The notes beneath the pieces were generated by a model. The model worked only from the letters and a program-made list of their open reading frames with translations, made no database searches and was not told where the DNA came from. This document shows, in pieces, positions 1-64,000 of a DNA stretch of 64,000 nucleotides (position 1 is its first letter; each line of letters opens with the position of its first letter). The DNA comes from Alphaproteobacteria bacterium (lineage in GTDB: Bacteria; Pseudomonadota; Alphaproteobacteria; Rs-D84). The translations under genes and the position numbers were made by a program. Location: contig SUUL01000004.1 in the NCBI GenBank assembly GCA_015062545.1, positions 5,881 to 69,880 on the forward strand, written 5' to 3'.

Positions 1-11
1 GAGAGAATTTT

Positions 12-362
12 ATGACAGATTATGTTAATAACTTGATAGATGTCTTGCAACTGAGCCAATATCAAGCCAGTAAATTGCGTGCGCATTATGATAGGTATAA
101 TATTGCGCGCCTGGAAAAGCGGGGCGGGGTATTGTATGCCCCGTATGCCAACCATAATGTTTGGGAATATTTTTCGCGTATGATTTTTGGTTCGCCTGCA
201 GATTTAATAGGACAAAACAAGACTTTGTTGCGTGCGCAAAGAAATATCAAGTTCTGCGAAAATGGTTATCATTGTGTCAAAGTTGGAAGATATACTTACT
301 ATGCCGATGCAACAGGAAATATAATTTCAAAAAGCGAATTCTTGAGAAATACAAACCGTTAA
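12..362 (+). CDS. hypothetical protein (116 aa)
   Basis: ORF with GAGAG upstream of ATG; converges on and overlaps the end of the AsmA-like gene; no recognised motif. Confidence 0.6.
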   Translation: MTDYVNNLIDVLQLSQYQASKLRAHYDRYNIARLEKRGGVLYAPYANHNVWEYFSRMIFGSPADLIGQNKTLLRAQRNIKFCENGYHCVKVGRYTYYADATGNIISKSEFLRNTNR

Positions 363-2833
363 AACATTGTATGATTTTTTACAAATGCACGCATAAAGCC
401 AATATCAAAATCTTGCATGATTTCAGATAAAGAATATTTGCGTCCACCATCCGGCATAACACTTAGTTGTATTGTTGCAGGTGTTGGTGCGGTTCCGCGC
501 ATGGTTATGTCAAATTCAGCCGTCATCATGCCGTTTGTAATGGCCAGCCCGCCAACTGCATCTGTGTGACGCATGGATAATTTTATTGGTGATGTTGTTA
601 TAAAGTTGTCTTGGTTATATTCGCCAACAATATGCATGTGTTTTAATTTTGTTTCGCCACCGCCCAATGCATTCGCCAGTGCGTATTCTGCATTTAAGAT
701 ACTGATGTTTTCTGCAGATGCATAGAATTTATCAAATGACATGCCGATAATATAGCCACCGTCAAAAGATAAATCCATTGTTCCGTTCAGGTTGTAATAT
801 ATGTCGTGCGCAATTTGACCGTGTGTGTTCAAGGATATTTCAGCCGTTATCATTGTATCACGAACGTTTAATGGCATTTGTGATGATAATAACTTGTTGT
901 TGATTACAAATCTGTTTAATTGAATTGATATATCATAATTTGTTTTGTCGCGCTCGATCGTTGCTAATAAATTGCCACGCGCAGAATCTGATATTGAAAA
1001 AGTCTGTGAATTTTCTTTTAGTGCATAAACAAAATTGCTGAATTCGTTATTTTTATAAATCAACTTGTTCGCAGACAGTGAGATTTGTACAGGCAAATCA
1101 AATGGTATCAGAATAGGTGCATTGGTTAAAAATTCTTGTTCAGAATAATTTTTAACAAAGTTGGGATTTAATATTTCGTCAATATTTAATGTGTCTGTGT
1201 GTAATGTGATGTTTTTACCAGATGCGTTTCCATAAAATTCATGATTCTTGATTTTTATGTTCAAGTTAGAAATCTTGTTGCCTGAATAAAAACCAGATAT
1301 TGTATAAGTGCCATCTTGGATTGAACGCAAGTCCAGTTTTGGCAACCAGGATTTGAAACTGTGGCCGGATAAATTAAAGTAATTGTCGTATGTTGATAAT
1401 TGCCATTTCTGGTTGTGTGGGGTAAATGTCATTATGTCGTTTTGCCATATAAAATTACCGATGTCTTGCATCATATAGGGCGGCAAGAACGGAATGTTTG
1501 TTTTTATCCATCCTAATGTTTTGTTTGTTGCGTAATCGTATGATGCGGTTGTTTTGCCGTTAGAGATATGATATGTGCCACCAATGTCTGCAAATTTGAA
1601 TTTGACAGTGCCGCTTGAGCCGATTTTGTCCAGCATTTGGTTTAGTGTTTTTGTATCTGGTAGCGGTGTGTTAGATTCTGCGAAGATGTTATATTTGCCA
1701 TCGGATACAGATATTCTGCCAGATATGTCGCCATAAGAAAATTTACTGCATTGCCAATTTTGGGGCGTGCCAGAAAACAAGCACATGGTGTTTTTGCCAT
1801 CAATAATTGTTGTTATCATTATGTCGTGTGCGCCGTCTTTGGTGATGGTGCCACCAGTAATGGCAATTTCATCGGCAACGATATGAGTGATTTGGAATTT
1901 GTTTTTATTACTGATGGCGTTGATTTTTAGATGCTTGAAATTACGGTCGCCTAATTTCAAGTCGCCATATAAATCAAGATTATAATTTGTTTGATGTTGA
2001 ATGTGTGAAGGTTTTAATAAAAACGAAAAGTCAAATATTGCATCGTTGGAAACCAACTGAATCGTGCGGTCACCGTTTGGTGAAACTTCTACGTTGCCAG
2101 AAAAATTGTCAGCAATAATGTTAGTGAATTTGTACCCTGTGCCACCGTCCCATTCAAAGTCGGCAGTTAAACCGATGTGTTGTTTTATTTTTGGTTCTGA
2201 AAACCCCAGCCATTCATTTACGTTGTCTGTTTCCAAAGACATTTGGCCGCGGGTAGAGCCGTCCGAATATATTTGACCCGTTATATTTAGGTTATTGTTC
2301 TTGTTTTTGATATGAAATGTGTCGCCGATAAATTCTACGTCATATTTGTGATCATCTGTGCGAATTGTGCCGTGGAATTCGCCATTGGTAAAATCTGCAC
2401 GAACAATGTAATATTCGCGTCCCAGAAAGTTTATTGTGCTGTTATATATTTCAATGTCATGGTTGAACATTGCAGGGGCAAGTTTATCAATAGTAATGTT
2501 GGCATCATACACAACAACCGCATCGTTTAATTTGGCATTTTTTATGTCAAAGAAACTGCCAAATGGAATAGAAAACATTACTGCACCAATTTTGGCAGTC
2601 GGAACAGCAACATCGTGGGCAACAATTGTTGCACCACCAATTAAACTGAAGTGAATGTTGCCATTTAATTTAGCAGGGACGTTTGTTTGTTCATAAACAG
2701 ACTTTTCCACAATGGGTTTAAGCCCATTTAATGTAATCATCGGAGGAATAACAATCAGCGCAAAAACAAGCGCGCCAATCAAACTTAGCGTAGCCCAAAA
2801 AATTCTGCGTTTATATCTAGGTTTTAATGCCAT
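359..2833 (-). CDS. AsmA-like envelope protein
   Basis: 824 aa; N-terminal TM anchor after a basic stretch, beta-rich body, AsmA-type C-terminus (LNGTMDLSFDGGYIIG). Confidence 0.6.
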   Translation of the reverse strand: MALKPRYKRRIFWATLSLIGALVFALIVIPPMITLNGLKPIVEKSVYEQTNVPAKLNGNIHFSLIGGATIVAHDVAVPTAKIGAVMFSIPFGSFFDIKNAKLNDAVVVYDANITIDKLAPAMFNHDIEIYNSTINFLGREYYIVRADFTNGEFHGTIRTDDHKYDVEFIGDTFHIKNKNNNLNITGQIYSDGSTRGQMSLETDNVNEWLGFSEPKIKQHIGLTADFEWDGGTGYKFTNIIADNFSGNVEVSPNGDRTIQLVSNDAIFDFSFLLKPSHIQHQTNYNLDLYGDLKLGDRNFKHLKINAISNKNKFQITHIVADEIAITGGTITKDGAHDIMITTIIDGKNTMCLFSGTPQNWQCSKFSYGDISGRISVSDGKYNIFAESNTPLPDTKTLNQMLDKIGSSGTVKFKFADIGGTYHISNGKTTASYDYATNKTLGWIKTNIPFLPPYMMQDIGNFIWQNDIMTFTPHNQKWQLSTYDNYFNLSGHSFKSWLPKLDLRSIQDGTYTISGFYSGNKISNLNIKIKNHEFYGNASGKNITLHTDTLNIDEILNPNFVKNYSEQEFLTNAPILIPFDLPVQISLSANKLIYKNNEFSNFVYALKENSQTFSISDSARGNLLATIERDKTNYDISIQLNRFVINNKLLSSQMPLNVRDTMITAEISLNTHGQIAHDIYYNLNGTMDLSFDGGYIIGMSFDKFYASAENISILNAEYALANALGGGETKLKHMHIVGEYNQDNFITTSPIKLSMRHTDAVGGLAITNGMMTAEFDITMRGTAPTPATIQLSVMPDGGRKYSLSEIMQDFDIGFMRAFVKNHTMF

Positions 2834-2873
2834 TCTCTCTGTCCTTGTAATTTGATTATAATGGATTACAATA

Positions 2874-4883
2874 ATGGTTGTGAATAAAAAAATGAAAAAA
2901 GCAGAATTTTATCTTGAAAGCGATTATCAGCCGATGGGGGACCAGCCAACGGCAATTTCTGAATTGGTTGCAGGGGTAAACGAAGGACGGCAAAGTCAGG
3001 TGTTGTTGGGGGTTACAGGGTCTGGAAAAACATTTACAATGGCAAATGTTATTGCGAATCTGGGACGACCAGCATTGATTATGGCACCTAATAAAATCTT
3101 GGCGGCGCAATTATATACAGAAATGAAATCGTTCTTTCCGCGTAATCATGTGGAATATTTTGTGTCATACTATGATTATTATCAACCCGAAGCATATATG
3201 CCAACCACGGACACTTATATTGATAAAGATGCATCTATAAATGAACAGTTGGATCGTATGCGACACAGTGCAACACGTGCGATGTTGGAAGAAAGGGATG
3301 TTGTTGTGGTGTCAAGTGTGTCTTCTATTTATGGTATGGGGTCGCCAGAACAATATGCGGGTATGAAAGTGGTCTTGAATGTGGGCGATTTGTTATCTAT
3401 GCGTGATGTTATGCGCGCCTTGGTTGATATTCAATACAAGCGTAATGATACCGCGTTTGAACGTGGTGATTTTCGTGTGCGCGGCGATACGCTGGATATA
3501 TTTCCATCACATTCACAGGATAGGGGGTGGAAACTGTCTTTCTGGGGGGATGAAATAGAAGAAATTTGGGAATTTGATACGTTAACAGGGGCAAAGTTGC
3601 AAAAATTAGATAGGATTGCAGTTTATCCAAATACTCACTATGCGACCCCAATGCCCAGTGTGTTACAGGCCTTGACACAAATTCGTGCAGATTTGAAAGA
3701 ACGATTGGAATACTTTCATGAAAATATGAAGTATATAGAAGAACAACGTTTGCGCGAAAGGGTGAATTTTGATATTGAAATGATGGAAAGTACGGGAACT
3801 TGTCGCGGGGTGGAAAATTATTCGCGTTATTTGTCAGGGCGTTTGCCTGGACAACCACCACCAACATTGTTTGAATATCTGCCAAAAGACGCAATTTTAT
3901 TTATTGATGAAAGTCATGTGACTGTGCCGCAAATTAGTGCAATGAGTCGTGGTGACAGGGCGCGAAAAGAAACCTTGTCGCAATATGGATTCAGATTGCC
4001 GGCATGTATAGATAACAGACCGTTGACGTTTGATGAATGGGATAATTTGCGCCCACAGACAATATTTGTTTCTGCAACACCCGCAGATTGGGAATTGGCA
4101 CAGGCAAACGGTATTGTGTCAGAACAGGTTATTCGCCCAACTGGATTACTGGACCCGGTTTGTGAAGTGCGCCCAACACATAATCAAGTTGATGATTTGT
4201 TAGGTGCTGTAAAAAATGTTTCTGGGCGCGTGTTGGTGACAACCTTGACCAAGAAAATGGCAGAACAATTAACTGATTATTTGAATGAAAATGGTGTGCG
4301 CGCCAAGTATTTGCACAGCGATATTGAAACCTTGGAACGTATTGAGTTGTTACGTGAATTAAGATTGGGAAAGTTTGATGTTCTGGTAGGTATCAACTTG
4401 TTGCGCGAAGGTTTGGATGTGCCAGAATGTGAATTGGTTGCGATTATGGATGCGGATAAAGAGGGGTTCTTGCGTTCAACACGCAGCTTGATTCAGACAA
4501 TCGGTCGCGCCGCGCGTAATGCAAATGGACGTGTGATTTTATATGCAGATAAAATTACAGATTCTATGCAGTATGCGCTGGGTGAAACCGCGCGCAGACG
4601 TGAAAAGCAAATGGCGTATAATACAGAACACGGTATTGTACCAAGGACTGTGACCAAGGCGGTCTTTGCCGAAGTGGGTGATGCGCAAGAAAAAACTGAC
4701 AAGGCGCGCAGATTTGTGTATGATAAATCTGGTGGGGTAATGGATGCGGAATCAATCCGCCGCGAAATAAAGAAATTAACCGCACAAATGAAACGTGCCG
4801 CAGAAGATTTGGAATTTGAAAAGGCTGCGGAAATTCGTGACACGTTGCATAAACTGGAAGACGATTTGTTATTGGTGGAGTAG
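2874..4883 (+). CDS. uvrB: excinuclease ABC subunit B
   Basis: GVTGSGKT Walker [11 protein letters not shown] beta-hairpin, DESH, C-terminal UVR motif ([11 protein letters not shown]); start may be 2892. Confidence 0.98.
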
Positions 4884-4886
4884 GTT

Positions 4887-5285
4887 ATGAAAGAATATGT
4901 GTTGGCAAATATAGATGAAACGCGTAATTGGGCGCGAAATTTTGCACAAAACTTAAGTGCGCCTTGTGTTGTTGCGTTGCACGGTGACTTGGGGATGGGA
5001 AAATCAGAAATCGCAAGAACTGTTATTCAGACCTTGCGTGGGGCAGATACTGTTGTGCCAAGCCCGACATTTACAATCGTACAGAATTATGATGGAATTT
5101 CTCATTTTGATTTATATCGTATTGATGATGCATCTGAACTAACCGAAGTGGGGTTAGAACATGCAATCGCAAATGATATTACATTAATTGAATGGCCAGA
5201 AATTGCCGCAGATGTTCTGCCGTCAGATACAATACATGTGTATATTACAGCGTATGAAGATGGACGAAAAATCATGATAAAATAA
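4887..5285 (+). CDS. tsaE: t6A biosynthesis ATPase TsaE
   Basis: GDLGMGKS, VPSPTFTIVQ, HFDLYR, LIEWPE motifs. Confidence 0.95.
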   Translation: MKEYVLANIDETRNWARNFAQNLSAPCVVALHGDLGMGKSEIARTVIQTLRGADTVVPSPTFTIVQNYDGISHFDLYRIDDASELTEVGLEHAIANDITLIEWPEIAADVLPSDTIHVYITAYEDGRKIMIK

Positions 5286-5432
5286 CAGCTGGGAAAAGGT
5301 ACCAATGGATTTATTAGTGGATTATATGTAATATTTATATCGTGCGAAAGCATAAAGCAGGCATTGCACGAAACATGGACTTGCGACAAGCCCTGAACCC
5401 ACATCCCTATATGCATTGCGTGCAAAATAAAT

Positions 5433-5456
5433 ACCGGCATTTGCCGGTGTTTTTTT
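5433..5456. terminator. intrinsic terminator between convergent genes
   Basis: ACCGGC-ATTT-GCCGGT followed by a T-run, A-rich on the other side. Confidence 0.8.
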
Positions 5457-7233
5457 ATTCGTGTGATTTCTTTAATAAACTTTGTACCGCCAGTGGAAAA
5501 TCATGGGCGCGTGCCAGGTATGAACCAGATACCAACATGTTTGCGCCCGCATCCCAACATGGTTGGGCGGTTTTGTCATTGATGCCACCATCAACAGAAA
5601 TGGTATATTTAAGGCCGTACTTTTTACGCGTTGCCGCCAGTATAGATATTTTGTGTAATGCCCCAGGGTCAAAACTTTGACCCGCCGCCCCAGGCATAAC
5701 AGACATTATCATAACTTCATCAATTTCACGTAAGATGGGTTTAAGCAAAGATACAGATGAATCCGGGTGCAGGGCAATCCCCACACGGCGACCAGATGCA
5801 CGAACCGTGCGAACCGCCGCACGCAAGCCAGATGTGTTTGTGGATAATATAATCGTGTCCGCCCCCGCCGCAATGGCATCTGCCGCCCAGACCGTTGGGC
5901 TTTCTGTCATCAGATGTACGTGCAAGTGGGCGTTTGTGTGTGCGCGTATGGTGCGTAATTCTTCAATGCCGCCGGCAATTCTGTCAACGTAAAAGCCGTC
6001 CATTATATCAACGTGTATCATGGATATTCCGCCAGATGCAAACAGGTTGTATGTATCGGTTTTGCGCATGTCAAAACACAGGGTGCTGGGCAAAATGGGA
6101 ATAAATTGATTTTTCTTTTTTTGTTTGCGATGGAACAGGCGTGTAAACAAATTGGCGCGTTTTTGCCAACGGTTATGGCGTGCAATATAATTGTTGCGAT
6201 GTGGTTCTTCGATGCGCCAAATGTATTCGGATAATGCGCGTACAGTTGCGTCAATAGGCATCGTTTCGGTTGGGGTGGCAAAGGCATTTTCAATGAAATC
6301 ACGCAAGCCTTCGATTTCTGAACCGCCGCCAGTCAGAACAATTCTGGTTGGTTTGTATTTGGTAAATGCGGGCAGACATTTGTCTTTGATTTGTCTGATA
6401 ATATCAACCAAAATTGGTAAAATTACTTCGTTAACATCGCTGCGCGAAAAGTCATAAGATGTATCCGCAGGGGTAAATCTGTCCATTTCTTTGGATATCA
6501 AAGATGCAACACTGTGTTTGATAATGTCAGATGATTCTGGGGACAGGTTAAATTTTTCAGCAATCGCATTGGATATGTTTGTGCCGCCCAATGGGATTTT
6601 TGTGTGTAATACAGGACCACGGTCTGTCCAGATAGATGCACTGGTAAATTCGGCACCAAAATCAATAAACATGGTCGTTTGTTTTGACTGGCGATATATG
6701 GAGTTTTGAACAAATTGTGGGTCAAAAAATGCGTTTGGTTGAATGTGGGCACCACGCATGTGTTCATATATCTTGTCCAAGGATGCGTTGGAATAAAATA
6801 TGGCACCAAATGCAGATATTAACTGACGATCAATGTGACCGATGGGGGACAGCATGTTTCGTGCAGTTGGCGTGTCATAGCGCATCGGTATGATATGTAT
6901 TGGTATAAAACCGTCAGGTGGGGTAATCTGGGAAATTTGATTGCGGATATCTGTGGATGTGATTTTGTGTTCGCCACCCCATACTGTGTTCTTGGCCAAT
7001 ATGTCAAAATAATTTGGACCAAAATTACCCGTAATATACGCAGAATCAAACAGTACACCCAGTTGTTTTTCTAATTCGCCAATAACAGATTTTATTGCAG
7101 ATACTGTATCACAACTGTCAACGGTGAAAAATGCAGAACGTTCAATGTGGGCGTTGTGTACACGATGTGCAATACCGCGTACACCGTGGGTGCCAATATC
7201 CAGACACAAAAAAGATGAATCAAACAAGTTCAT
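5455..7233 (-). CDS. FtsA-like actin-fold domain fused to ribulose-phosphate 3-epimerase (Rpe)
   Basis: N-terminal LDIGT, IDFGAEFT, LGGTNIS, VLTGGGS (FtsA) directly downstream of ftsQ; C-terminal HVDIMDG, HVHLM, MSVMPGAAGQSF, VDGGIN, VSGSYL (Rpe); single open frame. Confidence 0.85.
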   Translation of the reverse strand: MNLFDSSFLCLDIGTHGVRGIAHRVHNAHIERSAFFTVDSCDTVSAIKSVIGELEKQLGVLFDSAYITGNFGPNYFDILAKNTVWGGEHKITSTDIRNQISQITPPDGFIPIHIIPMRYDTPTARNMLSPIGHIDRQLISAFGAIFYSNASLDKIYEHMRGAHIQPNAFFDPQFVQNSIYRQSKQTTMFIDFGAEFTSASIWTDRGPVLHTKIPLGGTNISNAIAEKFNLSPESSDIIKHSVASLISKEMDRFTPADTSYDFSRSDVNEVILPILVDIIRQIKDKCLPAFTKYKPTRIVLTGGGSEIEGLRDFIENAFATPTETMPIDATVRALSEYIWRIEEPHRNNYIARHNRWQKRANLFTRLFHRKQKKKNQFIPILPSTLCFDMRKTDTYNLFASGGISMIHVDIMDGFYVDRIAGGIEELRTIRAHTNAHLHVHLMTESPTVWAADAIAAGADTIILSTNTSGLRAAVRTVRASGRRVGIALHPDSSVSLLKPILREIDEVMIMSVMPGAAGQSFDPGALHKISILAATRKKYGLKYTISVDGGINDKTAQPCWDAGANMLVSGSYLARAHDFPLAVQSLLKKSHE

Positions 7234-7235
7234 AT

Positions 7236-7952
7236 TTATTTAACCAATATACGTGCATTGTCACGCATGTCTATAACATGAATGTCTTTGTGCAATATCT
7301 TGTTGTTTTTATTCAATGTTATAAGTGTGCCAATCGCAGATATGGGGTCGTTTTCAGGTAACATGACCATTATGCCACCATTTGTGTATAAATTCCAACG
7401 GCGGTTTTCAATCCATTCCAGATAATCCAATTCCCCAATCAAATTGTGGGCGGCGTTTGTGATTTTTGTTATGTCTGATGGCAGGGGGCCACGAAAAACA
7501 ACATTGCCTGTGTCGCGTGTGTCGCGGGGGGTGTTGACGATTGTGCCGTCTGCTGATAATGGGAAAAAGCTTTCGCCATCTGTCCATAATGCAACCGCAC
7601 GATATAAAGATGCGCGAACCGATATGTTGCCGTTTGGCATACGGCGTACCGCAGATTTGTGAACGCCGGGAACAGAACCAATGCGCGCATTTAGATTGCG
7701 CAAGTTTATAGAATAAGAATTTGTGCCAGGCGCAACAGATGCCGCCGCCGCCAATGCCGTCAAGTCGGTATCTTTGGTGTCTGCAGATATGGAAATGTTG
7801 CGGACGTGTGATATGGATGTGCGACCAGTTGTTGTCATAATTGTGCGTACAGAAAAATATATTGCCAGAATTACAGCAATAACAAAAGACAGCCAAAACC
7901 AAATTGAACGTTTCATGACAGTGATTATATCATAAAAAAAGGGAATGAGCAA
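7236..7952 (-). CDS. ftsQ: cell division protein FtsQ/DivIB
   Basis: N-terminal TM, POTRA-like segment (VHKSAVRRMPNGNI), RRWNL...MLPE, C-terminal IDMR; upstream of the FtsA-like gene; start may be 7916. Confidence 0.85.
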   Translation of the reverse strand: MLIPFFYDIITVMKRSIWFWLSFVIAVILAIYFSVRTIMTTTGRTSISHVRNISISADTKDTDLTALAAAASVAPGTNSYSINLRNLNARIGSVPGVHKSAVRRMPNGNISVRASLYRAVALWTDGESFFPLSADGTIVNTPRDTRDTGNVVFRGPLPSDITKITNAAHNLIGELDYLEWIENRRWNLYTNGGIMVMLPENDPISAIGTLITLNKNNKILHKDIHVIDMRDNARILVK

Positions 7953-7955
7953 TTT

Positions 7956-8336
7956 TTACATCGCGCGCAGTAAATATCCGCGCCGGAACATGCATCTGCG
8001 GTATGCGCCAACAGATTTTGATGTGGTGTTGCGTGGAACAGACATCAAACTGCGTTGGGCAACGTCTTTGTATTCGTTAGATTGAAATGTGACCCACAGA
8101 CCATCCCAATCGGGCATGATGGCCGATTGATTCGGTGCAATCAAGTTTGCAATTCTGGAACGTGGCTGATGTGCAGGGCGGTTTATGCCCAGACATGCCT
8201 TGTGATCACGAACAAACTGTTCTGTGGTGACGGCTTCGTTTTCCCAATTTAGTACGGTGGCATTGTCAATACTGCCGCTGTTGACGGAGGCACATGCGGT
8301 TAAAGCTAAAAATAATGCAAGGATTTTTATTCTCAT
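7956..8336 (-). CDS. hypothetical lipoprotein
   Basis: lipobox LTAC; RDHKAC...YRRCMFRRGY Cys pair. Confidence 0.7.
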   Translation of the reverse strand: MRIKILALFLALTACASVNSGSIDNATVLNWENEAVTTEQFVRDHKACLGINRPAHQPRSRIANLIAPNQSAIMPDWDGLWVTFQSNEYKDVAQRSLMSVPRNTTSKSVGAYRRCMFRRGYLLRAM

Positions 8337-8412
8337 GTTTATTATTATAATTTAATTGCCTTTTTGTGGCAATAGTTTTTATAATGTAAAAAAAGAGAGA
8401 AGGGACAAGGAT

Positions 8413-8736
8413 ATGGCAATTAATGTTCAACAGTTTATAAAATTGGCAAATTATTATAATCAGACAGCAATGCTGATGTCTGCAATTTGTGTGCAAAAGG
8501 GCGGAATTGCAATGGAAAATTATGTGGGAAGATTTTTTGCTGCAGATGTTCTGGAATATATTGTAGAATACGGCAGGCGGTTGATGGTGCAAGATAAAAA
8601 TTTGTCGGCAGAAATAGTTGCTGTGATTAATCGGTTCGCCGCACAGTTTGAAAGGGTTAAAGATTTAATAACACCAACGCAAAAGCCTATTCATGAAATG
8701 ACGTTGGCAGAATTTGAAAAGCTGATGAATATATAA
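8413..8736 (+). CDS. hypothetical protein
   Basis: purine-rich RBS (AGGGACAAGG) before ATG 8413; no recognised motif. Confidence 0.55.
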   Translation: MAINVQQFIKLANYYNQTAMLMSAICVQKGGIAMENYVGRFFAADVLEYIVEYGRRLMVQDKNLSAEIVAVINRFAAQFERVKDLITPTQKPIHEMTLAEFEKLMNI

Positions 8737-8757
8737 AAAAAAGAAAAGGGGAAAGGG

Positions 8758-10080
8758 ATGATGGCGTTTAGATTATGTTTGATTGTGGGGATGGGCTTGT
8801 TGGGGGCATGTGTTCGGCAACAACAGCAACCACAATATGATACTGTGACTGTGGTTGATCAGTTGGTCATAGATGATAATTCTGTGCCAATCTTTCCAAA
8901 GAAAGCAGCCTTGACCACTGATACGGCGCGGCGGTTTTCAATAGAGCTGCCAAAGCGGTGTGAAGTGGATTGGGATAATCAAAATGTTGTTTCTGTGGTG
9001 CCGTATGAAAAAGTTGAGATTGTGCGTCTGGGGGTGGGGGATGCGTTACCAGATGATTTGAATGTGTCTGATTACGAATTCAAGGAGTTAACTGTTAAAC
9101 AGGCTTTGGACAAGTTGTTGGATGGTACAGATATTTCTGTCGTGGAAGACGAAGCGTTATATGACAAAGTATCTGGGACAATCAGTGCAGGCAGTTTGAT
9201 TGACGCGGTTGAACTGATTACCAAGATGGGGCGTGTGTATTATTCGTATGATGCACAAATGGGGGAATTGCATTTGACGCATCGTGGTAAATGGCTGATT
9301 AAAATGCCACAAAATGAAACAATAATCATGGCACTGCTGGATGCGATGCATGGTGCAGATATGCGAAATTTGTTGGTGGATTGGAAAGATAAAACGGTTG
9401 TGTTCGAAGGAAATTATCAGACAGAACGTGAAGTGTCAAAAATAATCGCAGATATCGCAGGTAAAAAATATATGTTGGCATGGGATATTGATGTGTATCG
9501 TGTGTATCCGCGAACGGATAATCCGATTGTATGGATGAATATGTTGCCGGCGTTTGGTGAAAAAAATATTCGTATGTCTATTCCTGGGGTGGTCGGGCGC
9601 GCCTTGGTTGTGGGGCCAGAAATTAACACAAAAACATTACAGGAATTCTTGGGAATGCAGGCAAATGTTGTTTTGATTTCCCAGGGAACATTTGCGATTC
9701 CAAATGGGTGGCAGTCGCGTTTTGATATTGGGCAATGCAGCAAAGAAGAAAGACTGGAAACAGATTTGATTGTTGGGGCCACGGGTACATACGGGGATTT
9801 CGCAGGACGTGAAAAAATAGATGCAAAAATTGTTTTGCGAACCAGTAATGGTGAATTGTCTTCGTTTAATATCCCATCAACGATTGGGGATAACTATGTA
9901 ATTGTGGGTATTCCAACACATTCATTTGTAACAACACCAGAAACATTGGTGTCGCCGTTTGCGGAACTGGTGGTGTTTATGTCGCCGCGGGTTATTTCTG
10001 TGGTGGATGTTAAATCAGGGGATTTTGGTGGGGCGAATGAACTGATTGGTGATGCGTTGCGTGATTTCTTGAACGATTAA
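8758..10080 (+). CDS. secretin-like outer-membrane lipoprotein
   Basis: lipobox LLGAC; LTVKQALDKLL N-domain-like segment; C-terminal ELVVFMSPRVI resembles the secretin ELxIxITPxII signature. Confidence 0.6.
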   Translation: MMAFRLCLIVGMGLLGACVRQQQQPQYDTVTVVDQLVIDDNSVPIFPKKAALTTDTARRFSIELPKRCEVDWDNQNVVSVVPYEKVEIVRLGVGDALPDDLNVSDYEFKELTVKQALDKLLDGTDISVVEDEALYDKVSGTISAGSLIDAVELITKMGRVYYSYDAQMGELHLTHRGKWLIKMPQNETIIMALLDAMHGADMRNLLVDWKDKTVVFEGNYQTEREVSKIIADIAGKKYMLAWDIDVYRVYPRTDNPIVWMNMLPAFGEKNIRMSIPGVVGRALVVGPEINTKTLQEFLGMQANVVLISQGTFAIPNGWQSRFDIGQCSKEERLETDLIVGATGTYGDFAGREKIDAKIVLRTSNGELSSFNIPSTIGDNYVIVGIPTHSFVTTPETLVSPFAELVVFMSPRVISVVDVKSGDFGGANELIGDALRDFLND

Positions 10081-10090
10081 GGATAAATGG

Positions 10091-11344
10091 ATGTTTTCAA
10101 AACTGGAACGAAAAGTTGCTTTTAGATATTTGGGGGCCAAAAAGCGTGGTTTTGGTTCGGTGATTTCTTGGGTGTCACTGATTGGTATTATGTTGGGGGT
10201 GGCAACACTGATTGTGGTTATGTCCGTGATGGGCGGCTTTCACGATACGTTGTTGGGACGTATTGTGGGAATGAATGGACATGTTGTTGTTTATCATCAA
10301 GATGGTGCAATTTCTGACTTTGATTTCTTGATTGATAAGATGAAGCAGAACAAGGTGGTTGCAGCACACGCAAATGCAATCGTGCCAATCGCCGAAGGGC
10401 AGGTTATGGCAACTGCCAAGGGGAATAATACAGGTGCGATGATACGCGGAATTCGTATGTCTGATTTGGTGGAAAAAACACAAACGGGTACGCGAATTTA
10501 TGGCAAGGCATTATCTGAAATCAAGGATGGCGAATTGATTGGCGGTGCGTCATTGACGCGTGCGCTGAAGGTTACAATGGGTGATATGGTGTCATTGGTG
10601 TCGGCAAATAATGCAACACCAACACCGTTTGGTTCAATGCCACGTATTATGTCTTATCCGGTGATGAGTTCGTTCTTTATGGGAATGTATGAATATGATT
10701 CTGGGTATATCTTTATGCCATTGGAAACGGCGCAGAAGTATCTGAATATCGGTAATGGTGTTACACATATTGATTTGTTCTTGGATGACCCAGAAGATAC
10801 AACAGATGTGGTGGAAAGTTTGGTGGAATTGTTGCCAGATGGATTTGTGGTGCGCGATTGGCGGGATTTGAATCGTGGATTTGTTGGTGCATTACAAGTT
10901 GAATCAAACGTTATGTTTTTGATATTAATGCTGATTGTGATTGTGGCGGCGTTTAATATCGTGTCGTCTTTGGTTATGTTGGTCAAAGATAAAAACAAGG
11001 ATATTGCGGTATTGCGTACATTTGGTGTGTCGCGTAAATCAATGATGAAAATTTTCGTGTTGTCTGGAACGTCTATTGGAATAATTGGCGCGTTCTTTGG
11101 AACAATATTGGGTGTGTTGGTTGCGGTTTATATTGAACCAATTAGACAATTCTTTCAATGGTTAACAGGGCGCGATTTGTTCCCTGCGGAATTATATTAT
11201 CTGTCTGAATTGCCGTCCAAGTTGGTCGTGACAGATGTTGTTGGAATCGCGTTAATTGCGATTTTGTTGGCGTTCTTGGCAACGTTGTACCCCGCATGGA
11301 AGGCGGCAAACACAGATCCTGTAGAGGTGTTGCGAAATGAATAA
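10091..11344 (+). CDS. lolE: lipoprotein-releasing ABC transporter permease LolC/E
   Basis: AFRYL, GIMLGVATLIVVMSVMGGF, AAFNIVSSLVMLVKDK, YPAWKAA...PVEVLR. Confidence 0.95.
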   Translation: MFSKLERKVAFRYLGAKKRGFGSVISWVSLIGIMLGVATLIVVMSVMGGFHDTLLGRIVGMNGHVVVYHQDGAISDFDFLIDKMKQNKVVAAHANAIVPIAEGQVMATAKGNNTGAMIRGIRMSDLVEKTQTGTRIYGKALSEIKDGELIGGASLTRALKVTMGDMVSLVSANNATPTPFGSMPRIMSYPVMSSFFMGMYEYDSGYIFMPLETAQKYLNIGNGVTHIDLFLDDPEDTTDVVESLVELLPDGFVVRDWRDLNRGFVGALQVESNVMFLILMLIVIVAAFNIVSSLVMLVKDKNKDIAVLRTFGVSRKSMMKIFVLSGTSIGIIGAFFGTILGVLVAVYIEPIRQFFQWLTGRDLFPAELYYLSELPSKLVVTDVVGIALIAILLAFLATLYPAWKAANTDPVEVLRNE

Positions 11345-12035
11345 GCGCGAGCAGTTTAATAAATCAAATGTGCAAATGCTGGTTAAAAGTTTTTTGCATG
11401 ATTGGTCTGCAATAGAGTATGAAGATAACCCTCCTTCTGCGTTGCAAAATGAACAACGTTATGCGCAGTACGGTATAAAATTACCGTTCAAGTTGCATTA
11501 TAATTACAAAATTCCATTCGGACTGGAATCATCGTATGATTTGTTATTTTGGTATTACATGGCAAGAGTACCTGATGTTGCATCGTTTGATGACTTGCCG
11601 GATGTTTGGCGTATGAATATGGATAATTTGTCACCAATGGAAAAAAAACGTTTAGATTTTTATAAATCGTTTTCAGACGAACAAATCAAAGCAATTTATG
11701 AGTATCTTGCACAGTGGACCGTGGACGATATGATTGAAGAAATAAAACGATTAAATCCAGAATTGGCGAATATAAAAATGGATGGCAAGGAAAGTGGTGT
11801 CTCCAGACCTGTGCAAGATTTTATTTGTGGGGTTGCGTATGGATTTCCACCAGAAGATATTAAATTGTGTTTGGAATCAAAACATGGGGAACTGCAAAAG
11901 GTTGCAGACAGTCCGCGGTATCAAAAGTTGAAATATGGACACTTTACAACGCCCGAACATTATGAGATATTGTTACAGGCAGAACAGCAAATTCAACAAA
12001 TACAGCAAGCTAAACAAAACAACGGAAAAGAATAA
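11337..12035 (+). CDS. hypothetical protein inserted in the lol operon
   Basis: 232-aa ORF overlapping the lolE stop and abutting the lolD start. Confidence 0.65.
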   Translation: MNKREQFNKSNVQMLVKSFLHDWSAIEYEDNPPSALQNEQRYAQYGIKLPFKLHYNYKIPFGLESSYDLLFWYYMARVPDVASFDDLPDVWRMNMDNLSPMEKKRLDFYKSFSDEQIKAIYEYLAQWTVDDMIEEIKRLNPELANIKMDGKESGVSRPVQDFICGVAYGFPPEDIKLCLESKHGELQKVADSPRYQKLKYGHFTTPEHYEILLQAEQQIQQIQQAKQNNGKE

Positions 12036-12746
12036 ATGGCGAATATTTTGAATTCTTTGTCAAAGGTAAATGCAGGCGATGTAGTTATGTCTGTGCGGGA
12101 TATTAAGCGTACCTTTATAGAAGGGGGGCAACCATTACATATCTTGCGTGGGGGTGGGTTTGATTTACATCGTGGGGAAATTATCGCGCTGGTTGGACAA
12201 TCGGGGTCCGGAAAATCTACTTTGTTACAATGCGTGGGCTTGTTGGACAGACCAAGTGGTGGCAGTATTATGATAAATGGTACGCCTGTGCATAAAATGG
12301 ATGAAGATACGCGTACCCAAATTCGCCGAAAAAAAATAGGTTTTGTTTATCAAAAGCATAATCTGTTATCAGACTTTACCGCAGTGGAAAATGTTGTGTT
12401 GCCAATGTTGGCAAATGGTGTGGATGAAGATGTGGCGTATGCGCGTGCAATCAAACTGTTAAAGGCGGCAAATGTTGCGCATCGTGCATCGCATCTGCCC
12501 GGTGAAATGAGTGGTGGCGAACAACAACGTACCGCTGTTGCACGCGCGTTGGCAAATAATCCAGATATTCTGTTGGCAGACGAACCAACCGGCAGTCTGG
12601 ATCCGCAACATGCAGGTGCGGTGTTTGATTTATTGATGGATTTGGTGCGTAAAAATAAAATGGCGATGTTGTTTGTTACGCATGATATGAATTTGGCGGC
12701 ACGTGCAGACAGGACAATCACCATTGATAATGGGATAGTAAAATAA
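12036..12746 (+). CDS. lolD: lipoprotein-releasing ABC transporter ATPase LolD
   Basis: GQSGSGKST, GFVYQKHNLL, MSGGEQQR, LADEPTGSLD. Confidence 0.93.
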   Translation: MANILNSLSKVNAGDVVMSVRDIKRTFIEGGQPLHILRGGGFDLHRGEIIALVGQSGSGKSTLLQCVGLLDRPSGGSIMINGTPVHKMDEDTRTQIRRKKIGFVYQKHNLLSDFTAVENVVLPMLANGVDEDVAYARAIKLLKAANVAHRASHLPGEMSGGEQQRTAVARALANNPDILLADEPTGSLDPQHAGAVFDLLMDLVRKNKMAMLFVTHDMNLAARADRTITIDNGIVK

Positions 12747-12768
12747 ATAAAACCAAAGGGAGAGAAAA

Positions 12769-13284
12769 ATGAAAAATCAAAAAACAGTAAAAATTGTACA
12801 CAGTCCAAAACAACGTTTTTGGGGAATTATGGCTTTGGTGGCTTTGTTCGGTTGTGGTGTGATGGTTGGGGTCGGAATGAATTCTGACAAGGTGGAATCT
12901 GTAAATAATGTTGAGACGCAAGAAGTTGCCCAACCACAAAAAACATGTGTGCAAATTGAAGAATTGTTAGCAGAACGTTTGCCGGAACCAGATGGTCAGG
13001 GTGAATTGCGCATTATACGTGCAAAAATATTTGCACAGATGTCTGAACGTGGGTGTCCGGAAAATTCTGAAAAATATGTTGCGTTGGCAAAACAGGAATT
13101 AGAGATTGCACGTGCGTTGGAAGATGATGAATTCGACCAATATGAAACAATAGAAGTCGTTGAAACGTACAAGCGTCTTGATATGCAGGCGGCTGCAGAA
13201 GAAATTTTGGAAACAGCAAAAAAATTAACAAATCCCGCGATAGATTTTATTTTGGAAGTTGAAAAAATAATCAATGAACAATAG
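12769..13284 (+). CDS. hypothetical membrane-anchored protein
   Basis: N-terminal hydrophobic segment; RBS GGGAG. Confidence 0.65.
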   Translation: MKNQKTVKIVHSPKQRFWGIMALVALFGCGVMVGVGMNSDKVESVNNVETQEVAQPQKTCVQIEELLAERLPEPDGQGELRIIRAKIFAQMSERGCPENSEKYVALAKQELEIARALEDDEFDQYETIEVVETYKRLDMQAAAEEILETAKKLTNPAIDFILEVEKIINEQ

Positions 13285-13294
13285 GTTTGAAACA

Positions 13295-13858
13295 ATGAAA
13301 AAAATTATGTTCTTATTTGGTTTGTGTGTCTGCATGCCTGCTGTGGCCGAAGAAGGGGCGGCAGAAAATACAAAAACTGAAACAGTGGTTGTAGAGCGTA
13401 TGTCCTGTTCAGATATGCAGGCACGTATCAAGGAATTAAGTGATGTAGAAGATGAAACCGGTGATGTTGCAGCAGAAATTGCCAGTTTAACCCAGGATTA
13501 TCGCCGCAGTTGTATGCGATCTGCAGCAGGGAGGCGGGCATCTACCACCACACGTGCGCCTGTGATTGTGGCAGAACCAGAACAGGTGGAAGAGGTTGAA
13601 CCAGAACAGGCAACAGAAGAGGTCCCTGTTGAAACAGAAACTGTTGTGGAAGAGGTGTCTGTCGCAGAAGAAGTTGTGTCAGAAATTACACCAGAGCAAG
13701 AATTGGCAAATTTGGATGCGGGTTTATGTGCAGACGGCAGCAAGCCAAATCAATTTGGTTGTTGTGGGGATGAAATATTCAAGGATTTGGGTGATGCAAT
13801 ATTTGCGTGTTGCCCAAGGGGTGACGACACAACTGAATGTTTTCCGCCAATAAATTAA
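13295..13858 (+). CDS. secreted Glu-rich protein with C-terminal Cys cluster
   Basis: signal peptide MKKIMFLFGLCVCMPAVA; Glu/Val low-complexity middle; C-terminal C...GCC...CCP...CFPPI. Confidence 0.7.
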   Translation: MKKIMFLFGLCVCMPAVAEEGAAENTKTETVVVERMSCSDMQARIKELSDVEDETGDVAAEIASLTQDYRRSCMRSAAGRRASTTTRAPVIVAEPEQVEEVEPEQATEEVPVETETVVEEVSVAEEVVSEITPEQELANLDAGLCADGSKPNQFGCCGDEIFKDLGDAIFACCPRGDDTTECFPPIN

Positions 13859-13955
13859 ATCTAATGACTTATCTAAAAGGAAAAACGATGGCTCATGTAA
13901 CTTTTGTACACTACGCCATCGTTTTCCCTTTTATCTAAATCATTATCTTTAATTT
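13852..13955 (-). repeat. 104-bp hairpin element, full copy 1
   Basis: 24-nt arm + 17-bp stem (aaaggaaaaacgatggc) + 22-nt core tcatgta-N7-tacactac + stem + 24-nt arm; differs from the 57805 copy by 1 nt; strand assigned from G.U/G.A pairing. Confidence 0.95.
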
Positions 13956-14010
13956 CTACCACCGCAAGGGGGGTGGCGTTTTTATCATTTTTATGATATA
14001 ATTAACTGCT

Positions 14011-15195
14011 ATGGCGAGAGATACTTATATTTCAGTTGGTAAAAAAATAAATGGATTTTCGTTTGCGAACTTGGGGTTGTTCACAGGATTTGCAGACGGT
14101 ATTTATAATGCTGTATATTCGTTGGTGATTTTGGAAATTTTTCGCAGCAGTGCCATTGTCGGTGTTTATGTTACCTTGTATTCTGTGTTTTGTTTTGTGG
14201 TTGGGTTGTTTGTAAATGAAATTTTGCGCCAGTTTTCCAAGGTACGTGTGTTTTATTTTGCATTATTGATGCTGGCGGTTTGCTATGCGATGATGAGTTT
14301 TTCAATCTTGCCACGTACGTTTATTATACTTGATTGGACGACCGGTATTGCGATTACGCTGTCTTCGGCATTGATACCATTGTTTATGTCGGATTTTTCA
14401 AAAAATATTGGGATGGCGCGGTTAAATTCGCGTTATCATTTGTGGTTAAATGTGGGTGCGCTGTTTGCACCAACGGTTGCAGTGTTTATAGCAAACAGGT
14501 TTGATAATCGTGCCGCGTTCTTTGGGTCGGCGATGATATATCTGATTGCGTGGGGTGTGTTTAAATACTTTAAAATTGTTCAGCAAGACAAAAAAATCAA
14601 AGCGGTTAATCCACGCCGTACGTTTCGCGCGTTGTGGAAAAATACAGTTGCCTTTTTCCGGTTGCCAAATATGGCGCGTGCGTATGCGATAAATTTTGCG
14701 TATTATTCTTTGCGTGCGTTACGTGTGTTGTATGTGCCAATTATTGTTATTGAAAATGGATTCTCTAAAGATACGTTGGGTTGGGTATTGACGTTGGGAA
14801 TTATACCGTATTTGTTGTTAAGTGATTTGATGGGGCGGCTGGTAAAAAGATATGGTAAAACCATTTGGCTGATGTTGGGCTTTGGTTCTTTTGCGGTATT
14901 GTCAATGTTGGCAACGTTTGTGACGGGTATCCCATTGTTGGCGATATTTGTTGCATGGCAGATTTCAGGTGCATTGATGGAATCTGTGCATGATTTGTTA
15001 TTCTTTGATAATGTGACGCGGGCACAACAAACAAAGTATTATGGTGTTTTCCGCACCAGTGTTAATTTGCCCAGTGTTATTGTGCCAACGTTGGGTGCTG
15101 CGATGATTGCGGTATATGGCGTAACCGCTGCGGTCTGGGCGATTACTGCAACGATTGGTGCGTTGGCGGTTGGGGTGCTGATAAAAAGAAAGTGA
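14011..15195 (+). CDS. MFS transporter
   Basis: about 12 hydrophobic segments; GRLVKRYGK motif-A-like loop. Confidence 0.85.
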   Translation: MARDTYISVGKKINGFSFANLGLFTGFADGIYNAVYSLVILEIFRSSAIVGVYVTLYSVFCFVVGLFVNEILRQFSKVRVFYFALLMLAVCYAMMSFSILPRTFIILDWTTGIAITLSSALIPLFMSDFSKNIGMARLNSRYHLWLNVGALFAPTVAVFIANRFDNRAAFFGSAMIYLIAWGVFKYFKIVQQDKKIKAVNPRRTFRALWKNTVAFFRLPNMARAYAINFAYYSLRALRVLYVPIIVIENGFSKDTLGWVLTLGIIPYLLLSDLMGRLVKRYGKTIWLMLGFGSFAVLSMLATFVTGIPLLAIFVAWQISGALMESVHDLLFFDNVTRAQQTKYYGVFRTSVNLPSVIVPTLGAAMIAVYGVTAAVWAITATIGALAVGVLIKRK

Positions 15196-15198
15196 TAC

Positions 15199-15227
15199 TT
15201 GCAATTCCAAGAATTTCTTTGTATGAT
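15199..15227 (+). promoter_or_regulatory. sigma70-type promoter of recA
   Basis: TTGCAA-N17-TATGAT. Confidence 0.6.
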
Positions 15228-15253
15228 TTTCTTAAGAAAAAAGGGGAAAGTTT

Positions 15254-16339
15254 ATGGCAAAGAAAGAAGTTGTAAAAGAGGCAGGTGCGCCTGCAAAAAA
15301 TCCAGCATTGGAATCTGCGTTGGCACAAATTCAAAAACAATTCGGTAAAGAAGCCATCATGAAAATGGGCGATGGTTCACAACAGAATATAGAAGCGATA
15401 TCGTCTGGGTCGCTGGGGTTAGATATTGCATTGGGTGTTGGTGGTTATCCAAAGGGACGTATTGTTGAAATTTATGGCCCAGAATCTTCGGGTAAAACAA
15501 CATTGGCGTTGCATGCGGTGGCTGAATCGCAGAAGAAGGGTGGAACATGTGCGTATATTGATGCAGAAAATGCCTTGGACCCATCTTATGCAAAAAAGTT
15601 GGGCGTTGATGTTTCTAATTTAATTATTTCACAGCCTGATTCTGGGGAACAAGCATTGGAAATTGCAGATACTTTGATTAAATCTGGGGCGGTTGATGTT
15701 GTTGTGATTGACTCGGTCGCGGCATTGGTGCCAAAGGCAGAACTGGAAGGAAATATTGGTGATTCTTTTGTTGGTACAACTGCGCGTTTGATGTCACAAT
15801 CGTTAAAGAAATTGGCAGGCTCTGTATCGCGCAGCAATACATTGCTTATCTTTATCAATCAAATTCGTATGAAGATTGGTGTTATGTTTGGTAATCCAGA
15901 AACAACATCTGGTGGTAATGCATTAAAATTCTATGCATCTGTGCGCCTTGATATTCGCCGTACAGGACAAATTAAGGACAAGGAAGCCATTATTGGAAAT
16001 GAAACGCGTGTCAAGGTTGTAAAGAACAAGGTTGCACCACCTTTCCGTACGGTTGACTTTAAGATTATGTATGGCGAAGGTATTAGTCGCATCAGTGAAA
16101 TTTTGGATATGGGTGTGAAATATGACCTGATTGAAAAGGCGGGCAGTTTCTATTCGTACAACAGTGAACGCATGGGCCAGGGCGAGGCCAATGCGCGTCA
16201 GTGGTTGAAAGATCATCCGGATGTTCAAGAAGAATTGCTGAAAAAGATTATGGCGCGTTCTTCGGGTATTGCAGAAGAAATGACAACAGGGCCGGTTGAT
16301 GATGATGAGGGAACAATGGTTGGTGAAGTTGAAGAATAA
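15254..16339 (+). CDS. recA: recombinase RecA
   Basis: [39 protein letters not shown]. Confidence 0.99.
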
Positions 16340-16427
16340 AGCAAAGGGCATAATATGACCGATTTATCAGAAGGATAAACAAAGGAGTTGATGATGAAAC
16401 CGGAAATAGATGAATGGTAAAGATTTA

Positions 16428-16460
16428 ACCCCGACCGGGAAAACCTGGTTGGGGTAATTT
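16428..16460 (+). terminator. hairpin terminator after recA
   Basis: ACCCCGACCGGG-AAAA-CCTGGTTGGGGT. Confidence 0.6.
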
Positions 16461-16491
16461 GTCATAATAAAACAAACCAAAGGGATGAAAT

Positions 16492-17388
16492 ATGAATATA
16501 GATAGGGCGTGGGCATTAACAAAAATCTTTTTTCAATCACATGTTTTTAATTGGCCTTGGCGGTCGCGTGAACATAGACGCGATGTCAGAACAAATGTTT
16601 TATCCCGCGTTGCACCTGCGTACTTCAAACGTTATCTGCCAGCAGCGATGGCGGTAAAAGAAACCGAAGTTATCAAAGATGATAAAAACGAAAAGATTTT
16701 TACAATCTGGCAACAGGGCGAAGAAAACGCGCCTGAATTGGTAAAGTCTTGTTTTCGCAGTATCAGAAAACACTGTAAACAAGAATTGGTTGTTTTGGAT
16801 GACAGTAATATTTTTGATTATATAACCTTGCCAGATGTTATTGTGCAAAAGTACAAGGCTGGAAAAATTCGCCGTGCACATTTTGCGGATATTTGTCGTG
16901 TGGAACTGCTGTACCAATATGGTGGTATTTGGTTGGATTCAACAGACTTTGTAGTAAGCCCAATTCCAAAATGGATTATCGATCAAGATTTCTTTATGTA
17001 CCTGGTTGGTGATAAAGTAGGGCAGAAATATATGTTCTGTCAGAACTGTTTTATTCGTGGACGCAAAGGCTCTTTCTTGTTGGGGGCATGGCGGGCAATG
17101 ATTTTAGATTATTGGATGCATGAAGAAAAATCATTTGATTATTTTATGCATCAGATGTTATTCCAGACACTGGTGCAAAATGAGCCGCGCGCAATGAAAT
17201 ATTTTGCCGAAATGCCACATGTTGATCAATATCCAACACATACACTGTGGCATGAATATAAGTTCCAACCTTATGATGAAAAGTTGTTCAAAGAACTGAC
17301 CAAAGATGCGTTCTTCCAAAAGACGGCGTATGCAGATGCACCGCGGCCGGGGACTTTCTCGCAGGCGATTTGTGATATGAATAAATAA
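16492..17388 (+). CDS. capsular polysaccharide synthesis protein (DXD glycosyltransferase-like)
   Basis: WQQGEENAPELVKSC, HFADICRVELLYQYGGIWLDST, DYFMHQ. Confidence 0.85.
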   Translation: MNIDRAWALTKIFFQSHVFNWPWRSREHRRDVRTNVLSRVAPAYFKRYLPAAMAVKETEVIKDDKNEKIFTIWQQGEENAPELVKSCFRSIRKHCKQELVVLDDSNIFDYITLPDVIVQKYKAGKIRRAHFADICRVELLYQYGGIWLDSTDFVVSPIPKWIIDQDFFMYLVGDKVGQKYMFCQNCFIRGRKGSFLLGAWRAMILDYWMHEEKSFDYFMHQMLFQTLVQNEPRAMKYFAEMPHVDQYPTHTLWHEYKFQPYDEKLFKELTKDAFFQKTAYADAPRPGTFSQAICDMNK

Positions 17389-17392
17389 GGGG

Positions 17393-18412
17393 ATGTGTAT
17401 GCCAAAGATTTCTGTAATTATTCCAATTTACAATGTAGAAAAATATTTGCGCAGATGTTTGGATAGTGTGTTAAATCAGACTTTTGCTGACTGGGAAGCA
17501 ATTTGTGTAAACGATGGCAGCCCTGATAATAGTGATATTATCTTGGCGGAATATGCCGCAAAAGATGCGCGTTTCAAAATCGTAAATAAAAAAAATGGCG
17601 GTTTGTCTGATGCGCGTAATGCCGGGATGCAGGTTGCAACTGGGGATTATATTTTGTATCTGGACAGTGATGACTTTATTCATCCGCAAACCATGGAAAT
17701 TGCATATTCATTGGCTGTGCGTGATGGGGCTGACATCGTATCGTTTACGTATGACAGAATTTATCGACCACAATTAATGGTGCGACATGTTTTGAAAATG
17801 GATACTGATAATGTAATTCCAAAACGTATGAATAAAAAGTATGATGTTGCAAAAATAAAAACACTTGTAACAGATGATGTGTATGAATACGCAACGGAAC
17901 GTACGCATAATAAACCTGGTAAGAAAAAGAAATGGCTGATTAAGCATTGCCAGGTGTGGAAGAATTTGTATCGGCGTGAACTGATTGCAGATATTCCTTT
18001 TATCAAGGGCTTGCTGTTTGAAGATTTCCCGTGGTGGAGTGAAGTTATGTTGCGTAATCCGCGTGTGACGATTGCACCATTACCATTGTATTTCTATATT
18101 CCAAATTTTGGTGGAATTGTTTTAAGTGCAAAACAATTACGTATTATGCAGAGTTTGTGTACCGGAATAAAAACCGCCTTTTTGAAATATCAACAGGAGG
18201 CAACACCATATCAAATGGAACAATGGTCAAAAAATTTTCAGTGGTATTTTATTAACTGGGCATTTCGTAAAATAAAATATATGGCTGGCGCAGAAGATAT
18301 GTCTGCAGCACGTGCGTGCTTCCAAGAACTGCAACAGGTTGGGGCGTTGGATAATCCGCCGTATAGATGGGCGCGAAAATTACGCCAAGATATATTGAAT
18401 TTTATAAAATAA
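17393..18412 (+). CDS. glycosyltransferase family 2
   Basis: ISVIIPIYNVEKYL, VNDGSPD, NGGLSDARN, LDSDD, FEDF. Confidence 0.92.
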   Translation: MCMPKISVIIPIYNVEKYLRRCLDSVLNQTFADWEAICVNDGSPDNSDIILAEYAAKDARFKIVNKKNGGLSDARNAGMQVATGDYILYLDSDDFIHPQTMEIAYSLAVRDGADIVSFTYDRIYRPQLMVRHVLKMDTDNVIPKRMNKKYDVAKIKTLVTDDVYEYATERTHNKPGKKKKWLIKHCQVWKNLYRRELIADIPFIKGLLFEDFPWWSEVMLRNPRVTIAPLPLYFYIPNFGGIVLSAKQLRIMQSLCTGIKTAFLKYQQEATPYQMEQWSKNFQWYFINWAFRKIKYMAGAEDMSAARACFQELQQVGALDNPPYRWARKLRQDILNFIK

Positions 18413-18414
18413 TG

Positions 18415-18440
18415 AATGACCCGTGTTATGCGGGTCATTT
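18415..18440 (+). terminator. intrinsic terminator
   Basis: AATGACCCGT-GTT-ATGCGGGTCATT inverted repeat after the GT2 stop. Confidence 0.65.
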
Positions 18441-18493
18441 ATTGCTTGATTTTGTTTTCATTTAGTATATAATCACAAGGCTTTGAATTTGTT

Positions 18494-18568
18494 GCGGGCA
18501 TAGTACAAAGGCTAGTATGCAAGCCTTCCAAGCTTGAAATGCGGGTTCGATTCCCGCTGCCCGCACCA
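18494..18568 (+). tRNA. tRNA-Gly(TCC)
   Basis: acceptor GCGGGCA/TGCCCGC, anticodon arm CAAGC-CTTCCAA-GCTTG, T-arm GCGGG-TTCGATT-CCCGC, encoded CCA; discriminator A. Confidence 0.96.
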
Positions 18569-18624
18569 CACTTCGCCCAGGCTTCGTGTGGCAAGCCACA
18601 AGAAAAGATGTGGCGAATAAGTTC

Positions 18625-18711
18625 GGGCGTGCGCCGGAGTTGGAGAGCCGGGGCAGACTGTAAATCTGTTGGCTTAAGCCTGAGCTGGTTCGAATCCAGC
18701 CACTCCCACCA
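18625..18711 (+). tRNA. tRNA-Tyr(GTA)
   Basis: anticodon arm GCAGA-CTGTAAA-TCTGT, long variable arm, T-arm GCTGG-TTCGAAT-CCAGC, ACCA end; one C.U mismatch in the acceptor stem. Confidence 0.93.
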
Positions 18712-18854
18712 TTAAAACGACCCACCTTGTGTGGGTCTTTTTAATGGTCTGGGCAGTCTGAGATGAGAACCAGCGGTTCGACAATGAGTAATTTTTGCAA
18801 ACATAGTGCAGCTAAATTGTTAGGAATGTTTTGCGGCGCACGTTTTTTATAAAT

Positions 18855-18882
18855 TTGCATTTTATGATAAAAGGAGTATAAT
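18855..18882 (+). promoter_or_regulatory. putative sigma70 promoter
   Basis: TTGCAT-N16-TATAAT. Confidence 0.5.
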
Positions 18883-18888
18883 GCTCGT

Positions 18889-19119
18889 TGAATCTGAGAG
18901 ATTGGATTCGGGGCTGTAGCAAGCCTTATCAGTTCGGTGCGAAAGCATCGTTAGTTTTGTTGATGTTTCGGTGCTTTTTGCACCGCAATAACCCTGACGC
19001 TCGTTTCTTGTGGTCGGGGAGTCGTGTGTTATACAACAGGGAATAACCTAAAGACCACGAAGTCATTTAACTGATATGATTGCTAACTCCCCGACCGCCA
19101 ATTTCGGCGGTTTTCTTTT
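18889..19119 (+). ncRNA. putative structured leader or ncRNA ending in a terminator
   Basis: multiple stems (18927-34/19069-76, 18935-50, 18969-85, 18992-96/19037-41, 19010-22/19086-98) and terminator ACCGCC..GGCGGT-TTTCTTTT; family not recognised. Confidence 0.45.
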
Positions 19120-19138
19120 AGCAAAAAAGGGGGAAGAA

Positions 19139-20719
19139 ATGAATTTTTTTTCGCATAATAAGTTGGATTATGATGTTATCAAAAGATCAAAGTATTTTAA
19201 TAAAAAGTGGTATTTAGAGACGTATCCTGATGTTTTGAAATCTGGAATGAATCCGATAGATCATTATTTGAAGAAAGGCTGGAAAGAAAAACATAATCCA
19301 TCAGAAAGTTTTGATGGAAATGCGTATTTGAAAGAAAATATGGATGTAAAAAATGCGAAGATGAATCCGTTGTTGCACTATGAAAGATATGGTCGCTATG
19401 AAGGACGCAGAGGTGGTATAAAAATAAAACAAAAAGTGACTTATAATGTGAATGTAATAAAAAAAATTGCGCATTATTTTAATAAAAATTTTGCTAAGTT
19501 GCTTTATCGTAATGTTATTAAACAGAACAAAAATAAACGTGTTTTAGTGGTTTTGCATTTGTTTTATATGGAATCTTGGAACGCAATAAAATTGTATTTG
19601 GATAATCTAAAAGCTTATGATTATGATTTGGTTGTGACCTATGTTAGGGGATGTTATGATAAGAGGGTTTTGTCAAAAATAAAAGAATTTAATAAAAATG
19701 TGAAGATGTATATGTATCCGAACAGAGGGTTCGATATAGGGCCTTTTTTAGATGTGTTACAGAAAATCAATCTTGCTGATTATGATATAGTCTTTAAACT
19801 GCATAGTAAGGGGATTTATAGAAAACAAATATATATTTATAACCAAATTTTTAAAAATAAAGATTGGTTCTATAACTTATACAATGGTATTTTGGGTGAA
19901 TTTTCTGTCCATAAAGTGATGAAAGCTTTTTCAAACAATAAAAATATTGGCGTGGTGGCAAGTAAAAATTTAATTGTTTGTGATCCAAAGCATAAACAGA
20001 ATCTGACACAAGAAATTGCAGAGAAATATAAAATCAAGCTACATAAGAATTATAGATATGTCGCAGGTAGTTGTTTTGCGATAAGGGCAGAGGGGTTGGA
20101 AAAAATAAAAAAACAAAATTTAACAATAAAGAATTTTTCATGTACGAAGCGTGGTATTTTTTCATTGGCGCATGCTATGGAAAGAATAATTTGTGCTATG
20201 ATAGAAAAACAAGGAAATATAATTTACGGCCTTAAAGTACCTCATCCAATATATAAAAGCGAGCTTGAAATAGCACAAAAAACATCATCGTTGCGATTGT
20301 TGGATGATAGAAGATTTGTATTGGATGATGAATTTTTTTATCGAGGTTTGGAGGGGAAAAAAATTCGAAATTATTATGTGAAGAGAATAGCGCTTGGGGA
20401 TATAAATCGTAGCTGGAAAGGAAAGATATTTAAATTGCATGAATGTGCACCATATATTTATTTGAAGGGTAATTCGCAGGCTTACAATAGATATTGTAAA
20501 GAAAATAAAAGAATGTTTAATATTGAAATGTCACAGCATCGTTTTGATTGTTTGGTGTCTTGTATAGAATCCAAAGGATTTAATGCCAAAAGCATGCCGG
20601 TTATCAACGCAGCAGATAATGTTATTATGGATGGACAACACCGAAGCTGTTATTTGTTAAGTAAGTTTGGCACAGAGCATAAAGTACGGGCTTTGTTTAT
20701 TGAGTTTGTAAAAGGTTAA
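19139..20719 (+). CDS. rhamnan synthesis F (RgpF)-like protein with N-terminal repeats and C-terminal ParB/Srx-like motif
   Basis: two F..xxYL...DV...NP.xHY...G repeats; HLFY, NRGFDIGPF, KLHSKG, AHAMER (RgpF); MDGQHR; visibly AT-richer than neighbours. Confidence 0.75.
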   Translation: MNFFSHNKLDYDVIKRSKYFNKKWYLETYPDVLKSGMNPIDHYLKKGWKEKHNPSESFDGNAYLKENMDVKNAKMNPLLHYERYGRYEGRRGGIKIKQKVTYNVNVIKKIAHYFNKNFAKLLYRNVIKQNKNKRVLVVLHLFYMESWNAIKLYLDNLKAYDYDLVVTYVRGCYDKRVLSKIKEFNKNVKMYMYPNRGFDIGPFLDVLQKINLADYDIVFKLHSKGIYRKQIYIYNQIFKNKDWFYNLYNGILGEFSVHKVMKAFSNNKNIGVVASKNLIVCDPKHKQNLTQEIAEKYKIKLHKNYRYVAGSCFAIRAEGLEKIKKQNLTIKNFSCTKRGIFSLAHAMERIICAMIEKQGNIIYGLKVPHPIYKSELEIAQKTSSLRLLDDRRFVLDDEFFYRGLEGKKIRNYYVKRIALGDINRSWKGKIFKLHECAPYIYLKGNSQAYNRYCKENKRMFNIEMSQHRFDCLVSCIESKGFNAKSMPVINAADNVIMDGQHRSCYLLSKFGTEHKVRALFIEFVKG

Positions 20720-20744
20720 AACACCCCGCAAGGGGTGTTTTTTT
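20718..20744. terminator. bidirectional terminator
   Basis: AAAACACCCC-GCAA-GGGGTGTTTTTTT. Confidence 0.85.
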
Positions 20745-20748
20745 ATGA

Positions 20749-22353
20749 TTACTCTTCAACTTCGTATTCTTCAATTAAAGAACGTTTGACTGTTTCCAGT
20801 TTTGTTGGTTGATATTCTGTACTGGTTATCGTGGTGGTGTCGTCTGTTGATATAATCGCAACAACTTGGGATGGGGTGGCATTAGATTTCTTGGTTATGT
20901 GTGCCCCAATGGTTTTACTGCGATATTTATCAGATAAATGTTCCGGAATACGTATGTAATCATCTGGGTCTATGCCGGGTGTTTCCAGACCAAACGCATC
21001 CGCGCTTTCAATATTGTCTGGGGTCAGGCCGTATATTGGTTTGATAAAGTTTGTTTGGGCAGATTTTATTTCGCGCGGTGTGCCAGACCCGTCCAGTTGT
21101 ACAATGCGTAATGAACGTTCGGATGTGCCGTTGGGCTTTAATCTGAACAGACCGTCTGTGCCCATATAACCACTGGGGTCCAGTAAATAAGCAGCGTTAG
21201 ACTTGTTGGAATATATCATCCCAATCGCCATGTTTGCCGCATCGTATCCAAATGTGGCCAGCCTGTTTGGTTGGGTGCCAGATACTTGTTCGTACAGTGA
21301 TGCAAAATTTTGATTTATATTTGGCAGGGTTGCAAATTTTGCACCAGACATTGTAAAGTCACCAGTAATATCAGAACCATCCCACATTGTTGTACCATAA
21401 AAACGTGCATCGCGTGCGCTGACATCATAATAACGCAAAAATGATGCCAACGATTTTGTGTCATCGCCATTACCCAAGAATAATACTGCGTCGTACGGTA
21501 CGTGACCCAATGTTTCGGTTTTTTCCAGTTTTTCCAGTTGCAGATTCAGACTGGTTTCTTCGGCAGGGGTTAATGTTTCGTTCGTTAATATATCGGACAG
21601 TACTTGGCGTGCGCGCGTGTGTGCCGCCGTGCGCGCAGTATTCATGGCCGCCGTGCGTGCAGCGTCCTTGATAGATTCAGAATCATGTTCTGTATAATAG
21701 AATATACCAACCAATGGTAATTCATAATTTTCGGCAACTTGTTTGGCGGCACCGCTCATCATACGGCCAGAAGGTGTGTTTGGAGCCAATATAATAAATT
21801 GTTTTACTTCATCAGATGTCATTTCACGAATAATTGCTTCGATACTGTTTGTGGGCATCAGGGCCATTGTCATTATGCCGTTACCAACAGCAGATGCATC
21901 AGATGTAAATGATATAACAGGTAATTCTGTTGGCTTGGATTCGCGAAGGGTGCGAACGTTGTCCGAAAATACAGGGCCAATAATAATGTCGCTGTCTGTG
22001 GCTAGAATTGATTTTATTGTGTCAGGTAAATTCACACTGGAATCATAAAAAGATACGGATAGATTTTGTGGTGCGCTTTGTAAGACCGCTGTCTCAATAG
22101 ATGTGCGGATTGTTTGCCCAATCGTGGCATTGTCGCCAGACAGGGGTAACAGTACCGCCATATTATGCGCGTCACCAGATGCATCAGACGTGCCATATCC
22201 ATCAGATGGGCGGCCGTATTGCATGTGGCGTGGGGTTCCTGTAATCATTGTGTCGTAATCTGCAAACCAATCGGTGCCTGTGTCTGTAATGCCAGAACAT
22301 CCCGCCAAGGTAAGTATTGCTGTGATATATCCAAAAATTCTGTTTATATACAT
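20749..22353 (-). CDS. penicillin-binding protein activator (LpoA/LppC-like lipoprotein)
   Basis: lipobox LAGC; AVLLPLSG, IIGPVFS, FGYDAA, GTDGLFRL; divergent from rsmI as is usual. Confidence 0.8.
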   Translation of the reverse strand: MYINRIFGYITAILTLAGCSGITDTGTDWFADYDTMITGTPRHMQYGRPSDGYGTSDASGDAHNMAVLLPLSGDNATIGQTIRTSIETAVLQSAPQNLSVSFYDSSVNLPDTIKSILATDSDIIIGPVFSDNVRTLRESKPTELPVISFTSDASAVGNGIMTMALMPTNSIEAIIREMTSDEVKQFIILAPNTPSGRMMSGAAKQVAENYELPLVGIFYYTEHDSESIKDAARTAAMNTARTAAHTRARQVLSDILTNETLTPAEETSLNLQLEKLEKTETLGHVPYDAVLFLGNGDDTKSLASFLRYYDVSARDARFYGTTMWDGSDITGDFTMSGAKFATLPNINQNFASLYEQVSGTQPNRLATFGYDAANMAIGMIYSNKSNAAYLLDPSGYMGTDGLFRLKPNGTSERSLRIVQLDGSGTPREIKSAQTNFIKPIYGLTPDNIESADAFGLETPGIDPDDYIRIPEHLSDKYRSKTIGAHITKKSNATPSQVVAIISTDDTTTITSTEYQPTKLETVKRSLIEEYEVEE

Positions 22354-22401
22354 TGAAAAATCCATTTTATTTTGTATCATTTTACTATAAAAGGATTCTA
22401 A

Positions 22402-23202
22402 ATGCAAACAGGCTTGTATATTGTTGGAACACCAATCGGAAATTTGGCTGATATGTCGCCACGCGCGATAGAGGTTTTGCAAAATGTTGACTTGATTGCG
22501 GCGGAAGATACGCGTGTGTTTGGCAAGTTGGCATCGCATTTTAATATTAAAACAAAGCGTATTTCATGTCATGAGCATAATGAACGTGAGGTTGTCCCAA
22601 GTATAATTGAAAAAATTCAATCCGGTATGGCGATTGCGTGTGTCAGTGATGCAGGTATGCCGGGGGTGTCTGACCCGGGGTTTCGTTTGGTACGCGCTGC
22701 GCGCAGTGCAGGGGTGCCGGTATTTGTTGTGCCAGGGCCAGTGGCGGCAATAAGTGCGCTGGTGTTATCTGGCTTTCCAACAGACAGGTTTACATTCTGT
22801 GGGTTCTTTGATGAAAAGAAATTGCGTGATGACAATAAAATTCCACATACGATTATTTATTATGAAAGTCCAAATCGTATTATGGCGACAGTCGCAGCAA
22901 TGGCGCGTGTCATGCCAGAAAGAAAAATTGCCATTGTGCGTGAAATTACAAAAATTCATGAAGAAGCAATTATTGGTTATCCTGCAGAATTATTATCTAT
23001 GACACCACCACGTGGGGAAATCGTTATTGTCGTTGCACCACGACCAGAGATAAAAATGTCCGATGCAGAAATTAGTTCTATTGTAAATGAAATTGCGGCA
23101 ACTTCGATGAAGGGGGCTGCGGCAGAATTGGCGGCACGCAGTGGTATTTCCAAGAAAGAAGCATATAAACGCTTGTTGGAACAAGGGGGCGGAAATGATT
23201 AA
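22402..23202 (+). CDS. rsmI: 16S rRNA C1402 2'-O-methyltransferase
   Basis: LYIVGTPIGNL, AAEDTR, SDAGMPGVSDPG, YESPNR, REITKIHEE. Confidence 0.96.
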   Translation: MQTGLYIVGTPIGNLADMSPRAIEVLQNVDLIAAEDTRVFGKLASHFNIKTKRISCHEHNEREVVPSIIEKIQSGMAIACVSDAGMPGVSDPGFRLVRAARSAGVPVFVVPGPVAAISALVLSGFPTDRFTFCGFFDEKKLRDDNKIPHTIIYYESPNRIMATVAAMARVMPERKIAIVREITKIHEEAIIGYPAELLSMTPPRGEIVIVVAPRPEIKMSDAEISSIVNEIAATSMKGAAAELAARSGISKKEAYKRLLEQGGGND

Positions 23203-23749
23203 ATTTGTGGGCAGTTTTGAGACGGTAAAATCTTTGCCAAATTCTCATTTCGCAGAGTATGCCTTTATTGGGCGCAGTAATGTAGGAAAATCATCGTTGA
23301 TAAATGCGATTGTCGGGCAACCGATTGCGCGTACTTCTAATACTCCAGGACGTACGCAAAGTCTGAATCTGTTTAATTTAGATGACAGGGTGATGATTGT
23401 TGATTTGCCAGGTTATGGTTATGCAAAAGTTTCCAAGGTGGATGCAATGCGGTGGCTGAAACGATTAGAGGAATACTTGTTGTCGAGGCAGCAATTAAAA
23501 AGGTTATTTATTTTGATTGATTCGCGCATAGGTGCCAAGGATGCGGACTTGGATTTGATGGATTTTTGCGATGCAAATGCAATCCCTTATCAGATTGTTT
23601 ATACCAAAAAAGATAAAAAAGTGCGCGAAGCAAAACAGTTGGAAATACTGCATACAGACCATGGCGCAATGGTGCCAGAAATACTGCAGACATCCGCAGA
23701 AAAGAAAACTGGATTGGAATCAATAAGGACAACCCTTGGTATCAAATAA
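23195..23749 (+). CDS. engB: ribosome biogenesis GTPase YihA/YsxC
   Basis: GRSNVGKSSLIN, SNTPGRT, VDLPGYGYA, TKKDK. Confidence 0.95.
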   Translation: MIKFVGSFETVKSLPNSHFAEYAFIGRSNVGKSSLINAIVGQPIARTSNTPGRTQSLNLFNLDDRVMIVDLPGYGYAKVSKVDAMRWLKRLEEYLLSRQQLKRLFILIDSRIGAKDADLDLMDFCDANAIPYQIVYTKKDKKVREAKQLEILHTDHGAMVPEILQTSAEKKTGLESIRTTLGIK

Positions 23750-26231
23750 AAATATTTTTTGTGCAACAAATCCTGCCAAGATGGGAGAGGCTTTGTGGCA
23801 ATTATTGTCAAAAAGCGGTGTTGACTTGCGCGATATGTTGATTTTCTTGCCCAGCAGACGTGCCGTCAGAACAGTTGAAAAAATGATTGCAGACAAGTCT
23901 GGTGGTGTGGTGATTTTGCCAACATTGGTTGCATTGGGCGAAGGGGTAGAAGATATAGAAGAAATTGCAGATGAGCCGGATATAATTTCCAATGTAGAAC
24001 GTGTGGTTGTCTTGGCCAAGTTGTTGGCAGCAGACAGTAGTATTGGGAATTTAACAACCGCATTGTCTGTGGCGCATGATTTAGTGCGTATGCAGGACTA
24101 TTTGGAAAACGAAGGAATAGATGCGGCGGATATAGATTGGGAATCTGTTGTTGATGAAAAATATGCCGCGCATTTTCAATCCAAGGCAAAAATATTAAAT
24201 ATATTGTCTTCTTTTATGCCGATGTATGCAAATGGGCGCATTACACAGACTGCGGCACGCAATCGCGATATTCGTGCGTGGATTAATAAATTACATGAAT
24301 ATAAATTAGTTGTGGTTTGTGGTTCAACAGCCAGTGTGCCTGCAACATCAGATTTAATGGTGGCGGTGGCGGGTATTGCGCATGGACGAATAATATTGTC
24401 TGGTAAAATTGCAGGACGGCAAGATGATTTTGGATTAAATACAAATCCGTATAATGCGGAATATAAATTCTTGGGACGTTTGAATTTGTCCGCGGACGAT
24501 GTGCAACAAATTGATGTTGGTGGGTCGGTAATTGATTTTATGAATGTTGCGTTTGGAAATGGTATAACACCAGATGATTTTGATAATGATTTATCAAATT
24601 GCCATTTAGTTGTTGCACCAAATGAAGCGGTCGAGGCGGCTGCGGTTGCAGAAATTGCAGCGCAATCGGTTGCACAAAATAAGTCAGTATTGGTAATAAC
24701 ACCAGATGCGGCGGGTAACCAACGTATTGCATCTGCGTTTGCGGCGCGTGGATTGATGGCGGACTTTTCGGGCGGAATGTCTGGCGGTATGACAAGTGCA
24801 GGGCGCGCAATATTGAATTTATTTGATGCGTGGATAGAAAAGGGGGCAGGAGAATTTGATAAATTATATACAGAATCTGAATTTGATTTGTTTGATACTG
24901 TGGCACAAATGGTTGAAAAATATTTGCCACAATTTACACCACAATTTATACCTGACGAATATACACAAATTTGGATAGCAATAAAGGAAATGTCTGATGC
25001 GTGTCGTGTGGCAGATGTCAGATTAAATTTGGCAGATGCGCGCGCATTTATTGCAGATGCTTTTGCCGGTGTCAGTGTGCGTGGTGTAATGCCAGAAGGG
25101 GCAAAGATAGTTGTGCTGGGAACAATAGAATCACGTATGCAGACTGCAGATGTTGTAATATTGACCGGTTTGAACGAAGGGATGTTTCCGGCGCGTGGGT
25201 ATGAAAACGCATGGTTGCCAAGAAAAGTTGCAGAAAAAATCGGTTTGCCGTCAGGGGATAGGAAGGTGTCTTTGCAGGCATTGGACTTTATGAATTTGTC
25301 GTGTGGCACAGATGTTTATTGGGTACGGTCCGCTGTGTCCGGTGGGGTGCAGACAACTGAATCCAGATTCTTGTCGCGTGTGATTGTGCGTGGTGCAAGG
25401 TTTGATGAAAATACAGATGTGGTAAAGTTGGTTGCACAGCAAGATGATGTGCCTTTTGCACCACTTGATTATTCCGCGCCAATGCCGCCCGCAGATTGGA
25501 GTGATGTGTATGTTACAGAATTGGAACATTTGATTCATAATCCGTATTCTTTTTATGTAAAACATATTTTGCGATTGAAGGTTTTGGATGATTATTGGGC
25601 GATGCCAGATGCGCGTACGTTTGGAAATTTGGTACATGATGTAATTGAACATGCAACAGACTTGCGCGAAGATGTGCTGGTGGCGCAGATGGATGCCAAG
25701 GCGTTAGAGGTTTTAGGACGTGGTAATATCATATTCCATTTTTGGCATAAAAGATTTTGTGAAATCGCACCTGTAATTGTGAAAGAGTTATCAGGGGCAG
25801 GGCAGGCATATTTAGAAATTGCAGGCAAGGTAAAAATCGCAGGGCGTAATGTGCGTGCGCGCGCAGACAGAATTTGGGACGGGGGGGTGATGGATTTTAA
25901 GACAGGGGCTGCGCCGACCAGGTCACAGTTGGAACAGGGAAATATGCCACAATTACCGTTAGAGGCGTTCATTTTGCAACAGGGTGGTTTCCCAATTCGT
26001 ATCAGTTCATTATCAAAAACACCGATTATGAAGTTTTTGCAACTGAAGAATAATGATGTTCGTGTGATTGAATATGATGCAAATACGACCCAAGATTTAA
26101 TACGTGTTGCCGTGGACAAAGTGACAGAGTTATTTAATATTTATTCCGCGGGTGGGGCGGCATACGAATATCATGAAACAGGTGATCAGAAATATAAGCA
26201 GTATGATGATTTAGCCAGAATTAAAGATTGA
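23736..26231 (+). CDS. addB: double-strand break repair protein AddB
   Basis: FLPSRRA, GSTASVPAT, GLNEGMFP, NPYSFY...LRL, RADRI..DFKTG, PQLPLEA. Confidence 0.85.
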   Translation: MVSNKNIFCATNPAKMGEALWQLLSKSGVDLRDMLIFLPSRRAVRTVEKMIADKSGGVVILPTLVALGEGVEDIEEIADEPDIISNVERVVVLAKLLAADSSIGNLTTALSVAHDLVRMQDYLENEGIDAADIDWESVVDEKYAAHFQSKAKILNILSSFMPMYANGRITQTAARNRDIRAWINKLHEYKLVVVCGSTASVPATSDLMVAVAGIAHGRIILSGKIAGRQDDFGLNTNPYNAEYKFLGRLNLSADDVQQIDVGGSVIDFMNVAFGNGITPDDFDNDLSNCHLVVAPNEAVEAAAVAEIAAQSVAQNKSVLVITPDAAGNQRIASAFAARGLMADFSGGMSGGMTSAGRAILNLFDAWIEKGAGEFDKLYTESEFDLFDTVAQMVEKYLPQFTPQFIPDEYTQIWIAIKEMSDACRVADVRLNLADARAFIADAFAGVSVRGVMPEGAKIVVLGTIESRMQTADVVILTGLNEGMFPARGYENAWLPRKVAEKIGLPSGDRKVSLQALDFMNLSCGTDVYWVRSAVSGGVQTTESRFLSRVIVRGARFDENTDVVKLVAQQDDVPFAPLDYSAPMPPADWSDVYVTELEHLIHNPYSFYVKHILRLKVLDDYWAMPDARTFGNLVHDVIEHATDLREDVLVAQMDAKALEVLGRGNIIFHFWHKRFCEIAPVIVKELSGAGQAYLEIAGKVKIAGRNVRARADRIWDGGVMDFKTGAAPTRSQLEQGNMPQLPLEAFILQQGGFPIRISSLSKTPIMKFLQLKNNDVRVIEYDANTTQDLIRVAVDKVTELFNIYSAGGAAYEYHETGDQKYKQYDDLARIKD

Positions 26232-26232
26232 T

Positions 26233-26262
26233 AAAAATCCCACCGTTTGGTGGGATTTTTTT
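26233..26262. terminator. bidirectional terminator
   Basis: AAAAATCCCACC-GTTT-GGTGGGATTTTTTT. Confidence 0.85.
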
Positions 26263-27841
26263 ATTCGTGACGATCTGGGTATTTGCCATCAATCAAGTTT
26301 TTACGCACAACGTGATGTTTAACCTTTTGTGTGCTGGTTAATGGCAAGTCTTCTGTTGTCATTGCATAGTGGGTTACCCATTTATAACTGGCAACCTTTT
26401 TGTTGGCCGCGGCAATGTGTTCGCCCAGTTTTTCAAGGGTCATGCCGTCTTCTACGCTGAATACACCGTATGTAACAGTTTTGCCTTTGACCGTGTGTTC
26501 AAATACTGCAACGTTTTTAACACCGGGGATTGTGATAAACATGCCTTCCAATTCGTCTGGATAAACGTTTTTACCACTGTCTAAAACGATAACTTGTTTT
26601 TTACGGCCTGCAAAATGCAATTCACCGTTTTTATCCATGGATACCATGTCACCAGTATTAAAGAAACCGCGTTCGTCAAAGATTTCTTTGTTGGCTTCTT
26701 CGTTGTTCAAGTAACCACCAAATACCTGATGACCGCGCAACCATAATACGCCAACACCGTCTTCGTTTTTATCACGAATTTCACATTCGTTATTCAATGT
26801 TGGACCGCCAAATGCAAATGGAAAACGTTTCTTGGTTGGTTTGGAAATACAGATTGGGCCAACCGTTTCTGTTAAACCGTATCCTTGGATAAATGTCAGC
26901 CCCAGACGTTCATAGAATGTTTCAACTTCTGGTTTGGTTGCTGCGCCACCTGCGATTAACAAGCGGGCGCGACCGCCAAATACATCCAAGATTGGTTTTT
27001 GTACCTTGCGTACCAATGCGCCAAGGCCGATTTTTTGTAACAATTTACCGCGTCTTAATATGAAAGATACCAACCACCATTTCTTTTGTGCCTTGACGTT
27101 ATCAATGATTTTGTTGCGGAATACTTCCCATAAACGTGGCACAGCAGGTATAACCTGTGGACGGTATTTCTTGAAGTCTGCCATGATTTCTTTTGGGTTG
27201 ACTGTTGGTTGTAACAACACGCCCGCACCAAAGTGGGTGGTTGCCAAAATTTCAACCGCAAATCCAAATACGTGGTACATTGGCAAGAAACCGTATAAGA
27301 TGTCGCCGGCACGAATCCATTCTGCCATTGAATCTAATGAGTTTGTACATTCAACAATGTTAAAGTGGGTCAATGGCACAACCTTTGGTATACCTGTTGA
27401 ACCAGATGTAAATGACATTGTCGCAACATCCAAAGAACCAACAGGTGCAGGTTTCAAGTCTGGGTTAACCTTGCCGTCTTTTTTTGTAATGTCATAGAAT
27501 TTGAATTTATCTGTCTTATATACAAATGACTTTTCTGCACAGACCAATTTACAGTTTGTGGTGGTTGTCATATTGTCGTATTCAAATGGTGTCAGATTTG
27601 TGTCCAGTAATAATACTGTACCGCCCAAGTACCAAATCGCAAATAATGTAATTGGGAATTCTGGAATGTTATGGGATAAAATACCAACAACATCGCCCTT
27701 GGTAACGCCAGCCTTGTCTAATGACGTGGCACGCGCCTTGACCAAGTTTATAAAATCTTTGTATGTAACGCCTTCGCGCACCAAATATAAATTATCTGGC
27801 CATGTTTGCGCAGAGCGTTCAAGTAACTGATACATATTCAT
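26261..27841 (-). CDS. long-chain fatty acid-CoA ligase (AMP-binding)
   Basis: FTSGSTGIPK, QGYGLTE, FNTGD, SGKNVYPDELE. Confidence 0.9.
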   Translation of the reverse strand: MNMYQLLERSAQTWPDNLYLVREGVTYKDFINLVKARATSLDKAGVTKGDVVGILSHNIPEFPITLFAIWYLGGTVLLLDTNLTPFEYDNMTTTTNCKLVCAEKSFVYKTDKFKFYDITKKDGKVNPDLKPAPVGSLDVATMSFTSGSTGIPKVVPLTHFNIVECTNSLDSMAEWIRAGDILYGFLPMYHVFGFAVEILATTHFGAGVLLQPTVNPKEIMADFKKYRPQVIPAVPRLWEVFRNKIIDNVKAQKKWWLVSFILRRGKLLQKIGLGALVRKVQKPILDVFGGRARLLIAGGAATKPEVETFYERLGLTFIQGYGLTETVGPICISKPTKKRFPFAFGGPTLNNECEIRDKNEDGVGVLWLRGHQVFGGYLNNEEANKEIFDERGFFNTGDMVSMDKNGELHFAGRKKQVIVLDSGKNVYPDELEGMFITIPGVKNVAVFEHTVKGKTVTYGVFSVEDGMTLEKLGEHIAAANKKVASYKWVTHYAMTTEDLPLTSTQKVKHHVVRKNLIDGKYPDRHE

Positions 27842-27911
27842 GTTATAAAATTCCTTGTTGTTTTTATATTGGACAATGGATATTATACTCATGAATTAAA
27901 GGAAAGCAAAC

Positions 27912-28682
27912 ATGAAAATTTTGACGTTAAATATCAATTCAATTCGTGCACATATTGAAAGTTTCTTGGAAATACTGCGTAAGGGGGAATATGACACTAT
28001 AATGGTTCAGGAACTGAAAGTGGAAAATGCAAATTTTCCACACATGTTGTTTGATGAGTTTGGATATAACGTCAAAGTGTTCGGACAAAAGTCGTGGAAT
28101 GGTGTTGCGACTTTTTCCAAATATTCAATAGAAGATACAACATTGGGAATACCAAATTATGCCGATGCAAATGCGCGTTTCTTGGAGTGTGTGGTAGATG
28201 GGCGCGTGCGATTGATTAATGTGTATATGCCAAATGGCGATACAGTTACATCACCAAAATTCCCATATAAATTGGAATGGATGCAGGCCTTTACACAACA
28301 TATTGCACAATATCTTAATTCGCCAGAACCTGTGGTTATTGCAGGGGACTTTAATGTCGCGATTGAAGATAGGGATATTTGGAAACCTAAAAATTATGAA
28401 GGTATTGCAATTTCTGCGCCGGCGGCACGTGATATTATGAACGAATGGTTAAATGCTGGGTGGGTTGATGCGTGGCGCATGTTACATCCAGATGATGTGG
28501 ACTATACGTGGTACGGATATCGCGGACGTGATACGGTGGGTAATAAACAAGGATTGCGCTTGGATTATTTTTTGTGCAATAAGGTTGCCGCCCAAATGAT
28601 AAAAAACTGCGAGATTGATTTAGGACCGCGTTTGGCAGATAAACCAACAGACCATTGTGGTTTGATGCTAGAGTTGAAATAA
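27912..28682 (+). CDS. xth: exodeoxyribonuclease III
   Basis: NINSIR, QELK, YMPNG, GDFN, GLRLDY, TDHC. Confidence 0.93.
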   Translation: MKILTLNINSIRAHIESFLEILRKGEYDTIMVQELKVENANFPHMLFDEFGYNVKVFGQKSWNGVATFSKYSIEDTTLGIPNYADANARFLECVVDGRVRLINVYMPNGDTVTSPKFPYKLEWMQAFTQHIAQYLNSPEPVVIAGDFNVAIEDRDIWKPKNYEGIAISAPAARDIMNEWLNAGWVDAWRMLHPDDVDYTWYGYRGRDTVGNKQGLRLDYFLCNKVAAQMIKNCEIDLGPRLADKPTDHCGLMLELK

Positions 28683-28691
28683 TTCGCATTT

Positions 28692-29705
28692 TTATTTTTC
28701 AAATGATGATTTGTCCGGAAAACGTTCCGCCAAAAATTTTGCATTGTTGCGCAGGATGTTTTCGTCCGTATCGCGTGAGTCGTTTATGCAAAATGTGGGC
28801 GCGTTAATAAGTGCGTTATATGACGTTGATACATCTGTACAACATACAGGCGAATTACGAATCCATGGCGCAAATATACAGTTGTAAATAAAATCTGTTA
28901 GTTTATGACGAGATGATTTCCGTGCGCGTGAATGAATATATTTTGCGCGATTGTTTATCAAATCGTACAGGTTAAACATTTGGCGTTGTACTTCGTTGTT
29001 TGTGCGGAACTTGTTGCGAATTTGTTTGTCAATCATACCGGTTATCATTGGGTGATTGCGACATTCAATCCAAGATGACTTTATGTACGGATCAATGCCA
29101 TGTGATGGACGGTATTTATATACGTTTTTGTTGAAGATTTTTTGTATCATGCCTGCGGATAAAATAAGTGTTTGGGTGTATTCATCAACGCGTGCCATCC
29201 ATTGTCCGATGTTTTTTGAACGCTTGGAATGAGTGCTGTACCTGACCAGGGCGCGACCGTGTTTATCATAAAAATAATCTGGGTTCAGGGGACGATTGAA
29301 AAACATGTCGTCATTCATTAACAGAAAGTGTTCGGATAATTCGGCGATGTTTGGTATGCACATTTCAATAGCCGTTGCGTTAAAAGTAGGCAACGCATCA
29401 GATGGTATAATTTGTTCGTGTGGAATAATTGTAATTTTTGGATGTGCGGTATTCAGCCAACGTGGTACCTGGTTAAATCCGGTGATTATATAAATATGAT
29501 TAACCCAAGGGGCAAATTTTTCCACACTGCGCAAGGAATATAAAAATTCGCCATTGTCACGCCAGCGTGCATCAATCGCCGCATCGGCGTACACAGGCTT
29601 TTCACCGCGAATGATTTTTAACCATTTGTCTTTTTGTGCGCGCCATTTCTGGTCGGTGTCGTCAACCCATAAATATACAATGTCTATTTTATCAATCGGT
29701 TTCAT
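28692..29705 (-). CDS. Stealth-family sugar-phosphate transferase
   Basis: IDIVYLWVD (CR1), YSLRSVEKFAPWV, LPTFN..AIE, LMNDDMF (CR2), FCIND...FPDKSSFE (CR4). Confidence 0.9.
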   Translation of the reverse strand: MKPIDKIDIVYLWVDDTDQKWRAQKDKWLKIIRGEKPVYADAAIDARWRDNGEFLYSLRSVEKFAPWVNHIYIITGFNQVPRWLNTAHPKITIIPHEQIIPSDALPTFNATAIEMCIPNIAELSEHFLLMNDDMFFNRPLNPDYFYDKHGRALVRYSTHSKRSKNIGQWMARVDEYTQTLILSAGMIQKIFNKNVYKYRPSHGIDPYIKSSWIECRNHPMITGMIDKQIRNKFRTNNEVQRQMFNLYDLINNRAKYIHSRARKSSRHKLTDFIYNCIFAPWIRNSPVCCTDVSTSYNALINAPTFCINDSRDTDENILRNNAKFLAERFPDKSSFEK

Positions 29706-29711
29706 GTGATA

Positions 29712-30548
29712 TTATACCCCTGATTTTTCAAAACGTTGTGGTATTTTTACAACTCGTTTAAGACCAAGCATGCCGGGTTTGTCCCATGCATAAATTGGTC
29801 TGAATATGCGTTGCATAATGCGCGCAATTCGTAACCAGTCTTCGCCATGTGCTGTGCGATTTGATACATCGTTAATTGTGCCGTTGCCACGTCTTTTAAG
29901 ATGGTTGACCCAATCTGGACCACGGGCGGCCGCCTTGGTAATTAACATATTCATATCAACCGCGCCAAAGTGCAACAAGTACAGATTTGGGTCAATGTGA
30001 AAGTTGTGTCCGTGGACACTGTGAAAGCCGCTGCCCCAACGGACAGGACGGTTTAATACAACAGGTTTGGTGTATCGTGTTGATAGCAGGGCATATCTGC
30101 GTTGGGATAAAAATGATTGCGTTTTATCCAGTTCTGATTCATGTATCAGATTTTGACCAACGTCCAGTCCCAGTCCAGATAATGTGGTGTTGATTTTCTT
30201 TGATGACAGGTATTCAGACAGTGATACCCCCAGGGCAGGGTCAACAATTAAAAATTCGTCACAATCACAACCAATAATAATATCGTATTCTTGTAACAAT
30301 TTATTTGCAAGATTTGATATTAAATTAATGCGATATTTGTCGCCCGCGCTGCGCGACATGTCGGTGTGTGGCAATTTAGTTATATGTGCATTACCCGCAT
30401 TTTCGGGGATTTCTTGGTCGGTGCCATCCAGATATATGTACAGATTTTCTGTTCCAATTTCGCCGCCGTAATATTTTATCCAACGAGACAAAAAGAACGT
30501 GTCATTACGTGCCATAGTTATTGCTGCAATGCGTTTTTGTGTTGTCAT
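29712..30548 (-). CDS. glycosyltransferase family 2-like protein
   Basis: TMARND.FFL..W..YYG, DCDEFL, YTKP, GFH, LHFG. Confidence 0.8.
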   Translation of the reverse strand: MTTQKRIAAITMARNDTFFLSRWIKYYGGEIGTENLYIYLDGTDQEIPENAGNAHITKLPHTDMSRSAGDKYRINLISNLANKLLQEYDIIIGCDCDEFLIVDPALGVSLSEYLSSKKINTTLSGLGLDVGQNLIHESELDKTQSFLSQRRYALLSTRYTKPVVLNRPVRWGSGFHSVHGHNFHIDPNLYLLHFGAVDMNMLITKAAARGPDWVNHLKRRGNGTINDVSNRTAHGEDWLRIARIMQRIFRPIYAWDKPGMLGLKRVVKIPQRFEKSGV

Positions 30549-30549
30549 G

Positions 30550-31398
30550 TTATATCCCTTCGATGAATAATTTATAGATTACGTGGTGTATGTTTCTGAA
30601 TAGAATTTTTATCGGGTTATTTGTTAATAACCAATCGATATGTTGTGTGCCGTATGTCGCCCGGGCCGCCGATAAAATGCAGTTGCGGATGTCGGGTGAT
30701 GTGCGATTTAATATATATTTTATCTGTTTGCCCAATGCGCCGTGATTGCGCGTAAAGGCGACTTTTTTAATAAATGGCATGCCTGCACAATAGAACTTTT
30801 TTATTTTATTATAAATACTGCGTCCAGGGGCAATATATAAACAGCCCCATGAAAGTTTGTTTGCTGTGACCAATGCGGATAAACCTTGTTCGTATAGTTG
30901 TGTAATTTCGCCCTTGGATTCCAGTTTCGTTATATCGCGCATAAATTTATCAAACCATGTGGATGTAAATACGTTTGGCTTTAAGCCAACAAACCATGAT
31001 TGAATGTGTGGGTGTGAATGATGGGGGTTGGCAACCATACCAAAAGCATCGTGTCCCAAATTTTCCATTTTTGTCAGATAAGGTTCCAGGTCTTGGAATG
31101 GGCCATACACAGAATCGTTGACCAGATAGAGGTATTCATAATCTGCCAGATTCAGATTTTCGGTTGCCCAGATGTATGCGCGCTTGTAAGAACCAAAATC
31201 ATATTCGCCATGACGTGTGGCAGATGTGTGCACGCACTGTTTCTGAATTTTCGCAAGTTCTGAATCCGGACAATCAGAATCCATTACCAAAACAATATCG
31301 CCCAAATCGGTCAATGCGTTTACATAGTGTTCCAAGGCCGCATCAATGCATCCGTTCTTGTTATAACCTGCAAACAAAAATAATCGCTTGGTCTTCAT
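30550..31398 (-). CDS. rhamnan synthesis F (RgpF)-like protein
   Basis: LFAGY, YDFGSY, LVNDSVYGP, HIQSWF, YEQGLS, PFIKK. Confidence 0.8.
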   Translation of the reverse strand: MKTKRLFLFAGYNKNGCIDAALEHYVNALTDLGDIVLVMDSDCPDSELAKIQKQCVHTSATRHGEYDFGSYKRAYIWATENLNLADYEYLYLVNDSVYGPFQDLEPYLTKMENLGHDAFGMVANPHHSHPHIQSWFVGLKPNVFTSTWFDKFMRDITKLESKGEITQLYEQGLSALVTANKLSWGCLYIAPGRSIYNKIKKFYCAGMPFIKKVAFTRNHGALGKQIKYILNRTSPDIRNCILSAARATYGTQHIDWLLTNNPIKILFRNIHHVIYKLFIEGI

Positions 31399-31456
31399 AT
31401 AATATAATGTACATGTTTTTTTTGACTATTGCAACAAAGGCTTTATAACTAAAAAT

Positions 31457-31480
31457 AACACCCCGTGGTGGGGTGTTGTT
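31457..31480 (-). terminator. terminator after typA
   Basis: AACACCCC-GTGGT-GGGGTGTT with an A-run on the left. Confidence 0.65.
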
Positions 31481-33313
31481 TTATTCTTCGATATGCTTCT
31501 TTAATTTTTTACGTGTGTTACTGTCCAGTTCTTTCTTGCGCAGGCGAATTGTGTCTGGTGTGATTTCAACCAACTCGTCATCCAAAATATATGACAGGGC
31601 TTCTTCCAAAGAAATACGGCGTGGGGGCGCAAGGAATAACTTTTCGTCTGCTGTAACAGAACGCATGTTTGTTAATTCTTTGCCTTTGATTGGGTTGACT
31701 TCCAAATCGTTTTCTTTGCTGTGTTCGCCGATAATCATACCGGAATATACTTCTGTTTGTGGATCAATAAACAATGTGCCACGTGGTTGCAGGTTGAATA
31801 ATGCGTATGTTGCGGCTGCGCCTTTTTCCATGGATACCAATACGCCTGGGCGGTATTGTTGGATTGCACCGCGGTATGTGTCATATTTATCAAATACGCG
31901 GTTCATGATACCTGTGCCACGTGTGTCTGTGCGGAATTCAGATAGGTAACCAATCAAACCACGGGATGGGGCAGAAAATACAATACGTGTTTTGCCACCA
32001 CCGGACGCTTTCATTTCTGTAATTGTTGCCTTGCGTTTAGTCATTTTTTCAATAACAACACCAGAAAATTCATCATCAACGTCAATTACAACGTCTTCGA
32101 TTGGTTCAAGTTTTTCACCGTTTTCGCCATCTTGCATAACAACGCGTGGACGTGATACAGATAACTCAAACCCTTCGCGGCGCATCGTTTCAATTAATAT
32201 CCCCAGTTGTAATTCGCCACGACCAGATACCTCGAACGCTTCGTTGTTTTCGCTTTGTTCAACCTTTAGCGCAATGTTTGTTTCGGCTTCCTTGAATAAT
32301 CTTTCGCCAATCATGCGGGATGTTAATTTCTTGCCCGATTTGCCCGCCAATGGTGATGTGTTTACAAAGAATGTCATTGTCAGGGTTGGTGGGTCAATGG
32401 GCATTGCGGGAATTGGTTCTGTAACCTCGGGCGCACACAAGGTGTCTGCCACGGTTGCCTTGGAAAAGCCCGCAACAACAACAATGTCGCCGGCAGATGC
32501 GGTGTCGCGGGAAATCTTTTCAATGCCGCGATGTTCAATGATTTTTGTTATCTTGGCATTTTCAATAAATTCACCATTACGGTTAATTGCCTTGACCGAT
32601 TGGCCAACACGAACTGTGCCAGATTCAATTTTACCTGTTAAAATACGACCAACGTATGGGTCTGCCTCTAGTGTTGTGGCCAACATTGTGAATGGGGCAT
32701 CCAGTTGGCAGCGACTGCCGTTGCAATCTGGGGCAGGTACATGGTCAACTATTAACTGGAATAATGGGGTCAGGTCTTTGCGTTCATCATTCAAATCGCG
32801 CACCGCCCAACCATCACGACCAACAGAATATAAATATGGGAAGTCCAACTGGGAATCTGTTGCACCCAGTTTATCAAACAGGTCAAACGTTTCTGTTAAA
32901 ACTTCGTCAGGGCGTGCATCTGCGCGGTCAACTTTGTTGATGCAAACGATTGGGCGCAATCCCAATTTTAATGCCTTGGATAATACAAACTTGGTTTGGG
33001 GCAGTGGACCTTCGGCACTGTCAACCAACAATACAACACCATCAACCATGGATAATATACGTTCAACTTCGCCACCAAAGTCTGCGTGGCCAGGTGTGTC
33101 AACGATGTTAATCTTGTATTCGCCCCACTGAATAGATGTGGGTTTTGCGGAAATTGTAATGCCACGCTCGCGTTCAATGTCGCCGCTGTCCATAACGCGG
33201 TCGTCAATGCGTTCGTTGTCGCGGAATGTTCCTGCCTGTTTTAACATATTGTCAACCAATGTGGTTTTGCCGTGGTCAACGTGTGCAATAATTGCGATAT
33301 TGCGAATTTTCAT
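31481..33313 (-). CDS. typA: translational GTPase TypA/BipA
   Basis: IAHVDHGKTT, ERERGITI, DTPGHADFGGEVER, GRGELQL, EITPDTIRLRK. Confidence 0.98.
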   Translation of the reverse strand: MKIRNIAIIAHVDHGKTTLVDNMLKQAGTFRDNERIDDRVMDSGDIERERGITISAKPTSIQWGEYKINIVDTPGHADFGGEVERILSMVDGVVLLVDSAEGPLPQTKFVLSKALKLGLRPIVCINKVDRADARPDEVLTETFDLFDKLGATDSQLDFPYLYSVGRDGWAVRDLNDERKDLTPLFQLIVDHVPAPDCNGSRCQLDAPFTMLATTLEADPYVGRILTGKIESGTVRVGQSVKAINRNGEFIENAKITKIIEHRGIEKISRDTASAGDIVVVAGFSKATVADTLCAPEVTEPIPAMPIDPPTLTMTFFVNTSPLAGKSGKKLTSRMIGERLFKEAETNIALKVEQSENNEAFEVSGRGELQLGILIETMRREGFELSVSRPRVVMQDGENGEKLEPIEDVVIDVDDEFSGVVIEKMTKRKATITEMKASGGGKTRIVFSAPSRGLIGYLSEFRTDTRGTGIMNRVFDKYDTYRGAIQQYRPGVLVSMEKGAAATYALFNLQPRGTLFIDPQTEVYSGMIIGEHSKENDLEVNPIKGKELTNMRSVTADEKLFLAPPRRISLEEALSYILDDELVEITPDTIRLRKKELDSNTRKKLKKHIEE

Positions 33314-33466
33314 GTTTTTGCCCCATATTTGTGTTTAATCGGGTACAGGGTATACCTAAAAATTCTTATTTTCAATATTTTTTATGTTCTGGGATTGACA
33401 TTTGGCCGAATTTGTCTATATTTAGATATGTGTGTTGAGTGTAATGATGAACCAAAGGAGGTTATA

Positions 33467-34027
33467 GTGACACCAGTGATATTGGATAGAGATGCTATTT
33501 ATGGCGCGATTAAAAGCGCGTTTAGTGAATTTTATAATTTGGCGCGTATCGGATTGAGAAAGCGTTGGAAATCTTTGACACCGGTTGAACGTGCGCAGGC
33601 GGCGCGCAGTTTGGTCTTTATGAAAGAATTGGCGACAAATCCTGCAAAATATTTTTCGCGCGCGAATACTGGGGCGGCATGGGTAAAACGTGCAAATGAT
33701 TTTGCAGAGCAGCATAATATTGTGCCTGCGAATATGCATCATGCATATTACATCGTTCATGGTCCAAAAGAAATTGTTGCAGAAAAAGCACGTGCAGCCT
33801 GGATTTATAATGCAGATATTGCCAATATGTTTTACAGATTTTGTAAGATGGTTCAGGATTGGGAATATAAGCGCACATCCCCAGAAGATAAAGAGTTTTT
33901 TGAGGCAAAGCGGGTTGCAGAAGATATTGTTAATGCATCAAAAAGATATACGGCATTCCGCAAAACAGAAGAACCAAGTAAAGTGCAGACATGGTTGCAA
34001 AAAAATATGAAATGCTTGGTAAAATAA
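33467..34027 (+). CDS. hypothetical protein
   Basis: GGAGG RBS before GTG 33467; TTGACA-N16-TATATT promoter-like at 33395-33422; terminator follows. Confidence 0.6.
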   Translation: MTPVILDRDAIYGAIKSAFSEFYNLARIGLRKRWKSLTPVERAQAARSLVFMKELATNPAKYFSRANTGAAWVKRANDFAEQHNIVPANMHHAYYIVHGPKEIVAEKARAAWIYNADIANMFYRFCKMVQDWEYKRTSPEDKEFFEAKRVAEDIVNASKRYTAFRKTEEPSKVQTWLQKNMKCLVK

Positions 34028-34032
34028 AGAAA

Positions 34033-34058
34033 GACCGCCATTTGGCGGTTCTTTTTTT
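34033..34058. terminator. bidirectional terminator
   Basis: ACCGCC-ATTT-GGCGGT-TCTTTTTTT. Confidence 0.8.
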
Positions 34059-34959
34059 AAGCCCTGGAATTTAAGAATGCAATCGCATCCATTCCCGCAG
34101 TGCATCCTGTGCCGACCGCGGTTGCAATTTGCATCTTTAGTTCGCTGTGAACGTCACCTGCAACAAACATTCCGGCGGGCAGGGCAGTTGGTGCCAGACG
34201 ACCCATGCCGTCACGTTTTATGTTTTCGGTTAAGTAATCTGTGTTGGCTTCGTGGCCGATTGCAACAAATACGCCATCTGCAACTATTTCGTTTCCGTCA
34301 GTTGTTGTGACAATTAATTCGCCGTCTGCGGAATCTGGTTTTGGTGCGATTTTTGCCAGGTCTGTGTTGAATAAACATTCAATGTTTTTACGCGCTGCAA
34401 CGCGTTCGCGCAGGATCGCTTCGGCGCGGAAAAATTCGGATTTACGATATATGATTTTTACAGTTTTTGCCAAGTCTGCCAAATATAATGCATCGTTTAA
34501 TGCGCTGTTGCCACCGCCCATAACGATAACTGTTTTGCCGCTGTAGAAAAAGCCATCGCAGGTTGCGCAATATGAAACGCCACGCCCCATTAATTCACGC
34601 GCCCCTTCGATGTCCAGTTTGCGTGGGGATGCACCCGTTGCAATAATAAGTGTTTTTCCGGTATATTCTTGGCCATTGTCGCAATTTACGGTAAAACCAT
34701 TATCTGCATCGCCAGATATGTTTTTTGCAGATGTAAATTTTACGATTGCACCAAATGTTTCACATTGTTTCTTCATAAATTCGGCCAGTTCCATGCCGCT
34801 GCCCGCCCAACCAGGATAGTTTTCAAGGACGGCAATACCCGCCATTTGACCGCCCAAACGGTCGCCACCCAAGACCAATGTTTTCTTGTTCGCGCGTGCC
34901 GCATACAATGCCGCCGTTAGACCTGCGGGGCCAGAACCTAAAATAATAACGTCATACAT
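34057..34959 (-). CDS. trxB: thioredoxin reductase
   Basis: GSGPAG, GVSYCATCDG, GGGNSA, FVAIGH, FVAGD. Confidence 0.93.
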   Translation of the reverse strand: MYDVIILGSGPAGLTAALYAARANKKTLVLGGDRLGGQMAGIAVLENYPGWAGSGMELAEFMKKQCETFGAIVKFTSAKNISGDADNGFTVNCDNGQEYTGKTLIIATGASPRKLDIEGARELMGRGVSYCATCDGFFYSGKTVIVMGGGNSALNDALYLADLAKTVKIIYRKSEFFRAEAILRERVAARKNIECLFNTDLAKIAPKPDSADGELIVTTTDGNEIVADGVFVAIGHEANTDYLTENIKRDGMGRLAPTALPAGMFVAGDVHSELKMQIATAVGTGCTAGMDAIAFLNSRA

Positions 34960-35042
34960 AATAGTAATACCTTCCTTGATAGACTTTGTTCTGGCATACC
35001 ATACACAAAACGATATGATTATGCAAATGAAATCGGAATTTA

Positions 35043-35071
35043 TTGCATTGTCATAAAAATTGTTTTATAAT
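35043..35071 (+). promoter_or_regulatory. sigma70 promoter of serS
   Basis: TTGCAT-N17-TATAAT. Confidence 0.7.
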
Positions 35072-35080
35072 CAAGTTGAT

Positions 35081-35134
35081 ATGTGTAATCAAATTGTATT
35101 TTTTAGTCGCAGTTCATCCCCGTTTGGGGTGTAG
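35081..35134 (+). CDS. putative Ser-rich leader peptide MCNQIVFFSRSSSPFGV
   Basis: 17-codon ORF starting about 10 nt after the -10 box; 4 Ser in 5 codons (AGT CGC AGT TCA TCC); overlaps hairpin 35115-35131 plus T-run; upstream of serS. Confidence 0.55.
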   Translation: MCNQIVFFSRSSSPFGV

Positions 35135-35214
35135 TTTTTCGTATATTCATTTTCTTTACAAGAAATCTAAACTGTTATAAGATATAATCCAAATAAATCA
35201 AAAAGGTATATATT

Positions 35215-36492
35215 ATGTTGGATATGAAATTTATTCGTGAAAATCCAGATGTTGTTAAAAAGGCTTGTGAATTAAAAGGCTATGAAAACAGGGTGGATGA
35301 AATATTGGCGTTGGATATGCGTGTTCGTGAATTGAAGACAATCACACAATCTAAGACTGCTGAAAAAAATAAAATTACACGTGAAATACCAACTGCAACA
35401 GACAAAGCACCCTTGATTGCACGCAGCAAGGAAATTAATGCAGAGATTGCGGCGGATATGGCAGAACTGGCGGAAAAAGAAGACATGTTGCATGACTTGC
35501 TGTTGCGTACACCCCAGATTCCATCCGCGGATGCGCCAGTTGGCAAAGATGATACGGAAAATGTAGAGGTTAGACGTGTCGGTGTCCCGCGTGAATTTGA
35601 CTTTACACCACGGCCACAATGGGAATTGTTGGAAATGAATGGTTGGTGGAAAAATGATAAAATTGCATCAATTTGTGGCGCACGTACGTATGCCTTGTTT
35701 GGCGAAGCCGCAGAATTAGAATTGGCAATTCAGACATACGTGTTACAGAAATTAATGGCCAAAGGATTTACATTTGTAAACTGTCCGTCTATTACAAAAC
35801 CACAGACTATATTTAATGCGGGACATTTTATGGGGGCAGATTTGTCGGTTATGAATAATGATGTGTTTATGCTGACAGATACAGACAGATGTTTGGCAGG
35901 TACGGCGGAAATTGTATTGAATTCATTACACGCAGACGAAGTTTTGAATGAAAAAGATTTGCCAATTAAGTATGCGGGTTATTCGCCATGTTTCCGTAAA
36001 GAAGCAGGGGCGGCAGGGCGCGACACCCGCGGAATCGTGCGCATACATCAATTTAACAAGGTGGAACAATATATCTTTTGTACGCCAGAACAGTCTGATG
36101 AAATGCATGAACATTTGTTGAATAATCTGTGTGAAGTGATGGAAGATTTGGAACTGCCGTATCGTGTTATTGCGGCATGCACAGGCGATATGGGATTTAA
36201 CAAAGTGAAGATGCATGACGTGGAAGCGTGGTTCCCCAGTGAAAATACATATCGTGAATTGGGGTCTTGTTCGTCAATTGGACAATTCCAAGCGCGCCGT
36301 ACAAACACGCGTTTCCGCGACAAAGATGGAAATATGCAATTTTGTGCAACATTGAATAACACAGGGATTGCGTTGCCACGCGCCATCGTTCCTGTAATTG
36401 AAAATCATCAAAACCCAGATGGTTCTGTGAATATTCCTAAGAAATTACAGGCGTTAATGGGTGGGCGTACAAAAATTGGTGGCAAGCACTAA
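35215..36492 (+). CDS. serS: seryl-tRNA synthetase
   Basis: MLDMKFIREN, GTAE, CFRKEAG...RGIVRIHQFNKVE, TLNNTG. Confidence 0.97.
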   Translation: MLDMKFIRENPDVVKKACELKGYENRVDEILALDMRVRELKTITQSKTAEKNKITREIPTATDKAPLIARSKEINAEIAADMAELAEKEDMLHDLLLRTPQIPSADAPVGKDDTENVEVRRVGVPREFDFTPRPQWELLEMNGWWKNDKIASICGARTYALFGEAAELELAIQTYVLQKLMAKGFTFVNCPSITKPQTIFNAGHFMGADLSVMNNDVFMLTDTDRCLAGTAEIVLNSLHADEVLNEKDLPIKYAGYSPCFRKEAGAAGRDTRGIVRIHQFNKVEQYIFCTPEQSDEMHEHLLNNLCEVMEDLELPYRVIAACTGDMGFNKVKMHDVEAWFPSENTYRELGSCSSIGQFQARRTNTRFRDKDGNMQFCATLNNTGIALPRAIVPVIENHQNPDGSVNIPKKLQALMGGRTKIGGKH

Positions 36493-36497
36493 AATAT

Positions 36498-36527
36498 AAA
36501 CCGGCATTTGCCGGTTTCTATTTTTTT
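36498..36527. terminator. bidirectional terminator
   Basis: AAACCGGC-ATTT-GCCGGTTT. Confidence 0.8.
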
Positions 36528-37021
36528 CCAAAATGTTTTTTTAATATTTCGTATGCAGCAGAAATTCTTGCAAATTGGGTTGCTGCATTTTTCTTGTCGG
36601 TTGCGGTGTCGGGGTGGTATTGTTTTGCCAATGCGCGGTATTTTGCGCCAACTTCGCGCCATGTGGCAGATATCCCCAGGCCAAATACTTTCAAAGAAGA
36701 CACAACATTTGTTGGTAATTTGCTTTTTGCTGGAATTCGGTCAAATTTACTGCGGCCAGTGATAAAATCGTTGATGAATTTTGCGTAATCTGTTGCATCG
36801 GCATTGGCATCGTCTTTGTCTTTTAATGGCGCACCAAATGTTTGGCGTTCCCAATCTGCTTCGATTTCTTCTGGGGTCATGTCAGCATAGAAATTCCAGT
36901 TCTTGTTATATTCTGCGGCATGTTCCTGACAGAAAAACCAATAATCACGCAAATCACGTGATTTCGGGGCGCGGCATGTGCCGGCCTTGGTGCAACCTGG
37001 TTTGTCACATTTTTTTATCAT
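36518..37021 (-). CDS. J-domain protein (alphaproteobacterial type)
   Basis: N-terminal CDKPGC...RAPKS...FCQEHAAEYNKNWNF; C-terminal YHPD J-domain. Confidence 0.88.
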   Translation of the reverse strand: MIKKCDKPGCTKAGTCRAPKSRDLRDYWFFCQEHAAEYNKNWNFYADMTPEEIEADWERQTFGAPLKDKDDANADATDYAKFINDFITGRSKFDRIPAKSKLPTNVVSSLKVFGLGISATWREVGAKYRALAKQYHPDTATDKKNAATQFARISAAYEILKKHFGKK

Positions 37022-37025
37022 TTTT

Positions 37026-37886
37026 TTATATACCTTTCTTGTTCGATAATGGATGATGATTTGTTATCGTTTCTTTTAATTTTTCTGGCATTACATGGGT
37101 GTAGATTTGTGTTGTTGATATATCTTCGTGTCCCAACATCGTTTGTATTGCACGCAGGTTTGCGCCGCCCGCCAATAAGTGTGATGCAAAGGAATGACGC
37201 AAGACGTGGGGCGATACGCGTTTTGGGTCAATGCCAGATAAAACTGCACATTTTTTTATTAGTTTGAAAAATGCGTCACGTGTTATGTGACCGGTTTTGC
37301 CACGGGATGGAAATACGTACTTTGAATCAATGTCGCCACGTGCATCCAACCATTTATTTAATGCATGAATTGCAGCATCGTGCATCGGCACCAGGCGTTC
37401 TTTTGCGCCCTTGCCATGAATTAATAATTTGTTCCCCAGTATGCCTGTCATGGGTAATTCGCACAATTCTGATATGCGCAAGCCCGATGCGTAAAGTAAT
37501 TCAATCATGGCACGCAGACGGGTTGCAGTTTTTATGTCGCCAGCACTGGATATTAATAATTCAATTTCGTGTGGTGACAAGAATTTAGGTAAATTGTGTT
37601 CGCGTTTGGGTAATTCCAGATTAGTTGTTGGATTTTGTGTAATAATTTTCTCTAGCATCAAAAATTTATAAAATCCACGCAGTGCAGATGCTTTGCGCGC
37701 AATAGATGATGGTTTGTCCGGCAGGTTGGACAGATAATTTTGTATGTCTGTGGCGGTTGCGTTCATTAACCCGACAGGTATGGCTTCGTTCGCCAAGCGC
37801 AAGTCTGATTCATAGCTGGTTAATGTTTTGTTGCTGCATCCTTTTTCCGCGACAAGTGCTTCAAGAAATATGTCTATATAGTTCAT
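37026..37886 (-). CDS. xerD: tyrosine recombinase XerD
   Basis: LLYASGLRISEL, GKGAKER, SPHVLRHSFASHLL, LGHEDISTTQIYTHV. Confidence 0.88.
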   Translation of the reverse strand: MNYIDIFLEALVAEKGCSNKTLTSYESDLRLANEAIPVGLMNATATDIQNYLSNLPDKPSSIARKASALRGFYKFLMLEKIITQNPTTNLELPKREHNLPKFLSPHEIELLISSAGDIKTATRLRAMIELLYASGLRISELCELPMTGILGNKLLIHGKGAKERLVPMHDAAIHALNKWLDARGDIDSKYVFPSRGKTGHITRDAFFKLIKKCAVLSGIDPKRVSPHVLRHSFASHLLAGGANLRAIQTMLGHEDISTTQIYTHVMPEKLKETITNHHPLSNKKGI

Positions 37887-38017
37887 GGGTACACCACAAT
37901 TTCTGTCATGTGTTGGGCAGGCGGAAATGATATAATCATTAATATGATGATGGCAATGCATAAGGCCCATAATAAAAATTTGCGGAATGTTGGATTTTTC
38001 TTCTTTTTAATAGGCAT
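37883..38017 (-). CDS. small membrane protein (44 aa), below the ORF-track cutoff
   Basis: MPIKKKKNPTFRKFLLWALCIAIIILMIISFPPAQHMTEIVVYP; stop overlaps the xerD start (ATGA). Confidence 0.65.
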   Translation of the reverse strand: MPIKKKKNPTFRKFLLWALCIAIIILMIISFPPAQHMTEIVVYP

Positions 38018-38043
38018 AATGTTCACCTTTGGCTGTTGTGGTG

Positions 38044-39102
38044 TTAAATCGTGTCAAAACTGGTGATAAATGTGCCGGCAGCCGCAATGATAATCAGTGG
38101 CGGTGCAATAATGGCCAATATTGGTGGCAGTGTACCCGTTGCGCCCAATGCGTTGAACATGTTTACAATAAAGTACAATGCAAAGCATGTTATAATACCC
38201 AGACTAAATTTTGTGCCAAAATTGTAGTTGCGCCGTTGTTTCGTTTGAGAAAACGCAACACCCAACATGGCCATGGCAATCATGGTTAATGGTAAAAACA
38301 GCAGGGTCCAAAACTGTACCAAATGACCGCGTACAGGGGCACCAATAGATTCCATTTTGCGGATAAATTGTGGTAATTGCCAAAATGATATTTGATCTGG
38401 TTGAAGATATCTGTCCAAAATCGTTTGTGGGGTCAACAGGGTGTCTGTGGACCAGTCGGATTTTTTCATCGTGCCATCAGCCAACCAGATGTTCGCATCT
38501 GTGGCGGTTATTTTTTTGTCGGACAATATAACGTTTTGTGCGTTGACACGTTCTTTTAATCTGAACTGTGTATCTTGGGTGTATATGGATACATTTTCAA
38601 ATATCAATGTGTCAGGAGTGTTATGAACGTCAGATGCCTGCATGGTGATAAACCCGCTGTCCGAAGATTCACGCAACCATATCTTGTTATCAATTAATTG
38701 TAAATTGTCCGATGTAATTGCCTGGGTGCTGATGCTGACCGAATATGGATTAATAACCGTTGTGGCAAATGCGCCAATCAAAAATGCACCAATCAAAAAT
38801 GGACGTGTGGCTTGAAAGGGAGATAGGCCCGCACCCGATATAATAATATTCTCGCTGGATTTGGTAAGATTATAAGATGTTAATAATGTTCCCATAAATA
38901 CCGCCAATGGTAAAAACAAGGGAACATATTCCAATAATCTGATCCAGGAATCACGCAATGCTGCAACCGCATGTGAATTAGACGGCAGACGTTCTACGAA
39001 TGTAACCGCCAAAATAATTCCACATACAATCAACATAACAAGACCAACGCCGGAAAAAAATCGGCGTAATAGGAATTTGTTCAAGATACGTGACCTGGAC
39101 AT
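38044..39102 (-). CDS. lptG: LptF/LptG family LPS export permease
   Basis: 3+3 TM layout, SSENIIISGAGLS, IWLRE, SFWQLP. Confidence 0.8.
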   Translation of the reverse strand: MSRSRILNKFLLRRFFSGVGLVMLIVCGIILAVTFVERLPSNSHAVAALRDSWIRLLEYVPLFLPLAVFMGTLLTSYNLTKSSENIIISGAGLSPFQATRPFLIGAFLIGAFATTVINPYSVSISTQAITSDNLQLIDNKIWLRESSDSGFITMQASDVHNTPDTLIFENVSIYTQDTQFRLKERVNAQNVILSDKKITATDANIWLADGTMKKSDWSTDTLLTPQTILDRYLQPDQISFWQLPQFIRKMESIGAPVRGHLVQFWTLLFLPLTMIAMAMLGVAFSQTKQRRNYNFGTKFSLGIITCFALYFIVNMFNALGATGTLPPILAIIAPPLIIIAAAGTFITSFDTI

Positions 39103-39192
39103 ATTAAATAAGTATAACTTGTTTATTTGATATTTGCAAAATTAAAATGAATGCGTATAATTTCCACAGATAAATATAACAGGATGACAAAA

Positions 39193-39663
39193 ATGGAAAA
39201 GAAACCAATTTCCCGTGATGGGTTTGATAAGTTGCTGAAAGAACTGAAAGATTTGAAAGAAAATCAGCGACCGGAAATTTTGAAAACTGTCCAGTGGGCG
39301 CGTTCTTTGGGGGATTTGTCCGAAAACGCAGATTACAGTGCTGCACGTGAAAAACAACGTCAGATTGATAATCGTATTCGTTTTATCGAAGGAATTATTG
39401 AAAATGCAGCGGTTATTGATATTGATTCCTTGTCTGGGAATAGGGTGGTTTTTGGCGCGCGTGTGGTCGCAGAAGATGAAGATGGTAATAAAATGCAATG
39501 CAGAATTTTGTCTGATATAGAATCGGACGGACGGACGGTTATTTCGTGTACGTCACCTGTTGGGCGCGCAATGATTGGCAGATGTGTCGGGGATACTTGT
39601 ATCGTCAAATTGCCCGGTGGTGAAAAAGAATATGAAATATTGGAAGTAAAATTCAAAGAGTAA
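39193..39663 (+). CDS. greA: transcription elongation factor GreA
   Basis: GDLSENADYSAARE, ISCTSPVGRA. Confidence 0.93.
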   Translation: MEKKPISRDGFDKLLKELKDLKENQRPEILKTVQWARSLGDLSENADYSAAREKQRQIDNRIRFIEGIIENAAVIDIDSLSGNRVVFGARVVAEDEDGNKMQCRILSDIESDGRTVISCTSPVGRAMIGRCVGDTCIVKLPGGEKEYEILEVKFKE

Positions 39664-39666
39664 TTT

Positions 39667-41409
39667 ATGTCGGTCAGGGTCTTGCCAGATTTTTTGATAA
39701 ATCAAATCGCTGCGGGCGAAGTGGTGGAACGTCCCGCCAGTGTGGTCAAAGAATTGGTGGAAAATGCGCTGGATGCGGGGGCAGACCAGATAATAATAGA
39801 TGTGGTTGATGGCGGACGTACGGCAATAACAATTATTGATAATGGCGGGGGAATGGTGCGCGATGATTTGGTGCGCGCAATTACCAGGCATGCGACTTCT
39901 AAATTACCAACAGATGATTTGTTAAATATTAATTTTATGGGTTTTCGTGGCGAAGCGTTGCCGTCTATTGCATCTGTGTCAGATATGTATATTGATACTT
40001 TTAATGTGGCAGAAGAACATGGTTGGCAAATTGATGCAAATTCTGGTGATGTAAAGCCGTCTGACTGGGAAAGCGGTACGCGTATTCGTGTGCAGAACTT
40101 GTTCGCCAAAACGCCTGCACGATTAAAGTTTTTGCGTGGCGACAAGGCTGAATTAATTTCAGTGTTAGAAGTGGTAAAACGTTTGGCCATGGCGCGACCT
40201 GATGTTGGGTTTGTGCTGAATAACAAATGGCGGTTTCCAAAAAATCAAGATTTGGCAGAACGTATCGTGGCGGTTATGGGTGATGATGTGCGGGGGCGGA
40301 TGCTGGAAATCAATGCCGTATCGCGTAGTAATACGGAAATGAAGTTAACAGGATTTGTGTCAGAGCCAACATTGCGGCGCGCATCATCTGTGGATCAATA
40401 TTTGTTTGTAAATAATCGTCCTGTCAAAGACAAGGTTTTGGTAGGTGCGTTGCGCGGGGCATATATGGATGTTATGCATGCGCGTGAATTTCCATTGTGT
40501 GCGCTGTATTTAACACTGCCACCACAATTTGTTGATGTTAATGTGTCGCCCGCCAAGACCGAAGTACATTTCTTGGAACCATCGCACGTTCGTTCATTTA
40601 TCATAAAAACAATTCGTGACAGGTTGGCGCAGACCATGATGGAATCTGTGGAGAATGTCGAACAAAGTAGTGTTAGTGCAATTTCAAATAATGTTGTTCG
40701 GGCGGAACCTGTTAAATTTGATTTTGGTATCAAGGCCGATTCTTTCAAGGTCAGAGATTTTGTCGCACCAATTCAAACCGGATATGTGCCACCTGTGGAA
40801 AGTTTGAAAATATTGGCAGAACCGATACGGGAAGAAGAAGTTGAATTGCCGTTGGGACGGGTTGTCGGACAGGTGGCCAATAAATACATCGTGGCGCAAC
40901 GTGGGGATGATATGATAATTGTTGATCAGCATGCGGCGCATGAACGTATAACCTATGAAAAGTTGCGTACAAATAAAATTAAAACTCAACCATTGTTGAC
41001 ACCGATTGTTGTGAATCTGCGTACAGAAGATGTTATGGCGGTTGTGTCAATCGCAGATGAATTAAAACAGTCTGGTTTGCATGTTGGTGAATTTGGTGAA
41101 GATGCAGTTGCGATATTTGAAAAACCATCTGATTGGGATATGGATTGGCCGGATGTGTTGCGTCAAATTGCAGACGAAGTGCGCGCCAATGGACATTCGT
41201 CTGGACTGAATGAAAAATTGCATCTGAAATTGGCAAATTACGCATGTCATCATTCTGTGCGGGCGGGGCAAAAGTTAGATATGTTGCAGATGGATACACT
41301 GTTGCGTGATATAGAAAAAACAGAACGCGCGGGGCAGTGTAATCATGGACGACCCGTGTATAAAATTATACCAATATCTGAAATAGATACATGGTTTGAA
41401 CGGTTGTAA
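39667..41409 (+). CDS. mutL: DNA mismatch repair protein MutL
   Basis: NQIAAGEVVERPASVVKELVEN, GFRGEAL, DQHAAHER, CNHGRP. Confidence 0.97.
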   Translation: MSVRVLPDFLINQIAAGEVVERPASVVKELVENALDAGADQIIIDVVDGGRTAITIIDNGGGMVRDDLVRAITRHATSKLPTDDLLNINFMGFRGEALPSIASVSDMYIDTFNVAEEHGWQIDANSGDVKPSDWESGTRIRVQNLFAKTPARLKFLRGDKAELISVLEVVKRLAMARPDVGFVLNNKWRFPKNQDLAERIVAVMGDDVRGRMLEINAVSRSNTEMKLTGFVSEPTLRRASSVDQYLFVNNRPVKDKVLVGALRGAYMDVMHAREFPLCALYLTLPPQFVDVNVSPAKTEVHFLEPSHVRSFIIKTIRDRLAQTMMESVENVEQSSVSAISNNVVRAEPVKFDFGIKADSFKVRDFVAPIQTGYVPPVESLKILAEPIREEEVELPLGRVVGQVANKYIVAQRGDDMIIVDQHAAHERITYEKLRTNKIKTQPLLTPIVVNLRTEDVMAVVSIADELKQSGLHVGEFGEDAVAIFEKPSDWDMDWPDVLRQIADEVRANGHSSGLNEKLHLKLANYACHHSVRAGQKLDMLQMDTLLRDIEKTERAGQCNHGRPVYKIIPISEIDTWFERL

Positions 41410-41515
41410 AAAGCCTTGGGTGGGGCGTTTTTTATAAATGGTTTTTTTCTTTATTTTCCCTTTACAATACTGGGTTTTTTTACTATTGTTCTTGTATTAA
41501 GACAAGGAGAAATAC

Positions 41516-41827
41516 ATGGAACAGACAGCACAAGTTGTAGATACGGTTGTACAAACGACCCCAATGCCTGCGCAGAATGGATTTTGGGGAATGGTTTTGT
41601 ATTGCGTTATTGCATTTGGAATAATTTACTTTTTTATGGTGCGCCCAAATAAAAAACGTATGGCGGAATATCAAAAAATGCTGGATTCCCTGCAGGTTGG
41701 TAATCGGGTAATGGCCGCAGGTATTTATGGTGTTGTTAAAAAAGTAAATGAAAAAACGATAGATTTGGAAGTTGCCAAAGGCGTTGTTATAGAAGTTAAT
41801 AAAAACGCCGTGGCGTTGGTAGAATAA
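41516..41827 (+). CDS. yajC: preprotein translocase subunit YajC
   Basis: YFFMVRPNKKR...SLQVGNRV..AGIYG; upstream of secD. Confidence 0.92.
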   Translation: MEQTAQVVDTVVQTTPMPAQNGFWGMVLYCVIAFGIIYFFMVRPNKKRMAEYQKMLDSLQVGNRVMAAGIYGVVKKVNEKTIDLEVAKGVVIEVNKNAVALVE

Positions 41828-41843
41828 GTAAGGGGTTTTGATT

Positions 41844-43397
41844 ATGTTTAAGAAATTGGCGATAATTTTTGTTGCGGTATTTTGTGTGTTGTTGGCTGTG
41901 CCAACGATGTCGCCAAAGTTGGCACCGTATTTTCCGTCTTGGGTGCATCCTGTGTCTTTGGGATTAGACTTGAAGGGCGGGGCGCAGTTGTTGTTAGAAG
42001 TTGATACAACAACTATGTTTCAAGAAAAAACAGAACAGTTATATGATGAAACGCGTAGCGCATTGATTGATAGAAACAAGGGGGTTATTCGTTTTTCTAA
42101 TCTGCGTAATCATGATGGTGTTGTGTCGCTGGTGGTGCGTGATGAAAACGAGGTTGGTGATGCCAAGGGCCGCTTGAAAAGCGTGTTTGGAAATACGGTT
42201 GATATTAAATCAGATGGAAAAACAATAGAATTATCTTATTCTGAAAAACAGCGTGCGGAAATGATTAATGATGCCTTGGCGCGCAGTATTGAAATCGTGC
42301 GCCGCCGTATTGATGCGCTGGGGACAAAAGAACCTGCAATCCAAAGCCAGGGGGGTAAGTATATCATGGTACAGTTGCCTGGTGTTGATAATCCAGAACG
42401 TATCAAGGACTTAATCGGTCAGACTGCAAAAATGACTTTCCATTTGGTGAATGAGAATGTGTCGCCAGAACAGATTGCGTCTGGACGTGCACCAAGTGGT
42501 ACGGAATTTTTGCCTTATATTGATGCGCCAGGGCAGGTGATTCCTGTGTATTCCCATGTGGAAGTTTCAGGGGAATCTTTGAAAGATTCACAGGCGGATT
42601 TTGACCAGAATAATATGCCTGTTGTGTCAACTGTGTTTGATGCATCTGGGGCGCGTAGATTTGCAAAATTGACCACGGAACATGTCAATGAAAGATTTGC
42701 GATTGTTTTGGACGGCAAGGTATTGTCTGCGCCAGTTATTCGCGAGCCAATCCCAGGTGGTCGTGGACAGATTTCTGGGGGCTTTACATTGCAGGGCGCA
42801 AAAGATTTGGCTGTGTTGTTGCGCAGTGGCGCATTGCCGGCACCTTTGCAGGTTATTGAAGAACGCGTTGTTGGCGCGGGTTTGGGTGCTGATACCATCG
42901 CACAAGGCAAGGTGGGTGCTGTGGCTGGGGTAATCTTTATCTTCTTGTTCTTGTTTATGGTTTATCGCCTCTTTGGTGTTCTGGCAGGGGTTGCGTTGGT
43001 TGTAAACTTGGGCATGATTGTTGGGTTGACAGCATTGTTTGGTGCAACACTGACATTGCCAGGTATTGCGGGTATTGTGCTGACCTTGGGGATGGCGGTG
43101 GACGCAAATGTGTTGCCGTTTGAACGTATCCGAGATGAAGTCAAGGCGGGTGTTCCAACGTTACGTGCGGTTAATATCGGGTTTGATCGTGCAATGAAGA
43201 CAGTTTTGGACGGAAACTTGACTACGTTGATTGCGGCATTGGTGTTGTTCCAATTTGGTGCAGGTCCAATTCGTGGTTTTGCGGTTACGTTATCAATCGG
43301 TATCTTAACAACGTTGTTTACCTGTGTATGGTTTTCTAGGTTGTTGATAGATTGGTATATGGGTGGCAAAAATAAAAAGATTGGTTTTATTAAATAA
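41844..43397 (+). CDS. secD: protein translocase subunit SecD
   Basis: LGLDLKGG, RRIDALG, LRSGALPA, TLPGIAG, GMAVDANV. Confidence 0.97.
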   Translation: MFKKLAIIFVAVFCVLLAVPTMSPKLAPYFPSWVHPVSLGLDLKGGAQLLLEVDTTTMFQEKTEQLYDETRSALIDRNKGVIRFSNLRNHDGVVSLVVRDENEVGDAKGRLKSVFGNTVDIKSDGKTIELSYSEKQRAEMINDALARSIEIVRRRIDALGTKEPAIQSQGGKYIMVQLPGVDNPERIKDLIGQTAKMTFHLVNENVSPEQIASGRAPSGTEFLPYIDAPGQVIPVYSHVEVSGESLKDSQADFDQNNMPVVSTVFDASGARRFAKLTTEHVNERFAIVLDGKVLSAPVIREPIPGGRGQISGGFTLQGAKDLAVLLRSGALPAPLQVIEERVVGAGLGADTIAQGKVGAVAGVIFIFLFLFMVYRLFGVLAGVALVVNLGMIVGLTALFGATLTLPGIAGIVLTLGMAVDANVLPFERIRDEVKAGVPTLRAVNIGFDRAMKTVLDGNLTTLIAALVLFQFGAGPIRGFAVTLSIGILTTLFTCVWFSRLLIDWYMGGKNKKIGFIK

Positions 43398-43421
43398 GAA
43401 TGCAAAAAAAGGGGTAGTGTT

Positions 43422-44285
43422 ATGAAACTGCATTTTATGAAATATCGCAAAATTGCATATGTGATTTCTGCAGCGTTGGTATTATTGTCTGTATTGTCGT
43501 TGGTTTTCCGTGGGTTGAATTATGGTATTGATTTTGCAGGCGGTATTTCAATGGAGGTAAAACCCATTGTTGAAAATTATGGAATTGAACAAATGCGTGA
43601 TGCGTTAAGTGAATTCAATCCAGAATTGCAAGAGGTTGATGGTAATGCAATCTTGTTGCGCGTGGGACTGCCCAAGGGATCAACAGATGCACAACAAAAT
43701 GAACGTGTCGGCGAAATTAAAAATATTTTGGGTGACAATGTTCAATATTCACAAGTCCAGATTGTTGGACCAAAAATCGGTGGCGAATTAATTCGTGGTG
43801 GTATTTTGGCGATATTGTTCGCGTTTATAATGATGGCGGTCTATGTTTGGATTCGGTACAAGGGCGGATATGCCATTGGTGCGTTTGGTTCGTTGTTCTT
43901 GGACTTTGTGTTGATGTTTGGTTTTTATTCCTGGACAGGTTTGGAATTTAATCAGACATCTATTGCAGTTATCTTGACCGCCATTGGGTATTCTATTAAT
44001 GACAAGGTTGTAAACTATGACCGAATTGAAGAGAATATTAAAAAGTATCATAAAATGCCAATGGCAGATTTGATTGATTTGTCCGTAAATGAAATGTTGC
44101 GCAGAACAATGTTAACCAGTGTTTCAACCCTGTTGGCAATGGTTGGTTTGTTCTTGTTCGGTGGGCAGATGTTGCGTGAATTTGCAATCGCAATGGGCTT
44201 CTCTATTATAATGGGAACATTCACCAGTATCTATATCTCGAATATGATTCTGTATAACTTTAATTTGCGTGATTCAGATAAATAG
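43422..44285 (+). CDS. secF: protein translocase subunit SecF
   Basis: GIDFAGG, VGPKIG, GYSINDKVVNYDRI, RTMLTS. Confidence 0.95.
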   Translation: MKLHFMKYRKIAYVISAALVLLSVLSLVFRGLNYGIDFAGGISMEVKPIVENYGIEQMRDALSEFNPELQEVDGNAILLRVGLPKGSTDAQQNERVGEIKNILGDNVQYSQVQIVGPKIGGELIRGGILAILFAFIMMAVYVWIRYKGGYAIGAFGSLFLDFVLMFGFYSWTGLEFNQTSIAVILTAIGYSINDKVVNYDRIEENIKKYHKMPMADLIDLSVNEMLRRTMLTSVSTLLAMVGLFLFGGQMLREFAIAMGFSIIMGTFTSIYISNMILYNFNLRDSDK

Positions 44286-44324
44286 TTGAACGACAGGCAT
44301 CGCAAGAAACGGGGGGAAAGGCAT

Positions 44325-45830
44325 ATGAAGATAAATAAATTCTTGGTATGGTTAATGTTGGCCGTGGGGGCGATGCCTGCAAGTGCAAACAGTTTGTTCT
44401 TTGAAGAAGAACCGGTGCAAGGTGGGCTGCATGTGTTTGATATGTCAAATACATTTGCAGAGATTTATCAGAAGTTAAATGGAATAAACTGGGCTGGAAA
44501 AAATCTTAATATTGCTGTGGAAAGTTTGGAAAATTTACATAAATCTGCCCATGTGGCGGCCACAGACGAGCGTGTGGTTTTGGTATGGGATGATACGATT
44601 GTTGCAAATTTTCCGCGTCCCAGTGATGGTGACTGGTATGGTTTTGGTGAAATTACCACTGCGTTAGTGTTGAAAATGCGCGAACAAGATGCCGCTTTGC
44701 GTTCTTTGTCAGAAAGCGGTGTGTATCAAGCCGTTGTGGATGGTTTGGTGCGGGGAATTGATGAAAATGGGCGGTATATTTATTCACAGGCTGCAGAAGT
44801 TGCGGAAGATGGGCGCTTGCTGACCAGTGTTGGTTTGGAAGGCGCGCGTGATGAACGCGGAAATTTTCGCGTGTCTGCTATTTATAAAGGCGCGCCAGCA
44901 GATATTGCAGGGGTCAGCGCAGGGGACTTGATTGTGCAAATTAATGGACGTGCCGTTGCGGATATGTCTGATGTGGAATTAGCACAGGTTATGCGTGGGT
45001 TTAATTCGGGAACATCAAAAGTAAAATTGTTGACACCGGCGGGGGGTAAAGATGTGGTGCTGCGGCGTGCGTCAGTTGTGTTGGCAGATGCGGATATTAT
45101 TCATCGCAGTAACCCAAAGTCGGGTGGATTGATTGAGATAGTTGTTCATAAAATATCTGATGGTGCGGTTAATATTATTAACGAGGCTTTGGCGCGTTAT
45201 TCAGATGCAGATGGTGTAATATTGGATTTGCGTGCCGCGGTTGGTGATGATGAAAGGGCGGCTGCAAAGTTGGGTGGTTTGTTTATGGGGCAGGTGCCGT
45301 TGATGCGTATTGTTGAAACAGCGCGTGATGAAGTGGAAATTGTTCCTGGTGGTAATGCGGTGACGGATGTGCCTGTGGTGGTTTTGATGTCTAATATGAC
45401 ACGTGGTACAGCCGAAGCGTTGGCGGCGGCGTTTTATGAAAATGCGCGTGGTGTGTTGGTTGGAACACCGACCGCGGGCAGTGCGCGCACCGCAACGCGT
45501 ATTGATTTAGATAATGGTGGCGCATTGGTGTTGTTGAATAAATCTATTAAAACGGGGTTGGGAAATAAATTAGACGGTCGCGGAATTTTCCCAATCGTCT
45601 GTCTGTCTAATATTCGTTCGCAACAACAGCAAGATGTATTCTTTTTGAATGTTATCAACAGTAATTTTAATGCGCGTGATTTTAATCGTGAACCGGATAT
45701 TGATGTGGCGGCTGTGCGCCGTGGGTGTCCAGTAATTACCAGTGGAACAGATGAAGATGCGGTTGCGATGGCTGTGTCTGCCAAGATTTTAACTGATAAA
45801 AAAGTCTATAATAATCTGCTGGCAGAATAA
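44325..45830 (+). CDS. PDZ-containing S41 (CtpA-like) protein, catalytic residues apparently altered
   Basis: signal peptide; PDZ (GAPADIAGVSAGDLIVQING); ILDLR; PVVVLMSNMTRGTAE; VGTPTAGSA. Confidence 0.75.
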   Translation: MKINKFLVWLMLAVGAMPASANSLFFEEEPVQGGLHVFDMSNTFAEIYQKLNGINWAGKNLNIAVESLENLHKSAHVAATDERVVLVWDDTIVANFPRPSDGDWYGFGEITTALVLKMREQDAALRSLSESGVYQAVVDGLVRGIDENGRYIYSQAAEVAEDGRLLTSVGLEGARDERGNFRVSAIYKGAPADIAGVSAGDLIVQINGRAVADMSDVELAQVMRGFNSGTSKVKLLTPAGGKDVVLRRASVVLADADIIHRSNPKSGGLIEIVVHKISDGAVNIINEALARYSDADGVILDLRAAVGDDERAAAKLGGLFMGQVPLMRIVETARDEVEIVPGGNAVTDVPVVVLMSNMTRGTAEALAAAFYENARGVLVGTPTAGSARTATRIDLDNGGALVLLNKSIKTGLGNKLDGRGIFPIVCLSNIRSQQQQDVFFLNVINSNFNARDFNREPDIDVAAVRRGCPVITSGTDEDAVAMAVSAKILTDKKVYNNLLAE

Positions 45831-45849
45831 ATAATTTTGGGGGTGTGAC

Positions 45850-46539
45850 ATGTTTTTGACATCGGACAATAAAATTCAATGGCGTAAAATGGGGTGGGGC
45901 GCGATTGTTACTTGTGCGCTGGTGCTGATGGGGATTTTCTGGTTTGATAAACCTGTGTTTATGTTTTTGCGCAATTTTGATTGTGGCGCGTTTCATGTTC
46001 TTGCAAAAATCTTTGCACCAAAATTGTGGATTTTAGCATCTTTTGTGGTGGCAGTGGTTTTTTGTACAAAAAAGTGCGTAAAAACAGATTGTAGTTTCTT
46101 GGATTTTAGAAACAAGGGCAGCTTGAAAACGTATCTGTTGAATTTCTTTGTAAAAACAAAGGGTAGTAATGCATTTTTGATATTTTATAGCGTTTTGTCT
46201 GCAGGGGTTTTAGTGAAGTTGTTAAAAGTGTTTATTGGGCGTGCCCGTCCGATATTTTATGAGGCCTTGGATATGACCGGGTTCTTTCCGCCATCGTTTG
46301 ATTGGGCATTTAATTCGATGCCGTCTGGACATACCGCGGTCAGTTTTGCAGGTCTGGTAATGATTGGCATGTTGGCACCAAAATTCAAGCCACTGACATG
46401 GACGTTGGCAATCTTGATAGGGGTGTCGCGTGTGGCAGTTGGCGCGCATTGGCCCAGTGATGTTATTTTTGGTGCATTTTTGGGTATGGTCGTGGCAGAT
46501 ATTATTAAATGGTATATGTTGCGAAAAAGTGAAAAATAA
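45850..46539 (+). CDS. PAP2 family phosphatase
   Basis: KVFIGRARP, SMPSGH, SRVAVGAHWPSDV. Confidence 0.92.
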   Translation: MFLTSDNKIQWRKMGWGAIVTCALVLMGIFWFDKPVFMFLRNFDCGAFHVLAKIFAPKLWILASFVVAVVFCTKKCVKTDCSFLDFRNKGSLKTYLLNFFVKTKGSNAFLIFYSVLSAGVLVKLLKVFIGRARPIFYEALDMTGFFPPSFDWAFNSMPSGHTAVSFAGLVMIGMLAPKFKPLTWTLAILIGVSRVAVGAHWPSDVIFGAFLGMVVADIIKWYMLRKSEK

Positions 46540-46600
46540 ACCATGGGCGATGAAATATCGCCTGTTTTTTTTGCTAAAATTGTGATAAAATACATCTGTT

Positions 46601-48883
46601 ATGGCAAAGAAATCAACTTTTTTACCGGGCAGTATATCAGATGCTTTGCGGTCAATGTCCAGCCGATTGGTGGGGGTGTTGATTTTTCTGATTGGTGGAT
46701 GGGCGACATGTGCGTTGTTGTTTTATAATCCGTATTTAGATGGATTTGGTGTGGCCAGTACGTTGGGTGGTCAGTCTGTGATGGGATGGATTGTTGGATG
46801 TATCCGTTATGGTGTTGGTGCGGTGCCGGCATTGTTTCTGTTTTTGTGTGTGATGCGATTCGGTTTTGTGAAGTTGGTTGGATTGCATGGTGATTATGCG
46901 CCAGAATATGATTTCTTGCGTGGGTTTATTGCATTGTGTTTGGGGGCGGTTGGATTGGGCTTGATGTCGCCAAATGCATCTTATGGCGGGCTGTTTGGTG
47001 CGATTGCGGCGGCGGATTTGATGGCGCTGATGGGTAATGTTGCAATTATTGTTGGAATTTTTTCTTTTGTTGGTTTTTTGTGGATGGCGGGCAGCTTGTT
47101 GCATGTGCGTTTGTCGCATTTGCGGTGGGCAATGCGCTTGATGTACAAGTGGTTGCGCGTTATTGCCGCGGCGTTCAGATTGACAGATATGACCCCTGCC
47201 CAAGTGTTGGCAGAATCTGATGATGAAGAAGATATAGAAGAAGACGAAGAGATTGGGGAAGATGAAGAAGAGGCTTCAGAAGAAAAGCCAAAGCGCAGTT
47301 TGCTGGGACGTAAAAACCAAAAGAAAGTGGCGGGTGCTGTGGCCGCGGTTGCCACGCCAAAGCGTGCGCGCGCGGGAACGCAATTCAAATTGCCAGATCC
47401 GAAAATGTTGGAAAAGTCAAATTTCAGTAAATATTCTGTAACACCAGAATTAAAGCAAAATGCCCGCAGTATGGAAGTGAAATTTGCGCAATATGGTGTG
47501 CGTGGCAAGGTGGTTGGAATCAAGCCTGGGCCAATCGTTACTTTGTATGAATTTATGCCAGATGATGGTACGCGTATGGCGGATGTTAATAAAACTGTAA
47601 CAGATATGACGCGCGCGATGGCAACAGAAAGTATTCGTATCGCACATATTCCACGTACACAATTAATTGGTGTAGAAATGGTGAACTTAACCCGTCAAAC
47701 TGTGCGTTATCGTGGTCTGATGGAAAATCCGCTGTTTGTGGAATCTAAATATAAAATACCATTGGCGTTGGGGGTTGATATTGGTGGCAATCCAATGTTC
47801 TTTGATTTGGCGAAAATGCCGCACATGCTGGTTGCAGGGCGTACAGGGTCTGGTAAGTCTGTGTTTGTACAATCAATTATTACGTCTATTGTGTATCACT
47901 TTACACCAGACAAGTGTAAACTGATTATTATTGACCCAAAGGGTGTTGACTTTGGTTTTTGGGATGATATTCCACATTTAATCACACCGATTGTTAAGTT
48001 AGAACCAGAGCCGGCTGTAAATGCTTTGAAATGGGCGGTGCGTGAAATGGAAGAACGTTATAAACAATTACAGGTTCTGAATGCGCGCAATATTGAAAGT
48101 TATAATGAAATTGCAGCGCAGAAACGCGAGGCTGGTGAAAAAATTACTAAACAAGTCGCAGTTGGTACAGACGAAGAAACCGGGGAATTATTATTTGAAA
48201 CCCAAGAAGTAGATTTGTCAGATATGCCATATATGGTCATTATTATTGACGAGGTTGCGGATTTGATGAGTTTGGCGCGTAAAGACGTAGAAGCCTGTGT
48301 GCAACGTATTGCACAAAAGGCACGTGCGGCGGGTATTCACTTGGTTATGGCGACCCAGCGTCCAGACGCAACAACAATTACAGGTGTTATCAAGGCAAAT
48401 TTCCCAACGCGTATTTCTTTCCAGGCGCGCAGCCGTATTGATAGTGTGACATGTCTGGGTGAAGGCGGGGCAGAGCAGTTATTGGCAATGGGTGACATGT
48501 TATTCAGCGAGGCCGGCCGCGTTCCTGTGCGTATCCATGGTGCGTTTATCGATGACAATGAATTGAAACGTATTGGTGATTTCTTGCGCAGTCAAGGCGC
48601 GCCAGAATATGCCGAAGGCGTTACGGATTCTGCCGATGGTGGCATGGGGGGTGGCGATATTGCCGGCATCCCAGGGGCGATTGGTGGTGCGTCTGGGGAT
48701 AAAGATGCGGATTTATATGCGCGCGCCAAAGAATGTGTTTTGCGTGATAAAAAACCGACAATTTCTTATATTCAGCGCCGTTTACAAATTGGCTATAACA
48801 AGGCTGCAGGCTTTATGGAACGCATGGAAGAAGATGGTATTGTGTCTGCGCCTGATGCAAATAACAAACGTCACATCCTGTAA
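46601..48883 (+). CDS. ftsK: DNA translocase FtsK
   Basis: N-terminal TMs, PHMLVAGRTGSGKS, IIDEVADLM, ATQRP, gamma domain IQRRLQIGYNKA. Confidence 0.96.
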   Translation: MAKKSTFLPGSISDALRSMSSRLVGVLIFLIGGWATCALLFYNPYLDGFGVASTLGGQSVMGWIVGCIRYGVGAVPALFLFLCVMRFGFVKLVGLHGDYAPEYDFLRGFIALCLGAVGLGLMSPNASYGGLFGAIAAADLMALMGNVAIIVGIFSFVGFLWMAGSLLHVRLSHLRWAMRLMYKWLRVIAAAFRLTDMTPAQVLAESDDEEDIEEDEEIGEDEEEASEEKPKRSLLGRKNQKKVAGAVAAVATPKRARAGTQFKLPDPKMLEKSNFSKYSVTPELKQNARSMEVKFAQYGVRGKVVGIKPGPIVTLYEFMPDDGTRMADVNKTVTDMTRAMATESIRIAHIPRTQLIGVEMVNLTRQTVRYRGLMENPLFVESKYKIPLALGVDIGGNPMFFDLAKMPHMLVAGRTGSGKSVFVQSIITSIVYHFTPDKCKLIIIDPKGVDFGFWDDIPHLITPIVKLEPEPAVNALKWAVREMEERYKQLQVLNARNIESYNEIAAQKREAGEKITKQVAVGTDEETGELLFETQEVDLSDMPYMVIIIDEVADLMSLARKDVEACVQRIAQKARAAGIHLVMATQRPDATTITGVIKANFPTRISFQARSRIDSVTCLGEGGAEQLLAMGDMLFSEAGRVPVRIHGAFIDDNELKRIGDFLRSQGAPEYAEGVTDSADGGMGGGDIAGIPGAIGGASGDKDADLYARAKECVLRDKKPTISYIQRRLQIGYNKAAGFMERMEEDGIVSAPDANNKRHIL

Positions 48884-48985
48884 ATTAAATATAATAATTC
48901 ATCTACAAGCGGTGCCGGCAATTCATGTAGCGTCTGTACACTACATTGCCGGCACTACTTGTATCTAAATCATTATCTTTAATTT
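48882..48985 (-). repeat. 104-bp hairpin element, full copy 2
   Basis: same arms and core as copy 1; 17-bp stem caagcggtgccggcaat/attgccggcactacttg; overlaps the ftsK stop. Confidence 0.93.
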
Positions 48986-49065
48986 ACTGCATTTCTGGGT
49001 GTGGGTATAATTTTTACTTTTATATAAATCTTTTTTATGTTAGAATAAGTTACATTAGAGAGAGT

Positions 49066-51171
49066 ATGAAGTTTATCAAAAGATTTTTTATAATGATGCT
49101 GTGCGTCATGCCGACATTGGCAGGCGCTCAGATTGCGACCACTGCGGGGGATAATTTAACGGCATGGAATGGAAACAGTGGTGCAACCAATAATAATAAT
49201 TGGAATACAATGATGAACAGTCGTACGTTGGCAACGGCAAATATGCCAACGGCTGATTTTGGGAATTGTAATTCTTTGATTTTGCGTTGTGCGCAACCAA
49301 AATGCGCGGGGTGCACAACGGTTGATTTGGCGCGCTCTATTGTTGCGGGGTGTGTGAACAGTAATGCATCTTGCAAACAGTATGGTAATGAATTGATTGA
49401 ATATATTTCTGCACAGATTGTTGCAAGCGCAAATTCAAAAATGCAAGAACAGCAAATGATGGCGCAACAGGCGGCCGCACAGCAGGCGGCTGCGCAGAGC
49501 AGTGCGCAGATGCAGCAAATGCAACAACAAATGATGCAAATGCAACAGCAGATGCAGGAACAAAATGCGGCACAGATGGCACAAATGCAGGCGGCATTAG
49601 AAGAACAAAAGGCATTGGCCGCCCAAGCGCAGAGCGAGGCATTGGCCGCCCAGCAGGCACAATATGATGCTGCCGCTGCGCAATCTGCGGCCAGTGATGC
49701 TGCGGCAAATCAAACGGTTTCGGGACGTGAATTGACAACGGCACAACGTGTGGCAGCAGAATCGGGAATATCCGAAGATTTGTTGGCGCGTCAGACAATT
49801 TCTGGGGAAATTTTAACGGCGGTTGAAAATGCAGAATTGCAATTAAAAAACCTGAATGCCACCATGCAAGAGGCGTTTACTTATGCCGGCTGTGATAAAC
49901 GTGGTAATAATTGCAAGGGGCCAAAACGTGTCAAGATGTTCAAGGAAAAAGCGCAGCGGTTCTTTCAGCCTTATGATGATATAGTTGATGAATTGTATGA
50001 TGCCTTGGAATTGTCTTTGGCGGTTGGTGTTGATATTACAGATGTTATCATGATGTTAAATGGTGCGTGTAATCGTTGGGGTAAATATATGTGTCGTCCA
50101 GACAAAGGTGCGGATAATAGCAGTAACTTTGCCAAAGAATATCCAACATACAGCACGAAAGATTGTGTAAATGAAAAGTCTGTTGCGGGTGCGGAAGATT
50201 CTGTTGTTCGTGGCGGTCAATCGTGTCGTATCGGGATGGTGGTTCCGCCCCAAGATGATGTCAGATGTGTTTTGACCAGTGTAATTACTGAAAATAACAG
50301 CAAAGATATTGAACGTCAGTGGGTTATGGAAAATGAAGATGATGATGGCTTGGTTCGGTTAGGGTGTGCAACATCTGCGTTGGATACGTTGGCGATATTT
50401 GGTCGCCGCAGTAATAAGAAGGCATCAACAGTATCGATGGAGATTTTAGAACGTATTTTATTACAAGATGCGCCAGAATATTCGTCAAACAATCGTTTTT
50501 CGCGTGGAAATTCGGAATCGGCACAGGTGGCCAAAACCAAATATTGCGCCGTTACCGAAGATGGGTATAATAATTTGGTTTCTGCATTGAATACGCAGAA
50601 ATTGCCAAAGACGGTTTGTATTAGTGATAAGAAGTTAACTAATATCGCCATGAAGGGTGCAATTATGGCATCTGGATTCAAGGGCAGTGGATTAAGTGAC
50701 AGTGGTGTTGTTCCGGGGGTTGATGAAGAAGAATTGTGTGATTGGTGGGGGCTAAGAGCAAAAAGTATTGATGACAGTTGTGGTACAACATGGGATGATG
50801 CGTCCAAGCGTTGTGGTTATTATGGACTGTGCAAGTTTGAAAATAGTGATTTTGTTAAGAGTGATATTGCAATGATAGATGCTGTTGGGTTGGAAAGAGA
50901 GTTAAATTATATGGAGAGTAAATTAGATAATTATGTTGAAGGTGTACAAAATAAAATGTGGTCAACTGCGGGGGGGGGGGGTAAAGTTGCTGAGCTGAAA
51001 GATGATGTGTATTGGCAAAGTCTTGCCCAGGTGGAGGATGAAGTTATAGAAGATGATCCGGCGTGGAAGTTAATTACACCAAAGGATACCTGTGAAGCAA
51101 AAGGAAAAAAGTGGGTGCCAAACGATTTTTATAAGGATAATGGTAAGTATGGAACATGTGTAGATAAATAA
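49066..51171 (+). CDS. secreted Cys-rich protein with Gln/Ala-rich coiled segment
   Basis: signal peptide MKFIKRFFIMMLCVMPTLAGA; QQMQQQ region; many Cys; in-frame G12 tract. Confidence 0.8.
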   Translation: MKFIKRFFIMMLCVMPTLAGAQIATTAGDNLTAWNGNSGATNNNNWNTMMNSRTLATANMPTADFGNCNSLILRCAQPKCAGCTTVDLARSIVAGCVNSNASCKQYGNELIEYISAQIVASANSKMQEQQMMAQQAAAQQAAAQSSAQMQQMQQQMMQMQQQMQEQNAAQMAQMQAALEEQKALAAQAQSEALAAQQAQYDAAAAQSAASDAAANQTVSGRELTTAQRVAAESGISEDLLARQTISGEILTAVENAELQLKNLNATMQEAFTYAGCDKRGNNCKGPKRVKMFKEKAQRFFQPYDDIVDELYDALELSLAVGVDITDVIMMLNGACNRWGKYMCRPDKGADNSSNFAKEYPTYSTKDCVNEKSVAGAEDSVVRGGQSCRIGMVVPPQDDVRCVLTSVITENNSKDIERQWVMENEDDDGLVRLGCATSALDTLAIFGRRSNKKASTVSMEILERILLQDAPEYSSNNRFSRGNSESAQVAKTKYCAVTEDGYNNLVSALNTQKLPKTVCISDKKLTNIAMKGAIMASGFKGSGLSDSGVVPGVDEEELCDWWGLRAKSIDDSCGTTWDDASKRCGYYGLCKFENSDFVKSDIAMIDAVGLERELNYMESKLDNYVEGVQNKMWSTAGGGGKVAELKDDVYWQSLAQVEDEVIEDDPAWKLITPKDTCEAKGKKWVPNDFYKDNGKYGTCVDK
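50970..50981 (+). repeat. G12 homopolymer tract in CDS
   Basis: 12 consecutive G, in TAGGGGK. Confidence 0.9.
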
Positions 51172-51177
51172 TATAAA

Positions 51178-51927
51178 ATGAAAAACTGGAAAAATATTTT
51201 GTTCAAAGTTTTATCTGTGGCAATCGTAACGATGGTCGTGGTGCCGGTGTGGGCGGCGGATGACGGTTGTGATAATGATGATAATAATATGATTACACCA
51301 GAATTGGCACTGTGTTCAACGCATGCATATAATGTAGGGGTGATTGAAAACCCCAGTGATTCTGGCGATCGGGCTTTTATGCAAGAAATTATCGCAATGA
51401 AAACAACACTGATAACGCAGCAAATGTTTCGGCAATATGAACAAATGGAATCTATGTTGAATCGTCTGAAGACCCAGTTGGAAAAAGCAGTTTTGACCAA
51501 TGACTTGAAGGTCGCCAGTGGTAATACAGATGATGAGGAGGATATTAAGTCCAGTGGTTACAGGGCGACCGATGGAACTTATGTGGTTTGTGCGCAAAAT
51601 TGTTTGAATAAGTATCAGATGGCAGAAGCGTTGGATTGTTATGAAAAAAATCTGGCATGTGTGCAACAGCAGTCCGCAAATGGTGAAAATATAACATCGG
51701 AATTGAAAAAACAATTATGGGCAGATTGGAAACAATTAAGCAACTTGAAAGTAGCTGATGGGTCTGGGCCTTGTGGTCTTTCTAAGGATGTAGAAGAGGT
51801 TAAAGATGCCAAAGAGCTGAAATCTAAAAAGTTCAAGGCCCTGTTAAATGATATGCGCGGATGTTTGCGGAATAAGTATTCTGATTACCAGAACGGTCAA
51901 TTGAAGTTAAAGGCTGGAATAAAATAA
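51178..51927 (+). CDS. secreted hypothetical protein
   Basis: signal peptide ending VWA; paired Cys; followed by a terminator. Confidence 0.75.
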   Translation: MKNWKNILFKVLSVAIVTMVVVPVWAADDGCDNDDNNMITPELALCSTHAYNVGVIENPSDSGDRAFMQEIIAMKTTLITQQMFRQYEQMESMLNRLKTQLEKAVLTNDLKVASGNTDDEEDIKSSGYRATDGTYVVCAQNCLNKYQMAEALDCYEKNLACVQQQSANGENITSELKKQLWADWKQLSNLKVADGSGPCGLSKDVEEVKDAKELKSKKFKALLNDMRGCLRNKYSDYQNGQLKLKAGIK

Positions 51928-51929
51928 AT

Positions 51930-51951
51930 ATCCCGCGGGTGCGGGATTTTT
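51930..51951 (+). terminator. intrinsic terminator
   Basis: ATCCCGC-GGGT-GCGGGAT-TTTT. Confidence 0.8.
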
Positions 51952-52022
51952 ATTTGTTGAAATTTTGTCGTCCTGATATGGGAATATAAAAAAAGAATTG
52001 TGAATTGCATGCTTAATAAGTG

Positions 52023-52051
52023 TTTACATAATGGCAAAAAATTGATATAAT
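52023..52051 (+). promoter_or_regulatory. sigma70 promoter
   Basis: TTTACA-N17-TATAAT upstream of 52138. Confidence 0.65.
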
Positions 52052-52137
52052 CAAGTATAGTAAACGTGCATTGTGCGCGGTGAAATCTTATAGAAAGGTT
52101 GGATTTCTGGGTAAAACCAGAATACAAGGAGAGCTGA

Positions 52138-55053
52138 ATGAAAGGGCAGAAATTTTTAAGTTCATTGAAAAATGCAATGGGAACGGTCATGTTGCTGGCG
52201 GGCGCGTTTTTCGTGTGTTCAACTGTGCTGTCTATCCGTACGGTGTTTGCAGACCCAATCGCACCGGTAAATATGGATGTTTATGGTGTGCAGTCTGGAC
52301 GTGCAAGTGCACGTACATCTGGTCGTGCCAGTCCACGTGGTGCAAATTCTGCCACGTCACGCGCGACTGTTGCGCGCACGGCGGTTGCAAATGGACGTGT
52401 AAATGCAACGCCTGTACGTAATGTGAATTCACGCACAGTTGCCAGTCGTACAACATCACCACGTGCAAATGCCACATCATCCAGAAATGTCGTATCGCGC
52501 GAGGCGAATGTTATAAATCGTGCAAATCAGGCGCGTAATGTTCGTGCACGTACGGCGGTCGCAAATGGTGTATCTACGGCCGCGGGGGCGCGTGTGTCCT
52601 TGGCAGGCAGTGCGGTTCGCGGTAACAAAGGTACAACATCCACCAATTATTCTTATCTGACAAATAAATTATATACGGGGAATTATTCCAATATTATTGA
52701 TTCAACAACCGGATTGATTTCCGATGATGCGTATCAGGTATGTATGGAATCTTATTATACATGTATGGACGAAATTTGTACTGCGCGTAATGCCGCGCAA
52801 CGCAGATGTGCGTGTGCGGGCCGTGTCAAGGCATTTGCAGATGCCGAAGCGCAACTGGAAACAGCAAATGAAGAACTTATCAAAGTGTCAGGTGAATTGG
52901 CGTTGTTGATTGCAAACAAGGGTAAAGATGTTTCGGTTGCTTTCCAATTAACAGATGCAGAAAAGGTTATGAACTGTGTTTCTTGGAAGGATACAACCAA
53001 TCAATATGGTGTTAATTCGCAAGAAGCAATAGATTGGTGTTCAAATCATGGTATCTTTAATAATGGCAAAACGGTTACCAGTTGTGCGAAACCAGAATAT
53101 TGTTCCGAAGCCGGAAATGACTTTGGTTTTGATGTTTCCACGTTGGATGGAACGGGGTCTGATATTTTGGCAACACTGAAATCGTGGGCAGATGCCAAAG
53201 ATAATACAATCACAATCTTGCAAGACGACAAAGAAGGTTTGTTGGGGGCGTTCGAAGGAATTTCAAATGTTGTTGGCAGTGTGTCCGGTATCAGTGGGGC
53301 ATTTGCAGATGCCGAAGATTTAGAAGATACATTGGCGGAAACATGGGGATATGATTTGTTTGCACATGCACATAACGAAGTTTGTAGCCGCGTTTTGGAT
53401 TCTTGCTTTAATGGTATTTACGAAGCATGTGGTTCGCCATCTTCGTTTGGAGGCAAGTGCGCAAATGGTCAATCGTCAAATTGTCCGTTTAACTATAATT
53501 CCAAGATAGAAGTTTCCAAAGCAGGGGATATTACATTGAATGAACGTGGTGCAACAGTTACAACAAATTCCAGTGCAACATGCTTTGGTTATACATCTGC
53601 ATCGGGCGACCCATATTCCAGTTTGCGTGGGCCGGTCGCAGATGCACGCCGCAGCATTATGAATAAATATCTGTTGGATGCAAATGCGGACTGTGATGCG
53701 TATGGTGAACAGTTGCGCATAACCGCACAAAATATCGGTTATCAAAAGGTTGCCGCACAACAAGCGTTGCAACAGAAACGTTTGGAATTTGATAACGAAG
53801 AAAAAGAAACTGTCTTGGCCCAGGCAATAGAGGCAATGGGTAACTTTGATGAATGTATCAGTGAAATTATGGATTGCTATGAAACACAGGCACGTTCAAA
53901 TGATAACTGGACAGATGCACGTATCAAGACATACTGTGCACAGATTGCAAATGTTCCACATTGTTATGAAGAAATGATTTGTAATCCATCAATGGCACAA
54001 TTCCGTGCGGTTATTGATGTCGCGGATAGTGGCAGCTGTAAAAACAGCCAAGACTATACCCAGAATACATGCCGCAATGTCGTGACATTGAATGAAATTA
54101 TCAATGGATTTGGCAACAGTGTAGAGGCAGATTATATCGCAGCAGAAGGCACGGGTTCTTCAATCGCAATGCGTGAACAGTGCTTGATGGATGCGGGTAT
54201 AGATGCCGTCAGAAATTGGTCTGCATTTGAAGAAGCAGCGGACAGGGTTAGATGTTCTGTTGCAGAATTGAATAATGTCAATGCAAAGCAAGGTTGGAAG
54301 AGAAGTGCAGATAAAGAATGTACAGAAATTACAGTATGTAAGGATGGTTATGAACTGAAGGGTGGTAAGTGTGAGGTGTCCGACTCTTCTGCTGATGACG
54401 ATGATAATACGCCAGGTAACGATGATAACCCATCTGGTTCCACCGGGGGGGGGGGGAATAAGGTTACTTGTTCTGCAAATCAGGTAGAATATAATAACCA
54501 ATGTTATTACAAGACCCGGTCATGTGCGCCAATGCCCGCGAATGCCAAGTCGGGAACACAGACTTTTGAGAATGGCGCGTATAGTGATTGCGTAATTTCG
54601 GAATGTAACAATGGTTATACTCTGGATAGTAATTTATGCCATGCGTCTAAAAAGGATTGTGATACGAAGGGAGAAGGCGTAAGCAAAGGGTATCAGGAAT
54701 ATAATAAAAACACTGGTTATTATGGTGCCTGTATTATTACAGAATGCGTAGATGGCTATGAATTGCAGAATAATAGTTGCGTAAAGCAACAATCTGAGAG
54801 AGAAGCATGTGTCGATGCTGGCGGAGAATGGGAGGCGGATTCTTCAACATGTATTTGTTATGAGCCGGACGGTGATATATATGGGTTTAAGCCAGCTGAA
54901 TGGAATCCAAAGACATTGAAATGTGAGTGTGATAGCGGATTTGATAAACTCGGTAATGAATGTCACCCAGCTACAGAAGACGCATGCACAGATCTGGGTG
55001 GTAGCTGGATAGAAGATGAAGAAGGTGGAGATAGTCATTATTGTGAGATTTAA
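52138..55053 (+). CDS. large secreted Cys-rich protein with Arg/Ala/Ser/Thr-rich N-region and C-terminal Cys repeats
   Basis: AGGAG RBS; signal-like N-terminus; four CxxG(Y/F)xxxxxxC modules; in-frame G12 tract. Confidence 0.8.
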   Translation: MKGQKFLSSLKNAMGTVMLLAGAFFVCSTVLSIRTVFADPIAPVNMDVYGVQSGRASARTSGRASPRGANSATSRATVARTAVANGRVNATPVRNVNSRTVASRTTSPRANATSSRNVVSREANVINRANQARNVRARTAVANGVSTAAGARVSLAGSAVRGNKGTTSTNYSYLTNKLYTGNYSNIIDSTTGLISDDAYQVCMESYYTCMDEICTARNAAQRRCACAGRVKAFADAEAQLETANEELIKVSGELALLIANKGKDVSVAFQLTDAEKVMNCVSWKDTTNQYGVNSQEAIDWCSNHGIFNNGKTVTSCAKPEYCSEAGNDFGFDVSTLDGTGSDILATLKSWADAKDNTITILQDDKEGLLGAFEGISNVVGSVSGISGAFADAEDLEDTLAETWGYDLFAHAHNEVCSRVLDSCFNGIYEACGSPSSFGGKCANGQSSNCPFNYNSKIEVSKAGDITLNERGATVTTNSSATCFGYTSASGDPYSSLRGPVADARRSIMNKYLLDANADCDAYGEQLRITAQNIGYQKVAAQQALQQKRLEFDNEEKETVLAQAIEAMGNFDECISEIMDCYETQARSNDNWTDARIKTYCAQIANVPHCYEEMICNPSMAQFRAVIDVADSGSCKNSQDYTQNTCRNVVTLNEIINGFGNSVEADYIAAEGTGSSIAMREQCLMDAGIDAVRNWSAFEEAADRVRCSVAELNNVNAKQGWKRSADKECTEITVCKDGYELKGGKCEVSDSSADDDDNTPGNDDNPSGSTGGGGNKVTCSANQVEYNNQCYYKTRSCAPMPANAKSGTQTFENGAYSDCVISECNNGYTLDSNLCHASKKDCDTKGEGVSKGYQEYNKNTGYYGACIITECVDGYELQNNSCVKQQSEREACVDAGGEWEADSSTCICYEPDGDIYGFKPAEWNPKTLKCECDSGFDKLGNECHPATEDACTDLGGSWIEDEEGGDSHYCEI
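54445..54456 (+). repeat. G12 homopolymer tract in CDS
   Basis: 12 consecutive G, in STGGGGN. Confidence 0.9.
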
Positions 55054-55054
55054 T

Positions 55055-55083
55055 AAAAATCCCGCTGTTTGGCGGGATTTTTT
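55055..55083. terminator. bidirectional terminator
   Basis: AAAAATCCCGCT-GTTT-GGCGGGATTTTTT. Confidence 0.85.
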
Positions 55084-55112
55084 GTGTCAGATATCTTGAA
55101 CGTGAATTGATA

Positions 55113-56438
55113 TTATTTTCCCAGACACAGTTGACCAAATGTTTTATCCAAAACTTCGGACGTGGTGATTGTGCCAAGAATCTTGCCAATCGTGTCCGTG
55201 GCGCGGCGGGTGTGTTCCGCAAATATGTCGTAATTATCACCAGCCTGTAACGCCATGTGCAAATCTGCGCGGGCGGTTTCCAATAATGCTTTTGTGCGGG
55301 CGTTGATTACCAAATTGTTTTCAGATCCATCCATAAGTGTGTGAATCTTGTCGCGCAGGGCGGTCAATAAGTCAGGCATCCCATCGCCAGTATGTGCAGA
55401 TACGTACAAGTAATTTTCAATATCCAAAATGTGATTCCCAGATTTTGGTAACAAATCCGATTTGTTTATAACAATGATTTCATTGTCAGAATCTTTGGGG
55501 GTGAATTTTGCTGGCAGTTGTTCCGGTGTGTACACGTGAACAACAATATCTGCATTTTCTATTTCTGTCTTGGTGCGTTCAATACCAATGCTTTCAATTT
55601 TGTCATCTGTTTCACGCAGGCCCGCGGTGTCAGATAAATTTACCATAAAACCATCAATGTCCAGATTAACCGATACAACATCACGTGTTGTGCCGGCAAT
55701 ATCTGATACAATCGCACGGTTCGAACCCGCCAAATAATTAAATATGGATGATTTTCCAACATTCGTTTCGCCAACCAATGCAATATTTATACCACCACGA
55801 ATCGCACGGGATGTGTTGTATCCATTTAATGCATTGTTAATTTCTTTATATAACTTTTCTGTGCGCGTGTAAATCGTTTCGCCAATGTTTGCGGGTAAAT
55901 CATCCGCGTTGTAGTCCAATATTGCCGCCGCATACGCGGATATCTCAACCATCTGGTTGCGCCACGTGTTGTAAATTTCGCTGTCGCGTCCCAGCATGGA
56001 TTTTAAGGCGTGTTTTCTTTGTTGGTCGGTTTGTGCATCCAGTAATGCCGCCAGACCATCAACGTCCGCCAAGTCCATCTTGTTGTTGTAAAATGCGCGT
56101 CTGGAAAATTCCCCAGGGGTTGCCATGCGCATGCCCAATGTTTTCAGGTATTCAAATGTCGCGTTAATTGTTGCCGGCGCGCCGTGCGTGTGTAATTCAA
56201 TAACGTCCGTGCCGGTAAAACTGTGTGGGGCGGGAAAATATATCGCCAGACATTGGTCGATTAAATCGTCCGTGGTATCGGTCAAATTACAAAAATATGC
56301 GTGGCGGGGGACAAATTCCGATTTGTTTATGAATTTGGAAAAAATGTCTGACAGATGGTCGCCAGATATACGAATAACCGCAACGCCGGATTTGCCGTGC
56401 CCGCTGGATAATGCAAAAATTGTGTCGTTTGTATTCAT
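55113..56438 (-). CDS. mnmE: tRNA modification GTPase MnmE
   Basis: DTIFALSSG, SFTGTDVIELHTHG, GETNVGKSS, AGTTRD, DTAGLR, C-terminal LCLGK. Confidence 0.96.
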   Translation of the reverse strand: MNTNDTIFALSSGHGKSGVAVIRISGDHLSDIFSKFINKSEFVPRHAYFCNLTDTTDDLIDQCLAIYFPAPHSFTGTDVIELHTHGAPATINATFEYLKTLGMRMATPGEFSRRAFYNNKMDLADVDGLAALLDAQTDQQRKHALKSMLGRDSEIYNTWRNQMVEISAYAAAILDYNADDLPANIGETIYTRTEKLYKEINNALNGYNTSRAIRGGINIALVGETNVGKSSIFNYLAGSNRAIVSDIAGTTRDVVSVNLDIDGFMVNLSDTAGLRETDDKIESIGIERTKTEIENADIVVHVYTPEQLPAKFTPKDSDNEIIVINKSDLLPKSGNHILDIENYLYVSAHTGDGMPDLLTALRDKIHTLMDGSENNLVINARTKALLETARADLHMALQAGDNYDIFAEHTRRATDTIGKILGTITTSEVLDKTFGQLCLGK

Positions 56439-57031
56439 TATTTATTACCACTTATTTCTTTCAATGCCAATGGAACCAGTTTAGATACGTCTGCCGTTGG
56501 ATTTTGATTTACCAATTTTTGTGCCATTTCAATTATGTCTAATCTGCGATAGCCCAATGCTTCCAGCGCCATCAATAAATCAGGCAGGGCAGAACCTGCG
56601 CTGGATGTGCCGCCGGTGTCTGGGGCAAATAATGTTGCAGATGCGCCACCGACTTTGTTTTTCAATTCAACAATGATTTTTTCTGCCATCTTTTTGCCAA
56701 CGCCTGGGGCGGTTGCAATCGTTTTGGCATCGCCGGTCGCGATTGCAGACATTAAGGTGTCAGAATTTATTGTGCCCAAAATCGCCAAGGCAACCTTTGG
56801 ACCCACACCAGATACGCCTGTTAACATATTAAACAGGTTTTGCCCGTTTAGCGTTGTGAAACCAAACAGACGAATTGAATCTTCGCGCACAACCGTTTCA
56901 ATCCACAGTTCAACAGTACTTTTATGTGTCAGGTATTCTGCTGTATAGACCTTGTATCCGACACCGCCTGTTAATAAAATAACAAAACCATCGCCGATAT
57001 AGTCAACTATGCCTTGCAATTTTCCAATCAT
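56438..57031 (-). CDS. ruvA: Holliday junction branch migration protein RuvA
   Basis: MIGKLQG, GGVGY, VREDSIRLFGF, VSGVGPKVALAIL, PGVGKKMAEKIIVELK. Confidence 0.96.
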   Translation of the reverse strand: MIGKLQGIVDYIGDGFVILLTGGVGYKVYTAEYLTHKSTVELWIETVVREDSIRLFGFTTLNGQNLFNMLTGVSGVGPKVALAILGTINSDTLMSAIATGDAKTIATAPGVGKKMAEKIIVELKNKVGGASATLFAPDTGGTSSAGSALPDLLMALEALGYRRLDIIEMAQKLVNQNPTADVSKLVPLALKEISGNK

Positions 57032-57081
57032 TTGTTATCCTTTTGGGGTAATTTTAATCTAAATAAATAAAAAGGTCAAAT

Positions 57082-57798
57082 ATGAGTGGACACAGTAAAT
57101 GGCATAATATTCAACATAAAAAGGGCGCGGCAGACGCTGCACGCAGTGGCTTGTTTACCAAGTTGGCACGTGAAATTACAATGGCGGCAAAGTTGGGCGA
57201 TAAAAATCCTGATAATAACCCACGCCTTCGCTTGGCGATTTTGACAGCCCGCAAAAATTCTATGCCAAATGATAACATCAAGCGCGCGATTGACAAGGCA
57301 TCTGGCGCGAACACAGAAAGCTATGAAGCGGTACGTTACGAAGGGTATGGACCGGGGGCTGTACCTGTTATCGTAGAAGCCTTGACCGATAACCCACGCC
57401 GTACAGTGCCAGAAATCCGTAATATCTTTGCCAAAAATGGTGGTAATATGGGCGAAGAAGGTTCTGTTGTATTTATGTTTACACGCGCGGGTCAAATCAT
57501 GTACCCGGCATCAATCGGTAAAACCGAAGATGAAATGATGGAAATTATTATGGAAGCAAATGCGGATAATTTGGAAACATCAGAAGAGGGCTTTATCATC
57601 ACAACAAAACCCGAAGATTTTATCAACGCACAAAAATACTTGGCGGATATTTTGGGTGAACCAGAACAGGCAGAATTAACCTGGTTACCAAACATGCCAA
57701 TGGATTTGGATGATGAAGCGTATGCCAAAATTGAAAAATTGGTAGATGCGCTGGATGCAAATGATGATGTGCAGAAGGTGTTTACAGCGGCTGCCTAA
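57082..57798 (+). CDS. yebC: YebC/PmpR family protein
   Basis: MSGHSKWHNIQHKK, NPRLR, YEGYGPG, TDNPRRT, DDVQKV. Confidence 0.96.
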   Translation: MSGHSKWHNIQHKKGAADAARSGLFTKLAREITMAAKLGDKNPDNNPRLRLAILTARKNSMPNDNIKRAIDKASGANTESYEAVRYEGYGPGAVPVIVEALTDNPRRTVPEIRNIFAKNGGNMGEEGSVVFMFTRAGQIMYPASIGKTEDEMMEIIMEANADNLETSEEGFIITTKPEDFINAQKYLADILGEPEQAELTWLPNMPMDLDDEAYAKIEKLVDALDANDDVQKVFTAAA

Positions 57799-57804
57799 AA
57801 AAAT

Positions 57805-58080
57805 AAATTAAATCTAATGACTTATCTAAAAGGAAAAACGATGGCTCATGTAACTTTTGTACACTACGCCATCGTTTTTCCTTTTATCTAAATCATTATC
57901 TTTAATTTCTTTCGCTAATCTTGGGGTTGGGTGGAATCTCATGTATCGCATGTACACTACGATTCCCGATTTGTTTTTATCTAAATCATTATCTTTAATT
58001 TCTTACCATCGCAAGGAGTTGTTGGGCGATGGCTTATGTAACTTGGTGTACACTACGCCATCGTTTTTGGTTTTTTTATC
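57805..58080 (-). repeat. array of hairpin elements: full copy 3 (57805-57908) plus truncated copies (57933-58001, 58027-58080)
   Basis: three cores, two intact right arms, linkers ctttcgctaatcttggggttgggt and cttaccatcgcaaggagttgttggg. Confidence 0.93.
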
Positions 58081-58131
58081 CTTTTTTATATACGTATTTT
58101 ATGCTATAATTTATCAAAAGGAGTTTTATAA

Positions 58132-59388
58132 ATGAAAAAATCTTTGTCAGGGATTGTAGGGATTTTGGTTGCGTTTGGCGTGTTTGCTGCAAATGCCGAT
58201 ACTAATTGGGGCGCACGTTCGGGGTCTGTCGCAAAATTGGATGGCGCGCCGGCGGTACGTGAACAACAGAATGTTAACTATGAAAAATATCAGACACGTA
58301 CATTGACACGTACATACGAATCTACGGATGGCGGGGATTTGTATTATGTGAAGCCCGCAAATCGCAGCGCGCTGTACAAGCAATATGATGCCGCAAATTC
58401 TTCGTCTGCACGTGCGGTCAAGACAACCAAGCGTCAATCCCGTAGCGAGAAAGTTGTCGCTAAGATGAAACGTAAATATTATTTGGCACATCCTTTCTTT
58501 CAACCTTTGCAGGGCAAGTTTGGATCTGTGACAGATTTGTCTTATACGTCTGGCAAGTTTGATTTTGAATTAAATCAGGTTGTGCCTGTGTATGATGGCG
58601 AAACACCAAAATATCCATTAACAGGTGTAGGTGGCGAATGGAAAAATAATAATTTGGCAATCAAAGAAGACTTTAGCTATGGTATTACTGATCGTGTTGC
58701 ATTGGTTGGTATGTTGCAATATAACGCAGCAGAAAGTGAAGTTGATTGGGGACAAAGTGGACCATCGGAAAGTATGGATGACAGCAGCTTGAATCTGTTC
58801 GGTTTGGGGGCGCAATGGCGTTTTGTCGATAATGCGGATTGGATTGCAACTGTGTCAGGATATTATCAGCATCAAAAAGATGTTTCTAATAATATCATCT
58901 TGGATTTGAAAGCAGGGTACAAGGTTGCACAATCTACGATATATGGGTTGGGACGCGCCTGGTATCTGGATTTAGAAGGTAATTCATACGGCAGCTTTAT
59001 AGAAGGTACAGATGCAGATGGTGTGTATGCCGCAACATATATCCCATATCAGGTTGGCGAAAGTGAAATTATGTACTTTGAAGCCGGATTGGGTGTGTTT
59101 AGTGTGCTGCAAGAAGACTGGACATTGAATCTGGAAGCGGTCTTTGGTAATTATGATTGGCACAATAGTGCAACTATCAAAGGGGCAATCGGATGGCAGC
59201 CAAACGATTGGTTCGCATTGAATCTGTATGCAAAAACATCTTTCTATGATAATGCAGATGGCAAAAATTTAGGTCTGTATTGGATGGAGCCAAATATCGG
59301 ATTTGATGCGTTGCAAAAAATTGGTTCGGCCAAGGTGGATAATTCATCCGAAACATCAATCGGTGTACAGGCAATATTCCAATTCTAG
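58132..59388 (+). CDS. putative outer-membrane beta-barrel protein
   Basis: signal peptide ending ANA; amphipathic beta pattern; C-terminal GVQAIFQF. Confidence 0.75.
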   Translation: MKKSLSGIVGILVAFGVFAANADTNWGARSGSVAKLDGAPAVREQQNVNYEKYQTRTLTRTYESTDGGDLYYVKPANRSALYKQYDAANSSSARAVKTTKRQSRSEKVVAKMKRKYYLAHPFFQPLQGKFGSVTDLSYTSGKFDFELNQVVPVYDGETPKYPLTGVGGEWKNNNLAIKEDFSYGITDRVALVGMLQYNAAESEVDWGQSGPSESMDDSSLNLFGLGAQWRFVDNADWIATVSGYYQHQKDVSNNIILDLKAGYKVAQSTIYGLGRAWYLDLEGNSYGSFIEGTDADGVYAATYIPYQVGESEIMYFEAGLGVFSVLQEDWTLNLEAVFGNYDWHNSATIKGAIGWQPNDWFALNLYAKTSFYDNADGKNLGLYWMEPNIGFDALQKIGSAKVDNSSETSIGVQAIFQF

Positions 59389-59455
59389 GGTATTATAAAA
59401 TCCCCCAGATTTTTTCTGGGGGAATGTGTGTTCAAAGCGAGAGAGGGGATTTTCA

Positions 59456-60193
59456 ATGCGTAAATTTTTATCTGTGGGGTTGGTTTCGTTGGTAATGGCA
59501 ACACCATCTGTGGTGCGTGCAAATGATTTATCTTTGGATTCGGCAGACCCTTTGTTTTTACAAGGTGCAGAACAGATTTTAACACAAACGTCTGTTACGT
59601 ACTGGGATCATATTTTGCGGGCAGGGCAATCTGTGTCGTATGGGCTAAATAATCGTTTGGCGATTGGGGCAAATGTTCATTATCAGCATGACTTTAATGG
59701 CAACGAAGATGGTTTTTCTGCGATTGATTTAGGTGCCACATATCGTATGTCTGCACCAGGACAGACCGAATCGGATGTAATTTCAGATGTTTTGTTTGGG
59801 TTCAAGTTTGGCGGTGGTTCCAAGGTGCGCACACCTGATTATGCAGATTCTACATATTATCTGGGGGTGCGTTTCGGACGTCAGTGGTTGGGTATGACAT
59901 TGGCGGCAACCATAAAGTCAACTTGGGTATTTGATGATACGCGTGGCACGGCCTTTATTGATTTTAGTCCAGAAGCATATTTTAGAATTTCACCTGATTT
60001 CCGTTTGGGTGGTGGTTTTACAATTCGCAAGGCGACACACAAGGATCCAATTACCCATAAGGATTATGATCAAGAATGGTTACATATGAAATTGGTTCGT
60101 CAGTATGGGCGCACGCAGTATATTGGGCATGTGGACTATGAATTTGAATCAGATGATGCACAGGTGGGGGCTCGCGTCAACATCCTCTTCTAA
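59456..60193 (+). CDS. putative outer-membrane beta-barrel protein
   Basis: signal peptide ending VRA; amphipathic beta strands; C-terminal GARVNILF. Confidence 0.75.
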   Translation: MRKFLSVGLVSLVMATPSVVRANDLSLDSADPLFLQGAEQILTQTSVTYWDHILRAGQSVSYGLNNRLAIGANVHYQHDFNGNEDGFSAIDLGATYRMSAPGQTESDVISDVLFGFKFGGGSKVRTPDYADSTYYLGVRFGRQWLGMTLAATIKSTWVFDDTRGTAFIDFSPEAYFRISPDFRLGGGFTIRKATHKDPITHKDYDQEWLHMKLVRQYGRTQYIGHVDYEFESDDAQVGARVNILF

Positions 60194-60195
60194 AT

Positions 60196-60413
60196 AAATT
60201 AAATATAATAATTCATCTAAAAGCAAATTGGGAATCTCATGTAGCGCATGTACACTACGATTCCCAATTTGCTTTTATCTAAATCATTATATTTAATTTC
60301 TTTCGCTAATCTTGGGGTTGGGTGGAATCTCATGTAGCGCATGTACTACTCGCGATTCCCGATTTGTTTTTATCTAAATCATTATATTTAATTTCTTTCG
60401 CTAATCCTGGGGG
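60196..60413 (-). repeat. array of hairpin elements: full copy 4 (60196-60299) plus truncated copy (60324-60394) and linkers
   Basis: 17-bp stem aaagcaaattgggaatc/gattcccaatttgcttt; linker ctttcgctaatc(t/c)tgggg occurs twice. Confidence 0.93.
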
Positions 60414-60415
60414 TA

Positions 60416-61684
60416 TTATTTCTTGCCCAGTTTTTCACGCAATGAATCCCAATATTCAAGGCGTTTTTTTATTTCGCGTTCAAAACCACGTTCAACTGGA
60501 AAATAGTATCTTTGACGGCCCATAGATTCTGGAAAACAATTTTGACCAGAAAAGCCAGATTCTGTATCTGGGTCATATATATAGCCCGCATTATATCCCA
60601 AATTTTTCATCATTTTTGTTGGGGCGTTTAAGATGTTTTTTGGGGGCATCAGGCTGCCTGTTTCACGCGCGGCAGCGTATGCGGCCTTTTGTGCGCGATA
60701 ATTACCAATGCTTTTTGGTGCAGTACCCAGATATATTACCAGTTGGGTCAGCGCAAGATCGCCTTCGGGACTGCCAAGTCTTTCGTATGCTTGCCATGCA
60801 GCAATTGCAATTTGCAGGGCATTTGGGTCTGCCAGACCAACATCTTCAACCGCAAAGCGTGTTAAACGTCTGAATATATACATTGGGTCTTGCCCAGATG
60901 TCATCATACGCGCTGTCCAATACAGTGCGGCATCTGTATCGCTGGCACGTAAAGATTTATGTACGGCAGATATTAAATTATAATGTTCGTCACCATGTTT
61001 ATCGGATAATGGTGCACGCTTTTGTACGGCGGAATCCAAGGCATCCGGTGATAATGGTGACTTAAATTTTGCATTAAATAAATATTCAACAGTGTTTAAT
61101 AAAAAGCGTGCGTCACCATCTGCCATTTGGGCAAGGTGGGTTCGTGCATCATTATCAAGTGGCAGTTCGCGGGATGTAAAATCTTCGGCACGCGACATTA
61201 ATGTTAACAGGTCTTCGGTCGCCAATGGTTGCAGTACACCAATGTGACAGCGTGACAGTAACGCGTTGTTAAGATTAAAACTGGGGTTTTCGGTGGTTGC
61301 GCCGATAAATACAACTGTGCCGTCTTCTAGATATGGCAGTAATGTATCCTGTTGTGTTTTGTTAAAGCGATGGATTTCATCAATGAACAGCAGCGTGCCA
61401 CGGCCAATGTCGCGATTCATACGGGCAGCATCCATGGCTTTTTTTATATCAGCTGTGCCAGAGAACACCGCAGACATTGGAACAAAATCCATGTCAACAG
61501 AATTTGCCAAGGCGCGTGCGATAGTTGTTTTTCCGCACCCGGGCGGGCCCCATAAAATTAAATTAGATAATTTTTTGTTGTCAACCATACGGCGAACCAG
61601 GCCGTTTTCGCCCAGTAATGTAACTTGTCCCACAATATCGTCTATTGTGGCAGGTCGCATTAAATCGGCAAGTGGTCGTGTCAT
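60416..61684 (-). CDS. rarA: replication-associated recombination protein A (RarA/MgsA)
   Basis: PLADLMRP, WGPPGCGKTT, DEIHRFNKTQQD, ATTENPSF, ISAVHKSLR, EDVGLADP. Confidence 0.96.
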   Translation of the reverse strand: MTRPLADLMRPATIDDIVGQVTLLGENGLVRRMVDNKKLSNLILWGPPGCGKTTIARALANSVDMDFVPMSAVFSGTADIKKAMDAARMNRDIGRGTLLFIDEIHRFNKTQQDTLLPYLEDGTVVFIGATTENPSFNLNNALLSRCHIGVLQPLATEDLLTLMSRAEDFTSRELPLDNDARTHLAQMADGDARFLLNTVEYLFNAKFKSPLSPDALDSAVQKRAPLSDKHGDEHYNLISAVHKSLRASDTDAALYWTARMMTSGQDPMYIFRRLTRFAVEDVGLADPNALQIAIAAWQAYERLGSPEGDLALTQLVIYLGTAPKSIGNYRAQKAAYAAARETGSLMPPKNILNAPTKMMKNLGYNAGYIYDPDTESGFSGQNCFPESMGRQRYYFPVERGFEREIKKRLEYWDSLREKLGKK

Positions 61685-61754
61685 TTTACTTGGCTTTTAT
61701 TTGATGTTTATTTGTGATATAATGATTGTATTAAATTACAAAGGAATTGGCAAG

Positions 61755-62111
61755 TTGGTAAATAAAAATTCTGAATTTACATTGGCAGTGGCTAATTTGG
61801 CGGCGGCGGCGATTGCGGCAAATCCAAATCTGACCATGGAAGAGGCCGTACGTAATGCGCGTGAAATATTGCGTGGAACATCTGTAACACAACAGCAGAT
61901 AGAAGATTCTGTTCAATCTGATAAAATTCAATGTCTGGAAGATGGAACTTGGCATGTTATGTTAAGGCGATATATCAAACGCAGATTTAATCTGACACCA
62001 CAACAATATCGTGAAAAGTGGGGGTTGCCAGATGACTATCCGTTTGTTGCGCCATCTTATGCGCGCAAGCGTTCTAAAATTGCCAAAAAATCAGGCTTGG
62101 GAAGGAGATGA
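61755..62111 (+). CDS. mucR: MucR/Ros family nucleoid-associated regulator
   Basis: IQCLEDG...LTPQQYREKWGLPDDYPFVAPSYARKRSKIAKKSGLG; AAGGA RBS before TTG 61755 (the ORF-track start 61266 is too long). Confidence 0.88.
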   Translation: MVNKNSEFTLAVANLAAAAIAANPNLTMEEAVRNAREILRGTSVTQQQIEDSVQSDKIQCLEDGTWHVMLRRYIKRRFNLTPQQYREKWGLPDDYPFVAPSYARKRSKIAKKSGLGRR

Positions 62112-62116
62112 TGGCT

Positions 62117-64000
62117 ATGGCGGCAGAAATTACTGTGAAAAAAACAGGTGCTAAATTAGATGGGGTTGCGGATGGTTTGGCAGAAAAAAGAGCAAAAGTA
62201 AAAAAGCGAAAACCTGTATATAAAATAGAATTTGAAGATGTTTTTGATCCGGCCGCGGAAGATAAGCGTATGCAAGTGTTTGCAAAATGGCTTGGCGAAA
62301 GGGCAGAGCATAATATATCTAAATTAAGTGGTGCTGCAAAATTATGGCTGATGGAATATATGGTGCGTGCTTTTAATGCGTTAACACTGGATAATGCTTT
62401 GTTACGCAAAATGGAACAGGCGTATGCAAAAGCAAAGGTGTCACCAAAAGGCAAAAAACAGCAATTTATAAAAAATATAGGACCCAATATAAAACATTAT
62501 TTTAAGTCTGTGATAAAGAAGAATCCGGCTGTTTTTTCTTATCTTTCTTATTATATGATGATGGGTGCGGTATTGTTAGGAGGCTGGGGTGTTTATGAAG
62601 TGGCAGGCAAAGACAATGATTCAAAAACAAAAAAAGAAATTCGTAACGACCAAGATTCAACATGGAATGATGATACTGTATTAAAATATGAAGAATTTGC
62701 AAAAATAAATGGGGGCTATGTTAACCCAAATCGTAAAGATTATGTTAAAGCTGCGCTGGAGGCATATTGGCCAGAAATTGCCATTGGTTTGACAGAGTTG
62801 GAAACATATCGTGCCAAGCCTGTGGTACACCAGGGTGAAAAACGTGCAACAAATGGATTGGGGTGTACGTGGACATATACCTATGATAAAAATGGGGTTT
62901 TAAGACAAGCAAAAAATATTGCTGGAAAAACAAAAACGCTTACCAAAGAGCAGAATTATGAACAGGTTAGACGGCATTTGATAGCTTCGACCTTGCCAAT
63001 GTTGAAAAAGGTTACAAAAGGTAAGACGAATATTACAAGAAGGCAAGCAATAGCACTGGTCCTTGCAGGATACCAAAGACCTGCAGATATGGTGGGGATT
63101 GCAACAAAAATTGCAAAAGCAAAAACAAGTAGACAAATTGCAGATGCGTTTACGCACTATAATGGACCCGAAGGTGATCGGGTGGGAACAATGAAACGCC
63201 GCTGGGTGTGTGCTGCGTATGCCATAGGTGCAATAGATATTCAAGATTTGTTAAATATGACACGCGATTCGTTCTCTATCCCGTTGCTTAGTAGCGTTTA
63301 TAAGAATGGGCATTTCTTGTTGGGCAAGCAAACTGTAAATTTTGTGTTGGGGTGTGAACGCAAAAATTACAATAAAGTTGGCGAATTCTTGTCTGATTTT
63401 GAAGGTGGAAGACGGATATTGGTTTCGGTTGCAAAAAATAATGATGATGTTACAGGAATCGCTGCAGTGGAAATGTCTGAAGAGGAAAAGCAGATAGAAA
63501 AATCTATGGAAATATTAAACAAAGGAAATCGTGTATATAAAAGTGGGGAATATGAAAAAGCAGTCGTACTGTATGAAGATGCCATAAAGGCAAATGAGAA
63601 TAATATGGAAGCATACAGTTCTTTGGCATTGGCTTATTTGCGTTTGGGTGATGAAACAAAAGATATTCGGTATTATAATAAATGTATTAATGCTGTTGTA
63701 GAGGGAAACAAGAGGATGAATGCAAATGTTGGTTTGTTGATGGATCGCGGGGTAAAAGCAGCTTCTTATTATAATGCAGGAAAAGCGCGTGAAAAAATGG
63801 GTAACATATATAGAGATAAAAAAGATATTGTTAAAGCAAATGAATGTTATGCCAAAGCAAAAATAAACTATGAAACCGCGTTGGAAAATGCAAAACTAGC
63901 AGGCTTGTCAAAGTCGCGTCAGGATGTTTATCAAAAGGCAATAAATCGCATGAAGGCACATTTGCCAACAAAAAGCACTGCCAAAACAAAAAAGGCACCA
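62117..64000 (+). CDS. membrane-anchored protein with lysozyme(GH24)-like and TPR domains, runs off the window
   Basis: manual translation is open to the window end; AAGGAG RBS; TM YMMMGAVLLGGWGVY; ELETYR...ATNGLG, ITRRQAIALV, GTMKRRW; TPR GNRVYKSGEYEKAVVLYEDAI. Confidence 0.7.
   Translation, partial: MAAEITVKKTGAKLDGVADGLAEKRAKVKKRKPVYKIEFEDVFDPAAEDKRMQVFAKWLGERAEHNISKLSGAAKLWLMEYMVRAFNALTLDNALLRKMEQAYAKAKVSPKGKKQQFIKNIGPNIKHYFKSVIKKNPAVFSYLSYYMMMGAVLLGGWGVYEVAGKDNDSKTKKEIRNDQDSTWNDDTVLKYEEFAKINGGYVNPNRKDYVKAALEAYWPEIAIGLTELETYRAKPVVHQGEKRATNGLGCTWTYTYDKNGVLRQAKNIAGKTKTLTKEQNYEQVRRHLIASTLPMLKKVTKGKTNITRRQAIALVLAGYQRPADMVGIATKIAKAKTSRQIADAFTHYNGPEGDRVGTMKRRWVCAAYAIGAIDIQDLLNMTRDSFSIPLLSSVYKNGHFLLGKQTVNFVLGCERKNYNKVGEFLSDFEGGRRILVSVAKNNDDVTGIAAVEMSEEEKQIEKSMEILNKGNRVYKSGEYEKAVVLYEDAIKANENNMEAYSSLALAYLRLGDETKDIRYYNKCINAVVEGNKRMNANVGLLMDRGVKAASYYNAGKAREKMGNIYRDKKDIVKANECYAKAKINYETALENAKLAGLSKSRQDVYQKAINRMKAHLPTKSTAKTKKAP

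Follow-up and report, generated by a model that had tools for sequence, protein, structure and literature searches.

A putatively new family of polar palindromic repeats at gene ends in Candidatus Enterousia and related Rs-D84 genomes

Introduction

Along 64,000 nucleotides of an alphaproteobacterial genome (order Rs-D84; GenBank assembly GCA_015062545.1, contig SUUL01000004.1, positions 5,881 to 69,880; hereafter the window), four long hairpins of one layout stand on the same strand directly behind genes. What kind of element are they, and what accounts for a stem that stays paired while its sequence changes? The initial annotation proposed a ruler or a guide-carrying scaffold for an undescribed protein. 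The gut lineage Candidatus Enterousia is uncultured, and its genomes measure about 0.9 Mb. Its literature deals with metabolism, not repeats, and a term search of PMC12306168 found no mention of repeat, palindrome, transposon or mobile.

Results

Full copies and tandem units in the window

The features of the window are listed by position, all on the + strand.

13852..13955, +, full copy 1: 104-nt hairpin, stem type AAAGGAAAAACGATGGC; from pattern matches, covariance model (102 bits) and fold
13956..13992, +, tail of copy 1: small G-rich hairpin CCACC..GGTGG, then a T-run; terminator-like
48882..48985, +, full copy 2: stem type CAAGCGGTGCCGGCAAT; from sequence and covariance model
48986..49011, +, G-rich tail of copy 2, beginning ACTGCATTTCTGGGTGTGGG; read from the sequence
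57805..57908, +, full copy 3; from sequence and covariance model
57909..58001, +, secondary unit after copy 3: 93 nt; G-rich linker or degenerate left half, core, copy-4-type right stem, right arm
58002..58081, +, third, degenerate unit: linker with GCAAGGAG, 23-nt core variant, right stem GCCATCG, T-runs (terminator-like)
60196..60299, +, full copy 4: stem type AAAGCAAATTGGGAATC; from sequence and covariance model
60300..60415, +, secondary unit after copy 4 (60300-60394) and G-rich tail; 95-nt period

The 24+17+22+17+24 layout described earlier was read at all four sites of full copies, every one of them on the + strand. Where 0.05 matches to the core pattern would be expected in the window, there are 5; for the right-arm pattern, 0.00 are expected and 6 occur. 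Each copy folds as one long hairpin (z = -10 to -11), with none of 200 shuffles folding as well. The claim that the copies lie near + strand stop codons, with two overlapping them, was also borne out. According to the ORF list, the stop codon of ORF 13274..13858 (13856-13858) is inside the left arm of copy 1, and that of ftsK (48881-48883) shares 2 nt with copy 2. Copy 3 starts 6 nt after the stop codon of yebC (57796-57798) and copy 4 starts 2 nt after that of ORF 59426..60193 (60191-60193). Copy 4 is flanked by convergent genes, and the tail behind it extends up to the stop codon of the gene at 60416..61684 on the - strand.

While the inventory of four full copies stands, the partial tandem units behind copies 3 and 4 had been overlooked. 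The unit at 57909..58001 is without a left arm, as tandem follow-on units can be, and the degenerate unit at 58002..58081, which scores as terminator-like, is without a right arm. Units within the arrays are in direct orientation and recur every 88-95 nt. The difference between two near relatives amounts to exactly one 88-nt unit, with a direct repeat of the tail at its borders. Units are gained or lost as blocks; the 88-nt indel could equally be a deletion between direct repeats.

Anatomy and pairing

Full units fold into hairpins of 104-106 nt with imperfect 24-nt outer arms, an inner stem of 17-18 bp and a 22-nt apical core, and a G-rich tail comes after them; the inner hairpin alone (stem-core-stem) measures about 56 nt. 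The consensus arm ends are AAAT(T/A)AA... and ...TT(A/T)ATTT, and the outer 8 bp of the arms are paired in more than 95% of copies. The arms are incompletely complementary: twice, ATCT stands opposite ATCT, which produces conserved C.T/T.C mismatches. In the family alignment these two sites are conserved together with the core, which reads ATGTA-N7-TACACT.C. Of the 135 unique full copies, 77 measure 104 nt, 50 measure 105 nt and 8 measure 106 nt, so that the earlier claim of a fixed length survives only as near-constancy.

Pairing is kept while the stem sequence changes, as had been suggested. Over the 135 copies, 90% of the cells are paired, a figure inflated by the selection of full copies through pairing thresholds (at least 18/24 outer and 12/16 inner), compared with 71% in shuffles and 32-43% when the partners are slid. 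Both sides have changed in 33 of 43 pairs, and the observed covariation score was reached by 0 of 500 shuffles. The hairpin is maintained by compensating substitutions. Within the window each inner stem does pair with its own partner, with one mismatch in copy 1.

Stem variants

The three stem types of the window, described earlier as sharing little, are not unrelated sequences. The 101 distinct 17-mer stems have a strong position-specific composition, 75 of them fall into one network at no more than 4 differences, and the three window types are connected through observed intermediates. The stem variants are diverged homologues that have also been reshuffled between copies. The three window 17-mers, searched as the annotation had advised, have no match elsewhere in the window's genome (G000) at up to one mismatch and one each at two mismatches. 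Searches of phages, plasmids and viral contigs gave no match to the element.

Distribution, novelty and turnover

G000 holds 17 loci of the element. A covariance model (R1) finds matches in 92 of 107 genus genomes, leaving 15 with no detectable copy, and in 101 of 121 family genomes, in 1 of 4 genomes of a second family and in 0 of 25 from four other families. In a scan of public genomes, all 80 matches listed come from Enterousia or from uncultured (Alpha)proteobacteria gut MAGs. As far as these searches reach, this is a lineage-specific repeat family of Candidatus Enterousia and related genomes of the order Rs-D84 (Alphaproteobacteria). The family had not been recognised in the initial annotation, and Rfam gave no family at gathering score (only two tRNAs in the window); permissive settings added only generic hairpin (miRNA/snoRNA) models far below their thresholds. 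We regard the family as previously undescribed, set apart from Rickettsia palindromic elements, Correia/NEMIS and ERIC by their descriptions.

Copies lie outside long reading frames without exception and are dispersed behind housekeeping genes such as ftsK, yebC and dnaA. Copies 1 and 3, at unlinked loci, are 99% alike, with one base different, against a G000 mean of 75%. Most G000 copies are only 73-94% like their nearest partner, so a recent burst has not taken place. The sites after yebC and ftsK carry different stem types in different species. At the orthologous loci proposed earlier for comparison, some related species have no element or just a plain terminator behind yebC, and after ftsK the element is also found in two relatives and so persists in the three genomes examined. 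The repeats also coincide with synteny breaks and contig ends.

Polarity

Of the 118 copies that could be assessed, 106 start at -8 to +13 nt relative to the point where a frame of at least 100 codons ends on the same strand, and the stop codon is TAA in 98 of these 106; the left arm often provides the TAA. A single copy of the 118 follows an opposite-strand gene. The top strand of the element is the locally G-rich strand at 17 of 17 G000 loci and in 114 of 118 copies overall, whereas only 67% of the G000 genes with callable skew are on the G-rich strand. In G000, G101 and G107 the elements are confined to a chromosome domain of strong GC skew. Independently of the repeats, it is odd that the two halves of the chromosome are unequal in GC skew. 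Replication direction was taken from GC skew and gene-strand bias; in G107, dnaA lies 170 kb away from the skew switch.

In 133 of the 135 copies the more stable fold is that of the antisense strand (-50.7 kcal/mol, against -39.4 for the sense strand), and on the mRNA-sense strand the conserved non-Watson-Crick positions are all pyrimidine-pyrimidine or A.C. By the skew, the better-folding strand would be the leading-strand template. Read from the sequence, the core on the bottom strand begins with GTAG beside a 4-bp TGTA/TACA mini-stem, inside the apical loop.

Search for an enzyme

Of the co-occurring genes that the annotation had suggested looking for (HUH/Y1, recombinase or RT), no HUH/Y1 or RT gene emerged as a consistent partner. 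Y1_Tnp, DDE_Tnp_1, rve and IS110 transposase domains were found in none of five repeat-rich genomes (G000, G005, G018, G020 and G023; 93-97% complete, and MAGs can lose mobile genes). The control search for Y1 (PF01797) had matches in 6 of 14 known genomes. An RVT_1 domain is present in 2 of the 5 and absent from G000, and each of the five has 4-8 Phage_integrase-domain genes, at least two of which would be expected to be XerC/XerD. Target-site duplications showed no excess outside the element over 133 copies (boundary shifts of -6 to +6, lengths of 2-8). Of the marks of a DDE-derived MITE, the terminal inverted repeats are there, but neither a target duplication (133 copies) nor a DDE_Tnp_1, rve or IS110 parent (five genomes) was found.

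Discussion

In kind the element is similar to the REP/BIME sequences, to the Rickettsia palindromic elements and to further small non-autonomous repeats. A REP, as in the REPIN-RAYT systems of Enterobacteria and Pseudomonas, is a unit of about 20-40 nt with a GTAG-type tetranucleotide at the 5' foot of its hairpin; units alternate in orientation, and the associated RAYT is a Y1 transposase (PF01797). Like REPs and BIMEs, the Enterousia repeats are extragenic imperfect palindromes at gene ends, close to stop codons, with compensating changes in the hairpin, no target duplication and mosaic arrays of units and linker motifs. They may share GTAG beside a hairpin on one strand, which is in the apical loop here and at the foot in REPs. 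They differ in their unit of 104-106 nt, in array units that are direct where those of BIMEs alternate, in having no RAYT/Y1 gene in any of the five repeat-rich genomes, and in an orientation that is strict relative to both gene and GC skew.

Rickettsia palindromic elements are known for in-frame insertion inside genes. Compared by description, they too belong to alphaproteobacteria with reduced genomes, their palindromic units measure about 100-150 bp and are dispersed in many copies, and a transposase for them is not known, whereas Enterousia copies are outside frames, at the stop codon. Correia/NEMIS of Neisseria and ERIC of enterobacteria, MITE-like repeats that form hairpins in transcribed mRNA, have target duplications, both orientations and IS-like ends. 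These too are intergenic, about 100-150 bp long, with terminal inverted repeats and likely co-transcription with their neighbours, but for the Enterousia repeat no duplication (133 copies) or DDE transposase (five genomes) was found, and it has a full-length hairpin, a conserved loop and one orientation.

Our preferred interpretation, held tentatively and at somewhat short of even confidence, is that the family consists of mosaic palindromic repeats akin to REP/BIME, with no known enzyme, which spread by a strand-specific process. A folded single-strand intermediate, tied to replication direction, would lead to spread or homogenisation of the element by a process resembling that of REP and IS200/IS605-type elements. 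Copies would survive only where a leading-strand gene leaves a short stretch between its stop codon and its terminator, and whatever the host might gain from them, for example a 3' mRNA hairpin, would come second. IS200/IS605-type elements act on the lagging-strand template, and the placement of the better (antisense) fold on the leading-strand template is thus a strand puzzle that counts against this interpretation.

A role in mRNA would also suit the tight placement at stop codons and the lack of copies behind lagging-strand genes. The element might be a host-serving RNA in the 3' UTR, acting in protection of mRNA 3' ends, in processing by a double-strand RNase between cistrons, or in stalling or sensing of terminating ribosomes. 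Copy 1 sits between a stop codon and a terminator-like hairpin, the element is retained after ftsK and in streamlined genomes of about 0.9 Mb, and its conserved internal and apical loops could be marks for a protein or RNase. PMC12306157 describes a share of E. coli REPs as located no more than 15 nt from a stop codon and reports, citing an earlier study, that such REPs stall ribosomes. Against an RNA role, the mRNA-sense strand is the poorer folder and holds the unfavourable oppositions, 15 genus genomes do without a detectable copy, and the yebC site can be empty or plain. Nor does such a role predict the near absence after opposite-strand genes, the coupling to GC skew or the restriction to a single domain. 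We consider it possible but unlikely; it is compatible with the REP/BIME-like interpretation and does not exclude it.

A bolder proposal, which we find distinctly improbable, is that the hairpins are sites of a novel strand-specific process tied to replication direction. They might be a single-strand element at leading-strand gene ends that is transposase-less or served by a new enzyme, or polar, domain-specific chromosome sites. On the better-folding bottom strand, proteins would then recognise the core and the two tandem mismatch sites. The thought of chromosome sites comes from the confinement of the copies to the half with strong GC skew and from their constant orientation.

A folded single-strand recombination site for a tyrosine recombinase, like an integron attC or a phage dif-like hairpin, would be recognised by structure, with one strand active and replication orientation relevant. 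With attC the repeat shares a structured site directly behind a frame in one orientation, a variable but paired middle, conserved unpaired bases and one better-folding strand (here the bottom one); it is also polar to the replication skew, and integrase-domain genes are at hand. Its arm ends, however, are unlike the RYYYAAC ... GTTRRRY core sites of attC, copies are dispersed among housekeeping genes with no cassette array, no recombination product was seen, and at least two of the recombinases are presumably XerC/XerD. This makes such a site very doubtful.

That the element is merely an unusually long intrinsic terminator is highly implausible, in agreement with the initial annotation. Its position at gene ends, the T-runs after some right stems (for example the type of copies 1 and 3) and the terminator-like degenerate unit would fit. 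Yet what comes after the GC-rich stem of full units is the A/T-mixed right arm TATCTAAATCATT... and not a T-run, a separate terminator-like hairpin lies directly behind copy 1, ordinary short terminators occur in the same genome (as at 55052-55084 of the window), and a conserved loop and mismatches are superfluous for termination.

A scaffold carrying a 17-nt guide, or a ruler for an undescribed protein, has next to no likelihood: variable stems that keep their pairing and near-constant length, and a core and mismatch sites that could mark protein recognition, would suit it, but the stems grade into one another as homologues and show preferences at fixed positions, a guide enclosed in a perfect stem would leave no base unpaired, the three window 17-mers have no close match elsewhere in G000, the element has no match in phages, plasmids or viral contigs, an RT, HUH or IS110 partner is not consistently present in the five genomes, and a length of 104-106 nt, near-constant as expected from descent with few indels, makes a ruler superfluous.

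A streamlined genome with roughly 17 to 26 or more copies of a 104-nt hairpin, each polar to gene ends and to replication skew, offers a clean natural system in which to study the spread of small palindromic repeats without a visible transposase and to separate action as DNA from action as RNA. The synteny breaks and contig ends that the repeats mark are relevant to the assembly and binning of Enterousia genomes.

A lineage-wide family of palindromic repeats

The initial annotation had described four full copies of a hairpin element in the window, all on the + strand and sharing a 24+17+22+17+24 layout. Reading of the sites confirmed the copies, and the positions of the open reading frames bear out its remark that stop codons lie near the copy starts, two of them overlapping the elements. 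Three further units were absent from that annotation.

Units of the repeat in the window
13852-13955, + strand: full copy 1; upstream-frame stop codon at 13856-13858
48882-48985, + strand: full copy 2; upstream gene ftsK, stop codon at 48881-48883
57805-57908, + strand: full copy 3; upstream gene yebC, stop codon at 57796-57798
57909-58001: partial unit
58002-58081: degenerate partial unit
60196-60299, + strand: full copy 4; upstream-frame stop codon at 60191-60193
60300-60394: partial unit; array period 95 (Tandem Repeats Finder)

The core pattern TCATGTA-N7-TACACTAC matched five times in the window, as compared with 0.05 matches expected from shuffles, and the right-arm pattern six times (0.00 expected); matches beyond the four full copies are due to the three partial units. 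Every full copy is predicted to form one long hairpin, whose z score relative to 200 shuffles is -10 to -11.

Apart from two tRNAs, no Rfam family reached its gathering score in the whole window, nor was any found with permissive settings in 57700-58200, in agreement with the earlier statement that the family was not recognised. A blastn search of phages and plasmids with 57805-58001 gave no match, and a pattern scan of viral contigs gave none either. A pattern scan of one genome per species returned at least 119 stretches. The 80 matches listed were all in gut metagenome-assembled genomes, under the titles Candidatus Enterousia, Alphaproteobacteria bacterium or uncultured proteobacterium. Enterousia has been placed in the order Rs-D84 and described as having genomes close to 1 Mb or smaller (PMC12306168); the words repeat, palindrome, transposon and mobile are absent from that article.

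We based a covariance model on an alignment of 135 unique full copies. In the host genome of the window (G000; 938,825 bp in 15 contigs, G+C 41-42%, rated 97% complete) the model matched 16 times over its full length on the top strand with E < 1e-13; two weaker full matches (C15:11721 and C6:207059, by contig) and several partial units were also obtained. Across 151 genomes of the order it matched in 92 of 107 sampled genomes of the genus and 101 of 121 of the family. Outside this main family, matches were found in one of four genomes of a second family and in none of 25 in four others. No more than 26 candidates were scored in any genome, which caps the counts per genome. The elements constitute a new family of mosaic palindromic repeats that extends across the lineage. 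Its closest kinds are REP/BIME and the Rickettsia palindromic elements, while at least one tested defining feature is lacking for membership in each of REP/RAYT, DDE-type MITEs, attC sites, terminators and Rfam families.

A divergent subfamily at G000:C15:11721-12100 and at locus L003:2797-2902 has other arms (AAATAAATTAAATTCTGTGGATGCTT...) on an unchanged core and hairpin plan, and forms a three-unit array beside ribosomal-protein-like genes.

The hairpin is under pairing constraint

Standard pairs fill 90.0% of paired cells in the alignment, a percentage biased upward because full copies were selected by pairing (outer arm at least 18/24, inner stem at least 12/16); shuffles give 71.2%, and shifting the partners by 1-3 columns lowers the value to 32-43%. 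Both sides have changed in 33 of the 43 pairs, and the covariation score was reached by none of 500 shuffles, which upholds the earlier reading that stem sequence varies while pairing is kept. The eleven core-adjacent pairs are about 97% paired, each with three or four Watson-Crick pair types, and the outer arms covary as well, for example AAATTAAAT/ATTTAATTT, AAATAAATTAT/AT.AATTTATTT and GAATAAACAAAAAT/ATTTTTGTTTATTC. The hairpin is therefore under pairing constraint. The layout, said to be fixed, holds for the four window copies but not strictly across the family, where 77 copies are 104 nt long, 50 are 105 and eight are 106; among the 134 full copies of an earlier set, 122 have a 22-nt core and 12 a core of 23 nt.

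Within the core, ATGTA and TACACT.C are invariant or nearly so. At two sites ATCT lies opposite ATCT, again (nearly) invariant, producing C.T/T.C tandem mismatches 12 nt apart. The right arm is followed by a G-rich tail, e.g. GCATTTCTAGGGG or C.GCAAGGGG, which in arrays is the degenerate left half of a next unit that has no left arm. A start-stop mini-ORF in the core (ATG-TAA/TAG) was rejected since no ribosome-binding site consistently precedes it, as was an alternative terminator fold of the tail with the right stem, for which complementarity is not consistent. TGnTATAAT-like boxes noticed by eye downstream are unsupported, promoter scans near copies 1 and 3 being no higher than shuffles. 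A two-way terminator of ordinary type (AAAAATCCCGC...GCGGGATTTTTT) lies between convergent genes at 55052-55084 of the window; near-identical 30-nt copies occur at many places in related genomes, indicating that the lineage reuses one terminator sequence.

In one locus following yebC (L147:2212-2315) the core is inverted relative to stems and arms that are kept, while at the equivalent site in two other genomes (L149:2212-2315, L150:749-852) its orientation is the usual one. The loop thus seems to have been turned round between the inverted stems, and can flip in place.

The inner stems had been taken as three versions sharing little, carried by a ruler or a scaffold for guides. We found 101 distinct 17-mers among the 135 copies, of position-specific composition (G at position 12 and C at position 17, each in 86 of 101), and 75 of the 101 join in one network when linked at four differences or fewer. 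Any two of the three window stems are unlike at 8-12 positions, yet observed intermediates connect all three. Outside the elements, none of the three has a match in the host genome at one mismatch or fewer; each has one at two mismatches. The stems are therefore homologues that have diverged and been reshuffled under pairing constraint, rather than free guides, and the scaffold or ruler finds no support. In the list of stems, basal and apical halves occur in varying combinations, which suggests exchange between copies.

Turnover of elements and partner genes

No target duplication flanking the elements was found in a scan. Y1_Tnp, DDE_Tnp_1, rve and IS110 domains are absent from all five repeat-rich genomes searched, and RVT_1 is present in two of the five, not in the host genome. 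Phage_integrase domains number 4-8 per genome in the same five. Three integrase-domain genes of the host genome (C6:186707-191421 and C11:130441-130917), additional to two presumed Xer recombinases, lie near local changes of GC-skew sign and may be integrated elements.

Copy 1 is 99% similar to copy 3, and the remaining copies in the host genome are 73-94% similar to their nearest partner. Sites following yebC in 30 genomes of the genus hold elements of differing stem types, plain terminators or nothing, yebC then abutting ruvC. The comparison of orthologous loci thus yielded empty sites between species but no empty/filled pair within one species, and a metagenome scan with YebC for such pairs found relatives of at most 98% identity, none of the same strain. 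The genes downstream of this site vary between species, so the elements mark synteny breaks. The site following ftsK is common to three genomes, with related stems in two and a different type in one. In one related genome (G073) and a metagenome contig the first units are identical, and the two sequences differ by precisely one secondary unit, 88 nt long and of another stem type, with a direct repeat of the tail at its boundaries; this shows whole-unit gain or loss, which may have come about by insertion or by tail-tail recombination. In two relatives (L141, L152) yebC and its element are followed by an MFS transporter gene that in the host genome follows copy 1 (window 14011-15195), and this relocation suggests rearrangement by recombination between elements. 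Several contigs of the host genome begin or end at elements (C3:387, C8:70864, C13:2324).

Copies are polar to gene ends and GC skew

The single orientation after + strand stops, seen in the window, extends beyond it. Seventeen of the 135 copies lie too near a locus end; in 106 of the 118 that could be assessed, a frame of 100 codons or more on the same strand ends between -8 and +13 nt relative to the start of the element, with TAA as the stop in 98 of the 106. Of the 12 others, six directly follow another unit's right arm, one is the core-flipped copy, four have a common upstream stretch and one has a convergent gene only. The stretch, TGGGGGTGATTGTTTCCC.CCAAT, is conserved within 30 nt before the element in L006, L076, L104 and L126; no Rfam family covers it, and when RNA genes were sought with Rfam ahead of these elements, tRNAs located elsewhere were the only matches. 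A role of the element at the 3' end of the mRNA, the main rival to the interpretation proposed below, accounts for this placement.

The top strand, which is in the sense of the upstream gene, also follows GC skew. It coincides with the strand that is locally G-rich at all 17 loci in the host genome and in 114 of 118 copies on loci of at least 3 kb (median skew +0.178 for the latter set); skew is below -0.05 in two copies, one of them core-flipped. Since 412 of 613 host genes with callable local skew (67%) are on the G-rich strand, the 17 of 17 would have a probability of about 0.001 if elements just followed genes, the loci not being fully independent. Copies are thus polar both to gene ends and to skew, and the latter coupling is left unexplained by an mRNA 3' role.

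Copies are confined to one chromosome domain

In the host genome, third-codon-position GC skew is strong on C3, C5, C7-C10 and C13-C15 and has one sign whichever strand the genes are on (+0.42 and +0.27 for the two strands on C7), whereas C6, C11 and C12 show coding-strand skew only. Each of the 17 loci is on one of these strong-skew contigs or in the tail of C6, where skew is strong as well. In a related genome consisting of a single contig (G107; 958,618 bp), cumulative skew rises from a minimum at about 175 kb to a maximum at about 700 kb, with skew of about +0.15 in the 180-700 kb half and about -0.08 in the other; gene-strand bias switches where GC skew does, and the model matches, all +, are at 253,792, 284,973 and 412,641. 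In another (G101), the 20 matches on contig C2 are all on the - strand at 14-221 kb, a region with skew of -0.17 to -0.25; one further match is on C3, and none was found in the 180-kb strong-skew part of C1 or in the weak-skew remainder. Copies are therefore confined to one chromosome domain in these three genomes of the genus, whose chromosome halves are unequal in GC skew, at about 0.15-0.25 with the same sign on both gene strands against near 0-0.08. An mRNA 3' role does not explain this restriction.

In the host genome an element directly follows dnaA (C10:9119-9222, C10:9731-10183). A tie to a dnaA origin was rejected, since dnaA of the single-contig genome, at 347.8 kb, is some 170 kb away from the point where GC skew switches; for that reason only skew and gene-strand bias are used to infer fork direction.

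The antisense strand forms the better hairpin

The bottom, antisense strand folds more stably in 133 of the 135 copies, with mean energies of -50.7 against -39.4 kcal/mol for the top strand by RNA parameters and -28.5 against -23.9 kcal/mol by DNA parameters. Non-Watson-Crick cells of the top strand comprise 535 pyrimidine-pyrimidine, 270 A.C, 104 G.T and 46 purine-purine, which become tandem G.A pairs and G.T wobbles on the bottom strand. The sense-strand count of G.T against A.C has the sign opposite to that expected from RNA-level selection; the mismatches are confined to about eight fixed positions and hence reflect a small number of independent events. The opposite mismatch pattern would be expected from a C-to-T bias on the G-rich strand. 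The better antisense fold is a further feature that an mRNA 3' role leaves unexplained.

We propose that a strand-specific, replication-linked process acting through a folded strand may have spread or homogenised the family, and that copies would survive only between a stop codon and a terminator. Replication-linked spread of this kind and a role at mRNA 3' ends can be compatible. The strict double polarity of the copies, together with their restriction to one domain, is unusual among small bacterial repeats.
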